Shown: in pieces, positions 1 to 40,422 of the stretch
How positions within the stretch are numbered: the stretch's first letter is position 1
How the letters are laid out: each line of letters begins with the position of its first letter
Origin: Bacillota bacterium
GTDB lineage: Bacteria > Bacillota > Dehalobacteriia > UBA4068
Reading direction: 5' to 3'
Length of the DNA stretch: 40,422 nt
Assembly (NCBI GenBank): GCA_017531315.1
Contig: JAFXLH010000100.1
Coordinates: 1 to 40,422, forward strand
Notes under the pieces: generated by a model
Databases searched by the model: none
What the model saw: the letters and a program-made list of their open reading frames with translations, nothing else
What the model was told of the DNA's origin: nothing
Translations under genes and position numbers: made by a program

Positions 1-1302
1 CTGATCATCGACCATCACGAGCCGATGCTGGTGGATAACGGGGCAGGGGAGGTGGTGCAGCAGCTGCCCGCTGCCGACGCCGTCTGCGACCCCAAGCGCA
101 GCGATTGCCGCTACCCATTCAAGCTGTATTGCGCCGGTGGGCTCTGCTACCGCTTTGCCATGGAGCTGTTCTCGCTGCTCGGCTTTAGCGATAGCGAGCT
201 GGAGAACGAGCTGCTGGCCATGGCCACAATCGCCACCGTCTGTGACCTGGTAGAACTGACCGATGATAACCGCTGGCTGGTGCAGCGCGGTCTGCCGCTG
301 ATCGGCAAGGTGCAAAGCCCCGGCCTGCTGGCGATTTTGGAAAACCGAGAGCTGCTAGGCAAAAATATCACCGCCCACCACATCGGCTACCAGATCGGCC
401 CCTGCATCAACGCCTTTGGCCGTCTGGAAGATGCCAGCATGGCCGTAGAGCTGCTGCTTACCGATGACCCGCGCCGCGCCTATTCGCTTTCCGAAGAGAT
501 GGCACGGCTGAACAATCAGCGCAAATCGCTGACCGAACAGGGCGCGATACTGGCCTTTAGCCAGATCTTGGAAGAAAATCTGGATCAGGATGATGTGCTC
601 GTGGTCTATGAGCCGCTGATCCACGAAAGCGTTGCCGGTATCATCGCCGGCCGCATCAAGGAGCGCTACTATAAGCCGAGCATCGTCATTGCCGGCGAAA
701 AAGATGTGGTTCATGGCTCCTGCCGTTCCATCGAAGGGTACAATATCTTTGCCGGTCTGTCTGCCTGCGCTGACTTGCTGGAAGCATTTGGCGGGCATCC
801 GCTGGCAGCCGGCTTAACGGTAGATAAACATAAAATCGCCGACGTCCGCCGCCGCCTCAACGCCGATTACCGGCAGCAAGCGCCCGATATCGAGCAGCTG
901 ATCCGTATCGACAAACAGCTGCCGCTGGCCACCGTAAATCTGGCTTTGGCCGAGCAGCTGCAGCAGTTTGAACCGTTTGGCAAGGGCAACCCTCCGATCA
1001 ACTTTGCCGAAAAGAACGTCTGCATCAGCAAGATCGTGCAGATGGGCAGCAGCAAAAAGGCGATGCGCTGGAGCTGCCGCGGCGCTACGCTCAGTAAGAC
1101 GGTCGAAGCAGTCTGCTTCGAATCCCGCGATAAGCTGGATAAGCTGCTGAGCAGCCGCTACGGTGAAGGCATTTTCGATCTGCTGCTGCAAAATGCGGCA
1201 GAAGTATATCTGGACCTGATTTACAATGTCAACATCAATGAATTCAACGGGCGTCGTTCTGCGCAGGTGCAAATCGTCGATTACCGCCTGTCCGCCCAGT
1301 AG
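1..1302 (+). CDS. recJ: Single-stranded-DNA-specific exonuclease RecJ, C-terminal ~430 aa (5' end lies outside the window)
   Basis: The frame is open from nt 1, and the window opens on LIIDHHEP (DHH motif). A GGHPLAAG DHHA1-type motif follows. Stop codon at 1300-1302. Confidence 0.85.
   Translation: MIIDHHEPMLVDNGAGEVVQQLPAADAVCDPKRSDCRYPFKLYCAGGLCYRFAMELFSLLGFSDSELENELLAMATIATVCDLVELTDDNRWLVQRGLPLIGKVQSPGLLAILENRELLGKNITAHHIGYQIGPCINAFGRLEDASMAVELLLTDDPRRAYSLSEEMARLNNQRKSLTEQGAILAFSQILEENLDQDDVLVVYEPLIHESVAGIIAGRIKERYYKPSIVIAGEKDVVHGSCRSIEGYNIFAGLSACADLLEAFGGHPLAAGLTVDKHKIADVRRRLNADYRQQAPDIEQLIRIDKQLPLATVNLALAEQLQQFEPFGKGNPPINFAEKNVCISKIVQMGSSKKAMRWSCRGATLSKTVEAVCFESRDKLDKLLSSRYGEGIFDLLLQNAAEVYLDLIYNVNINEFNGRRSAQVQIVDYRLSAQ
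40..51 (+). repeat. Polar motif copy GGGGCAGGGGAG (left of dif, reads toward dif)
   Basis: Exact 12-mer inside recJ (codons ggg gca ggg gag). Confidence 0.9.
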
Positions 1303-1311
1303 GAGTAGCTT

Positions 1312-2640
1312 ATGTTATATCATATCGAAACTTTTGGCTGCCAAATGAACGAAAATGATTCGCCGATCATTGGCGATCTACTGCATTCGCTCGGCCATCA
1401 GCCGGCAGGAGAGATATCCAAAGCGGATATCATCGTCATCAACACCTGCTGTGTGCGAGAGACCGCCGAATCCCGCGCGCTTGGTTTTATCGGCAGCCTA
1501 AAGCACTACAAAGAGTTGAACCCCGGCATCTGCATCGCTGTGTGTGGCTGCATGGCGCAAAAGAGCGATACCGCGGAGGTGCTGCGCAAAAAGTACCGCC
1601 ATGTGGGCGTAGTATGCGGCACTTTTGCCATGGCGCAGCTGCCGTATTACATTGAGCAGTACTTAAGCGATGGCCAGCGCATTTTTGACGTGGAAGAGCG
1701 CTATGACCGCGAAGATATTCAGCGCGATAAGCACTTAAGTGAAAGCGATAATAACTACAAAGCCCAGGTAAACATTAATTATGGCTGCAACAATTTCTGC
1801 TCCTATTGCATCGTGCCGTATGTACGCGGGCGCGAACGCAGCCGCAAGCCGCAGGTGATTTGCGATGAGATTCGTGCGCTGGTGGCGCATGGCTGCCGCG
1901 AGATACAGCTGCTGGGGCAGAATGTCAACTCCTATGGCCACGATCTGGAGGGCAACTGGGACTTTGCGCGGTTGCTGGAAGAGGTTTCCGCCATTGAAGG
2001 GCTGGATCGCATCCGCTTCATGACCTCGCATCCGCGCGACTTCAGCCATCATCTTATCGATACCATTGCCAAGCTGCCCAATGTCTGCCGCCAGTTCCAT
2101 CTGCCGGTTCAGGCCGGCTGCAATCGAATTTTGCAGGAGATGAACAGGGGATATACCAAGGAGTATTATCGCGAGATCCTGGCACATCTGCGCGAAAATT
2201 TCCCGGATGCTACCGTGACTACCGACCTGATCGTCGGTTTCCCGGGAGAAACTGATGAAGACTTCGCAGAAACGCTGGAATTCATTGCCGAATGCCGCTT
2301 TGATGCTGCGTATACTTTCATTTATTCGCGCCGCAGCGGCACTCCGGCCGCGACCATGCCCGATCAGGTTCCGGAAGAAGTGAAGAAACAGCGCCTGCAG
2401 CAGTTGATGGATATACAGAATCCGATCAGCCTGGCGCAGAATGAAAAGTTGGTAGGGAAGACCTTGGTGGTAATGACCGAGGGACCCAGCCGCACCAATG
2501 CGGAAGTTTGGTCGTCCCGCAGCGAGGGCGGCAAAATCGTGCTGTTCCCGGCGGTTGACGGCCTGCAGCCCGGCATGCTTAAAAAAGTCCGCATCGAAAA
2601 AGCACAAACCTGGAATTTGAGCGGCAGCTTGGTAGAATAA
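1312..2640 (+). CDS. miaB: tRNA (N6-isopentenyl-A37) methylthiotransferase MiaB
   Basis: 442 aa with N-terminal FGCQMN motif, radical-SAM CNNFCSYCIVP motif and a C-terminal TRAM-like end. An AGGAG RBS lies 6 nt upstream of the ATG. Confidence 0.93.
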   Translation: MLYHIETFGCQMNENDSPIIGDLLHSLGHQPAGEISKADIIVINTCCVRETAESRALGFIGSLKHYKELNPGICIAVCGCMAQKSDTAEVLRKKYRHVGVVCGTFAMAQLPYYIEQYLSDGQRIFDVEERYDREDIQRDKHLSESDNNYKAQVNINYGCNNFCSYCIVPYVRGRERSRKPQVICDEIRALVAHGCREIQLLGQNVNSYGHDLEGNWDFARLLEEVSAIEGLDRIRFMTSHPRDFSHHLIDTIAKLPNVCRQFHLPVQAGCNRILQEMNRGYTKEYYREILAHLRENFPDATVTTDLIVGFPGETDEDFAETLEFIAECRFDAAYTFIYSRRSGTPAATMPDQVPEEVKKQRLQQLMDIQNPISLAQNEKLVGKTLVVMTEGPSRTNAEVWSSRSEGGKIVLFPAVDGLQPGMLKKVRIEKAQTWNLSGSLVE

Positions 2641-2658
2641 AAATACCGACAAAGTCAA

Positions 2659-2691
2659 AGAGCCTGCAGATTTTGCTGGCTCTGATTTTTT
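2659..2691 (+). terminator. Intrinsic terminator after miaB
   Basis: Hairpin AGAGCCtGCA-gattt-TGCtGGCTCT (2659-2683) followed by GATTTTTT. Confidence 0.8.
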
Positions 2692-2758
2692 ACAAAAATT
2701 TTTGGGGGAGAGGTCGCTCGTGTGCATTTCACACGGCACCCTAAAATTTCAACACCTA

Positions 2759-2786
2759 AGTTTACATAATGTACATTATGAGAAGT
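2759..2786. other. dif: Xer recombination site dif (chromosome dimer resolution site; marks the replication terminus)
   Basis: Plus strand reads AGTTTACATAA-TGTACA-TTATGAGAAGT, and the inner 16 bp (2765-2780) is a perfect palindrome. The minus strand reads ACTTCTCATAA TGTACA TTATGTAAACT. As I recall it, B. subtilis dif is ACTTCCTAGAA TATATA TTATGTAAACT: one arm matches 11/11 and the other 8/11. E. coli dif is GGTGCGCATAA TGTATA TTATGTTAAAT. The site lies in a 360-bp gene-free gap, and both gene orientation and a polar motif converge on it. Confidence 0.85.
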
Positions 2787-2790
2787 TGAT

Positions 2791-2829
2791 ATATAAAAGA
2801 CCGGGAAGCGCATCATAAAGCGCTCTCCC
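2791..2829 (-). terminator. Intrinsic terminator-like hairpin (minus strand) immediately right of dif
   Basis: Minus strand reads GGGAGAGCGC-tttatgat-GCGCTTCCC followed by GGTCTTTTATATAT. It would stop transcription coming from the LysM gene before it reaches dif. Confidence 0.5.
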
Positions 2830-2839
2830 AAAACAAAAA

Positions 2840-2870
2840 CCTCAACAGCCGCTTTGGCTGTCAAGGTTTT
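2840..2870 (+). terminator. Intrinsic terminator-like hairpin (plus strand)
   Basis: CCtcaACAGCC-gcttt-GGCTGTcaaGG followed by TTTTATAAT. No obvious gene lies upstream apart from read-through from miaB. Confidence 0.45.
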
Positions 2871-3000
2871 ATAATGTTTCTGCTTCATTTTTGTTTTTTC
2901 GGCACTACTGCTTCATATTGCCCTGTTTTGCCATATGCAAACACCTTAGCACCAAAATTTTCGTGGCTTAAATCGCCTCTTTTTTAGGCGGTTTTTACGC

Positions 3001-3291
3001 CTATTTTTCCGGGATCAGCAATACGTCGCCCACGCGCAGATTTGCACTCTGCAGACCGTTGATCTCTTTAACTTCGTAGATGGCGGCGCGAATATCGCCT
3101 TTATAGTCATAATGTTCGCTTACCAAGGACCACAGCGTATCACCGGAGCTTACGGTAATGGTTTGCATTACGCGAGCCTCGTCATTGCTGGCGCCGGCAA
3201 CGCCGCTGAATGCCATGACTACCAGCAGTACCATCAGGAATAAACCTGCAAAGGCTTTGTAATTGATTCTTCTATTATATTTGGCCAGCAT
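3001..3291 (-). CDS. LysM-domain, single-pass membrane protein; YneA-like SOS-induced cell-division inhibitor candidate
   Basis: 96 aa with an N-terminal TM helix (AFAGLFLMVLLVVMAFSGV) and a C-terminal LysM domain (SSGDTLWSL...VGDVLLIP). It is divergent from lexA and sits behind a consensus promoter carrying LexA boxes. RBS is AGGAGG. Confidence 0.8.
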   Translation of the reverse strand: MLAKYNRRINYKAFAGLFLMVLLVVMAFSGVAGASNDEARVMQTITVSSGDTLWSLVSEHYDYKGDIRAAIYEVKEINGLQSANLRVGDVLLIPEK

Positions 3292-3321
3292 TGCTTTCGC
3301 CTCCTACTCTACTCTTTCAAT

Positions 3322-3335
3322 CGAACATCTGTTCT
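3322..3335. promoter_or_regulatory. LexA (Cheo/SOS) box 1
   Basis: CGAACATCTGTTCT against the Gram-positive consensus CGAACRNRYGTTYC. It lies just downstream of the -10 of the LysM-gene promoter. Confidence 0.8.
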
Positions 3336-3343
3336 ATGGCTAA

Positions 3344-3372
3344 ATTATATTCGAATATTTGTTCGATGTCAA
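3344..3372 (-). promoter_or_regulatory. Sigma-A promoter of the LysM (YneA-like) gene
   Basis: Minus strand reads TTGACA-17 nt-TATAAT, with both hexamers perfect. The spacer contains LexA box 2. Confidence 0.8.
3352..3365. promoter_or_regulatory. LexA (Cheo/SOS) box 2
   Basis: CGAATATTTGTTCG, inside the spacer of the LysM-gene promoter. Confidence 0.8.
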
Positions 3373-3381
3373 GAGAAAAAT

Positions 3382-3395
3382 AGAACAAATGTTTG
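3382..3395. promoter_or_regulatory. LexA (Cheo/SOS) box 3 (lexA autoregulation)
   Basis: AGAACAAATGTTTG, overlapping the -35 region of the lexA promoter. Confidence 0.7.
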
Positions 3396-3421
3396 CTTTT
3401 TTGTTTTTTATGGTATATAAT
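3393..3421 (+). promoter_or_regulatory. Sigma-A promoter of lexA
   Basis: TTGCTT-17 nt-TATAAT, about 35 nt upstream of the lexA start. Confidence 0.6.
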
Positions 3422-3455
3422 GGGTATGTCCCCAATACAAAAAGGAGGCAAACTT

Positions 3456-4082
3456 ATGGATTATATCGGTTTGACCGAGCAGCAGGCTCGTATTCTTGAT
3501 TTTATTAAGCAGGAACTGCGCGATAAGAAGTTCCCGCCCTCTGTGCGCGAGATTTGTGATGCGGTAGGGCTGCGTTCGCCTTCCACCGTGCATCTGCACC
3601 TGAACACGCTGGAAAGCAAGGGCTATATCCGCCGTCACCCCGGCCAGCAGCGCGCGCTGGAAGTTATCGAAGAGATCGAAAGCACCAGCACCGTTACCAG
3701 CAAAGAAATGGTCGATATCCCGATCATCGGCAAAATCTCCGCCGGCCTGCCGATGCTGGCCGAAGAACATGTGGAAGATTATTTCCCCGTGCTGCTGGGC
3801 TATCTCCATTCCAATAAGCAGCTGTTTATGCTGCGCGTTTCCGGCGAAAGCATGATCGAAGCCGGTATTCATGACGGCGATTTGCTGATCGTGGAAGAAG
3901 CCAGCAGCGCCCGCAACGGTGAAATTATCGTGGCGCTGGTTGATGACGAAGCTACCGTCAAGACCTTCTACCGCGAGCTGAACTGCATCCGCCTGCAGCC
4001 GGAAAACTCCACTATGGCGCCGATCATCGTAGACCGCTGCGATATCATCGGTAAGCCGATCGGCCTGTTCCGCCGCTTCTGA
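3456..4082 (+). CDS. lexA: LexA repressor
   Basis: Starts MDYIGLTEQQARILDFIK at ATG 3456, which is preceded by AAAGGAGG. The ORF-track start at 3393 has no RBS. N-terminal winged helix and C-terminal S24 peptidase domain (VSGESM...). Confidence 0.95.
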   Translation: MDYIGLTEQQARILDFIKQELRDKKFPPSVREICDAVGLRSPSTVHLHLNTLESKGYIRRHPGQQRALEVIEEIESTSTVTSKEMVDIPIIGKISAGLPMLAEEHVEDYFPVLLGYLHSNKQLFMLRVSGESMIEAGIHDGDLLIVEEASSARNGEIIVALVDDEATVKTFYRELNCIRLQPENSTMAPIIVDRCDIIGKPIGLFRRF

Positions 4083-4094
4083 CTCCCCTGCCCC
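4083..4094 (-). repeat. Polar motif copy GGGGCAGGGGAG
   Basis: Exact 12-mer on the minus strand. Intergenic, immediately after the lexA stop. Confidence 0.9.
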
Positions 4095-4103
4095 GTATAA
4101 TGC

Positions 4104-4139
4104 AAAAGCAGGTAGACTTAATCGTCTACCTGCTTTTTT
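4104..4139. terminator. Bidirectional terminator between convergent lexA and ynbB-like genes
   Basis: A perfect 14-bp stem, AAAAGCAGGTAGAC / GTCTACCTGCTTTT, with A and T runs on either side. Confidence 0.85.
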
Positions 4140-4144
4140 GTGGC

Positions 4145-5401
4145 TTAAATCAGCCCTTTTTCCATCATATCGGCAGCCGTGCGCTGCAAGGCGTACGGCA
4201 TATGCCAGCGGTTGAGGCCGCCCTGCATGAAGACCAGATACGGCTCACGCAGCGGCGCATCGGCAGAAAGCTCGATGGAAGCACCCGCCACGAAGCAGCC
4301 GGCAGCCATAATAATGTCGTTATCATAACCGGGCATCGGCCACGGTTCCGGCGCGGCGAAGCTGTCTACCGGCGAATAGCGCTGGATGCCGCGGCAAAAC
4401 TCAATGAGGCGCTCGGCATTGCCCATATAGGCCATCTGGATGATATCGGAGCGCTTGGCGTCCACCGCCGGGGATACCTCGAAGCCCAGGTGCTGCATAA
4501 AGGCTGCAGCATAAACAGCGCCGAGAGTCGCTTCCAATACCGTGGTGGGCGACATGAATAAGGCCTGGTAGAACAGGCGATGGTCGATGAGCGAGGCGCC
4601 TATTTCGCGTCCGGCACCGGCAAAGGTGAGGCGATAGGCAGCGCGATCCACCAGGTCTTCGCGGCCGACCACATAACCGCCGGACGGGGTAAGGCCAGCG
4701 CCGGGGTTCTTGATCAGCGAGCCGCACATCAGGTCGACACCGTGGTGAGTAGGCTCGGTCTCTTCCATCATTTCGCCGTAGCAGTTATCGACGAAGACGA
4801 TGGCCTGCGGCAGGCGCTGATGCACGGCAGCGGTGATAGCGGCAATTTCCGCCACTGTCATCGCCGGGCGGCTGGAATAGCCGCGGGAACGCTGCAGCGC
4901 CACCATTTTGGTGTCTTCCGGCAGCTCGGCGACGATAGCTTCGGCATCGATATGCTCAAAGTCAATTTCCTGCACCGTGGCACGCACGCCCATTTCTACC
5001 AGGCAGCCGGGAGTGACCTTGTTCAGGCCGATCACCGTCTGCAGCGTGTCATAGGGTATACCCAGGCAGACCAGATGATCGCCGGGCAGCAGGTTGCCAC
5101 ACAGCGCCAGCGAGATGGCATGAGAGCCGGAAACGATATTCTGGCGGGTCAGCGCAGCTTCCGTGCCAAAGATGCGGGCATACAGCTCTTCCAGCTTATC
5201 ACGGCCCATATCACCGTAGCCATAGCCGTTGGTAGAGGCAAAATGCTGCACGGAAATACGTTCGGCGCGGAAGGCATCCAGCGCGCGGGCGGTATTTTTT
5301 TCGGCGATCGCGGCGGCATACGGCTCGTAAGCCTGCATGGCAGCACGACCGGCGGCATCAGCGGCGGCAATCAGCTGCTGCTGTTGTTCAGTCAAAGTCA
5401 T
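4145..5401 (-). CDS. Methionine gamma-lyase family PLP-dependent protein (YnbB / 'aluminium resistance' family)
   Basis: About 418 aa with a Cys/Met-metabolism PLP fold signature (SGSHAISLAL, SLIKNPG). ATG at 5401 is preceded by GGAGG with a 5-nt spacer. The TTG at 5413 in the ORF track is part of that RBS region. Confidence 0.8.
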   Translation of the reverse strand: MTLTEQQQQLIAAADAAGRAAMQAYEPYAAAIAEKNTARALDAFRAERISVQHFASTNGYGYGDMGRDKLEELYARIFGTEAALTRQNIVSGSHAISLALCGNLLPGDHLVCLGIPYDTLQTVIGLNKVTPGCLVEMGVRATVQEIDFEHIDAEAIVAELPEDTKMVALQRSRGYSSRPAMTVAEIAAITAAVHQRLPQAIVFVDNCYGEMMEETEPTHHGVDLMCGSLIKNPGAGLTPSGGYVVGREDLVDRAAYRLTFAGAGREIGASLIDHRLFYQALFMSPTTVLEATLGAVYAAAFMQHLGFEVSPAVDAKRSDIIQMAYMGNAERLIEFCRGIQRYSPVDSFAAPEPWPMPGYDNDIIMAAGCFVAGASIELSADAPLREPYLVFMQGGLNRWHMPYALQRTAADMMEKGLI

Positions 5402-5481
5402 AGTAACCTCCAAGTGTTAAGCATAACATATTATAATTACACTTTAACGCCATTTTTCCTGCCAAAGTGACAGATTTAGCT

Positions 5482-5493
5482 CTCCCCTGCCCC
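5482..5493 (-). repeat. Polar motif copy GGGGCAGGGGAG
   Basis: Exact 12-mer on the minus strand. Intergenic, next to the hfq terminator. Confidence 0.9.
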
Positions 5494-5497
5494 AAGC

Positions 5498-5521
5498 AAA
5501 AAGCCCGGAAAACCGGGCTTT
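5498..5521 (-). terminator. Intrinsic terminator after hfq
   Basis: Minus strand reads AAAGCCCGG-tttt-CCGGGCTTT followed by TTGCTT. Confidence 0.75.
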
Positions 5522-5530
5522 GTTACTTTT

Positions 5531-5758
5531 TCAGCTGTTCCAGGCAGAAATATCGATGCGCTGCTGCGGCACGATGGTGCTGATGGCGTGCTTGTAGATA
5601 AGTTCCTGCGCGCCCTCGCATTCCACGGCGACCACATAGCGATCAAATGCCTGTACAACACCTTTAAATTGAAAACCGTTGACCAGATAAAATGTTGCGG
5701 TGATACTGTTTTTTTGCATCTGCTGCAAAAAATATTCCTGCAAAGTAGCGGTCTCCAT
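5531..5758 (-). CDS. hfq: RNA chaperone Hfq
   Basis: 75 aa carrying Sm1/Sm2 motifs (LQEYFLQQM...VNGFQFKGVVQAFDRYVV...IYKHAISTI). Confidence 0.95.
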   Translation of the reverse strand: METATLQEYFLQQMQKNSITATFYLVNGFQFKGVVQAFDRYVVAVECEGAQELIYKHAISTIVPQQRIDISAWNS

Positions 5759-5761
5759 CGG

Positions 5762-6739
5762 TCAATCCTCCCCGAATTGCCGCCCGATCTCTGCCAGTAC
5801 CGCCTCAAGCAGTTGTGCCTGATCCGGATAATGCGTAATATCAAACCACGCGATTTGCGCGTCTCGCTTGAACCAAGTCTGCTGGCGCTTGGCAAAGCGG
5901 CGGGTGTCGCGCTTGATCAGCTCCACCGCCTCATCAAGGCTGATTTGCCCCTCAAGATGCGCCACCAGCTGGCGATAGCCGATGCCCTGCATTGACTGTG
6001 CTTCGGCGCTCACACCGCTTTTCAGCAGGGATTTTACCTCATCCAGCAGCCCCTGCTCCATCATAATATCCACGCGCTTTTCGATGCGGCTGTACAGCAC
6101 CTCGCGCGGGCAGGTCAGGCCGATACAGGCCACCTGATAGCGGCTGTGCTGCGGCTTTTCCGTTAAGTTCCACGATGCGGAAAGCGGCTGCCCGGTGCTG
6201 CGGTATACCTCCAGCGCGCGCAGCAGACGATGTGCATCGTTGCGGTGGATGCGCGCTGCTGCCGGTGGGTCTACCTGCTGCAGCTCGGCATAGAGCGCCT
6301 CGCCGTCATCGGCAGCGTACTCCGCCTTCAGCTGTTCACGCAGCAGCAGATCTGCCGCATTGGTTGCGGCAAAATCGTACTCATCCAGTAATGCTGAAAT
6401 ATAAAGGCCCGTACCGCCGGCCACGATGGGCAAGCGGCCGCGACCGCTGATATCGGCAATAGCGGCATCCGCCAAATCGCGGAAATCCGCCACGGAAAAA
6501 GCCTGCTGCGGCTCTAGAATATCCAGCAGATGATGCGGAACACCCTGCTGCTCTGCCGCGGTCACCTTGGCGGTACCGATATCCATGCGGCGGTAAACCT
6601 GCATCGAATCGCCGGAGATGATCTCACCGTTCAGACGCTGCGCCACCGCGACCGAGAGCGCGGTTTTGCCGCTGGCGGTGGGGCCGAGTATCGTTACCAG
6701 CTTGTGGCTCATAGGCTTTTCCTTTCGATAGTTTATCAT
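5762..6739 (-). CDS. miaA: tRNA dimethylallyltransferase MiaA
   Basis: P-loop GPTASGKT and the DSMQVYR motif. ATG 6739 overlaps the mutL stop (ATGA). An alternative start at 6712 (MSHKLV...) has an AAGGA RBS. Confidence 0.93.
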   Translation of the reverse strand: MINYRKEKPMSHKLVTILGPTASGKTALSVAVAQRLNGEIISGDSMQVYRRMDIGTAKVTAAEQQGVPHHLLDILEPQQAFSVADFRDLADAAIADISGRGRLPIVAGGTGLYISALLDEYDFAATNAADLLLREQLKAEYAADDGEALYAELQQVDPPAAARIHRNDAHRLLRALEVYRSTGQPLSASWNLTEKPQHSRYQVACIGLTCPREVLYSRIEKRVDIMMEQGLLDEVKSLLKSGVSAEAQSMQGIGYRQLVAHLEGQISLDEAVELIKRDTRRFAKRQQTWFKRDAQIAWFDITHYPDQAQLLEAVLAEIGRQFGED

Positions 6740-8752
6740 ATGCCGCCGCGCAAAAAACGTTTCCGGATTTCGGCATTGGTCAGCTTGATGGCCAGCGGGC
6801 GGCCATGGGGGCAGGTGGCGCTGTTGGCGCTGGCATCCAGATCCTGGAACAGCTTCACCATATCCGTCATGTTCAGCAGCTGATTAGCCTTGACGGCGGA
6901 GCGGCAGGCAGCGCGGAACAGCTGGTCGGCACGCAAATGCGTGATATCTACCTGCTCATCACAGACTATATCCAGCAGGCGGCGCAGCAGCATATCCGGC
7001 TCGCTGTATACGTACCACTGCGGCACACCGCGCAGTACAAAGCTGTTATCGCCGAAGAATTCGAGGATGAAGCCAAGGTCGCGCAGATTGTTGATGCCGT
7101 CGATCAGCAGCAGCGTTTCTGCCGGGGTGAAGTCCAGCGCCAGCGGGATAGCCAGCTGCTGCGAGGCATTGCCGCAGGTCTTGGCCTTGGCGGCGATGCG
7201 CTCGTAAAGCACGCGCTCATGAGCGGCATGCTGGTCGATGAAGTAGACGCCGTCATCGGCGGCGGCCACGATATAGGTAAGGTCGATCTGCCCCAGCGGG
7301 CGCAGACGGGAAAAGACCAGCTTATCGCTGTCATCTGCTGCCTGAACCGCAGCTTGCGGCGCCACAGGCGGCGGCGCGAATACCGCGGGGGAGGCTGGTT
7401 CGGCCGGCTTGTCCTGCGGCAGCTGCAGCGGTTGCTCATCCGTCATGATCGGCGACACTACAGCTTTACTGTAACTGCTGCCGGCCAGCGGGCGCACAGC
7501 TTCGGCGGCGGTCATCAGCGGCTGGGGCTTGGGTTTGGCCGGCGGCTGCGGCATGGGCGTGGGCTGGGGTTTAGGTTGGCTCTCCGGCTGGCGGAACAGC
7601 TTTTCGTACAGATCGGGCTGCGTAAACTTGGGGGTGGCAAATTGCTCACGCTGCGGCTTTTGCTGGCTGCTGCGGGCTCTTTTTCGCTCTCGGCGGCAGC
7701 TTTTGGCGCCTTTTCCGGCAGGGTGATATTGAGGCGCGGCGCCAGCAATTCCTTTTTGTGCAGGGCATTGCGGATGGCTTCCGTCAGCTCTTCCTTGATC
7801 TTCTGCGGCTGGCGCAGCTTGATCTCTGTCTTGGCCGGGTGCACATTCACATCCAGCCAGCCGGGGTCGATCTGCAGATAGAGCAGCACCACCGGGAAGC
7901 GATGCTGCGGCAGTAGGGTGCGGTAGGCTTCGTCCACCATCAGCACCAGCTCGCGGCTCTTGACCCAGCGGTTGTTGACGAAAAACAGGTAATGGTTGCG
8001 GTTGGGGCGGGTCAGGTCGGGCAGCGAGATGAGGCCGGTGATATCCACCGTACCGCTGTACTGCACCGGCACCATGAAGTCCATCAGCTCTTTGCCATAC
8101 ACAGACTGCATAGCAGTGCTGTATTCGCCACTGCCGCTATGGAAAAAGAGGCGGCGGCCCTGCTGATAGAGGGAAAACGAAATATGCGGGTGCGAAAGCG
8201 CTTCTTTGGTCACCACATCGCTGATGACGGCCATTTCCCGCGTGGGAGTTTTGAGGAATTTTTTGCGTGCCGGGGCATTGTAGAAGAGGCGGTCGACCAA
8301 AATGGTAGTGCCTTCCGGTGCACCGTAGGGCTGCGGCTGCTCCGGTTTGCCGCCGCGCACTTCCATACGGTAGGCCTCCAGCGCACCGCGCACCTTGGAG
8401 GTGACGGTCATCTCGCTTACAGAAGCGATAGCCGGCAGCGCTTCACCGCGGAAGCCCAAAGTTGCCAGCGAATCGAGGTCGGAAAACTCGCGCAGCTTGC
8501 TGGTGGCATGGCGCTGCATGGCGCATACCATATCGGCAGGCACCATACCGCAGCCGTTATCGCTAACGGAGATCTTTTCACAGTTAGCATCGTGGATGCG
8601 CACTTCGATGCGGGTCGCCCCGGAATCGATGGCGTTTTCCACCAGCTCTTTTACTACGGAAGCAGGGCGTTCTACCACTTCACCGGTGGCGATCTGATTG
8701 GCCGTCAGCGAATCCAGCAGGCGCACTATTCCCTGTTGCGTGTTTTCGCTCA

Positions 8753-8753
<1 letters not shown>
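6736..8753 (-). pseudogene. mutL: DNA mismatch repair protein MutL, reading frame interrupted in the interdomain linker (true frameshift or sequencing error)
   Basis: The N-terminal GHKL ATPase ORF (7515-8753, VKELVENAIDSGAT) and the C-terminal dimerisation/endonuclease ORF (6736-7554, DQHAAHERVLYE at about 7201-7236) are in different frames. The C-terminal frame stays open upstream to at least ~7740. Judged by which frame reads sensibly, the switch lies at about 7625-7665. The start ATG at 8753 overlaps the mutS stop (TAATG). Confidence 0.65.
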
Positions 8754-11350
<2,597 letters not shown>

Positions 11351-11366
11351 GTATCATCACTCCGTT

Positions 11367-12014
11367 TTAGATAATGTTCTGCACTTCGCGGAACTGAGTG
11401 GGAGAATAGTCGGTCAGCACGATCTGGTCATTACGCACCAGCGCCAGCTTCAGCGGCGAAGAAGCCACTTCCGGCGGCACGGTGGCTACCAGATTAGCGA
11501 TACGTACCTGCTGCACGGCCATGGTGTGTACCAGAATAAAGGCATTGCGGTCGCCTTCTGCACCGGCGTGCAGGATACCGCGGCAAGTGCCCATAACGAT
11601 AATGCTGCCGGTAGCTACGACTTCCGCGCTGTTGTTGATATCGCCCATGATGACGGCATTGCCGCGCACATTGATGCGGGTGCCGGTGCGGATACTGCGG
11701 GTGATCAGCACGCTGCCGCCGGCCTGAGCCTGATAGACCAGCTCGGACTGTTCGCCCTTGGAATCATTCTTAACAGAAGCTTTGCCGGGGCGCAGCTGGT
11801 ATTTTTCCATAATACCGGCCAAAATGGAAAGCTCTTCTTCGTTGAAGTTGAAGTGTTCGGCAATAATGTATTCTGCATGGACAAAAAAGTCGCCGCTGTT
11901 CATCAGCTTGTCTTCCAAAGCCAGGCAGATTTCCTTAAACGTGGCATTTTCTCTATTGAAGGTAAAAACCAAGCCTGAACTGGTACCTTTAATGCTGACT
12001 AAATTCTTATTCAT
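11367..12014 (-). CDS. minC: Septum site-determining protein MinC
   Basis: C-terminal beta-helix (RSIRTGTRINVRGNAVIMGDINNSAEVVATGSIIVMG). ATG 12014 is preceded by GGAGG. There is only a 16-nt gap to mutS, and no minD or minE is nearby. Confidence 0.8.
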   Translation of the reverse strand: MNKNLVSIKGTSSGLVFTFNRENATFKEICLALEDKLMNSGDFFVHAEYIIAEHFNFNEEELSILAGIMEKYQLRPGKASVKNDSKGEQSELVYQAQAGGSVLITRSIRTGTRINVRGNAVIMGDINNSAEVVATGSIIVMGTCRGILHAGAEGDRNAFILVHTMAVQQVRIANLVATVPPEVASSPLKLALVRNDQIVLTDYSPTQFREVQNII

Positions 12015-12098
12015 AGCAACCTCCATATTCCGATTTAACATTTATAAATTCGCTGCTATTTGCCGTTTTTCCTGCACTATTTTGCCAAAGGAGCAATT

Positions 12099-12872
12099 AT
12101 GAGATTTGGTTTTGACGAAATTAATAAGCGTATGCGTAAAGCTATTATCGCCTATGATATGATCGCCGACGATACCCCGATCATGGTCGGCTTGTCCGGC
12201 GGCAAAGATTCGATGGTGCTGCTCTATGCCTTAAAGCAGTTCCAGCGCATCTCCAAATACAAATTCACGCTGGCGGCCGGGCATATTTCGCTCGGCTTCC
12301 CCGGCGATGACACGGAGCCGCTGCGCCGCTACTGTGAAGAGCTGGATGTGCCCTTTTATTGCGAAAAGTCGCAGATCGGCGAAGTCGTCTTTGATGTGCG
12401 GCAGGAAAGCAATCCCTGTTCGCTTTGCGCCAAGATGCGCCGCGGCGCGCTGAACAATCTGGCCAAGGATAACGGCTTTGGCAAAGTGGCGCTGGGACAT
12501 CATCAGGACGATGCAGCAGAAACGCTGCTGCTGAATATCTTCTTCGAAGGCCGCCTCGGCTCGTTCAACCCCGTTACTTATCTCGACCGCATGGATCTCA
12601 CTGTGATCCGCCCCTTCGTCTATGTGCCGGAAGCACAGATCTCCTACTTCGCCCGCAAGCAGAATCTGCCGGTGCTGCAGAGCAACTGCCCGCAGAATTG
12701 CGTCGGCAAGCGGCAGGAGATGAAGGCGATATTGCAGCAGCTGGAAGAGCTGGCGCCCTACGGCAAAGACCGCCTGGTGGGTGCGCTGGACCGCCAGTAC
12801 GGCCCGCGCTGGGACGGACGCACGCTGCCTGCCAATCTGCCGGCGGAAGAAAAGAGAGAGGATAGCAAATGA
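12099..12872 (+). CDS. ttcA: PP-loop ATPase, TtcA-family tRNA 2-thiocytidine-type thiolase
   Basis: SGGKDS PP-loop, Cys motifs NPCSLCAKMRRG and SNCPQNC, and the HHQDD motif. ATG 12099 is preceded by AAAGGAG. Confidence 0.7.
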   Translation: MRFGFDEINKRMRKAIIAYDMIADDTPIMVGLSGGKDSMVLLYALKQFQRISKYKFTLAAGHISLGFPGDDTEPLRRYCEELDVPFYCEKSQIGEVVFDVRQESNPCSLCAKMRRGALNNLAKDNGFGKVALGHHQDDAAETLLLNIFFEGRLGSFNPVTYLDRMDLTVIRPFVYVPEAQISYFARKQNLPVLQSNCPQNCVGKRQEMKAILQQLEELAPYGKDRLVGALDRQYGPRWDGRTLPANLPAEEKREDSK

Positions 12873-13288
12873 AACTGCTGGTAAGCGCCTGTCTGCTGGG
12901 CCACAACTGCAAATATAACGGCGGCAACAACGATAATGCCAAAGTGCACCGCTTTTTGGCGGATAAAGACTATATCATCTTCTGCCCGGAATCAGCCTCC
13001 GGTCTCCCCTGCCCGCGTGATCCGGCGGAAATCCAGGGTGAAGCGGTTATCGACCGCAGCGGCAAAGATGTGACGGAATACTTCCACCGCGGCGCGCAAA
13101 TGGCGCTGGAACTGTGCCAAAAGCACGGCATCGATACCGCCCTGCTCAAAGAAAGCAGCCCGTCCTGCGGCTCGCATCTCATCTACGACGGCACTTTCAG
13201 CAAAAAGAAACTGCCCGGCCGGGGCATCACCGCCCGTCTGCTGGCCGCTCACGGCATCCGGCTGCTTTCTGAAGAGGATCTCGACTGA
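12869..13288 (+). CDS. DUF523 protein (TudS-type [4Fe-4S] thiouracil desulfidase family)
   Basis: 139 aa with SACLLGHNCKYNGG, CPE..GLPCPR and SSPSCGS, the three Cys-containing motifs typical of DUF523. Its ATG overlaps the ttcA-like stop (ATGA at 12869-12872). Confidence 0.8.
   Translation: MKLLVSACLLGHNCKYNGGNNDNAKVHRFLADKDYIIFCPESASGLPCPRDPAEIQGEAVIDRSGKDVTEYFHRGAQMALELCQKHGIDTALLKESSPSCGSHLIYDGTFSKKKLPGRGITARLLAAHGIRLLSEEDLD
13004..13015 (-). repeat. Polar motif copy cGGGCAGGGGAG
   Basis: 11/12 match, antisense to the plus-strand DUF523 gene. Confidence 0.9.
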
Positions 13289-13328
13289 TATATTCTACTA
13301 CCAAAGCTGCAAAATAATGCCAAAAACT

Positions 13329-13358
13329 AAGAGGGAACACAAAAGTGTTCCCTCTTTT
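13329..13358. terminator. Bidirectional terminator between DUF523 gene and the phosphoesterase gene
   Basis: A perfect 12-bp stem, AAGAGGGAACAC-aaaa-GTGTTCCCTCTT, followed by TTAT. Confidence 0.85.
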
Positions 13359-13365
13359 ATATTTG

Positions 13366-14505
13366 CTATTGCGGCAGGCTGAGCTCGATCAGCACCACTT
13401 CCGCATCCGAACCCACGCGCAGCGGCGGGCCCCAGGTGCCGATGCCGGAGGTGACAATTACCTGCGGCGAGGCAGCATCTTTCTGATAATAGCCGTAATC
13501 CACCTCGTACAGGGCATCGGTAATCAGGCTGCCGGGGAAAACTTGTCCGCGATGCGTGTGCCCGCACAGGATAAGGTCGATGCTGTCATCGTATTCGCCG
13601 ATATTGCCCGGCTGATGGTCGAGCAGCAGCACCGGCAGCTCAGAATCGTAGATGCCGCTGAGGGCGGTGCGCTTATCGCCCTGCGCGCCGATGGGCGTGC
13701 TGTCGCGGCGGCCGGCCAGCAGCAGGCGCTCATCCACCACCACCGCCTCATCCAGCAGCAGGCGGATGTTGGCCGCAGCCAGAAACTCCGTCATCTGTGC
13801 ATAGGCGCTGCCGGCGTCATGATTGCCCAGGCAGGCATATACGCCGAACGGCGCCTCGAGCTTGCGGAAAACAGCCTGCAAAGCAGCCGGATCATCCAGC
13901 GAAACATAGGCGCTGTTGAAAATATCACCGGCGATGCAGACAAGATGCGGCTGCGTGGCGTTTACCGCCGCTACCACCTTTTCCAACCGTCCGGTGTCCA
14001 TGATATAGCCTAAGTGGATATCGCTGATCAGCGCCACTTTCATCGCAGAGGCGCCGCCGCCATCCAAGGCCACATCGTATTCCTTCACCCGAATATCCGC
14101 GGCATGCCAGATGCCGTAGACCGAGACAAGCAGCGCCAGCGCTACTGCTGCAGAAGAGCAGATCAGCCGCAGTCGGGCCGGCAACGGGCACGGAACGATA
14201 TGCAGCAGCTGCAGCAGCCCATAGACCAACGCCAGAGCGCACATAATCAGCGCTAGATAAAAGAAAATGCCGACCGCATAGTGGCTCATAGCATACAACC
14301 AGCGCGGCAAAGCCAGCCGCGCGCCATGGCTGCAGATGAATACTGCCAAAAAGCCAAAAACGATCAGCACATAAATGCAGGTAAACAGTATGGGGTTAAT
14401 GGGGACAGAAACAACTTTCAGCCACAGGTACAGCTGGCGGCCGGTAACGCCTATCAGCGCCCCCAGCAGCAACAGCACCGTGACAAAGAATAATCCGATC
14501 AGCAA
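13366..14505 (-). CDS. Membrane-anchored metallophosphoesterase (calcineurin-like, YkuE-like)
   Basis: About 4 N-terminal TM helices followed by ISDIHLG, GDIF, GNHD and GHTHRGQ motifs. A TTG start at 14505 lies 7 nt after AGAGG. Confidence 0.8.
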   Translation of the reverse strand: MLIGLFFVTVLLLLGALIGVTGRQLYLWLKVVSVPINPILFTCIYVLIVFGFLAVFICSHGARLALPRWLYAMSHYAVGIFFYLALIMCALALVYGLLQLLHIVPCPLPARLRLICSSAAVALALLVSVYGIWHAADIRVKEYDVALDGGGASAMKVALISDIHLGYIMDTGRLEKVVAAVNATQPHLVCIAGDIFNSAYVSLDDPAALQAVFRKLEAPFGVYACLGNHDAGSAYAQMTEFLAAANIRLLLDEAVVVDERLLLAGRRDSTPIGAQGDKRTALSGIYDSELPVLLLDHQPGNIGEYDDSIDLILCGHTHRGQVFPGSLITDALYEVDYGYYQKDAASPQVIVTSGIGTWGPPLRVGSDAEVVLIELSLPQ

Positions 14506-14507
14506 AT

Positions 14508-15365
14508 TTATGCCTCTTTTCTGCAGCCGATAATCTCGCCGACATGAACAGGATACTCATCATTGTGCAGCATGGCATTACGCAGCTCTTCAGAAAAGAC
14601 CATATCATCATGTTCCAGCAGAACGATGATAGTAGAGCCGCCGAACTCAAACAGACCTTTTTCTTCGCCGAAATTGAAATCGCCGGCAGATTTGTGGTTG
14701 ATGATGCGGCCGATCAGCATAGCGCCGACCTCTACCTGCGTTACCGTGCCAAAGTTGCTGGTCTGCATCTCGGTGCAAACGCGGGTATTCTGGATAAATA
14801 CCGGGTACCGCTTCTGCGCAATGGGGCGTACAGTATGCAGTATGCCCTTGATCGGCTTTTGCGAAACGATAGAACCCTCGTCAAAATAGGAATAGCGGTG
14901 ATAATCATCCGGAGTCAGGCGGAAAATGAGGCAGGTGCCGTTGGCATAGCGCTGCGCCATCTCTTCGCTATCCAGCAGATCGGCCAGCGAATAGATGGAG
15001 TTTTTGATGCGGAAAGTGCCGTTATGCGGCATCGGATATACCGAGAGCTTGCCATCGCAAGGCGCATAAAAAGCGGCTTCGTTACGCGCTTCTTCTTGCG
15101 GGAAGGGTGACTCCTGCAGTTTGCGGGTAAAGAACGCATTGAAATCCGAATAATACTGCTCCTTGAAGCGGCTCATGTCGATATTATATTTGCGAATGAA
15201 CTTGGAAATATAATAGCGCGACATCTTACGCTCAATAAGCCAGGCCAGCATATTGGACATAAAGGGGCGGGTAAGTAATTTCAAGCATACACGACCGACC
15301 GGATTGTTATACAAAAACCGGCTGGATCGAGCTTCTTTACCTGCATTTCGTACCTGATTACTCAT
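14508..15365 (-). CDS. psd: Phosphatidylserine decarboxylase proenzyme
   Basis: 285 aa with a C-terminal FEFGGSTIIV self-cleavage (GS/GST) motif. RBS is GAGAGG. Confidence 0.85.
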   Translation of the reverse strand: MSNQVRNAGKEARSSRFLYNNPVGRVCLKLLTRPFMSNMLAWLIERKMSRYYISKFIRKYNIDMSRFKEQYYSDFNAFFTRKLQESPFPQEEARNEAAFYAPCDGKLSVYPMPHNGTFRIKNSIYSLADLLDSEEMAQRYANGTCLIFRLTPDDYHRYSYFDEGSIVSQKPIKGILHTVRPIAQKRYPVFIQNTRVCTEMQTSNFGTVTQVEVGAMLIGRIINHKSAGDFNFGEEKGLFEFGGSTIIVLLEHDDMVFSEELRNAMLHNDEYPVHVGEIIGCRKEA

Positions 15366-15380
15366 TAATACCTCTCGTGC

Positions 15381-15557
15381 TCAATCTAAAACCAAAACAA
15401 AGTGTTCCTTATAGCAGCCGCATTCCGGGCAACGCCATTGATCGGAGAACGACTCAAACTTGGTTCCCTTTTCAATATCAAAATCCGCTTCGCCCGCTTC
15501 TTCATTATAGCGATAGCCGCAAATACTGCATTCGTAGATCTGATACATTTCCGTCAT
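15381..15557 (-). CDS. Rubredoxin-type iron-sulfur protein
   Basis: 58 aa (MTEMYQIYECSICGY...WRCPECGC) with two CxxCG knuckles. The longer ORF-track start would overlap rsmA. Confidence 0.8.
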   Translation of the reverse strand: MTEMYQIYECSICGYRYNEEAGEADFDIEKGTKFESFSDQWRCPECGCYKEHFVLVLD

Positions 15558-15562
15558 CGGCC

Positions 15563-16402
15563 TCAAGCCTCCAACTGCTGCCAAATACGGCAAAAATCAT
15601 CCAGTTTAAGCTGCTCGGCGCGCACATTGGCAGCCAAACCCGCGCCGATGAGTTTTTCCTGCCAGAACGCCTTATCTTTGCCCAGATAGCCGTTTAGGAC
15701 ATTGGGCAGAGTCTTGCGGCGCTGACTGAAAGCGGCTTCGATAAGCGCAAACAGCGGCTGCTGCGGTACATCCGGCAGCTCTTCGCGGCGGGTCAGCGTG
15801 ATTACAGCCGAATCCACCGCCGGCGCCGGCAGGAAGCAGCCGGGCGGCAGCTCAAATTCGTAGCGGCTCACCGCATAATAGTCGATCATCAATGCCAGCG
15901 GCGAGCTTTCCTTGCGGTTTGCCGTCAGCTTTTTCGCCACTTCTTTTTGCATCATCAGACACATCTTATGCCAGGGCAGCGGCAAAAAGCAGCGAATCAG
16001 CGGCGAAGTGATGTAATAGGGCAGATTGCCCACGATGCAGCACTTCTCTCTCCCCTGCTGCTGCATGAATGCAGCATAGTCAAAGGTGAGCGCATCGGCA
16101 TTGATGACATGAACGAGATCATTTTCGGCAAAAAACTGCTCCAGATGGCGGCAGAAGCGCTTATCCAGTTCTACCAATGCGGTAGGCAGCTCTTTTTTCG
16201 CCAGCAGCTGGCTGATAGCGCCCAGACCGGGGCCGATCTCGAACAGGCAGGCTTGCGGCTCGGCAGCGGCCAGCGCGGCGATCTGCTGCGCTGCTGCGGC
16301 ATCGATGAGGAAGTTCTGCCCCAGATCATGATTGGCCTGCCATTTGTGCGCCTGCAGGATCGCTTCGGTAGCGGCGCGTCCGGCAATCAGTTTTTCGCTC
16401 AT
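15563..16402 (-). CDS. rsmA: 16S rRNA (adenine1518/1519-N6)-dimethyltransferase RsmA/KsgA
   Basis: LGQNFLID and EIGPGLGA SAM-binding motifs. Sits in the conserved tatD-yabE-ksgA neighbourhood. Confidence 0.95.
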   Translation of the reverse strand: MSEKLIAGRAATEAILQAHKWQANHDLGQNFLIDAAAAQQIAALAAAEPQACLFEIGPGLGAISQLLAKKELPTALVELDKRFCRHLEQFFAENDLVHVINADALTFDYAAFMQQQGREKCCIVGNLPYYITSPLIRCFLPLPWHKMCLMMQKEVAKKLTANRKESSPLALMIDYYAVSRYEFELPPGCFLPAPAVDSAVITLTRREELPDVPQQPLFALIEAAFSQRRKTLPNVLNGYLGKDKAFWQEKLIGAGLAANVRAEQLKLDDFCRIWQQLEA

Positions 16403-16413
16403 AATCTACTCCG

Positions 16414-17748
16414 TTACAGGGTGGGAATGGAAATAACGTAGGCCGAGCCTTCCCAAGTGCCAAAGGCTTCTGCCTGCTCAACAGTATCAAAGCCCAGCAA
16501 AATGCTGTTATTGACCACATACTCGGAAGTACCGCTGGCTACGGCAAAACCGTAGTTTTCCACGTAAACCACCGAGCCAAGGGGAATGATCTGCGGATCG
16601 ACGATCATCGTGCCATAGCCGTAGCTGGCTACATTAAGCGTTTCGTAAGATTCTTCCGTATAGCAGTAGCCGGTAGCGATAATATCGCGCGTTTCCAAAT
16701 AGGCAAAGGATACGCCGCCGGCGGTGGTGGCGGTCTTCATGCCGAAAGCATAGGCATCTTCGCCGCTGACATAATCGGTGCCGACCAGCGAAGTACCGTA
16801 TTCGATGACCATCGGCTCAGCTTCAACGGTAATATTCTCTTCCGTCAGAACGCGGGAAATCTCTTCGTTATTGTGATAGGTGATCTCATATACGCTTTCG
16901 CGCTCGCCGGGCAAACCAATGCTGGACTGGCGCATCTCACCGGCCATCAGCTCAGTGGATTCAACATAGATGATAGGCGGCTCGATCTCTTCGGTTTCCA
17001 GCAGCTGCTCCACACGCACGCGGGTGATGCTGACTTCGCCATCGGTATAGAGAATGGTCTCGGCATCGGGAGAAATGATATCCATCTCACCCAGCTCAAT
17101 ATCATTGGCGGCAAGGATCTCGCGGATAGTACCCGGAGTAGTGTTGACCATAACATCAATACGGCCGATATGTACGGTAACAGGGAAGCTGCGACCGACA
17201 TTGATGACCATACCGGCACGGATGCGGCGGGAAAGGTCGGTATCAATGGTATCCTGGTCAGAAAGCTCGATGTGCATTTCCTGCAGCAAAGCACCGACCG
17301 TGGTGCTGTTGGATGCGACCTCATATTCCTGTCCGTTGATCACGACCGTGACCTGCTTGGCCGCGCGGGTATCGAAATCGGCACCGATCAGCGCCGTGGG
17401 ATCATTCAGCGTCATCATACGCGGCGCCTGCCCAAACATGGAAGTAGCACCAAAGCCGATAACGATCAGGCACAGCAGCAATACCGGCGCGAACAAAGGC
17501 TTCAGCCCCTTCTTGCTATTATTGCGAAACACCGGATTATCCGGGGCTTTTTCCGGCGGGGCAGGCATATTGGCAGCAGCATTTTGCGGCGGTTCCGGGG
17601 CGGCAGGCTCTTCGATAATCACCTGCTCTTCAACCTCGGCCACCGGCTCGGCTTCAGCGGCAGCATCTGCCGTCAGATCCACCACCGAGGCTTCGGTCAA
17701 TTCGCCCAGATCCTGCATCAGCAAATCTGCAGCGGTACGTCTTTTCAT
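16414..17748 (-). CDS. YabE-like cell-wall protein (TM anchor, DUF348 repeats, G5 domain, C-terminal 3D/RlpA-like domain)
   Basis: Domain order was recognised by eye. The position between tatD and rsmA matches B. subtilis yabE. ATG 17748 is preceded by GGAGAGGGAGAG. Confidence 0.75.
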   Translation of the reverse strand: MKRRTAADLLMQDLGELTEASVVDLTADAAAEAEPVAEVEEQVIIEEPAAPEPPQNAAANMPAPPEKAPDNPVFRNNSKKGLKPLFAPVLLLCLIVIGFGATSMFGQAPRMMTLNDPTALIGADFDTRAAKQVTVVINGQEYEVASNSTTVGALLQEMHIELSDQDTIDTDLSRRIRAGMVINVGRSFPVTVHIGRIDVMVNTTPGTIREILAANDIELGEMDIISPDAETILYTDGEVSITRVRVEQLLETEEIEPPIIYVESTELMAGEMRQSSIGLPGERESVYEITYHNNEEISRVLTEENITVEAEPMVIEYGTSLVGTDYVSGEDAYAFGMKTATTAGGVSFAYLETRDIIATGYCYTEESYETLNVASYGYGTMIVDPQIIPLGSVVYVENYGFAVASGTSEYVVNNSILLGFDTVEQAEAFGTWEGSAYVISIPTL

Positions 17749-17835
17749 AAATCTCTCCCTCTCCAAAGGGGTAGAGTTGCGATAACTCTCCAAGCTATTG
17801 GACTGCCGGAAACTGATATTTGTTCCAACCATATA

Positions 17836-17864
17836 ATTTTACAATATGCAGCCCAAATAGTCAA
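17836..17864 (-). promoter_or_regulatory. Sigma-A promoter upstream of the yabE-like gene
   Basis: Minus strand reads TTGACT-17 nt-TAAAAT. Confidence 0.6.
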
Positions 17865-17876
17865 ATTACTTATCAA

Positions 17877-18662
17877 TTATAGAGCTATATTAAATACTTT
17901 ACAGGCATTGCGGTAAGTAATATCCGCCAGCTCTTCTACGGAAATGCCCTTGATCTCGGCCAGTTTTTCTGCCGTGTAGCACATACGCGCCGGCTCATTG
18001 GTCTTGCCGCGGAACGGTACCGGCGTCATATAGGGCGCATCGGTCTCGATCAGCAGCATATCCAGCGGTACGGCCGCCGCGGCTTCCAGCGGATGCACCG
18101 CATTTTTGAAAGTGACTGCGCCGCCGAATGCCACCATAAAGCCCAGCTTGACACATTCTCTGGCCATCTCGGCGCTGCCGGAGAAGCAGTGGAAGATGCC
18201 CCCGTTGACGCCGCCGTTATGCTTTTTGATGATATCCAGCGTATCCTGATGCGCTTCGCGGTCGTGGATGATGATGGGCTTTTTCAGCTCTTTGGCCGCC
18301 TCTATCTGCAGCGCAAAGGCCTCCCGCTGTACATCGCGCGGAGAATTGTCATAATGATAGTCCAGCCCGATCTCGCCCCATGCAACCACCTGCGGCAGCT
18401 GTGCCAGCTCTTTCAGGCGTTCCAGCATCTTGGCGTCCAGAGAATCGGCATCATGCGGATGCACGCCCACCGCCGCGTAAATGCGGCCGGGGTAGCGCTC
18501 GGCCAGGCGTACGCTCATCAGCGAGGACGGCCAGTCGCAGCCGATGTTGGTGATGCGTTCCACGCCTGCTTCGGCAGCGCGCTGCAGCACATCCTCCAGG
18601 TCGCCATACAGTTTTTGATCGTCCAGATGACAGTGGCTGTCAAATAAACGCAGTTTTTCCAT
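17877..18662 (-). CDS. tatD: TatD-family metal-dependent DNase/hydrolase (YabD)
   Basis: N-terminal FDSHCHLDD, then IGLDYHY and ETDAPY motifs. Confidence 0.93.
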   Translation of the reverse strand: MEKLRLFDSHCHLDDQKLYGDLEDVLQRAAEAGVERITNIGCDWPSSLMSVRLAERYPGRIYAAVGVHPHDADSLDAKMLERLKELAQLPQVVAWGEIGLDYHYDNSPRDVQREAFALQIEAAKELKKPIIIHDREAHQDTLDIIKKHNGGVNGGIFHCFSGSAEMARECVKLGFMVAFGGAVTFKNAVHPLEAAAAVPLDMLLIETDAPYMTPVPFRGKTNEPARMCYTAEKLAEIKGISVEELADITYRNACKVFNIAL

Positions 18663-18738
18663 AGTTTACCTCTTGCAGATAAAACCACAATAAGGGACGG
18701 GTGCTGTGCCCATCCCTTATCGTATCAATTTTGTAAAA

Positions 18739-20700
18739 TCAGCCGATGCGGGCACCGGGGGTCATACCGGGGACTTCCACTACCTGCAGGGTCTCCCCTA
18801 CCAGAGCGGAAAGCAGCATGCCCTGAGATTCGATGCCGCGGATCTTGCGCGGAGCGAGGTTGGCGATGAGCACCAGATGCTTGCCCACCAGTTCTTCCGG
18901 AGCATAGTGCATAGCGATGCCGGAAAGTACGGTGCGCTCTTCCAGACCCATATTGAGGCGGAATTTGAGCAGCTTATCGGCCTTCGGCACTTTTTCGCAT
19001 TCCAGAACTTCGACCACGCGCAGATCGAGCTTGGCGAAGTCTTCGATGCCAATCATATCGGTGCTAAGCGGTTCCAGCTGGCTTTCTTCTTCGGCAGCAG
19101 CCTCTTCAGCAGCAGCGGCGGCATCAATGGCGGCAGCTTCTTCAGCAGCGGCAGCTTCCATGGCAGCGATATCGATGCGCGGGAACAGCGGTTCGCCGCG
19201 GTCGATCTTGGTATCGGCAGGGAAAGAGCCCCAAGTGAGGGATTCCCAAGTGTGCAGGTCGGTGCGGTCGGTGATGCCCAGCTGCTTCCAGACCTTTTCG
19301 GCCAGGGTGGGCATGACCGGGGAGATCATGATGGTGGTGAGACGGACGACTTCTACCATGTTGTAGAGTACGCTGGCCAGTTTGCCCTTTTCGCCGGCCT
19401 TATTCAGCGCCCACGGAGCGGCATCATCAATGTACTTGTTGGCTTTGGCGACCAGCTTCCACAGCTCGGCGATGGCATTGGCCCATTCCATCTTGTCCAT
19501 CAGCTCGGCAAAGCGGGCGGGAGTGGCCTTGGCCAGCTCGATCAGCTCGGCATCAAATTCGGTAGGTTCACCGGGAGCCAGTACGATGCTGCCCTGGAAC
19601 TTATCGATCATACCGGTGGAACGGGAGAGCAGATTGCCGTAGTCATTAGCCAGGTCTACGTTGATACGCAGAGCGAGGTTATGCTCGTTGTAGTTGCAAT
19701 CCTGACCGTAGGGCATTTCGCGCATCAGGAAGTAACGGATGGCGTCAACGCCGTAGCGTTCGCAGAGGACGAAGGGATTGACTACATTGCCCTTGGATTT
19801 GCTCATCTTGTCATTGTCGATGAGTACCCAGCCGTGACCCAGAACGCACTTGGGCAGCGGCAGTTCGGCAGCCATCAGCATGATCGGCCAGATGATGGTA
19901 TGGAAGCGGATGATGTCTTTACCGACGAGATGTACATCGGCCGGCCAGAACTTGTTGTAGAGGCTGCCGTCGCCGGTATTGGCCAGCGCGGAGATGTAGT
20001 TGGAAAGAGCATCGAACCAGACGTATACGACATGCTTGCCGTCAAAGGGAACCGGGATGCCCCAGTTGAAGGTAGTGCGGGAGATGCACAGATCTTCCAG
20101 GCCCTGCTTGACGAAGTTGACCATTTCGTTGCGGCGGCTTTCCGGACGGATGAAGTCAGGGTTGGCTTCGATGAATTCCAGCCAGCGATCCGCATATTTG
20201 CTCATTTTGAAGAAGTAACTTTCTTCCTGCATACGTTCTACGGGGCGGCCGCAGTCCGGGCAGATATGCTCTTCGCCTACCTGACGTTCGGTGAAGAAAG
20301 CTTCGTCGGGAGTGCAGTACCAGCCTTCGTAGGTGGACTTATAGATATCGCCCTTATCGTAGATCTTCTGGAACAGATCCTGAACATATTTGATATGACG
20401 GTCATCGGTAGTACGGATGAAATCATCATAGTCGATGTGCAGCAGTTCCCACAGCTTTTTGAAGTTTTCGCTGATCTTATCGACGAATTCCTGCGGTTCT
20501 ACACCGGCGGCAACGGCACGGCGCTGGATCTTCTGGCCGTGTTCATCGGTACCGGTAAGGAAGTAGGCATCATAACCGCGCATCTTTTTATATCTGGTCA
20601 TGGTATCGGCCGCAACAGTGGTATATGCGTGGCCGATATGCGGATTATCACTGGGATAGTAAATGGGGGTAGTAATGTAAAACGTAGGCTTCTCAGTCAT
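18739..20700 (-). CDS. metG: Methionine--tRNA ligase with C-terminal tRNA-binding (Trbp111/EMAP-like) domain
   Basis: PHIGHAYT (HIGH) and KMSKSKGN motifs and a CPDCG zinc knuckle. An Ala/Glu-rich linker precedes the C-terminal OB domain. RBS is AAGGAGG. Confidence 0.97.
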   Translation of the reverse strand: MTEKPTFYITTPIYYPSDNPHIGHAYTTVAADTMTRYKKMRGYDAYFLTGTDEHGQKIQRRAVAAGVEPQEFVDKISENFKKLWELLHIDYDDFIRTTDDRHIKYVQDLFQKIYDKGDIYKSTYEGWYCTPDEAFFTERQVGEEHICPDCGRPVERMQEESYFFKMSKYADRWLEFIEANPDFIRPESRRNEMVNFVKQGLEDLCISRTTFNWGIPVPFDGKHVVYVWFDALSNYISALANTGDGSLYNKFWPADVHLVGKDIIRFHTIIWPIMLMAAELPLPKCVLGHGWVLIDNDKMSKSKGNVVNPFVLCERYGVDAIRYFLMREMPYGQDCNYNEHNLALRINVDLANDYGNLLSRSTGMIDKFQGSIVLAPGEPTEFDAELIELAKATPARFAELMDKMEWANAIAELWKLVAKANKYIDDAAPWALNKAGEKGKLASVLYNMVEVVRLTTIMISPVMPTLAEKVWKQLGITDRTDLHTWESLTWGSFPADTKIDRGEPLFPRIDIAAMEAAAAEEAAAIDAAAAAEEAAAEEESQLEPLSTDMIGIEDFAKLDLRVVEVLECEKVPKADKLLKFRLNMGLEERTVLSGIAMHYAPEELVGKHLVLIANLAPRKIRGIESQGMLLSALVGETLQVVEVPGMTPGARIG

Positions 20701-20750
20701 GGGAAAAGGCCTCCTTAAATGATGAAAAATCGGGGTTACTCCATCTAATA

Positions 20751-20779
20751 ATGATAACAGTTAACTGCGGTTTAGTCAA
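20751..20779 (-). promoter_or_regulatory. Sigma-A promoter of metG (short leader, no T-box)
   Basis: Minus strand reads TTGACT-17 nt-TATCAT, about 50 nt upstream of the metG ATG. Confidence 0.6.
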
Positions 20780-20802
20780 GCAAAAGGCGCATCAGTGACA
20801 AC

Positions 20803-20830
20803 AAAAAGGGCGACCGTTTTCCGGCCGCCC
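20803..20830 (-). terminator. Intrinsic terminator after ileS
   Basis: Minus strand reads GGGCGGCCG-gaaaa-CGGTCGCCC followed by TTTTTGTTG. Confidence 0.8.
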
Positions 20831-20846
20831 TTGAGGCTAAATATGC

Positions 20847-23615
20847 TTATTTGTTCATGACGCTGCAGCAGCGGTCGCACAGTTCGGGAGTTTCGGCATT
20901 TTTGCCGACGCTTTCGCTGTGGATCCAGCAGCGGCTGCATTTTTCGCCATCGGCGGTATGTACTTCGGCGCGGAATTCGGCTTCCGCATCATGCAGTACT
21001 ACCTGCGATACGATGAAGATCTTGGCCAGCTCATCCTTGACGGAAGCCAGAGCGGCGGCAGAAGCTTCATCCGGCCAGATCTCGACTTTGGCATCGAGGG
21101 AGTGGCCGATAACATTGGCGGCTCTCACCTTCTCCAGCTCCTTGCTGACCAGTTCGCGGCAAGCGAGAATGGTTTCCCAGCGGGCCATCAGCTCATCATC
21201 GCAGATAGCAGCATCAACTTCCGGCATATCCAGCAGCTGAGCGGATACGGGGGCATCGGCAGCCTTGGGCATATAGGAGTAGATCTCTTCGGTGGTGAAA
21301 GAGAGGATCGGCGCCAGCATGCGGACCAGAGCATCGATGGTCTTGTACAGTACGGTCTGCATGGAGCGGCGGCGCTGGCAATCCGGATCATCGGCATAGA
21401 TGTCCTTGATCACGTCGAGGTAGAAAGAGCTCATGTCGACGACGCAGAACTTGTGGATGCTGTGATATACTACGTGGAATTCGTAGTTATCGTAGGCTTC
21501 TCTGACCTTGGCGATCAGATTCTGCAGCTGGATCATCGCCCAGCGGTCGATCTCCGGCATATCCTTGAAGTCGACCATATGCTTATCGAGGTCGAAATCG
21601 TAGAGGTTGCTCAGCATATAGCGGGCAGTGTTGCGGATCTTGCGGTAAGCTTCGGAAACCTGCTTCAAGATAGAGGGAGCGCAGGCGATATCGGAACGGT
21701 AGTCGGTGGAAGATACCCACAGACGCAGCACGTCGGCGCCCATCTGCTCGACGACCTTCAGCGGGTCGGTGGTGTTGCCCAGAGACTTGGACTGCTTGAT
21801 GCCCTTATCGTCCACGATGAAGCCGTGAGTGAGAACAGCCTTATAGGGAGCTACGCCACGGTTGGCGATGGAGATGCACAGGGAGGAGTTGAACCAGCCA
21901 CGATGCTGGTCGCTGCCTTCCAGATAGAGGTCTGCCGGCCAGCGCTGACCGTCCCAATGCTCGAGTACGGCAAAGTGGCTGCTGCCGGAATCGAACCATA
22001 CGTCCATGGTGTCGGTCTCTTTGCGGAAGTGAGTGCCGCCGCATTTGGGGCAAGTGAAGCCGGTAGGCAGCAGGTCTTCTTCGCCGAGGCCAAACCAGGT
22101 GTTACTGCCGATCAGGCCGTCTTTGCCTTCGCGGTACAGCTTCTGCAGGTGGGCGATGGTTTCGTCGTTGATCACAGTTTCACCGCAATCTTCGCAGTAG
22201 AAGATCGGGATCGGTACACCCCAGGTACGCTGGCGGGAAATGCACCAGTCGCCGCGGTCACGGATCATGTTGTAGATGCGGTCATGGCCCCAGGACGGGA
22301 TCCACTGCACGCCGTCGATGGCATCCAGCGCGGTCTGGCGGAAGCTGTCGATGGAAGCAAACCACTGTTCGGTGGCGCGGAAGAGGATGGGAGTATGGCA
22401 GCGCCAGCAATGCGGATACTGGTGACCAAACATTTTCAGCTGGATCAGCGCGCCGCATTCTTCGAGCATCTTAGCAACGACCTTGCCGCCGGCGGTGGTA
22501 TCCATGCCTTCGAGGCCGGGAGCTTCTTCGGTGAAGCGGCCCTTGCCGTCGACCGGGCACAGTACCGGCAGATCGTAGTTTTTGCCCACGATAAAGTCGT
22601 CGGCGCCGTGGCCGGGAGCGGTATGTACGCAGCCGGTACCGGCATCGAGAGTGACATGGCTGCCGAGGATGATCAGGGAGTCGCGATCATACAGCGGGTG
22701 TTTGCAGGTGATGTATTCCAGTTCTCTGCCGCCAAATTCGGCTAAAACGGTGTAAGGCATATCCTTGCGGCCGGTATCTGCCAGGAAGGCTGCTACCAGG
22801 TCTTTGGCCATGACGAGCTTGGTGCCTTCCAGATCGATCATCACATAGGTGAAGTCGGGGTTGATGCAGATGGCGACGTTGGCCGGGATAGTCCACGGGG
22901 TGGTGGTCCAGATGACAAAGTAGGCATCGGTAGGCAGCTTATCTTTGCCGTCGTTTACCTGGAATTTAACATAAATGGAAGCAGACTTGTGATCCTGATA
23001 TTCGATTTCGGCTTCGGCGAGCGCAGTCTCGCAGCTGGGGCACCAGTAAACCGGCTTCAAGCCCTTATAGATGCAGCCCTTCTTGGCCATTTCGCCAAAA
23101 GCGGCGATCTGCACGGCTTCGTATTCCGGCTTCAGGGTGATATAGGGGTTATCCCATTCGCCAAATACGCCCAGACGCTTGAAGGATTCACGCTGCTGGC
23201 CTACATACTTTTCGGCAAAGCCGCGGCATTTTTCGCGGAATTCCACCTTGCTGACCTTATCGCGGTTGAGACCCAGGTCTTTGATGGCGCGCTGCTCGAT
23301 GGGCAGGCCGTGGGTATCCCAGCCGGGAACATACGGAGCGTCAAAGCCGGCCATGGATTTATATTTGACGATGATGTCTTTGAGGATCTTATTCAGAGCA
23401 TGGCCAATGTGGATATCGCCGTTGGCATAGGGCGGGCCATCGTGCAGGATAAAGGTAGGACGACCGGCGTTCTTTTCGCGTACCAGGCGGTAAATATCCA
23501 TTTCCTGCCACTTTTTCAGCATTTCCGGTTCTTTCTGGGGCAGATTGCCGCGCATCGGGAACTCGGTCTGCGGCAGATTCAAAGTTTTGCCATAATCTTT
23601 CTTTTCTTCAGTCAT
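20847..23615 (-). CDS. ileS: Isoleucine--tRNA ligase
   Basis: 922 aa with [16 protein letters not shown] (HIGH), KQSKSLGN (KMSKS) and C-terminal zinc-binding Cys pairs. Confidence 0.97.
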
Positions 23616-23673
23616 GGGATTTTTGGTTCTCCTTCCCTATTGTTGCAATATACTGCGTTGCCTTGCGGCAAAT

Positions 23674-23895
23674 AAAAAGAGCTTTCGCCAGATAGGGACG
23701 AAAGCTCCGCGGTACCACCCTGATTGCCGACAGATGCCGGCCACTCATGCGCATAACGGACGCCGCCGTGCGGAGCTCAAAACTTCGCGCCGCAGACTCA
23801 GAGGCGATGGGATATATGCGGCCATTGCCCGGCTTTCACCATCCCGGGCTCGCTGGGAACAGCTGATGCATATTCCGCCCTCATCACAGTCGATG
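23674..23895 (-). promoter_or_regulatory. T-box riboswitch leader of ileS (Ile specifier)
   Basis: On the minus strand: a GTGATGA/CTGAG K-turn-like base at stem I, then AGCGAG...GGTGAAAG distal motifs. ATC triplets sit on the 3' side of the predicted specifier loop (23811-23813 and 23806-23808, the latter followed by a purine). The T-box sequence AGGGTGGTACCGCGG lies at 23707-23721. A terminator GAGCTTTCG-N11-CGAAAGCTC plus TTTTTAT lies at 23674-23707 and overlaps the T-box. Confidence 0.88.
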
Positions 23896-23914
23896 ACATA
23901 TTAAACAGATAATA

Positions 23915-24178
23915 CTACATAAAAATGAACAGGATGCGATAGCACATACGCTCCAAAATGCCAAGCACGATGAACAGTACTATCGGTGAAAAATCCAAAC
24001 CACCGACAATGGGGATATAGTGGCGGATCACATCCAGCGGGGGCTCGGTAAGCTCCCAGACAAAGCGGGAAAAGGCATTATCGCCCATCCGGATCCAGCT
24101 GAAAATAACATTCAGCACTACCAAAAAAGAATAGACGCTGAATACTGCCGAGATGACTCGGTAAAGTAAATAAATAAT
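23915..24178 (-). CDS. YggT/YlmG-family membrane protein; start codon uncertain
   Basis: YggT-like sequence (WELTEPPLDVIRHYIPIVGGLDFSPIVLFIVL). The ORF track starts at TTG 24124, but the frame is open 18 codons further upstream (IIYLLYRVISAVFSVYSF, a plausible first TM helix). That extension has only ATT codons at 24178 and 24175, 7 nt after GGGAGG. Confidence 0.6.
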   Translation of the reverse strand: MIYLLYRVISAVFSVYSFLVVLNVIFSWIRMGDNAFSRFVWELTEPPLDVIRHYIPIVGGLDFSPIVLFIVLGILERMCYRILFIFM

Positions 24179-24202
24179 GGGAATACCTCCCTTTAGGTGG
24201 GC

Positions 24203-24691
24203 TTATTTACGCAGCCACTGATCGGTGGAAAAGCGCGGATCGCGGCCGAAGGGATCGGCAGCGGCAGTGGCTTCGGCAGCCTGAGCGTCTTTGTCCATGA
24301 TCTGGCCAAACATATCAACATCAGAAGAACTGAAGATGAAGGTACCGCCGGAGACCTTGCGCGGTACGCCGTTTAAGGCAAAGGTAGCGCCGGAGAGGAA
24401 GTCTACCATACGCTGGGCAACATCCTTGTCCATATCTTCAAAGTTGACCACGGCAACTTTGCGTTCTTTGATATGACGGGCAATATCCTGCATATCATCA
24501 TAAGAAGTGGCTTTGATCAGCACCATTTCCATAGCGCCGTCAGCTTTCTGATCTTTAGCGGGCACGCTGATCAGATGAGCCTTTTTATTCTGTTTATTTT
24601 CTGCAGCGGCAGCAGTATTGCCGCCCTCGGCTGCAACTTCTTCTTCCGTACGCGGGAAAAAGAAATCTCCCATTTTATCGATGAAACCCAA
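24203..24691 (-). CDS. sepF: Cell division protein SepF
   Basis: Conserved C-terminal domain (VLIKATSYDDMQDIARHIKERKVAVVNFEDMD...). TTG start at 24691 gives MGFIDKMGDFFF, the typical SepF N-terminus, and is preceded by AAAGGGG. Confidence 0.88.
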   Translation of the reverse strand: MGFIDKMGDFFFPRTEEEVAAEGGNTAAAAENKQNKKAHLISVPAKDQKADGAMEMVLIKATSYDDMQDIARHIKERKVAVVNFEDMDKDVAQRMVDFLSGATFALNGVPRKVSGGTFIFSSSDVDMFGQIMDKDAQAAEATAAADPFGRDPRFSTDQWLRK

Positions 24692-24787
24692 GACAATCGC
24701 CCCTTTCACTTCGAGAAGACCATAATTATACAGATTCTCGTTCAAAAATATTTCTCCGTCTTTTGCTGCATTCCTGCACAAAAACGG

Positions 24788-25480
24788 TTAAACATTATAA
24801 TTTCTTGCGCCAAAAATGGCGCTGCCCACGCGCACCAGCGTGGCGCCTTCTTCAATGGCTACCTGATAGTCGCCGCTCATGCCCATGGAAAGATGGTGCA
24901 GCCGCATACCGCGTTTGCCGTCTTCCCTATCCCGCAGCTCGCGCAGGCGGGCAAACAGCGGGCGCGCCTCTTCCGCATCATCCACCGCCGGGCCGATGGT
25001 CATCAGCCCCTGCACCTGCAAATGCGGCAGCCCGGCCAGCAAATCGAGGAAATCTGGCAGCTCTTCTTCGTAGATGCCGGATTTGCTGTCTTCTTTGGCC
25101 AGATTCACCTGCACCAGCACCGGCAGCAGTCGGCTTCTGGCGGCGGCGCGTTTTTCCAGCTCCAGCGCCAGCTCCGGGCGATCCAGCGAATGGATCAGGC
25201 AGGCCGCGTCCACAGCTTTGGCAGCTTTATTGGTTTGCAGATGGCCGATCATATGCCAGCTGGCCTGCGGAAAAGCCGCCTGCTTGGTCACCATTTCCTG
25301 CACCTTGTTTTCGCCAAAGTGCAGCTGACCGGCGGCAAGTGCTTCTGCCACCATTTCCTGCGGCTTGGTCTTGCTGACGGCGATCAGCGTCACCTCTGCC
25401 GCAGCGTGGCTGCCGCGCTGCTGTGCAGCCCTGATCTCGGCCTGCACGCGGCTTATAGCTTCAGCAATAGAATTGCTCAT
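24788..25480 (-). CDS. yggS: YggS/YlmE-family pyridoxal-phosphate homeostasis protein
   Basis: 230 aa with VTLIAVSKTKP (PLP lysine) and the HMIGHLQTNK motif. Confidence 0.92.
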   Translation of the reverse strand: MSNSIAEAISRVQAEIRAAQQRGSHAAAEVTLIAVSKTKPQEMVAEALAAGQLHFGENKVQEMVTKQAAFPQASWHMIGHLQTNKAAKAVDAACLIHSLDRPELALELEKRAAARSRLLPVLVQVNLAKEDSKSGIYEEELPDFLDLLAGLPHLQVQGLMTIGPAVDDAEEARPLFARLRELRDREDGKRGMRLHHLSMGMSGDYQVAIEEGATLVRVGSAIFGARNYNV

Positions 25481-26430
25481 TTCTTATACACTTTCTGCCC
25501 CTCACGGGCTTTGGCGGGATTAAGCACGATGGTCTTACCGGCGACGATGCCGCTTACCTGCAGATATTCGCCCAGGTCGCGCTCCACTTCTACCAGCGCA
25601 TAAGCCAGACGACCGTTGTGCTTGTAGTAGATGCCGCAGTTGCCGTCAGCATCCAGATAAACCGCCTGATACGGCACCATGATGCCGCTGACGGTTTCCG
25701 TGACCACTTCTACCTGCTGCTCGCGAATGCTCAGCAATACATCGTAACTGGAATCGATCTTGACCACCAGATAATGACAATCATCGCCGTTCAGCTTATT
25801 GATGATGCTGCCCTTGATCAGCGTGCCGTCTTCCAGGTAGAGGCTCAGCTTGCTGCCCAGCAAATGCAGATCGGCATCACCGGGAAGCTGCAGGTAGAGC
25901 TGATAATCGCGCAGATTGTCAATGATCTTGGCGCGGCCGCTGTTGGAAGTGATGATCTCTTCCGTATCATCGGCATCGTCAGCCACCGGCTCGGCATTAA
26001 GCTCGTCAAAGATGGCATCCAGCTCTTTCAGCGTCGGTTTTTCGCCCGGCGCATGCTCCTCCCAGCCATCCAGCGTATAGGAGACCACGCCGCTGTACTT
26101 GGCGGTGAGCATGGTATGCACGCCGCCTTCGCTGACGATATGGGCGATGACCGTGCCATCCTTCACCCTCTCCCCTGCCGCGATAACAGGAGTCACCTCG
26201 CCGATGACGCCGGAGCGCAGCAGATGCTCATCGCGCAGCACCAGCATCTGAGCAGGCTCGGTCACTTCCATACTGGCTTGCTGAGAAGTGCCGAATTGCA
26301 GGCTGCGGTACTGAACAAAGCTGATCAGCGAGGTAATACCAAAGTAGCAGATAAACAGCAGCAGCAGCGCAGCGGCAATGTCTACCCAGCGGGTACGGTG
26401 TATTCTCTTGCGCGAATGCTGCTCAGTCAT
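25477..26430 (-). CDS. Membrane-anchored protein with HlyD/biotinyl-lipoyl-like barrel-sandwich features; function unknown
   Basis: 317 aa with a single N-terminal TM helix and a lipoyl-like segment (GEVTPVIAAGERVKDGTVIAHI). RBS is AAGGAG. Overlaps the yggS start by 4 nt. Confidence 0.5.
   Translation of the reverse strand: MTEQHSRKRIHRTRWVDIAAALLLLFICYFGITSLISFVQYRSLQFGTSQQASMEVTEPAQMLVLRDEHLLRSGVIGEVTPVIAAGERVKDGTVIAHIVSEGGVHTMLTAKYSGVVSYTLDGWEEHAPGEKPTLKELDAIFDELNAEPVADDADDTEEIITSNSGRAKIIDNLRDYQLYLQLPGDADLHLLGSKLSLYLEDGTLIKGSIINKLNGDDCHYLVVKIDSSYDVLLSIREQQVEVVTETVSGIMVPYQAVYLDADGNCGIYYKHNGRLAYALVEVERDLGEYLQVSGIVAGKTIVLNPAKAREGQKVYKK
26170..26181 (-). repeat. Degenerate polar motif copy gcGGCAGGGGAG
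   Basis: 10/12 match with the core 7/8, inside the HlyD-like gene. Confidence 0.6.
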
Positions 26431-26460
26431 GGGGCATACTCCTTATCAGGGCAAATACAG

Positions 26461-26952
26461 TTATTCCGCGGCATTTTCGTGGGTGATGCCATTTTCCTTC
26501 AGCTCGCGCTGCAGGTTGCGGATCTCGTCAATGAACGTAGAAATATCTTCAAAATTGCGGTATACGCTGGCAAAGCGTACATAGGCTACCTGATCGATAG
26601 CGCGCAGATGCGTCATTACCATTTCACCGATTTCCTTGGAAGAGACCTCGCGCTCCAGATTGTTACGCAGTTCGCGCTCGATATCATGCACCATCTGTTC
26701 CAGCACAGCTACCGGCACAGCGCGCTTATCGCAGGCCTTCAGCAAGCCGGAGAGGATCTTATTGGCATCAAACAGCTCGCGGCGGTTATCCGATTTGACA
26801 ACGACCAGCGGCAGTTCTTCGATGCGTTCATAAGTAGTAAAGCGCTTGCCGCACTGCAAGCATTCACGACGGCGACGAATACTTCTGCCGTCTTCTACCG
26901 GGCGGGAATCCAATACTCGAGAGTCTTCAAAGCCGCAAAATACACAGCGCAT
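26461..26952 (-). CDS. nrdR: Transcriptional repressor NrdR
   Basis: MRCVFCGFEDSRVLDSR...CLQCGKRFTTYE zinc ribbon plus an ATP-cone domain. ATG 26952 is preceded by AAGGAGG. Confidence 0.95.
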   Translation of the reverse strand: MRCVFCGFEDSRVLDSRPVEDGRSIRRRRECLQCGKRFTTYERIEELPLVVVKSDNRRELFDANKILSGLLKACDKRAVPVAVLEQMVHDIERELRNNLEREVSSKEIGEMVMTHLRAIDQVAYVRFASVYRNFEDISTFIDEIRNLQRELKENGITHENAAE

Positions 26953-27019
26953 GGTTCTTCCTCCTTGAATTAGGTTGAACAATGATGTACAGCCGATAAT
27001 CCCAGCTATACTAACTTAT

Positions 27020-27048
27020 ATTATACCCTACAATATCTTGCAGAGCAA
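27020..27048 (-). promoter_or_regulatory. Candidate sigma-A promoter of nrdR
   Basis: Minus strand reads TTGCTC-17 nt-TATAAT. The -10 is perfect and the -35 is weak. Confidence 0.45.
27028..27043. promoter_or_regulatory. Candidate NrdR box (proximal)
   Basis: CTACAATATCTTGCAG against the recalled consensus acaCwAtATaTwGtgt (about 10/16). Lies in the spacer of the nrdR promoter. Confidence 0.35.
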
Positions 27049-27059
27049 GTATTTTTTAG

Positions 27060-27075
27060 TGACAATATATATAGT
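27060..27075. promoter_or_regulatory. Candidate NrdR box (distal)
   Basis: TGACAATATATATAGT (about 12/16 to the consensus), starting exactly 32 bp from the proximal box. That spacing is typical of tandem NrdR boxes. Confidence 0.4.
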
Positions 27076-27161
27076 TTTGGTTGAAGAATGGCAATTATCC
27101 GCCCTATCTCGCCTGTCATATGCAGGCAGCATTTTACATAAGCTGTACCGAGGTGAAAACG

Positions 27162-27425
27162 ATGATCAGAGTATCCGAATTACGGCGCAAAGATGTCATA
27201 GATAATAACAGCGGACAAAAGCTGGGCTATATCCGTGATGTGGATATGGATCCGTACAGCGGGCGCATCTTAACGCTGCTGATACCCGGCAGCGGCCGCT
27301 GGAAAGGACTGTGGGGACGCAGCGATGATCTGCTGATACAATGGCAGCAGATCGTCAAAATCGGTATGGATGTAATATTGGTAGACGCCGGGCCACCCCT
27401 CTCTTCCATAGAAAAACCGCAATAA
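27162..27425 (+). CDS. ylmC: YlmC/YmxH-family sporulation protein (PRC-barrel)
   Basis: 87 aa (MIRVSELRRKDVID...GYIRDVDMD...IQWQQIVKIGMDVILVD). ATG 27162 is preceded by GAGGTGA. Confidence 0.88.
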   Translation: MIRVSELRRKDVIDNNSGQKLGYIRDVDMDPYSGRILTLLIPGSGRWKGLWGRSDDLLIQWQQIVKIGMDVILVDAGPPLSSIEKPQ

Positions 27426-27665
27426 AAAAGAGCTGCTATTATGCTCCCCCCTCATAAGAAACCATAGCCAGGCGGAACATTCTTTTGGCCTGTATCTGCG
27501 TTGTTTTTCTCGGGTTACATTCCGTGTAGCCCTGCGAAAAGCCGCCTTGATACAGGCGCAAAATCTCTGTCCCGCCTGGGTAAACATCAAGGCCGCAGGT
27601 GTAAAACCTGCGGCCTTTTGATCTATGTTTTCTTATTCGGGGGTCGCTGCGAGCAGCTCTTTTTT
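27424..27665. repeat. 242-bp nested imperfect palindrome filling the ylmC / 5'-nucleotidase intergenic gap
   Basis: Paired arms are 27424-27436/27653-27665 (13/13, AAAAAAGAGCTGC/GCAGCTCTTTTTT), 27446-27467/27623-27643, 27468-27478/27569-27579 (10/11) and 27488-27496/27549-27557 (9/9). The apex hairpin is 27512-27518/27526-27532. A side-branch hairpin lies at 27591-27615. Confidence 0.75.
27591..27619 (+). terminator. Terminator-like hairpin inside the palindromic element
   Basis: GGCCGCAGG-tgtaaaa-CCTGCGGCC followed by TTTTG on the plus strand. The U-tract on the minus strand is weaker. Confidence 0.6.
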
Positions 27666-27677
27666 GGTAGATTCAGC

Positions 27678-29882
27678 TTACTGAGCTTTGTGCATATTCA
27701 TCAGCACGGTAGCACCGGAAGCACGGTTGGCCAGGCCGGAGGGGATGAACAGGGTGTCGGTCATACCCTGCATATAGCCGGCATCAACGCAATATCTTAC
27801 GGCGTTCAGCGCCCAGGGAGAAATGGCGTACATATCGGTGAAAGTCAGTTCTTCCATAGTGGCGGGAGAACCGTCATAGCGATAGATGAATGCAGCCATC
27901 TGTTCACGGGTCAGCAGACCGAGCGGATCGAAGGTGATAGCATCGGCATCGGCTACGGTGCCGGCGGTGATACCCTTTTCAACTGCCCAGGCAGCAGCCT
28001 TTTCGTACCAGATACCGGCTTCAACGTCGGTAAAGGCCACTTCGGCAGTAACTTCCGGAGAACCGGCCAGGCGATAGAGCATGGTAACGAAGGTAGCGCG
28101 GTTCATGTTGGCACGCGGAGCAAAGTTGCCTTCGCCAACGCCGCCCATCAGAGCATTATTGTAAACATAGTTGGCAGCACCGGCATACCAGTCACCGGCA
28201 GCTACGTCGGCAAAAGCGGTAACGATATCGATACGGCCCTGGCCATAGGGATTGGCATAATCAGCGCCTACTACGCCACCCAGTTCTTCTACGATGTAAT
28301 TGATCAGAACCTGGTTGTCGATGAGGACGCAGTCTTTGATCATGGTGACATTATTGGTGCCGAACATGGTGTAGCCGTCACCGGCGCTCTTCAGCATGTA
28401 GTTGTGGGAAGCGAGAGTATAGGTAGCAGCAGCATCGATCGGTTCGCCGCCGATCATAACGTCCTTAACGCGGCGCTCGCCGGCTACTTCAACGAAAGAG
28501 TCTTTGTCGTCGATAACAACGGTGGAGGCAACGGTGGTGTCGATGGTGCAGGTCAGACCGGCAACATGCAGGAAGCCGCCGCTTTCGCTGATGCCGACAT
28601 TACGGTAGCCCATTTCCAGCGCATCGAGGATCTGCTGGCCGGTAACTTCTACCAGGCAGGCTTCGTTGCCGAAGGGATGTACGGCAATAATCTGTTCATA
28701 GGTGATATCGCCGGCGGGGATATTGGCACGGACGCCGCCGCCGTTGACGAAGGCTACATCAGCTTCCAGCAGGGTGAGGTAAGCATCGGCGCACAGGTCG
28801 CCCAGGTTGGTTTCACGGCTGCGGACCATACGCTTGCCGGTGTCGGGGTCATTGATGGTCAGGTCTACGGCAGTTTTGGCTACTACGGTTTTCAGCAGCG
28901 CATCGTTTTCGGCCAGAACATCGGCTACGGCCTTGGCAACTTCTGCATCCGGAGTGACATTTTCGCTGACCAGTTCGGTGGTGATGCCATCTTTGGTGAT
29001 GGTCATGCAGCCGACATTGGCCAGCTTGGTGCCGGTGGAGGTGAGCAGAACTTCTTCACCCTTGGCATTTTTGACCTTATCGCCAACGATAGTGCTGTGA
29101 GAGTGACCATCGATGAAAGCATCGATGCCGGTGGTATTGGCGATGACTTCGGTGGACATCCAGGGGCTGGATTCAACGTCTACGCCCAGGTGGCCCACGG
29201 CGATGACATAATCGGCGCCATCGGCCAGAGCAGCATCAACGGCTTCCTGCACGGCAGCGTACAGGTCTTTACCGTTATTGCCTTCAGCAAAGCTGTAAAT
29301 ATATTCGCCTTCCGCATTCTGGAAGTAAGTAGGAGTGGACTTGGTGAAGCTTTCCGGGGTGGCAATGCCGACATAGGCAACTACGGTTTCACCGTAAGTG
29401 ACCAGCTTGTAGGCATCGAATACCGGTTCGCCGGTAGTGAGGTCGATGAAGTTGCAGCAAACAACATCAGCCTCGAGTGCATTGAGGTTTTCTTTGGCTT
29501 TATCCATGCCATAGTCGAATTCATGGTTGCCGATAGTGGTGAGGTCATAACCGGCTGCATTCATCAGCTCGATCAGATATTCACCGTTGGAAAGGGTGCC
29601 CAGAACGCCGCCCTGAGAGAAGTCACCGGCATCGACCAGGGTAACATAGCCTTCACCGTACAGAGCTTCCATACCGGATTTCAGGCCGGCTACACCGGCA
29701 TAACCAAGGGCTTCATCAACGGCGCAGTGAGCATCGTTGGTATAGAGGATAACGATAGTGCCGTTAGCGGCAGAGGGAGCCGGGGCGATCAAAAGCGGCT
29801 CATCGGCCATGGCTACGCTGCCCAGGCTAAGAGCCAGCAGCAGAACCATCATCAGTGACAACAATTTACCAAGTCTTTTCAT
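27678..29882 (-). CDS. Secreted bifunctional metallophosphatase/5'-nucleotidase with three C-terminal SLH (S-layer homology) domains
   Basis: Signal peptide MKRLGKLLSLMMVLLLALSLGSVAMA|DE. NDAHC and GNHEFDYG metallophosphatase motifs and a 5'-nucleotidase C-terminal domain. Three FxDV...WY...TR-type SLH repeats. ATG 29882 lies 8 nt after AAAGGAG. Confidence 0.85.
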   Translation of the reverse strand: MKRLGKLLSLMMVLLLALSLGSVAMADEPLLIAPAPSAANGTIVILYTNDAHCAVDEALGYAGVAGLKSGMEALYGEGYVTLVDAGDFSQGGVLGTLSNGEYLIELMNAAGYDLTTIGNHEFDYGMDKAKENLNALEADVVCCNFIDLTTGEPVFDAYKLVTYGETVVAYVGIATPESFTKSTPTYFQNAEGEYIYSFAEGNNGKDLYAAVQEAVDAALADGADYVIAVGHLGVDVESSPWMSTEVIANTTGIDAFIDGHSHSTIVGDKVKNAKGEEVLLTSTGTKLANVGCMTITKDGITTELVSENVTPDAEVAKAVADVLAENDALLKTVVAKTAVDLTINDPDTGKRMVRSRETNLGDLCADAYLTLLEADVAFVNGGGVRANIPAGDITYEQIIAVHPFGNEACLVEVTGQQILDALEMGYRNVGISESGGFLHVAGLTCTIDTTVASTVVIDDKDSFVEVAGERRVKDVMIGGEPIDAAATYTLASHNYMLKSAGDGYTMFGTNNVTMIKDCVLIDNQVLINYIVEELGGVVGADYANPYGQGRIDIVTAFADVAAGDWYAGAANYVYNNALMGGVGEGNFAPRANMNRATFVTMLYRLAGSPEVTAEVAFTDVEAGIWYEKAAAWAVEKGITAGTVADADAITFDPLGLLTREQMAAFIYRYDGSPATMEELTFTDMYAISPWALNAVRYCVDAGYMQGMTDTLFIPSGLANRASGATVLMNMHKAQ

Positions 29883-29966
29883 AGTCATGCTCCTTTATTA
29901 ATATTTTGCGGAGTTTCCTCCTAAGCCCATTCTACCATATATTTACAGATATAAAAGCAAAAAAAC

Positions 29967-29997
29967 AAAAATCTGCGCTGTTTTTGCGCAGATTTTT
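29967..29997. terminator. Terminator after spoIIR (symmetrical hairpin)
   Basis: AAAAATCTGCGC-tgttttt-GCGCAGATTTTT. On the minus strand it is followed by GTTTTTTTGC. It begins 3 nt after the spoIIR stop. Confidence 0.85.
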
Positions 29998-29999
29998 GA

Positions 30000-30602
30000 T
30001 TATTTATTATTCAGCCACCAATCATAGAGTTTGCTGCGCAGCAGCAGCTCATCCCCTGCCCCGCCGGTAGATGCCGCCACGGCCTGTTCTTCCGCCACCA
30101 CATCCACAAAGCAGAGCGGCGGAAACAGTACGCACCACCAGTTATGCCCGGCGCCGCTGCCCAGCACGATGCGCAGCGCCTCGTATTCTCCCTGCGGCAG
30201 CACGGTACCATCGTAGCTGATAGCGGGAAACTGTGCCACCTCCAGCCGGGCGCTGGCGGTATAGGCGGCGCGTCCCGCGATATACTCGTTGCACAGCTGC
30301 TCCAGCTGCGGAATCATGGCGTGCACCTGCTGTTTGGCGGCAGCTTTGTCAGGCGCGGCAGCCAGCGTTTCCGCCAGCTCTGCCACCACCAGATCGCGCA
30401 CCTCCAGCTTCAGCTGCTGATCGTAGGCAGAGTCGCTATCGGCCAGTATATGCAGGCGCAGCGGGTAACTGTCGCCGGTATAGTCTTCGTAATAGACGGT
30501 ATCTGCCGCGGCGAAATAATGCATCCAGCCCGCCGCGCCCAGCAGCAGCGCCAAACCAGCCAGCAGATATCGCTTCGTCTTATGCTTTGTAATATGCTTC
30601 AT
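30000..30602 (-). CDS. spoIIR: Stage II sporulation protein R (SpoIIR)
   Basis: 200 aa with a signal/TM segment, LRLHILADSDS and NWWCVLFPPLCF signature motifs. Confidence 0.92.
   Translation of the reverse strand: MKHITKHKTKRYLLAGLALLLGAAGWMHYFAAADTVYYEDYTGDSYPLRLHILADSDSAYDQQLKLEVRDLVVAELAETLAAAPDKAAAKQQVHAMIPQLEQLCNEYIAGRAAYTASARLEVAQFPAISYDGTVLPQGEYEALRIVLGSGAGHNWWCVLFPPLCFVDVVAEEQAVAASTGGAGDELLLRSKLYDWWLNNK
30051..30062 (-). repeat. Polar motif copy GGGGCAGGGGAt
   Basis: 11/12 match, inside spoIIR. Confidence 0.9.
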
Positions 30603-30631
30603 CGCTATGCCCCCACTTTCCCACTGCTGCG

Positions 30632-30661
30632 TTTATACCCGCTTTTGCGGCTACATATACT
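30632..30661 (-). promoter_or_regulatory. Candidate sigma-F-type forespore promoter of spoIIR
   Basis: Minus strand reads GTATA-15 nt-GGGTATAAAC against the recalled consensus GYATA-N15-GGnnAnAHTR. It overlaps the sigG stop codon. Confidence 0.35.
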
Positions 30662-31421
30662 TACGCAACTGCAGCAGCGCACCTTTTTCCAGGCGGGAGA
30701 CCTGAGCCTGCGAGATGCCTATCTCATCTGCCACTTCCATCTGCGTTTTGCCGCCGAAAAAGCGCATATTGATGATACGCTGCTCGCGGGCGCTTAAGTG
30801 GGACATGCCCTCTTCGATATTGATCTGTTCCAGCCATTTGCTGTCCTGTGCGCTTTCATCCCGCACCTGATCCATCACATATACCGGATCTCCGTCATCG
30901 TGATACATCGGCTCGAACAGCGATACCGGCGACTGAATAGCGTCCAGCGCCATGATCACATCTGCCTCCGGCAGCTCCACCGCAGCTGCGATCTCTTCTA
31001 TTTTCGGTTCGCGGCCGTTTTTCGCCAGCAGAGCATCACGCGCCTGCAGCGCCTTATAGGCGATATCGCGCAGCGAGCGGGATACGCGTATCGTGTTGTT
31101 ATCGCGCAGGTAGCGGCGCAGCTCGCCCATGATCATCGGCACGGCATAAGTGGAAAAGCGCACATTCTGACTAAGATCGAAATTATCGGTGGCCTTGATC
31201 AGGCCGATACAGCCTACCTGGAACAGGTCGTCCACATCCTCGCCGCGACCGTTGAAGCGCTGGATGACCGACAGCACCAAACGCAGATTGCTGAAGATGA
31301 GCTCCTGACGCGCCGCCTCGCTGCCCTGCTGCGCCTCGGCAAACAATTCGCGCATCCGCTCATTGGAAAGCAGCGGCAGTTTGGCCGTATTGACGCCGCA
31401 AATCTCCACTTTATTCAGCAT
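30651..31421 (-). CDS. sigG: Sporulation sigma factor SigG (forespore, late)
   Basis: The N-terminus NKVEICGVNTAKLPLL and LRLVLSVIQRFNGRGEDVDDLFQVGCIGLIKATDNFD closely match B. subtilis SigG rather than SigF or SigE. RBS is GGGAGGA. Confidence 0.9.
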   Translation of the reverse strand: MLNKVEICGVNTAKLPLLSNERMRELFAEAQQGSEAARQELIFSNLRLVLSVIQRFNGRGEDVDDLFQVGCIGLIKATDNFDLSQNVRFSTYAVPMIMGELRRYLRDNNTIRVSRSLRDIAYKALQARDALLAKNGREPKIEEIAAAVELPEADVIMALDAIQSPVSLFEPMYHDDGDPVYVMDQVRDESAQDSKWLEQINIEEGMSHLSAREQRIINMRFFGGKTQMEVADEIGISQAQVSRLEKGALLQLRKYM

Positions 31422-31456
31422 GGGTTATCCTCCCGTTTATGTTGGCTCCATGCTGA

Positions 31457-31486
31457 AATTATGGTCGCGCAGCGGCAAAATTATAC
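31457..31486 (-). promoter_or_regulatory. Candidate forespore (sigma-G/sigma-F-type) promoter of sigG
   Basis: Minus strand reads GTATA-18 nt-CATAATT against the recalled sigma-G consensus GHATR-N17/18-CATXHTA. Confidence 0.35.
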
Positions 31487-31497
31487 TTGCGCTTGGG

Positions 31498-32523
31498 CTA
31501 TATCAGCGCCAGCAGCAGCTTGCTGATGCCATAGCCCAGCAGCCCGCAGCCGGGAAAAGTAAACACCCAGGTGAGCAGCATTTTTCGCGCTATCTGCCAA
31601 TCCACCGCACCGCGGCTCACCGCCGCACCTACGCCCATTACCGCCGTGGTCTTGGTATGCGTGGTGGATACGGGCAGACCAAACAGCGTGGAAAAGAGCA
31701 GGCAGAGGCAGGCCGCCATATCTGCCGCAAAGCCCTGATAGGGCATCAGGCTCACCATCTCCTGCCCCACGGTGCGAATGATGCGCCGCCCGCCGATCGC
31801 CGTGCCGATGGCCATGGTCAACGCGCACAGCAAGGACAGCCACAGCGGAAACTGCAGCTGCTCCTGCGGCAGACCCGCCGCCACCAGCAGCGATATCAGC
31901 ATCACGCCCATAAACTTCTGCCCATCCTGCGCGCCGTGCAGCACCGCCATCGCCGCCGCTGCACCGATTTGCGTAAGGCGAAATCTGTGCCCCGCCGCAC
32001 TCTGCCTGCCCAGCAGCCGCGTAATCAAAAAGCCCAGCGCAAAACCGGCCACGGACGAGAGCAGCAGCCCGGCCAGCACCTTCAGCCATGCCGCGCCGTT
32101 GATAGCAGCAAGCCCCTGCGGCAGCGCCAGCACCGCGCCGCTCAAGCCGGCGATCAGCGAGTGGCTCTGGCTGGTGGGAATGCCGCAGCTCCAGGCCGCC
32201 ACGCCCCAGATGATGATAGACAGCGCCGCCGCAGCCAGAGCCAGTAATGCCGCCTGCCGCTCTTCGCCCAGGCGCACCAGCGAGCTGATTGTATTGGCCA
32301 CGGCGGGGGTGAGCAGGGTCATCAGCATCAGGCCGATATAATTACCGCAGGCCGCCAGCAGCAGAGCCGATTTTTCGCTTATCGCCCCGGTGCCGATGCA
32401 GGTAGATATGGCATTGCTGGCATCGGTAGCGCCATTTACGATTATTACGCCGATATTCAGCAGCATCAACAGCACCAGCAGCGGATCGCGCATTATCAGC
32501 TGCAGAGCAACAGCAAAGTCCAT
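31498..32523 (-). CDS. pit: Inorganic phosphate transporter, PiT family
   Basis: 341 aa, polytopic, with NGATDASNAIST and FGLPVSTTH PHO4 motifs. Confidence 0.9.
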   Translation of the reverse strand: MDFAVALQLIMRDPLLVLLMLLNIGVIIVNGATDASNAISTCIGTGAISEKSALLLAACGNYIGLMLMTLLTPAVANTISSLVRLGEERQAALLALAAAALSIIIWGVAAWSCGIPTSQSHSLIAGLSGAVLALPQGLAAINGAAWLKVLAGLLLSSVAGFALGFLITRLLGRQSAAGHRFRLTQIGAAAAMAVLHGAQDGQKFMGVMLISLLVAAGLPQEQLQFPLWLSLLCALTMAIGTAIGGRRIIRTVGQEMVSLMPYQGFAADMAACLCLLFSTLFGLPVSTTHTKTTAVMGVGAAVSRGAVDWQIARKMLLTWVFTFPGCGLLGYGISKLLLALI

Positions 32524-32543
32524 ATCACACCCACCTTTTGCTT

Positions 32544-32574
32544 AAAATAAAAACCCACTCCGCAGAGTGGGTTT
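32544..32574 (-). terminator. Intrinsic terminator after the hisA-like gene
   Basis: Minus strand reads AAACCCACTC-tgcg-GAGTGGGTTT followed by TTATTTTAAG. Confidence 0.8.
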
Positions 32575-32602
32575 ATTTTATGTATGCAGATGGGTCAATA
32601 TT

Positions 32603-33325
32603 TCAGTTTTTCTCAAAAACGTCTACCAGATGCCGCAGGTCCAGACGGCCGGAATAGATGGCCTTGCCGATAACCGCGCCTGCTGCGCCCCAGCTTTCCA
32701 GCTGATGCAGCATATCTTCATCCACCAGACCGCCGGCCACGATCACCTTCATACCGCAATCGGCAATGATCTCGTGGATGCGTTCCATATTACGCTCTTC
32801 CATGGAATAGCGATACAGATCGGTATAGACGATAGTCTCGATACCCAGCTCTTTGGCTTCTTTGAGCATCGATTGTACGGTATGGGAAAGCGGCGTTTCG
32901 TAGCCTTCGTAGGTGATCATACCGTTACGGCCGTCAATGGCTGCCAGGATGCGGCCGGCGCCGTATTTTTCGATCGCTTCGGTAACGATATGCGGATGAC
33001 GCAAAATGGTAGAAGCGTTTACCAAAACACGGTCGACGCCAACAGCAAATGCTTCGTCGATATCGCGCATTTTGCGGATGCCGCCGGAAAGCTGAATGGC
33101 TACATTATTGAAGGTCAGCATATCGCGTACCGTATCCAGGTTACGCAGGCGGCCGACAAAAGAACCGTCCAGATCGTTGACATGCAGGAACGTGGCACCG
33201 GCATCTTTCAGCAGATGGGCCTGCTCAAGCGGATCATCGGAATAAATGGGATTAAACTCATCACAGTCGGTAAGCAATCTAGTGCAAGCACCTTCGCGAA
33301 TATCAATAGCCGGGATAATTTTCAT
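32603..33325 (-). CDS. HisA-family (beta/alpha)8-barrel protein (ProFAR isomerase paralog) outside any his operon
   Basis: MKIIPAIDIREG..., SGGIR, AAIDGRNG, VAGGL and GKAIYSG match the HisA/HisF fold. ATG 33325 is preceded by GGAGGTG. It starts 27 nt after the gerAB-type stop with no terminator in between. Confidence 0.75.
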   Translation of the reverse strand: MKIIPAIDIREGACTRLLTDCDEFNPIYSDDPLEQAHLLKDAGATFLHVNDLDGSFVGRLRNLDTVRDMLTFNNVAIQLSGGIRKMRDIDEAFAVGVDRVLVNASTILRHPHIVTEAIEKYGAGRILAAIDGRNGMITYEGYETPLSHTVQSMLKEAKELGIETIVYTDLYRYSMEERNMERIHEIIADCGMKVIVAGGLVDEDMLHQLESWGAAGAVIGKAIYSGRLDLRHLVDVFEKN

Positions 33326-33352
33326 ATTCCGCACCTCCAAAGAATGCTGAAT

Positions 33353-34414
33353 TTATTTATTCTGCGCCCATCTCCCTTTCCCTGCCTTGCCTCGGCCAAC
33401 TTTTCTACATCCAGCGGCAGGCATACCGATGCGGCAGGCCAGCAGCAACCCCAGCAAAGAGAGCAGCGCCACCGCATTACGCACGCCGTCCGTATCCGGG
33501 TTGGCCAGCAGCACGTAGCCAAGGTAGCTGCTGCCATACAAGGCGGCGCAGACCGCGGCCAGCAGCTTATCGTCCGTCTTTCGCCGCAGCGCCGCCGCCA
33601 GCCAGTCCGTCAGCTGACGGCACAGCAGCACCACATATACCAGCAGCACCGTCAATACCGCCAGCGCCCCCAGCAGCTCCAGGCGCGATACGGCAGCATC
33701 CCACTGCATCATTCTTAAGGCACGCACAGTAGGATAGCCCTCCAGCCGCAGCGTATCGCCAAAAAGCAGCGCATTGCGGCCGATGCAGATAATACAGTAG
33801 CCGATGCCCAGCCCCATGCCCCGGCGCAGAGCCTTGCTTTTCCCCTGCCCCGCTTCGCTAAACAGGCCCAGCGTCAGCGGCAGCATGCCGTAGATCAGCG
33901 CCGCGTAATAGCCAGCGGTGATCAGCACATCCGCCCAATCCGCACCCGCCAGCGGCAGCAGGCGGCGCGGGTGATAATCGGGCATCAGCAGCAGCGTGTC
34001 ACCGATAACCGCCACCACAAAGACGAACACCACGATAGAAGCCGTGCGCTCGATAGCCCGCCGCCCCAGCCGCGCCGAAAAGAAGGTGAAACAGGCAAAG
34101 GTGAGCGCATAGACCAGCACCGGCGTATTACGCATCTCAAAGGCCGACCAGAAGGATAGCATCAGCAGCACATAATAGGCGCTGAGCAGCAGCAAAACAG
34201 CAGCAAGCAGCATCTTTAGCCGCCGCTGACCGCTATCGCTCAGGCAACTGTACAGCCACACCATCAACGGCGCGGGCAATACGGCGATAATGATGGAGAG
34301 CCACACATGATGCCCCAGATGGCTGCCGATGGCATTGACCGGCAGCAGGCTGCCCAGCAGTACCACAGCTACCAGCGCCGTGCTTTGTACAGTTTTGGCA
34401 TTGATTTCTCTCAT
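33353..34414 (-). CDS. Spore germination protein, GerAB/GerKB-type (APC-superfamily permease-like B subunit)
   Basis: About 353 aa with about 10 TM helices. Located in an operon with A and C subunits. ATG 34414 is preceded by GGGGAG. Confidence 0.8.
   Translation of the reverse strand: MREINAKTVQSTALVAVVLLGSLLPVNAIGSHLGHHVWLSIIIAVLPAPLMVWLYSCLSDSGQRRLKMLLAAVLLLLSAYYVLLMLSFWSAFEMRNTPVLVYALTFACFTFFSARLGRRAIERTASIVVFVFVVAVIGDTLLLMPDYHPRRLLPLAGADWADVLITAGYYAALIYGMLPLTLGLFSEAGQGKSKALRRGMGLGIGYCIICIGRNALLFGDTLRLEGYPTVRALRMMQWDAAVSRLELLGALAVLTVLLVYVVLLCRQLTDWLAAALRRKTDDKLLAAVCAALYGSSYLGYVLLANPDTDGVRNAVALLSLLGLLLACRIGMPAAGCRKVGRGKAGKGRWAQNK
33840..33851 (-). repeat. Polar motif copy GGGGCAGGGGAa
   Basis: 11/12 match, inside the gerAB-type gene, in a different reading frame from the other coding copies. 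Confidence 0.9.
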
Positions 34415-34445
34415 CGGCTCTCCCCTGTTGCTCATTTTGGTTCTT

Positions 34446-35591
34446 TTATTGCTCCTTGAACTTGATGCGGCAGTCCACATCACAGATAAGCTCTATCTGC
34501 CGCCACCCCACTTCATCATCTATCAGCTGCTGCCACAGGCGATAGTCCTTGCGTTCCAGCTGGGCATTCACATAGAGGAAGTCATTATCCATCTCCCGGG
34601 CCAGCTCCCACAGCCGCTGCAGACGCGCTGTGAAATATGCTTCTGCTTCCTGCGAGAGCTCCTCCAGCTGCGGTTCTTGGGGCGAAGTTTCTGTATCCGT
34701 GGGCCGCAGCACCGCCTTTACCTGCAATTTCAGCTGCGGCACATCGCCATCGGTGAGCATTTTGCGCGTCAGCTTCCAGTCGGTGACAGAATAGAGGTCT
34801 TCGCCCAGCTGCACCACCATACCCACCGCCTTGCCGCGCCACAGCAGCACATCGTCGGTATATTCATCATCCAGTACCGCCACCAGCCTTCCCTGAGCAT
34901 CCGCCGCGGCAAAGCCCGACAGCTCCACTTCCTGCACCTGCCTGGCCAGCGGCAGCGATTGATCGGAGCTCTCCCCGGCGGAAGAGAGCGCCGCCACCTC
35001 GCTTTTGCACAGGGCGATGGTGGGCAGCAGCGTTCCGGTGCGCTCGGCCAGCTGGCTTTCCATATAGCTTTGCACGCTCAGCTTATCGGTCACCGCCTCG
35101 ATGCGCCTGCTGCCGTGATTGAGCAGCTGCACCACACCTAAGCCCAGATATGGCGAAAGACCGATATCCGCCTCCATAACATCCGTGATATCGTCTTCTG
35201 CCACAATGATATAAACAAGCGGATTGATCTGCTGATCGTTGAAAAAGGATTCGACTATCGGCGTTATCCCCTGCTCCGCGGCCTTTTCGCTGATGATAAG
35301 CACCTGCAAATGCCCCCAGAACAGCTGGCGGTTCAGCTGCTTGCCCATCCGCCGCAGCGCATCTTTGATATTGGCGCCGCTGGTGTGGAAGATGCGGTCA
35401 TTGCCGCTGGAGACGTTGGCCGTCACCTCGGCTATCTCCGCCGCTATCAGCACCCGTTGTTCCGCCGGGGCAGCTTCATCGTAGTCGATGCCCACGGCCA
35501 GCACCACAGCTAAGTCCTGCACCTCGCTCTTATCCCAGCAGCCGCCCAGCAGCAGCGTCAGCGGCAGCAACAGCAGCAATAGCTTACGCAT
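34446..35591 (-). CDS. Spore germination lipoprotein, Ger(x)C family
   Basis: Lipobox LLLGGC|WDK followed by AVVLAVGIDY, typical of GerAC. Its start overlaps the gerAA-type stop (ATGCGTAA). Confidence 0.88.
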   Translation of the reverse strand: MRKLLLLLLPLTLLLGGCWDKSEVQDLAVVLAVGIDYDEAAPAEQRVLIAAEIAEVTANVSSGNDRIFHTSGANIKDALRRMGKQLNRQLFWGHLQVLIISEKAAEQGITPIVESFFNDQQINPLVYIIVAEDDITDVMEADIGLSPYLGLGVVQLLNHGSRRIEAVTDKLSVQSYMESQLAERTGTLLPTIALCKSEVAALSSAGESSDQSLPLARQVQEVELSGFAAADAQGRLVAVLDDEYTDDVLLWRGKAVGMVVQLGEDLYSVTDWKLTRKMLTDGDVPQLKLQVKAVLRPTDTETSPQEPQLEELSQEAEAYFTARLQRLWELAREMDNDFLYVNAQLERKDYRLWQQLIDDEVGWRQIELICDVDCRIKFKEQ

Positions 35592-37071
35592 CGATATGCC
35601 CCCTTCCCGGCCGCTGTCCGGCCCGCATCCGCCGCCTGTTCCAGCTTAACCGCTGCGGCCGCCACTGCAGCATCCAGCGCGGAAAGCGCACGAAAGTATC
35701 CGGCAGAGTGAGCGTATCCAGCGGAGCGATGGGGCTGAGATAAGGCACGCCGAAGGATTGCAGATAGCAGAGATAAAATAGCATAAACAGGCTGCCCATC
35801 AGCATCCCCAGCAGGCCAAACCACCAACCCAGCAGCAAAAAGAGGATACGCAGCAGCGTCACCGCATCAATATACTGCGTGGATACATAAGAGGCGGTGA
35901 CGGTAAGCGCCTGCACGATCAGCACCGGCGCAGAGATAATGCCGGCATTGACCGCCGCATCGCCCATGATGATGGCGCCGACGATGCCGATAGCCTGCCC
36001 GGCCGGCTTGGGCAGACGCACCCCGGCTTCACGCAGTATCTCGTAGATAGCGGTGATTATCAGCATCGACAGGCCCACCGAATAGGGCGTGTTTATCTCT
36101 GATGCCGCTACCGAGAGCAGCATTTTTACCGGTATCAGCTGCTGATGGTAGCTGACTACCGCCGTGTAAAAGCCGGGCAGAAAAATGCTCAGTATCAGCG
36201 AGATGGTACGCACCAGCCGCGCCCAGCTGGCGGAGTAAAAGCGGGTGTAATTGTCTTCGGCGCTGTGCAGGCCTTCGATGAACAGCATCGGCAGCGTCAG
36301 CGCGATCGGCGAGCCGTCTACCAGCACCACGATGCGCCCGTCCAGCATTTTCCCGGCGGCAATATCCGGCTTTTCCGTAATGCCGATGGTGGGAAAAAGC
36401 GAATACGGTGCATCCTCTATCAGCTGCTCGATATAACCGGAATCCAGCACCGCATCAATGTCTATCTGCTCCAGCCGCTGCCGCAGCAGGCTCAGCGCCC
36501 GGCGGTCAACGATGCTGGATACGTACATAATGGCGATATCGGTACGGCTGTAACGGCCGATATTCATCTCTTCCACGATCAGGTCGGGGTGATGCAGGCG
36601 GCGGCGTACCATCGATACATTGATACGCAGCGCTTCCACAAAGCCTTCGCGCGAGCCGCGTATCACCACATCGGTGCTGGGCTCGTTGACGCTGCGCATC
36701 TGCCAGCCGATCGCTTCGACGATGATGGCCTCACGGTTGCCGTCCACAAACAGCGCCGTCAACCCCTGCAGCACCATATCGACGATAAAGCGCAGATCAC
36801 CGCTCAGCTGTATTTCGCCCAGTCGCAGCGTATCTTCCATCAGCTCCTGCACGCTGTAGAACTTCTGCGGCGGCAGATCGAGCAGCGGCGCAAAGAAGTC
36901 ACGCCCCAGCAGCTCCTTGTTGGCCAGGCCGTCGATAAAAAAGGCGGCAGCGCGCTGGCCGTTGCCTAAGTTGAATTCGCGTATCACCACATCCATGCCC
37001 GGCGGCATGATATCCCGCAGTTGCTGCAGCTGCTTATCCAGCGCAGCGGGCAGCTTTTTGGCAAACGGCAT
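35584..37071 (-). CDS. Spore germination protein, GerAA/GerKA-type (A subunit)
   Basis: Soluble N-terminal domain plus C-terminal TM domain, with conserved DSGYIEQLIED and TEKPD motifs. ATG 37071 (MPFAKKLP...) is preceded by GGAGGTG. The ORF-track start at 37212 would overlap the upstream gene. Confidence 0.88.
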   Translation of the reverse strand: MPFAKKLPAALDKQLQQLRDIMPPGMDVVIREFNLGNGQRAAAFFIDGLANKELLGRDFFAPLLDLPPQKFYSVQELMEDTLRLGEIQLSGDLRFIVDMVLQGLTALFVDGNREAIIVEAIGWQMRSVNEPSTDVVIRGSREGFVEALRINVSMVRRRLHHPDLIVEEMNIGRYSRTDIAIMYVSSIVDRRALSLLRQRLEQIDIDAVLDSGYIEQLIEDAPYSLFPTIGITEKPDIAAGKMLDGRIVVLVDGSPIALTLPMLFIEGLHSAEDNYTRFYSASWARLVRTISLILSIFLPGFYTAVVSYHQQLIPVKMLLSVAASEINTPYSVGLSMLIITAIYEILREAGVRLPKPAGQAIGIVGAIIMGDAAVNAGIISAPVLIVQALTVTASYVSTQYIDAVTLLRILFLLLGWWFGLLGMLMGSLFMLFYLCYLQSFGVPYLSPIAPLDTLTLPDTFVRFPRWMLQWRPQRLSWNRRRMRAGQRPGRGHIDA

Positions 37072-37098
37072 AAGCACCTCCGCAACCGTTATTGCCCT

Positions 37099-37128
37099 CA
37101 TCTTGCCCGCTTTACCGCTCATATATAC
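37099..37128 (-). promoter_or_regulatory. Candidate sigma-G-type promoter of the germinant receptor operon
   Basis: Minus strand reads GTATA-18 nt-CAAGATG. The -35 matches perfectly and the -10 matches 5/7 against CATXHTA. Confidence 0.3.
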
Positions 37129-37130
37129 CA

Positions 37131-37156
37131 AAAGACGAGCCAAACGGCCCGTCTTT
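37131..37156 (-). terminator. Terminator-like hairpin after the unknown membrane protein gene
   Basis: Minus strand reads AAAGACGGGCC-gttt-GGCTCGTCTTT followed by TGGTATAT. The trailing U-tract is short. Confidence 0.5.
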
Positions 37157-37162
37157 GTTGTC

Positions 37163-37882
37163 TTATGCAAAAAACAGATAATGTAATTTATCGAAGCACA
37201 GCCCCAGCGCAAGCAGCATGGTGTAGAGGCTGCACAGCCAGTCTATCTTATGATGCAGCTCGATCAGCGCGATATCGTTCCACTCGGCAAAGGGCTGCTC
37301 CATCAGGCTGCGGCAGCGTTTGAAATAATCCCAAATGGGAAAGATTATTGCCAGCGTAAACAGCGCCGCCGGCGGCAAAACGCCGCAGATCACGGTGATA
37401 AGCAGCACAATGTAGGCATCGGCAATGCATTCCAGCTGCGCCCAGAAGACCCAGCTGCTCTTGGGCGCATTGGCGAGGAAGAATCGCGGCAGGGTGATCA
37501 TGTTCTCTTCCACATCCGGATGGATGCGCGCCAGATCAGAGGCATAGTAGCAGCCGGCCTGGAAGAACATCAGGCTCACCCCTGCCCAAAGCGGCGGCCA
37601 GGCAAAGCTGCCGGTGGAAGCCACGTAAGCCACGGTGGAATTGACCGGCCCCAGCAGCACCGCCGAGCAGAACAGCTGCACGATCGGCACCATACGCTGC
37701 GGCGCTACGGCGGCGGCACGGCCAAAAGCGGTGGCCAGCACAAAGACCAGCAGGCGGTCCAGCACCAGCAACACTATCGGCACGCCAAACATGGCGATGG
37801 CACCACGCGACCAGATGATATCACCGCTGATATCGGCCAGCAAAACGCCGATCAGCGTAGAATAAAAAGCAATGCGTATCAC
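37163..37882 (-). CDS. Hypothetical polytopic membrane protein (about 7 TM helices), family not recognised
   Basis: 239 aa from GTG 37882, which lies 7 nt after AAAGGAG. Strongly hydrophobic segments run throughout. I recognised no catalytic motif. Confidence 0.6.
   Translation of the reverse strand: MIRIAFYSTLIGVLLADISGDIIWSRGAIAMFGVPIVLLVLDRLLVFVLATAFGRAAAVAPQRMVPIVQLFCSAVLLGPVNSTVAYVASTGSFAWPPLWAGVSLMFFQAGCYYASDLARIHPDVEENMITLPRFFLANAPKSSWVFWAQLECIADAYIVLLITVICGVLPPAALFTLAIIFPIWDYFKRCRSLMEQPFAEWNDIALIELHHKIDWLCSLYTMLLALGLCFDKLHYLFFA
37577..37588 (-). repeat. Polar motif copy tGGGCAGGGGtg
   Basis: Core 8/8 and 9/12 overall, inside the unknown membrane protein gene. Confidence 0.8.
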
Positions 37883-37960
37883 GGCATAGCTCCTTTCCGC
37901 AATCTTATACAGCCATATTCTAACATATTGCGCCAAATGCGGCAAGATAGCAGCAAAAAC

Positions 37961-37989
37961 TTGACAAAAACGCAGGAAAACACTATGAT
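37961..37989 (+). promoter_or_regulatory. Sigma-A promoter of tyrS (no T-box leader)
   Basis: TTGACA-17 nt-TATGAT, about 45 nt upstream of the tyrS ATG. Confidence 0.7.
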
Positions 37990-38034
37990 AGTAGAGATAT
38001 GGAGTACAACCCAGGAAAGAGAGGATCACGATAA

Positions 38035-39270
38035 ATGACCAACGTATTTGATATTTTACAGGAACGCGGCTTTATTGAACAGTCTACCAATATGGAAGAA
38101 GTGCGCGAACTGCTGAGCAAGCCGCCGGTAACCTTCTACATCGGCTTCGACCCCACCGCCGACAGCCTGCATGTAGGCCATTTCATTCAGGTTATGGTAA
38201 TGATGCATATGCAGCGCGCCGGCCATCGCCCCATCGCCCTGATCGGCGGCGGTACCACCATGGTAGGCGACCCCTCCGGCCGTACTGATATGCGTAAAAT
38301 GCTGACCGTTGAACAGATTCAGGCCAATGCCGATAAGTTCAAGAAGCAGTTTGAACGTTTCATCACCTTCGACGAAGAAAACGGCGGCGCCATCATGGTA
38401 AACAATGCCGACTGGCTGCTGCCCATCAACTACATCGAATTCCTGCGCGATTACGGCCGTCATTTCTCCGTAAACCGCATGCTGACCGCCGAATGCTACA
38501 AATCCCGTCTGGAACGCGGTCTCACCTTCCTCGAATTCAACTATATGCTGATGCAGAGCTACGACTTCCTGGAACTGTTCCGCCGCTATGGCACGATGCT
38601 GCAGATGGGCGGCAATGACCAGTGGTCCAATATCCTTTCCGGCGCGGATCTGATCCGCCGCGTGGAAGGCGCTCCCGCTCATGCCCTCACCTTCTCCCTG
38701 CTCACCAACTCCGCCGGCAAGAAGATGGGCAAGACCGAAGCCGGCGCCGTCTGGCTCGACCCGGAAAAGACCTCTCCCTACGACTTCTACCAGTACTGGC
38801 GCAACATTGATGACGCCGACGTGAAGAAGTGCCTGTCCCTGCTGACCTTCATCCCCATGGACGAAGTCAATGCCATGACCGACATGGAAGCCGGCGCCAA
38901 CATCAATGATGCCAAGCGCAGACTGGCTTGGGAGATCACCGCGCTCGTCCACGGCAAGGATGAGGCTGACAAAGCCGAAGCAGCTGCCAAGGCTCTGTTT
39001 GGCGGCGGCGGCGACCTCGCCAATATGCCCACCACCACCATTTCTGCCGAACAGTTTGGCGAAGGTATGGATGTTATCTCCCTGTTCATGGCCTGCGAGC
39101 TGGTCAAGACCCGCAGCGAAGGCCGTCGCCTGATTCAGGAAGGCGGCTGCTATGTGAACAATGAACGCATCACCGACTTCAACCAGGTCATCGATGCCAC
39201 TGCTTTTGCCGAAGGCCATGCGCTGCTGCGTAAGGGCAAAAAGGTCTATCACAAGGCCGTCATCGGCTAA
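38035..39270 (+). CDS. tyrS: Tyrosine--tRNA ligase
   Basis: 411 aa with DSLHVGH (HIGH), KMGKT (KMSKS) and a C-terminal S4 domain. Confidence 0.97.
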
Positions 39271-39284
39271 ACCGGATAAGCTAT

Positions 39285-39307
39285 GGGGGCGTGCAAACGC
39301 CCCTTTT
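39285..39307 (+). terminator. Intrinsic terminator after tyrS
   Basis: GGGGCG-tgcaaa-CGCCCC followed by TTTTGCTGATTTTT. Confidence 0.8.
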
Positions 39308-39338
39308 GCTGATTTTTGCACTCTAATGAGGAAAATAT

Positions 39339-40422
39339 ATGAAAAAAACTCTCGTTTCCGCGCTGGTTTTCATACTGGTACTGGTTGGTGTAATGCTGCC
39401 GTGGAGCGATATATTAGGCGAAAAGAAGGCCGATAATACCGAGCTGCTGCTGTGCTTCGAAAATATGCCGCCGCTGCCGGAAATGCCGCGTTACACTACC
39501 CTGCTGGCGGTGGGCGATAACCTGATCCACAGCACGGTCATCCGCGAGGGCCGACTGGCCAACGGCGGCTATGACTTCAACTGCCTCTATCAGCACATCT
39601 CTCCTTATATCAGTGCCGCCGATATCGCCTATGTGAACCACGAATCGCCGATGAGCAACAATATCCCCGCCACCGGCTACCCCAAGTTCAATACGCCGCA
39701 GGAAAACGGTGATGCGCTGCGCGCCGCCGGTTTCGATATCGTCAACCTTGCCAACAACCACGCCATGGACAGCGGCACCGACGCCCTGCTGGATACCATC
39801 GCCTACTGGCAGCAATTCCCGGAGATCGCCCTGATCGGCGTGGCGGATTCGGAAGCCGCGGCGCAGATCAAAGTTACCGAGCATGACGATTTCAGCATCG
39901 CCTGGCTCAGCTACACCTATGGCAGCAACTACTGGATCCCCAATGAGTGGCTGGTATCCAAGTATGACGCCGATGCCGCCAAGGCTGATATCGCCGCCGC
40001 CAAAGAGCTGGCGGATATCGTCATCGTATCCATGCACTGGGGCACGGAATACCAGACCAAGGAAGGCGCACGCCAGCGTGAGCAGGCGCAGTATCTGGCC
40101 GATCTGGGCGCAGACCTGATCATCGGCCATCACCCGCACGTGATCCAGCCCGCCGAATGGCTGACCGGTGCGGATGGCAATCAGACCTACTGCATCTACT
40201 CGCTGGGCAACTTCATCTCTTCCCAGCACATTGACGAAACGATGCTGGGCGGTATGCTATCCGTCACCTTTGAGGCGGACGGCGAAGATGTACGTATTGC
40301 CGAAGCCGGCCTCATCCCCATCCTCACTCACTACGAGCGCGGTCTCTACGGCTACCGCACCTATCTGCTCAAAGATTATACGGAAGAGCTGGCCAACCGC
40401 CACGGCATCATCGCCTATGAGC
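39339..40422 (+). CDS. CapA/PGA_cap-family metallophosphatase-like protein (3' end outside the window)
   Basis: Not in the ORF track because it has no stop in the window. My own translation from ATG 39339 (RBS GAGGA) gives MKKTLVSALVFILVLVGV... and AVGDNLIH, NLANNHAMD, MHWGTEYQ, GHHPHVIQP and SLGNFIS motifs. The frame is open to nt 40422. Confidence 0.8.
   Translation, partial: MKKTLVSALVFILVLVGVMLPWSDILGEKKADNTELLLCFENMPPLPEMPRYTTLLAVGDNLIHSTVIREGRLANGGYDFNCLYQHISPYISAADIAYVNHESPMSNNIPATGYPKFNTPQENGDALRAAGFDIVNLANNHAMDSGTDALLDTIAYWQQFPEIALIGVADSEAAAQIKVTEHDDFSIAWLSYTYGSNYWIPNEWLVSKYDADAAKADIAAAKELADIVIVSMHWGTEYQTKEGARQREQAQYLADLGADLIIGHHPHVIQPAEWLTGADGNQTYCIYSLGNFISSQHIDETMLGGMLSVTFEADGEDVRIAEAGLIPILTHYERGLYGYRTYLLKDYTEELANRHGIIAYE

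What the first reader, a model, noticed from the sequence alone, without database searches (positions are those of the whole stretch)
40..37588. Strand-polar G-rich motif GGGGCAGGGGAG whose orientation flips at dif: candidate FtsK/SpoIIIE-orienting (KOPS/SRS-like) or Chi-like sequence
The core GGGCAGGG occurs 8 times exactly and once as a 7/8 variant, and the copies share longer flanks. The full 12-mer GGGGCAGGGGAG is exact at 40-51, 4083-4094 and 5482-5493. The 10-mer GGGCAGGGGA occurs 7 times. The single copy left of the dif site (2759-2786) is on the plus strand. All eight copies to the right (4083, 5482, 8942, 13004, 26170, 30051, 33840, 37577) are on the minus strand. Every copy therefore reads 5'->3' toward dif, about one per 5 kb. 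A simple base-composition estimate predicts roughly one chance hit per strand for the 8-mer and far fewer for the 10-mer. Two copies are intergenic, one is antisense to its gene and one is in a different reading frame, so this is a DNA-level signal rather than a protein motif. The core fits the E. coli KOPS pattern GGGNAGGG. The B. subtilis SpoIIIE recognition sequence is GAGAAGGG, so this would be a different word for this lineage. Caveats: five co-oriented coding copies are read as xGG-GCA-GGG-GAx (Gly-Ala-Gly-Glu/Asp), so codon or dipeptide bias must be excluded. With only ~2.7 kb left of dif, the flip rests on a single copy.
Basis: partly seen in the sequence, partly recalled or inferred. 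Interest (0 to 1): 0.75.

Follow-up and report, generated by a model that had tools for sequence, protein, structure and literature searches.

The report
Polar G-rich word pointing to dif
A 12-base G-rich DNA word, GGGCAGGGGAGA, always points toward the chromosome's dimer-resolution site (dif) in an uncultured spore-forming Clostridia lineage, so it is most likely the direction signal for the FtsK/SpoIIIE DNA pump; that kind of signal is well known, but this word and this lineage are new.

Summary
GGGCAGGG occurs 8 times: one copy on the + strand left of dif (2759-2786) and seven on the - strand to its right. Shuffles that preserve dinucleotides, codons or amino acids give 0.5-1.9 copies and never reach 8.

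Coding copies use rare codons (GGG is 9% of Gly, GCA 10% of Ala). Two copies are intergenic, just past terminators, and one is antisense. This is therefore a DNA-level signal.

It is GGGCAGGGGAGA, or (G/A)GNAGGGGAG(A) across the family. With up to 2 mismatches the window has 14 copies, all pointing to dif.

The flip no longer rests on one copy. Sister-strain contigs carry three + copies left of dif. Eight dif-containing loci from family-level relatives (31-56% GC) give 35 copies pointing to dif (20 left, 15 right) and none opposite. A blind scan of those relatives ranks AGGGGAG (30:1) as the most skewed 7-mer.

The enrichment is absent from 148 more distant Clostridia/Negativicutes loci. FtsK proteins of the family have a gamma domain with an unusual recognition helix, IGNPRAxR.

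Best reading: a lineage-specific FtsK/SpoIIIE-orienting (KOPS/SRS-type) word. A Chi-like role is not excluded. Genome-wide skew and protein binding were not tested.

The parts
2759..2786 (-). dif-type XerC/XerD recombination site (ACTTCTCATAA-TGTACA-TTATGTAAACT); motif polarity and gene orientation both switch here
   Evidence: 23/28 identical to B. subtilis dif, with an identical right-hand 11-bp arm (PMC3025954). Related dif sites lie in the same place after miaB in L009, L010, L084 and L085, and in L172 one gene (a cation ATPase) further downstream. Genes are + to the left and mostly - to the right.
41..52 (+). Motif copy GGGCAGGGGAGG (1 mismatch; exact GGGCAGGGGAGA in sister strains), sense in recJ, read GGG-GCA-GGG-GAG
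   Evidence: The same codon position carries GGGCAGGGGAGG in recJ of the 40%-GC relative L084.
1403..1414 (+). Motif copy CGGCAGGAGAGA (2 mismatches; CGGCAGGGGAGA in sister strains), sense in miaB
2450..2461 (+). Degenerate copy TGGTAGGGAAGA (3 mismatches here; TGGTAGGGGAGA in three sister-strain contigs), 0.3 kb left of dif
4082..4093 (-). Motif copy GGGCAGGGGAGT. Intergenic, just 3' of the terminator hairpin of the Met-gamma-lyase gene on the - strand; overlaps the last base of the lexA stop codon on the + strand
5481..5492 (-). Exact 12-mer GGGCAGGGGAGA. Intergenic, 7 nt 3' of the hfq terminator hairpin (5500-5521) on the - strand
8941..8952 (-). Exact 12-mer, sense in mutS (R-A-G-E)
13003..13014 (-). 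Exact 12-mer, antisense inside a + strand (lagging-strand) gene for a 2-thiouracil desulfurase; still points to dif
16049..16060 (-). Copy CAGCAGGGGAGA (2 mismatches), sense in the rRNA adenine dimethylase gene, frame 0 (Q-Q-G-R)
18792..18803 (-). Copy TGGTAGGGGAGA (2 mismatches), sense in metS
26169..26180 (-).
30050..30061 (-). Copy GGGCAGGGGATG (2 mismatches), sense in spoIIR
33839..33850 (-). Copy GGGCAGGGGAAA (1 mismatch), sense in a gerAB-like gene, in a different frame (G-Q-G-K)
35265..35276 (-). Copy GAGCAGGGGATA (2 mismatches), in a gerAC-like gene
37576..37587 (-). Copy GGGCAGGGGTGA (1 mismatch), sense in a hypothetical - strand gene (37163-38029)
33371..33382 (-). Weak copy GGGAAAGGGAGA (2 mismatches, lacks the AGGGGAG core); may be background
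   Evidence: Permuted words give about 2 leading-strand hits at this stringency.
34419..34430 (-). CAACAGGGGAGA (3 mismatches, carries the AGGGGAGA core); followed by ATG after 5 nt, so it may double as a ribosome-binding site

Best explanation
The window spans the replication terminus of an uncultured spore-forming Clostridia bacterium. Both chromosome arms carry a lineage-specific polar word, GGGCAGGGGAGA (family consensus (G/A)GNAGGGGAG(A)), about once per 3-5 kb, always on the leading strand and reading 5'->3' toward dif.

The most likely function is that of KOPS in E. coli and SRS in B. subtilis. The winged-helix gamma domain of the septum-bound FtsK/SpoIIIE translocase reads the word on double-stranded DNA. 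This fixes the direction of pumping, so the motor always moves toward dif. There it clears the terminus from the closing division or sporulation septum and activates XerCD to resolve chromosome dimers.

Shown here: over-representation at the DNA level, near-complete polarity, a switch at dif, conservation of the word (not of individual sites) across a family, and the presence of gamma-domain FtsK in that family.

For: 1. Over-representation is not explained by composition, codons or peptides. Eight copies are seen against 0.5-1.9 expected, and the 10-mer has 7 against 0.02-0.15. Coding copies use codons that make up 9-10% of their class. Sub-words of the 12-mer are the top words in an unbiased scan.

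2. Polarity. With up to 2 mismatches to the 12-mer, the window has 14 leading and 0 lagging copies, and relatives have 35:0. 400 composition-matched permuted words average 2.1 (window) and 4.6 (relatives) leading hits, never reach the observed counts, and show a background leading skew of only 0.61-0.81.

3. Switch at dif. It holds in the species itself (three + copies left of dif in L081-L083). It also holds in L009, L010, L084, L085, L004 and the later-fetched L172, all of which carry copies on both arms. Pooled, relatives have 20 left-arm and 15 right-arm copies, all pointing to dif.

4. Independent rediscovery. In relatives alone (131.7 kb), AGGGGAG (30:1) is the most skewed of all 7-mers and AGGGGAGA (14:0) is second among 8-mers.

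5. Polarity follows the replication arm, not the gene strand or reading frame. Copies lie antisense inside lagging-strand genes (window 13003; lexA in L009 and L010, Pfam; L084 736 inside a - strand MerR gene). Both intergenic copies lie beyond terminators. All three frames are used. Only 4 of 40 AGGGGAG hits look like ribosome-binding sites.

6. Resemblance to KOPS. The first 8 bases fit GGGNAGGG, and the position that varies among relatives is the same N. The dif-region criteria of Nolivos et al. (at least 90% skew, at least 1 per 40 kb) are exceeded (PMC3384302). PMC13342612 calls the orientation switch at dif a hallmark of KOPS.

7. Reader. FtsK proteins with a PF09397 gamma domain are encoded in L007 and on the same 1.86-Mb contig as L084. 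The counterparts of the E. coli KOPS-recognition residues R1300, E1303 and E1306 (PMC2680272) are R, D and E.

8. The organism makes spores (spoIIR and gerA genes), so a SpoIIIE-type directional pump is needed.
Against: - No binding or translocation data exist. Chi sites share over-representation, leading-strand bias and hence a sign change at the terminus.
- Genome-wide skew, and the rise in density and skew toward the terminus that defines AIMS/KOPS, could not be tested because no genome of the species was retrievable.
- One sample 64-87 kb from dif in the 40%-GC relative gave GGGCAGGG 1 leading: 2 lagging and no near-exact 12-mer. The core AGGGGAG was still 5:1 there.
- One near-copy with an extra G (GGGCAGGGGGAG) lies in the wrong orientation in L172.
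- The word is 11-12 bp, longer than any characterised KOPS or SRS.
- The family's gamma helix replaces the Y-N of E. coli IGYNRAAR with N-P, so recognition cannot simply be assumed to work as in E. coli.
- The window organism's own ftsK was not identified. P0134 comes from the same metagenome sample, but its codon usage differs.
- Most genes are co-oriented with replication, so only a few copies separate arm polarity from gene-strand polarity.
Confidence: 0.62

Rival explanations
1. Chi-like crossover hotspot. The word would be read as single-stranded DNA by a translocating AddAB/RecBCD-type helicase-nuclease, which would switch from degradation to RecA loading. Its leading-strand bias would protect DNA between a broken fork and the origin.
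For: Chi sites are also over-represented and enriched on leading strands, so they also change sign at the terminus (PMC3384302 introduction). The density of 1 per 3-5 kb is closer to E. coli Chi, about 1 per 4.5 kb by my recollection, than to KOPS (1 per 11.6 kb in the E. coli dif region).
Against: - The skew near dif is essentially 100% (49:0 pooled). [quoted passage not shown]
- The Firmicute Chi sites I recall (AGCGG, GAAGCGG, GCGCGTG) are 5-7 nt and unrelated in sequence.
- This word contains the KOPS pattern, with the same degenerate position.
- Presence of AddAB in the lineage was not examined.
Confidence: 0.15
2. A polar architectural word read by some other, unidentified terminus- or replication-associated factor, for example one that unloads SMC, traps forks or organises the terminus domain, rather than by FtsK or AddAB.
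For: The word is 11-12 bp, longer than known KOPS/SRS. It is lineage-specific. Most AIMS have no assigned function (PMC5993296).
Against: No candidate reader was found. Known terminus-binding systems, from my own knowledge (matS/MatP, RTP-Ter, XerD-binding XDS sites), are palindromic or sparse rather than one copy per 3-5 kb. The overlap with GGGNAGGG would then be a coincidence.
Confidence: 0.13
3. By-product of coding. A favoured peptide (Gly-Ala-Gly-Glu), codon bias, purine-rich sense strands or Shine-Dalgarno-like sequences, combined with co-orientation of genes and replication, would give an apparent polar word with no DNA-level function.
For: Five window copies share the frame xGG-GCA-GGG-GAx. 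Most copies are on the sense strand of leading-strand genes. Composition-matched words are themselves 61-81% leading. A few AGGGGAG hits sit in front of start codons.
Against: - Shuffles that keep the amino-acid sequence or the codon content give 0.5-0.8 copies against 8 observed.
- GGG and GCA are rare codons.
- All three frames, antisense copies and post-terminator intergenic copies occur.
- No permuted word reaches the observed counts.
- Flanks are random, so this is not a repeat element.
- The word keeps its polarity in genomes from 31 to 56% GC.
Confidence: 0.04

Closest known systems
E. coli / gamma-proteobacterial KOPS (FRS), 5'-GGGNAGGG-3', read by the FtsK gamma domain
   Same: The first 8 bases of the window word are GGGCAGGG. 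The family-level variable position coincides with the N of KOPS. Copies are on the leading strand pointing to dif, the skew in the dif region is at least 90%, and polarity switches at dif. The FtsK proteins of the family have a gamma domain that aligns without gaps to the E. coli and P. aeruginosa gamma structures 2J5P and 2VE8.
   Different: The information extends 3-4 bases further 3' (GAGA), and that 3' part (AGGGGAG) carries most of the polarity in relatives. The density is 2-4 times higher. The host is a Firmicute, a phylum in which Nolivos et al. report that no common AIMS motif was found. The recognition helix is IGNPRA[AGS]R instead of IGYNRAAR. Nothing has been tested biochemically.
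B. subtilis SRS, 5'-GAGAAGGG-3', read by SpoIIIE
   Same: It is a G/A-rich polar word in a spore-forming Firmicute that directs a FtsK-family pump (PMC3384302, PMC3936747). The window organism has sporulation genes. One relative carries GAGAAGGGGAGA, which contains the SRS octamer.
   Different: The consensus is different. The window has no enrichment of GAGAAGGG. The order of sub-elements is AGGG-GAGA rather than GAGA-AGGG.
Lactococcus lactis KOPS, 5'-GAAGAAG-3'
   Same: It is the precedent that KOPS words diverge in sequence and length between Firmicute families, alongside changes in FtsK gamma (PMC3384302).
   Different: It is an A-rich heptamer in a low-GC genome that uses XerS/difSL. Here the word is a G-rich 11-12-mer next to a classical 28-bp dif.
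AIMS (architecture imparting sequences, Hendrickson and Lawrence)
   Same: It is a strand-biased word, dense and almost fully biased near the terminus, and shared by related taxa (PMC5993296).
   Different: The defining rise in abundance and bias from origin to terminus could not be measured here.
Chi sites (RecBCD/AddAB)
   Same: Over-represented, with a leading-strand bias.
   Different: See the rival explanation: the skew is far stronger, the sequence is KOPS-like, and the word is longer.

Membership tests
KOPS/SRS (FtsK/SpoIIIE-orienting polar sequences) | Short word significantly over-represented relative to oligonucleotide composition | tested here: met
   8 copies against 0.5-1.9 expected; the 10-mer has 7 against 0.02-0.15; top word in an unbiased scan.
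KOPS/SRS (FtsK/SpoIIIE-orienting polar sequences) | At least 90% of copies on the leading strand in the dif region (Nolivos 2012, criterion iii) | tested here: met
   Window 8/8 (8-mer) and 14/14 (12-mer, up to 2 mismatches). Relatives 35/35. AGGGGAG 39:1.
KOPS/SRS (FtsK/SpoIIIE-orienting polar sequences) | At least one copy per 40 kb in the dif region (criterion ii) | tested here: met
   About 1 per 5 kb (exact 8-mer) to 1 per 2.9 kb (12-mer, up to 2 mismatches) over 40 kb.
KOPS/SRS (FtsK/SpoIIIE-orienting polar sequences) | Polarity inverts at dif | tested here: met
   Window and sister strains. L009, L010, L084, L085, L004 and L172 carry copies on both arms. Pooled: 20 left-arm and 15 right-arm copies, none opposed.
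KOPS/SRS (FtsK/SpoIIIE-orienting polar sequences) | High skew and over-representation over the whole genome, changing sign only at oriC and dif (criterion i) | tested here: inconclusive
   No genome of the species could be fetched. One distal sample in a relative (L168, 64-87 kb from dif) gave AGGGGAG 5:1 but bare GGGCAGGG 1:2.
KOPS/SRS (FtsK/SpoIIIE-orienting polar sequences) | Lineage encodes FtsK/SpoIIIE with a C-terminal winged-helix gamma domain | tested here: met
   Met in relatives only. L007 carries ftsK, P0127 lies on the same contig as L084, and all hits carry PF09397. The window organism's own gene was not identified.
KOPS/SRS (FtsK/SpoIIIE-orienting polar sequences) | Gamma-domain recognition residues as in KOPS readers (E. 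coli R1300, E1303, E1306; helix IGYNRAAR) | tested here: inconclusive
   The counterparts of R1300, E1303 and E1306 are R, D and E. However, Y1295-N1296 are replaced by N-P in all 34 closest FtsK proteins.
KOPS/SRS (FtsK/SpoIIIE-orienting polar sequences) | Specific binding by the gamma domain and orientation-dependent control of translocation or Xer activation | not testable with these tools
   Needs EMSA/ITC and recombination or triplex-displacement assays.
AIMS | Abundance and strand bias increase from origin to terminus | not testable with these tools
   Only terminus-proximal DNA is available. Family loci without a dif show about 1 hit per 7 kb against about 1 per 3 kb near dif, but they come from different genomes.
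Chi (RecBCD/AddAB) | Over-represented, leading-strand-biased word | tested here: met
   Shared with KOPS, so it does not discriminate.
Chi (RecBCD/AddAB) | Attenuates AddAB/RecBCD nuclease in one orientation; cognate enzyme present | not tested
   No AddAB gene in the window. A biochemical assay is needed.
dif / XerCD site | 28 bp, two 11-bp arms around a 6-bp spacer, similar to the phylum consensus, located at the replichore junction | tested here: met
   23/28 identical to B. subtilis dif. Conserved after miaB in relatives. Gene orientation and motif polarity switch there. Single occurrence per genome could not be tested.
DNA uptake sequences (USS/DUS) | Abundant 9-12-mer present in both orientations, often as inverted pairs in terminators | tested here: not met
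   No copy in the opposite orientation on either arm. Copies are single, beside terminators rather than within them.
Dispersed repeat element (REP/MITE) | Sequence similarity extends beyond the core into the flanks | tested here: not met
   Base frequencies are random outside the 12 positions.
Coding or ribosome-binding-site by-product | Count and skew reproduced when codons or peptides are preserved; fixed frame; sits in front of start codons | tested here: not met

The most novel reading that the evidence does not exclude
An uncultured Clostridia family has co-evolved a new reader-word pair. Its FtsK/SpoIIIE gamma domain begins its recognition helix with Asn-Pro (IGNPRAxR) instead of Tyr-Asn/Thr. 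It reads an extended 11-12-bp polar word, (G/A)GNAGGGGAG(A), whose discriminating part lies 3' of the canonical KOPS octamer. This would be the longest FtsK guide word known. It would also offer a natural test of how three gamma domains read DNA, because a KOPS-like 5' half is retained while specificity moves to the 3' half.
Probability: 0.4. Interest if true: 0.6.

Novelty: new member of a known kind. Interest (0 to 1): 0.5.

Why it matters
FtsK guide words have been established experimentally in only a few lineages: gamma-proteobacteria, B. subtilis and L. lactis. Nolivos et al. (PMC3384302) note that no common word emerged for Firmicutes.

This finding supplies a clear, testable candidate for a family of uncultured gut, rumen and bioreactor Clostridia, defined from terminus DNA alone. 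It comes paired with a distinctive gamma-domain helix that could be expressed and tested directly.

In practice, the word together with dif gives a marker for orienting and checking metagenome-assembled contigs from this family. A wrongly oriented block near the terminus would flag a misassembly or a recent insertion.

It does not reveal a new kind of system.

Tried and rejected
- Exact look-ups of the window's MiaB and LexA found nothing.
- The genome-collection scan found no relative above 64% MiaB identity, and the metagenome scan nothing above 57%. A genome-wide count for this species was therefore impossible.
- I tried to extend the left arm through SecF. The only usable contig added about 1 kb (L171). 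The look-up of cluster member P0249, which sits on an 8.7-kb contig, failed.
- P0025, on a 246-kb contig that also carries an FtsK, returned gene calls but no DNA.
- I tried to assign the window organism's own FtsK. P0134 comes from the same JGI sample as L082, but its codon usage differs (GAA 91% against about 50-60%), so I did not assign it.
- I recalled N1296 as a residue whose mutation abolishes KOPS recognition. The paper I could read names R1300, E1303 and E1306, so I rely only on those.
- GC skew in the window is weak and locally irregular. I did not use it as evidence for the terminus.
- Rejected explanations: peptide or codon by-product, ribosome-binding site, repeat element and uptake sequence (see the membership table).

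Full report
**What is in the window**

Pfam and Rfam annotation shows a Firmicute terminus region. On the + strand lie recJ (1-1302, 5' end cut by the window) and miaB (1312-2640). A 28-bp dif-type site follows at 2759-2786.

To the right of dif, genes run almost entirely on the - strand:
- a LysM gene, a Met-gamma-lyase gene, hfq, miaA, mutL, mutS and minC
- metS, and ileS with a T-box leader
- sepF, nrdR and an SLH-domain nucleotidase
- spoIIR, a sigma factor, a PHO4 transporter and a gerA operon

The + strand exceptions to the right of dif are lexA, 12060-13288, 27081-27425, tyrS and the last gene.

Read on the - strand, the dif site is ACTTCTCATAATGTACATTATGTAAACT. It is 23/28 identical to B. 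subtilis dif, and the right-hand 11-bp arm is identical (the reference sequence is in PMC3025954).

The organism is an uncultured spore-former. The nearest species representative in GTDB has only 64% MiaB identity. The same species (98% DNA identity) turns up only on three short JGI contigs and one short ENA contig.

**Check of the observation**

GGGCAGGG occurs 8 times, once on + left of dif and seven times on - right of it. Dinucleotide shuffles give 1.9 +/- 1.3, with a maximum of 6.

I built a curated gene map covering 93% of the window and shuffled it in two ways: synonymous codons within genes (peptides kept) and whole codons within genes. The leading-strand expectation was 0.82 and 0.55. 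None of 2000 shuffles reached 8. For GGGCAGGGGA the expectation was 0.02-0.15 against 7 observed.

Codon usage argues against a coding origin. GGG is 9% of Gly codons and GCA is 10% of Ala codons.

An unbiased scan of all 8-, 9- and 10-mers on the leading strand ranks sub-words of one 12-mer first at every length.

**The real unit**

Aligning the copies shows a sharply bounded 12-base word, GGGCAGGGGAGA, with random flanks.

With up to 2 mismatches the window holds 14 copies, all on the leading strand: 2 left of dif and 12 right of it. There are none on the lagging strand.

Four hundred permutations of the same 12 letters average 2.1 leading hits, with a maximum of 12 and a background leading skew of 0.61-0.70.

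**Does the flip rest on one copy?**

It does not. In three sister-strain contigs the left arm carries three + strand copies. Each is closer to the consensus than in the window:
- GGGCAGGGGAGA at window position 41
- CGGCAGGGGAGA at 1403
- TGGTAGGGGAGA at 2450

The first - strand copy follows at 4082.

**Relatives**

miaB is linked to dif in several family-level relatives (MiaB 49-61% identical, 31-56% GC): L004 (weak dif), L005, L007, L009/L010, L084, L085 and L137.

After fixing the prediction I fetched L172 (61% identity). Its dif candidate lies exactly where gene orientation switches. All 10 near-copies obey the rule, 4 on + to the left and 6 on - to the right.

Pooled over eight relatives, the 12-mer with up to 2 mismatches is 35 leading: 0 lagging, with 20 copies on left arms and 15 on right arms. 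Before L172 and L004 were added, the pooled count was 22:0. Against that set, permuted words averaged 4.6 leading hits with a maximum of 17 and a background skew of about 0.77.

L085 has two exact 12-mers within 1.5 kb left of dif, in frames 0 and 2 of miaB. L010 has an exact 12-mer inside lexA, antisense to it.

A blind scan of all 7-mers in the relatives alone (131.7 kb) returns AGGGGAG (30:1) as the single most skewed word. AGGGGAGA (14:0) is second among 8-mers.

Only 4 of 40 AGGGGAG hits are in ribosome-binding-site-like positions.

The family logo is (G/A)-G-N-A-G-G-G-G-A-G-(A). The variable N is at the same place as in E. coli GGGNAGGG, and the window species prefers C there.

The enrichment is lineage-specific. 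In 163 kb of family loci there are 7 hits with up to 1 mismatch, against 0.78 for permuted words. In 2.08 Mb from 148 more distant Clostridia and Negativicutes there are 14, against 7.3 +/- 4.

**Arm polarity or gene polarity?**

Most copies are on the sense strand simply because most genes follow replication. The informative cases all side with the replication arm:
- window 13003 is antisense in a lagging-strand gene
- the copies in lexA of L009 and L010 are antisense
- L084 736 is antisense in a - strand MerR gene left of dif
- both intergenic window copies lie a few bases beyond intrinsic terminators on the - strand, largely outside transcripts

**Cautions**

In relatives, bare GGGCAGGG without the GA(G) extension is 6 leading: 2 lagging.

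In L168, a 22-kb piece 64-87 kb left of dif on the same 1.86-Mb contig as L084, the bare octamer is 1:2 and there is no near-exact 12-mer. The AGGGGAG core is still 5:1 there, and two of those five hits are probably ribosome-binding sites.

A near-copy with one extra G (GGGCAGGGGGAG) lies in the wrong orientation in L172.

Genome-wide behaviour remains untested.

**The likely reader**

L007 encodes FtsK about 11 kb from its dif. P0127 is the FtsK on the same contig as L084. Both carry the PF09397 gamma domain.

The gamma domain aligns without gaps to the solved E. coli and P. aeruginosa gamma domains. The recognition helix reads RIGNPRA[AGS]R-[LI]-[IMV]-D-x-L, where E. coli has RIGYNRAARIIEQME.

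All 34 FtsK proteins closest to that of L007 have the N-P pair. The remaining 86 of the 120 listed (Desulfitobacterium and others) have Y-T, Y-S, Y-N or Y-A.

[quoted passage not shown] By my count from the C-terminus, they correspond to R, D and E in the family.

This fits a functional but altered reading head. It does not prove which word that head reads.

**Comparison with what is known**

The properties match the published KOPS prediction criteria for the dif region: at least 90% leading-strand skew and at least one copy per 40 kb (PMC3384302). They also match the hallmark switch of orientation at dif (PMC13342612).

The word differs from E. coli KOPS by a 3' extension that carries most of the polarity. 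It differs from B. subtilis SRS (GAGAAGGG) and L. lactis KOPS (GAAGAAG) in sequence.

Chi remains a formal alternative because it shares leading-strand bias. The near-total skew next to dif, the KOPS-like pattern and the length make it less likely.

**Verdict**

This is a real, DNA-level, strand-polar word that inverts at dif and is conserved as a word, not as individual sites, across an uncultured Clostridia family.

It is best explained as that family's FtsK/SpoIIIE guide sequence (confidence about 0.6). That makes it a new member of a known kind, with an unusually long consensus and an unusual gamma helix that make it a good experimental target.

Noticed in passing
window 6736-8783 (- strand): mutL is split into two overlapping ORFs in different frames. 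7515-8783 holds the ATPase and DNA_mis_repair domains, and 6736-7554 holds MutL_C. The junction lies in a Pro/Gln/Ala-rich linker. In the relatives L084 and L172 mutL is a single gene of 642-647 aa. This is either a frameshift (pseudogene, possible mutator) or an assembly error.
   Followed up: partly
window 3322-3395, between the LysM gene (3001-3291, -) and lexA (3456-4082, +): Three SOS-box-like sites (CGAACATCTGTTCT, CGAATATTTGTTCG, AGAACAAATGTTTG) are spaced 30 bp apart in the divergent promoter region. There is also a perfect -35/-10 promoter for the LysM gene at 3372-3344. The layout recalls the B. subtilis yneA-lexA SOS module (from my own knowledge). In this family the module sits within 1 kb of dif.
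   Followed up: partly
window 23691-23896 (- strand): A T-box leader (Rfam RF00230, 95 bits) lies upstream of ileS (20847-23615).
   Followed up: no
window 4082-4138 and 5481-5521: Both intergenic motif copies lie 7-12 nt downstream of an intrinsic-terminator hairpin on the same (-) strand, after the Met-gamma-lyase gene and after hfq. This may be a tolerated landing place or a coincidence.
   Followed up: no
window 41-52, 1403-1414 and 2450-2461, compared with L081, L082 and L083: At all three left-arm copies the window sequence differs from the three sister-strain contigs by one base, each time away from the consensus (A>G, G>A, G>A). Overall divergence is only 2%.
   Followed up: no
whole window, leading strand: Other fully polar words: GCGAAAAA 12:0 (21:0 pooled with relatives), GCTGGTGC 11:0, CTGGTGC 15:0 and GGAGCTG 15:0. 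The CTG-rich ones probably reflect codon usage (CTG is 74% of Leu codons in mutS). GCGAAAAA, and GCTGGTGC (one base from E. coli Chi, GCTGGTGG), were not examined as Chi candidates.
   Followed up: no
P0121-P0159 (FtsK proteins; L007 2-1798, L168 10001-12397): A coherent clade of FtsK/SpoIIIE proteins has IGNPRA[AGS]R in place of the usual IGY[NTS]RAAR at the start of the gamma-domain recognition helix. It accounts for 34 of the 120 nearest homologues.
   Followed up: partly
L172 3783 (- strand, left arm) and L084 18733 (+ strand, right arm): These are the only wrongly oriented exact GGGCAGGG octamers next to a dif. One reads GGGCAGGGGGAG (one extra G) and the other GGGCAGGGCCTC (no extension).
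   Followed up: partly
L084 8581 compared with window 41: The recJ copy sits at the same codons (N-G-A-G-E, GGG-GCA-GGG-GAG) in a relative with 40% GC and 58% MiaB identity. It is the only copy found at an orthologous position; all others have turned over.
   Followed up: partly

Follow-up and report, generated by a model that had tools for sequence, protein, structure and literature searches.

The 28 bp at positions 2759–2786 of the window, as we refer to the whole 40,422-bp stretch of DNA analysed here, constitute in our assessment the chromosomal XerC/XerD-type dif site of an uncultured, spore-forming gut bacterium of the Bacillota, a reading to which we assign a probability of about 0.9. 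The earlier note had called this segment a canonical Xer dif site, and that description held up: the match exceeds chance, and the site is single in the contig, intergenic, invariant among strains and conserved in a relative. The dif sites of XerCD type are almost universal and strongly conserved and can be recognised from their sequence; profile-based predictions of such sites, available since 2011, cover hundreds of genomes. The present site is a classic representative of this type in its Bacillota form, another example of a well-known kind. The window is one entire contig of a fragmented MAG. For this MAG, the site is a landmark that allows the contig to be assigned to the terminus region once the assembly is scaffolded or closed, and it also sets the direction in which the contig is replicated. 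The locus also provides one data point that a KOPS octamer, GGGCAGGG, may operate in a lineage of the Bacillota. Beyond the landmark and the KOPS point, the analysis confirms existing knowledge.

Sequence and layout of the site

On the plus strand, positions 2759–2786 read AGTTTACATAATGTACATTATGAGAAGT, that is, AGTTTACATAA-TGTACA-TTATGAGAAGT. The site was assigned to the minus strand, on which it reads ACTTCTCATAA-TGTACA-TTATGTAAACT. In this orientation, and in plus-strand coordinates, the XerC/CodV arm ACTTCTCATAA occupies positions 2776–2786, the central region TGTACA positions 2770–2775 and the XerD/RipX arm TTATGTAAACT positions 2759–2769. The 11-6-11 layout of dif, which had been proposed for this segment, is borne out by the sequence: the two arms form a perfect inverted repeat over their inner 5 bases but not over the outer 6, such that the site is an imperfect dyad.

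We compared the site with the seed sequences of two experimentally defined dif sites, ACTTCCTAGAA-TATATA-TTATGTAAACT of B. subtilis and GGTGCGCATAA-TGTATA-TTATGTTAAAT of E. coli (Kono et al. 2011, PMC3025954). Relative to the CodV/RipX site of B. subtilis, which likewise comprises 28 bp in an 11-6-11 arrangement, the XerD/RipX arm was identical (11/11), the XerC/CodV arm matched at 8 of 11 positions, with the same initial ACTTC, and the centre matched at 4 of 6. The published sequences (PMC3025954) thereby substantiate the earlier claim of one arm identical to that of B. subtilis and 8 of 11 matches in the other. Both sites also have a palindromic, AT-rich 6-bp centre, and both hosts are spore-forming Bacillota. 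By contrast, the centre is TGTACA here and TATATA in B. subtilis, and the inner part of the XerC arm, TAGAA in B. subtilis, is here the CATAA found in E. coli and most phyla. Relative to the dif site of the E. coli XerC/XerD system, with its FtsK and KOPS, 21 of 28 positions were identical. The inner palindrome CATAATGTA.ATTATG is a feature of both, and CATAA-TGTA.A-TTATG is common to the two sites, in agreement with the previous description of the inner part as nearly identical to E. coli dif. The outer parts of the arms differ from those of E. coli (ACTTCT here versus GGTGCG, and TAAACT versus TTAAAT), as does the host phylum.

Predicted dif sites of other Bacillota, from Clostridiales, Bacilli, Limnochordia, Erysipelotrichaceae and Lacticaseibacillus, carry ACTTCGCATAAT.TATATTATGTAAACT. 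The site described here departs from this commonest Bacillota form in having T for G at position 6 of the XerC arm and TGTACA as its centre. The difSL/XerS system of streptococci and the difH/XerH system of Helicobacter and Campylobacter similarly resolve chromosome dimers near the terminus, but their sequences and geometry are different, and the site in the window is of the XerCD type. More specifically, difSL is 31 bp long and has an 11-bp centre, with the single recombinase gene, xerS, adjoining (PMC5357621). A difSL/XerS module was ruled out for this locus, where the site has a 6-bp centre and is flanked by miaB and a LysM gene, with no recombinase gene adjacent.

The match was evaluated against chance by using both B. 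subtilis arms as a pattern, with the centre specified as N and up to 3 mismatches allowed, and by applying the same pattern to 100 dinucleotide-preserving shuffles. The pattern matched once in the window, at 2759–2786, and in 0 of the 100 shuffles. When the bare core CATAA-N6-TTATG was considered with one mismatch, ~1.2 occurrences were expected by chance in window-sized DNA. The bare core alone is therefore not significant, and the signal is carried by the full arms. The same expectation lends itself to a reading in which there is no recombination site, the 16-bp perfect palindrome CATAATGTACATTATG being instead the operator of a dimeric regulator or a chance occurrence in an AT-rich spacer; the nearby SOS-regulated yneA-like/lexA pair also speaks for an operator. 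We consider this reading highly improbable, since both full 11-bp arms match, as they do in none of the shuffles, and the LexA boxes are elsewhere, at 3322–3396. The assignment as dif is further specified by its uniqueness: in the whole 40,422-bp window, neither a second copy of the 28-mer (≤3 mismatches) nor another dif-like site (≤6 arm mismatches) was found.

The site is located within the 360 bp that separate the stop of miaB (2640) from the stop of the LysM gene (3001). As had been reported, this gap is free of genes; the sole ORF within it (2655–2888, minus strand, 77 aa) covers a stretch that is unconserved in L132, the relative described below. Downstream of miaB, a hairpin followed by a T-run on the plus strand (2658–2691; AGAGCC..GGCTCT then GATTTTTT) is likely an intrinsic terminator. 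This hairpin is present in the fold of the gap and was not listed by a simple terminator scanner. On the other side of dif, two tandem hairpins lie 3' of the yneA-like gene on the minus strand, one at 2836–2870 with a T-tail and one at 2803–2829; the terminator scan identified a terminator-like site of 15 pairs at 2870–2836. Both of these hairpins occur in the minimum-energy fold of the gap, and the z of −5.6 for this fold relative to shuffles is due to the terminators and not to the dif site. The predicted miaB terminator would likely stop rightward transcription before dif, and the predicted hairpins at 2803–2870 would stop leftward transcription before dif. The site is thus bracketed by inward-facing, converging predicted terminator hairpins. 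Its position 3' of both neighbouring genes, beyond their terminators and not in a promoter, is a further argument against an operator. An Rfam search of the window detected no RNA family in the gap; the sole match was a T-box leader (RF00230, 95 bits) upstream of ileS, at 23691–23896 on the minus strand.

Conservation of the site and its occurrence on other replicons

Ten metagenome or MAG contigs that are ~98% identical to the window were recovered via the LysM protein. These near-identical strains are from several JGI and ENA metagenomes, including ruminant and goat ones, and from MAG GCA_017440705.1, and the contigs recovered via the TatD and LysM proteins are all ≤6.2 kb. The identical 28-mer is present in seven of the seven strain contigs that span the position, and it is single in each. 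In one metagenome contig, L220 (region 1136–2030), identity to the window is 99.9% across dif and the last third of miaB at its 3' end; the contig then switches at a conserved motif to a far more distant miaB allele. L220 is most likely an assembly chimera, and we rejected its divergence as a biological signal.

The closest relative in the metagenome collection is represented by contig L132, whose MiaB is 57% identical to that of the window. The gene order in L132 is likewise miaB–dif–LysM–lexA–ynbB, and the orientation of dif is unchanged. Its dif site, ACTTCCGATAA-TATATA-TTATGTAAACT, is about 105–130 bp past miaB. When the gap of the window was aligned with that of L132, only a 28-bp island was kept (24/28), and the remainder was at random-level identity. 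This alignment reveals a clear phylogenetic footprint, the island having been retained while the DNA around it in the gap diverged. In a more distant relative, L184, ~7 kb separate dif from miaB, and gene orientations converge 2.5 kb from dif.

To gauge the breadth of conservation, we used the 22-base core plus XerD arm, CATAATNTANATTATGTAAACT, as a query. At least 120 genome contigs, distributed over many phyla, contained this sequence, each as a single site; matches on both strands at two Paenibacillus loci are due to the site being perfectly palindromic there. The matches listed, among which the source species does not appear, include Bacillota, Desulfobacterota, Gemmatimonadota, Ignavibacteriota/Melioribacteraceae, Bacteroidota, Gammaproteobacteria and others. 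A non-coding 22-mer common to so many phyla is not expected unless it is dif. An operator or a chance palindrome also fits poorly with a 22-mer that occurs once per genome, in unrelated phyla and at KOPS convergence points (at least 120 loci; see below). In several of the Bacillota matches, the other arm is ACTTCGCATAA, which is 10/11 identical to the XerC arm of the present site.

Sequences resembling dif are not exclusive to chromosome termini: plasmids of Enterococcus and Bacillus also carry 28-mers of this type, as do a few phage records. Those with 87–90% identity, as measured over 31–32 bases, are in unannotated DNA of many Enterococcus faecium megaplasmids and of Bacillus plasmids, and others are near the ends of some Enterococcus phage records. 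Five IMG/VR predicted viral contigs (L001–L005) carry the 22-base dif core plus XerD arm, which in L004 is 11 bases from the contig start. These five contigs may represent Xer-exploiting elements or prophage predictions that end at the host dif. Given such sites in plasmid and phage records, sequence alone is no proof of a chromosomal terminus.

The plasmid-borne 28-mers are compatible with a reading in which the site resolves multimers of a plasmid or megaplasmid, in the manner of cer/psi-like or pdif-like sites. For the present contig, this has a very low probability. The contig carries the core genes ileS, metG, tyrS, mutS, mutL, miaA, hfq and lexA in addition to minC, sepF, nrdR, spoIIR, a sigma factor gene and a gerA operon, and no replication, partition or transfer genes were found on it. 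Moreover, the order of the flanking genes is conserved in L132. The presence of ileS, metG, tyrS, mutSL, lexA and sporulation genes on the contig instead places the dif site on the chromosome.

Polarity around the site and the replication terminus

Several features of the contig make it quite probable that the site lies in the replication-terminus region. The genes to the left of dif are all on the plus strand (recJ and miaB, plus a third gene that is seen on strain contig L212), and 28 of the 32 genes to its right are on the minus strand. These data confirm the convergence of genes on dif that the earlier note had described, with a left flank that is short: only 2.7 kb in the window, or 4.1 kb with the additional 1.4 kb of L212. 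The convergent orientation is the pattern of a terminus and not of an origin.

The site had also been described as the point at which an unnamed polar motif flips. This motif is most likely GGGCAGGG, a KOPS-type octamer that forms the core of the E. coli KOPS consensus GGGNAGGG (PMC3384302). The window contains eight copies of GGGCAGGG, or one per 5 kb, versus 1.9 expected (~4-fold), and 0 of 100 shuffles reached eight. All eight copies point toward dif and none away, which substantiates the flip. The single copy to the left is on the plus strand at 41–48. The seven to the right are on the minus strand at 4086–4093 (intergenic), 5485–5492 (between hfq and ynbB), 8945–8952 (inside mutS), 13007–13014 (antisense to a plus-strand gene), 30054–30061 (inside spoIIR), 33843–33850 and 37580–37587. 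Since two copies are intergenic and one is antisense, the polarity is not an effect of codon usage.

The loci that carry the 22-mer (at least 120) served as a positive control. Around these sites, GGGCAGGG was oriented toward the site in 61 instances and away in 4, and the corresponding numbers for GGGNAGGG were 133 and 13. This polarity indicates that the 22-mer marks KOPS convergence points. In L132, GGGCAGGG was oriented toward dif by 3 to 0 and GGGNAGGG by 6 to 0. Among more distant MiaB relatives (80 contigs), GGGCAGGG was rare, at ~1 per 22 kb, and not strongly polar.

The octamer in the window is the one found in E. coli KOPS, and it converges on the site as in that species. By contrast, the SRS of B. 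subtilis, GAGAAGGG, was absent from the window. The polar motif of L. lactis is GAAGAAG, which to the right of dif was weakly skewed in the right direction (13 to 5). The most skewed 6- to 8-mers on this side were of the CAGCAGC type; they reflect coding-strand bias and were set aside as uninformative. For Firmicutes, the literature reports no common KOPS motif (PMC3384302). It is conceivable, and we propose it tentatively as somewhat less probable than its converse, that this lineage steers an FtsK/SpoIIIE-family translocase by the proteobacterial-type KOPS GGGCAGGG and not by an SRS-like GAGAAGGG or GAAGAAG. With eight sites on one contig, the possible role of GGGCAGGG as KOPS is a lead and not a finding.

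In surveys, dif is located 0–1.39% of genome length from the GC-skew shift point, with outliers at <3% (PMC3025954). We calculated skew within the window for the sequence as a whole, gene by gene and for third codon positions. On the plus strand, G−C was +28 across the 2.7 kb to the left of dif and about −580 across the 37.6 kb to its right. The cumulative G−C curve contained local reversals, and its maximum was at 23459, not at dif. The coding-strand third-position skew of metG and ileS (18739–23615) and of the SLH 5'-nucleotidase gene (27678–29888) was −0.31 to −0.48, opposite in sign to that of neighbouring sporulation and germination genes (+0.15 to +0.26). The local curve is scrambled because the codon bias of metG, ileS and the 5'-nucleotidase gene opposes that of their neighbours. 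In-window GC skew was therefore rejected as evidence either way, gene-specific codon effects being dominant.

Overall, the claim that the window contains the chromosome terminus was supported only indirectly: the convergence of genes and octamers favours it, but the in-window skew peaks elsewhere. A dif site between converging terminators, in a 360-bp untranscribed gap and at the point of polarity reversal, is consistent with the replication-terminus region. This reading is limited by the short left flank, with its three genes and one octamer, and by the fragmented nature of the MAG.

In a different reading, the Xer site is genuine but off the terminus, as an ectopic or secondary dif-like site, such as the junction of an IMEX (an integrated Xer-exploiting mobile element) or a relic of one, with the working dif elsewhere in the genome. 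The GC skew, which has no peak at the site, and the dif-like sites in viral contigs and phage records could be taken in its favour. The same is true of three independent strain contigs (L213, L218 and L221) that, coming from the lexA side, end at 2812–2826, 26–40 bp from dif, and that could reflect structural variation among strains. However, these ends are in or beside the inverted repeat 2803–2829, a plausible place for an assembler to break, such that an assembly artefact is more likely than an IMEX in some strains. Sites used by IMEX usually have one degenerate arm (PMC5357621). Here, both arms are fully canonical, no second dif-like site occurs in the 40 kb at 6 arm mismatches, and the same 40 kb contain no integrase, phage or transfer gene, the flanks consisting of housekeeping genes only. 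For the contig, these results agree with the previous suggestion that the dif site is unoccupied. An off-terminus location is also at odds with the gene orientation and with the eight GGGCAGGG copies, which converge exactly at the site, and with the position of the site, which is kept in the distant relative L132. We judge such a location to be improbable and retain the reading of a chromosomal dif at the terminus.

By analogy to the E. coli and B. subtilis systems (PMC5357621), a mechanism may be proposed. An XerC-type recombinase, homologous to CodV, would bind the ACTTCTCATAA arm, and an XerD-type recombinase, homologous to RipX, would bind the TTATGTAAACT arm. In a dimer of sister chromosomes, as produced by homologous recombination, the two copies of dif would synapse near the closing septum. 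The recombinases would then exchange strand pairs at either border of the 6-bp TGTACA spacer and thereby yield two monomers. A translocase of the FtsK/SpoIIIE/SftA type would be steered to dif by polar octamers, probably GGGCAGGG. In E. coli, the translocase activates recombination directly, whereas in B. subtilis it is reported to position the DNA only, neither SpoIIIE nor SftA being known to activate CodV/RipX directly (PMC5357621). Activation by FtsK may therefore not apply here. The enzymes themselves are assumed, as no xerC/xerD (codV/ripX) or ftsK/spoIIIE gene was found within the 40-kb window.

Gene neighbourhood and the adjoining SOS module

The gene identities to the left of dif were confirmed by Pfam and NCBIfam domains, as was their rightward direction, both of which had been given previously. 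The 3' part of recJ (25–1302, plus strand; Pfam RecJ_OB and DHHA1, partial TIGR00644) runs off the left end of the contig, and gene calls on strain contig L212 contain the full 592-aa form. The tRNA methylthiotransferase gene miaB (1312–2640, plus strand) scored 486 bits against TIGR01574, for which the cut-off is 355. It is the last gene to the left of dif and is transcribed toward it. The first gene to the right, also transcribed toward dif, encodes a yneA-like LysM protein of 96 aa (3001–3291, minus strand). This protein contains a Pfam LysM domain and scored 54.4 bits against NF010723 (YneA), just below the cut-off of 60. It is likely an SOS cell-division inhibitor. The next gene is lexA (3456–4082, plus strand; TIGR00498, 227 bits), the 208-aa form of which is supported by gene calls on strain contigs and exactly matches NCBI MBR6824170.1.

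Further to the right are, in order, ynbB-like, hfq, miaA, mutL, mutS and minC genes, all on the minus strand. Two plus-strand genes, encoding a PP-loop ATPase and a 2-thiouracil desulfurase, follow minC. A run of minus-strand genes then begins with a phosphoesterase gene, psd, ksgA, a yabE-like gene, tatD, metG, ileS, sepF and ylmE. It continues with an HlyD-like gene, nrdR, the SLH 5'-nucleotidase gene, spoIIR and the sigma factor gene, and ends with a phosphate transporter gene, a hisA-like gene, the gerA operon and one gene of unknown identity. The right end of the window contains tyrS, on the plus strand, and one more minus-strand gene. The G+C content of the host is ~55%.

The yneA-like gene and lexA are divergently transcribed. 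Three LexA boxes of the Cheo type (CGAACATCTGTTCT, CGAATATTTGTTCG and AGAACAAATGTTTG) lie in the intervening spacer, at 3322–3335, 3351–3364 and 3383–3396. The spacer also contains a perfect TTGACA-17-TATAAT promoter that faces the LysM gene. L132 has a like layout of the yneA-like gene and lexA, with at least one LexA box (CGAACATTAGTTCT). This module, ~215 bp from dif, resembles the SOS division-inhibitor module of B. subtilis. In the latter species, the corresponding genes are tens of kb away from dif, whereas they adjoin it here. Speculatively, the linkage of dif to the yneA-like/lexA SOS pair could be functional rather than inherited gene order. The B. subtilis map, in which we take mutS-mutL, miaA-hfq, ynbB and lexA-yneA to approach dif in like order, would instead make the arrangement an inherited one and not a functional link.

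Finally, mutL (6736–8783, minus strand) consists of two overlapping ORFs in different frames. The ORF at 7515–8783 corresponds to the N-terminal ATPase, and the dimerisation domain of the C-terminus is encoded by that at 6736–7554. Across 7400–7637, strain contig L213 and the window align without indels. The frameshift in the proline-rich linker of mutL is thus either real in this lineage or located just upstream.
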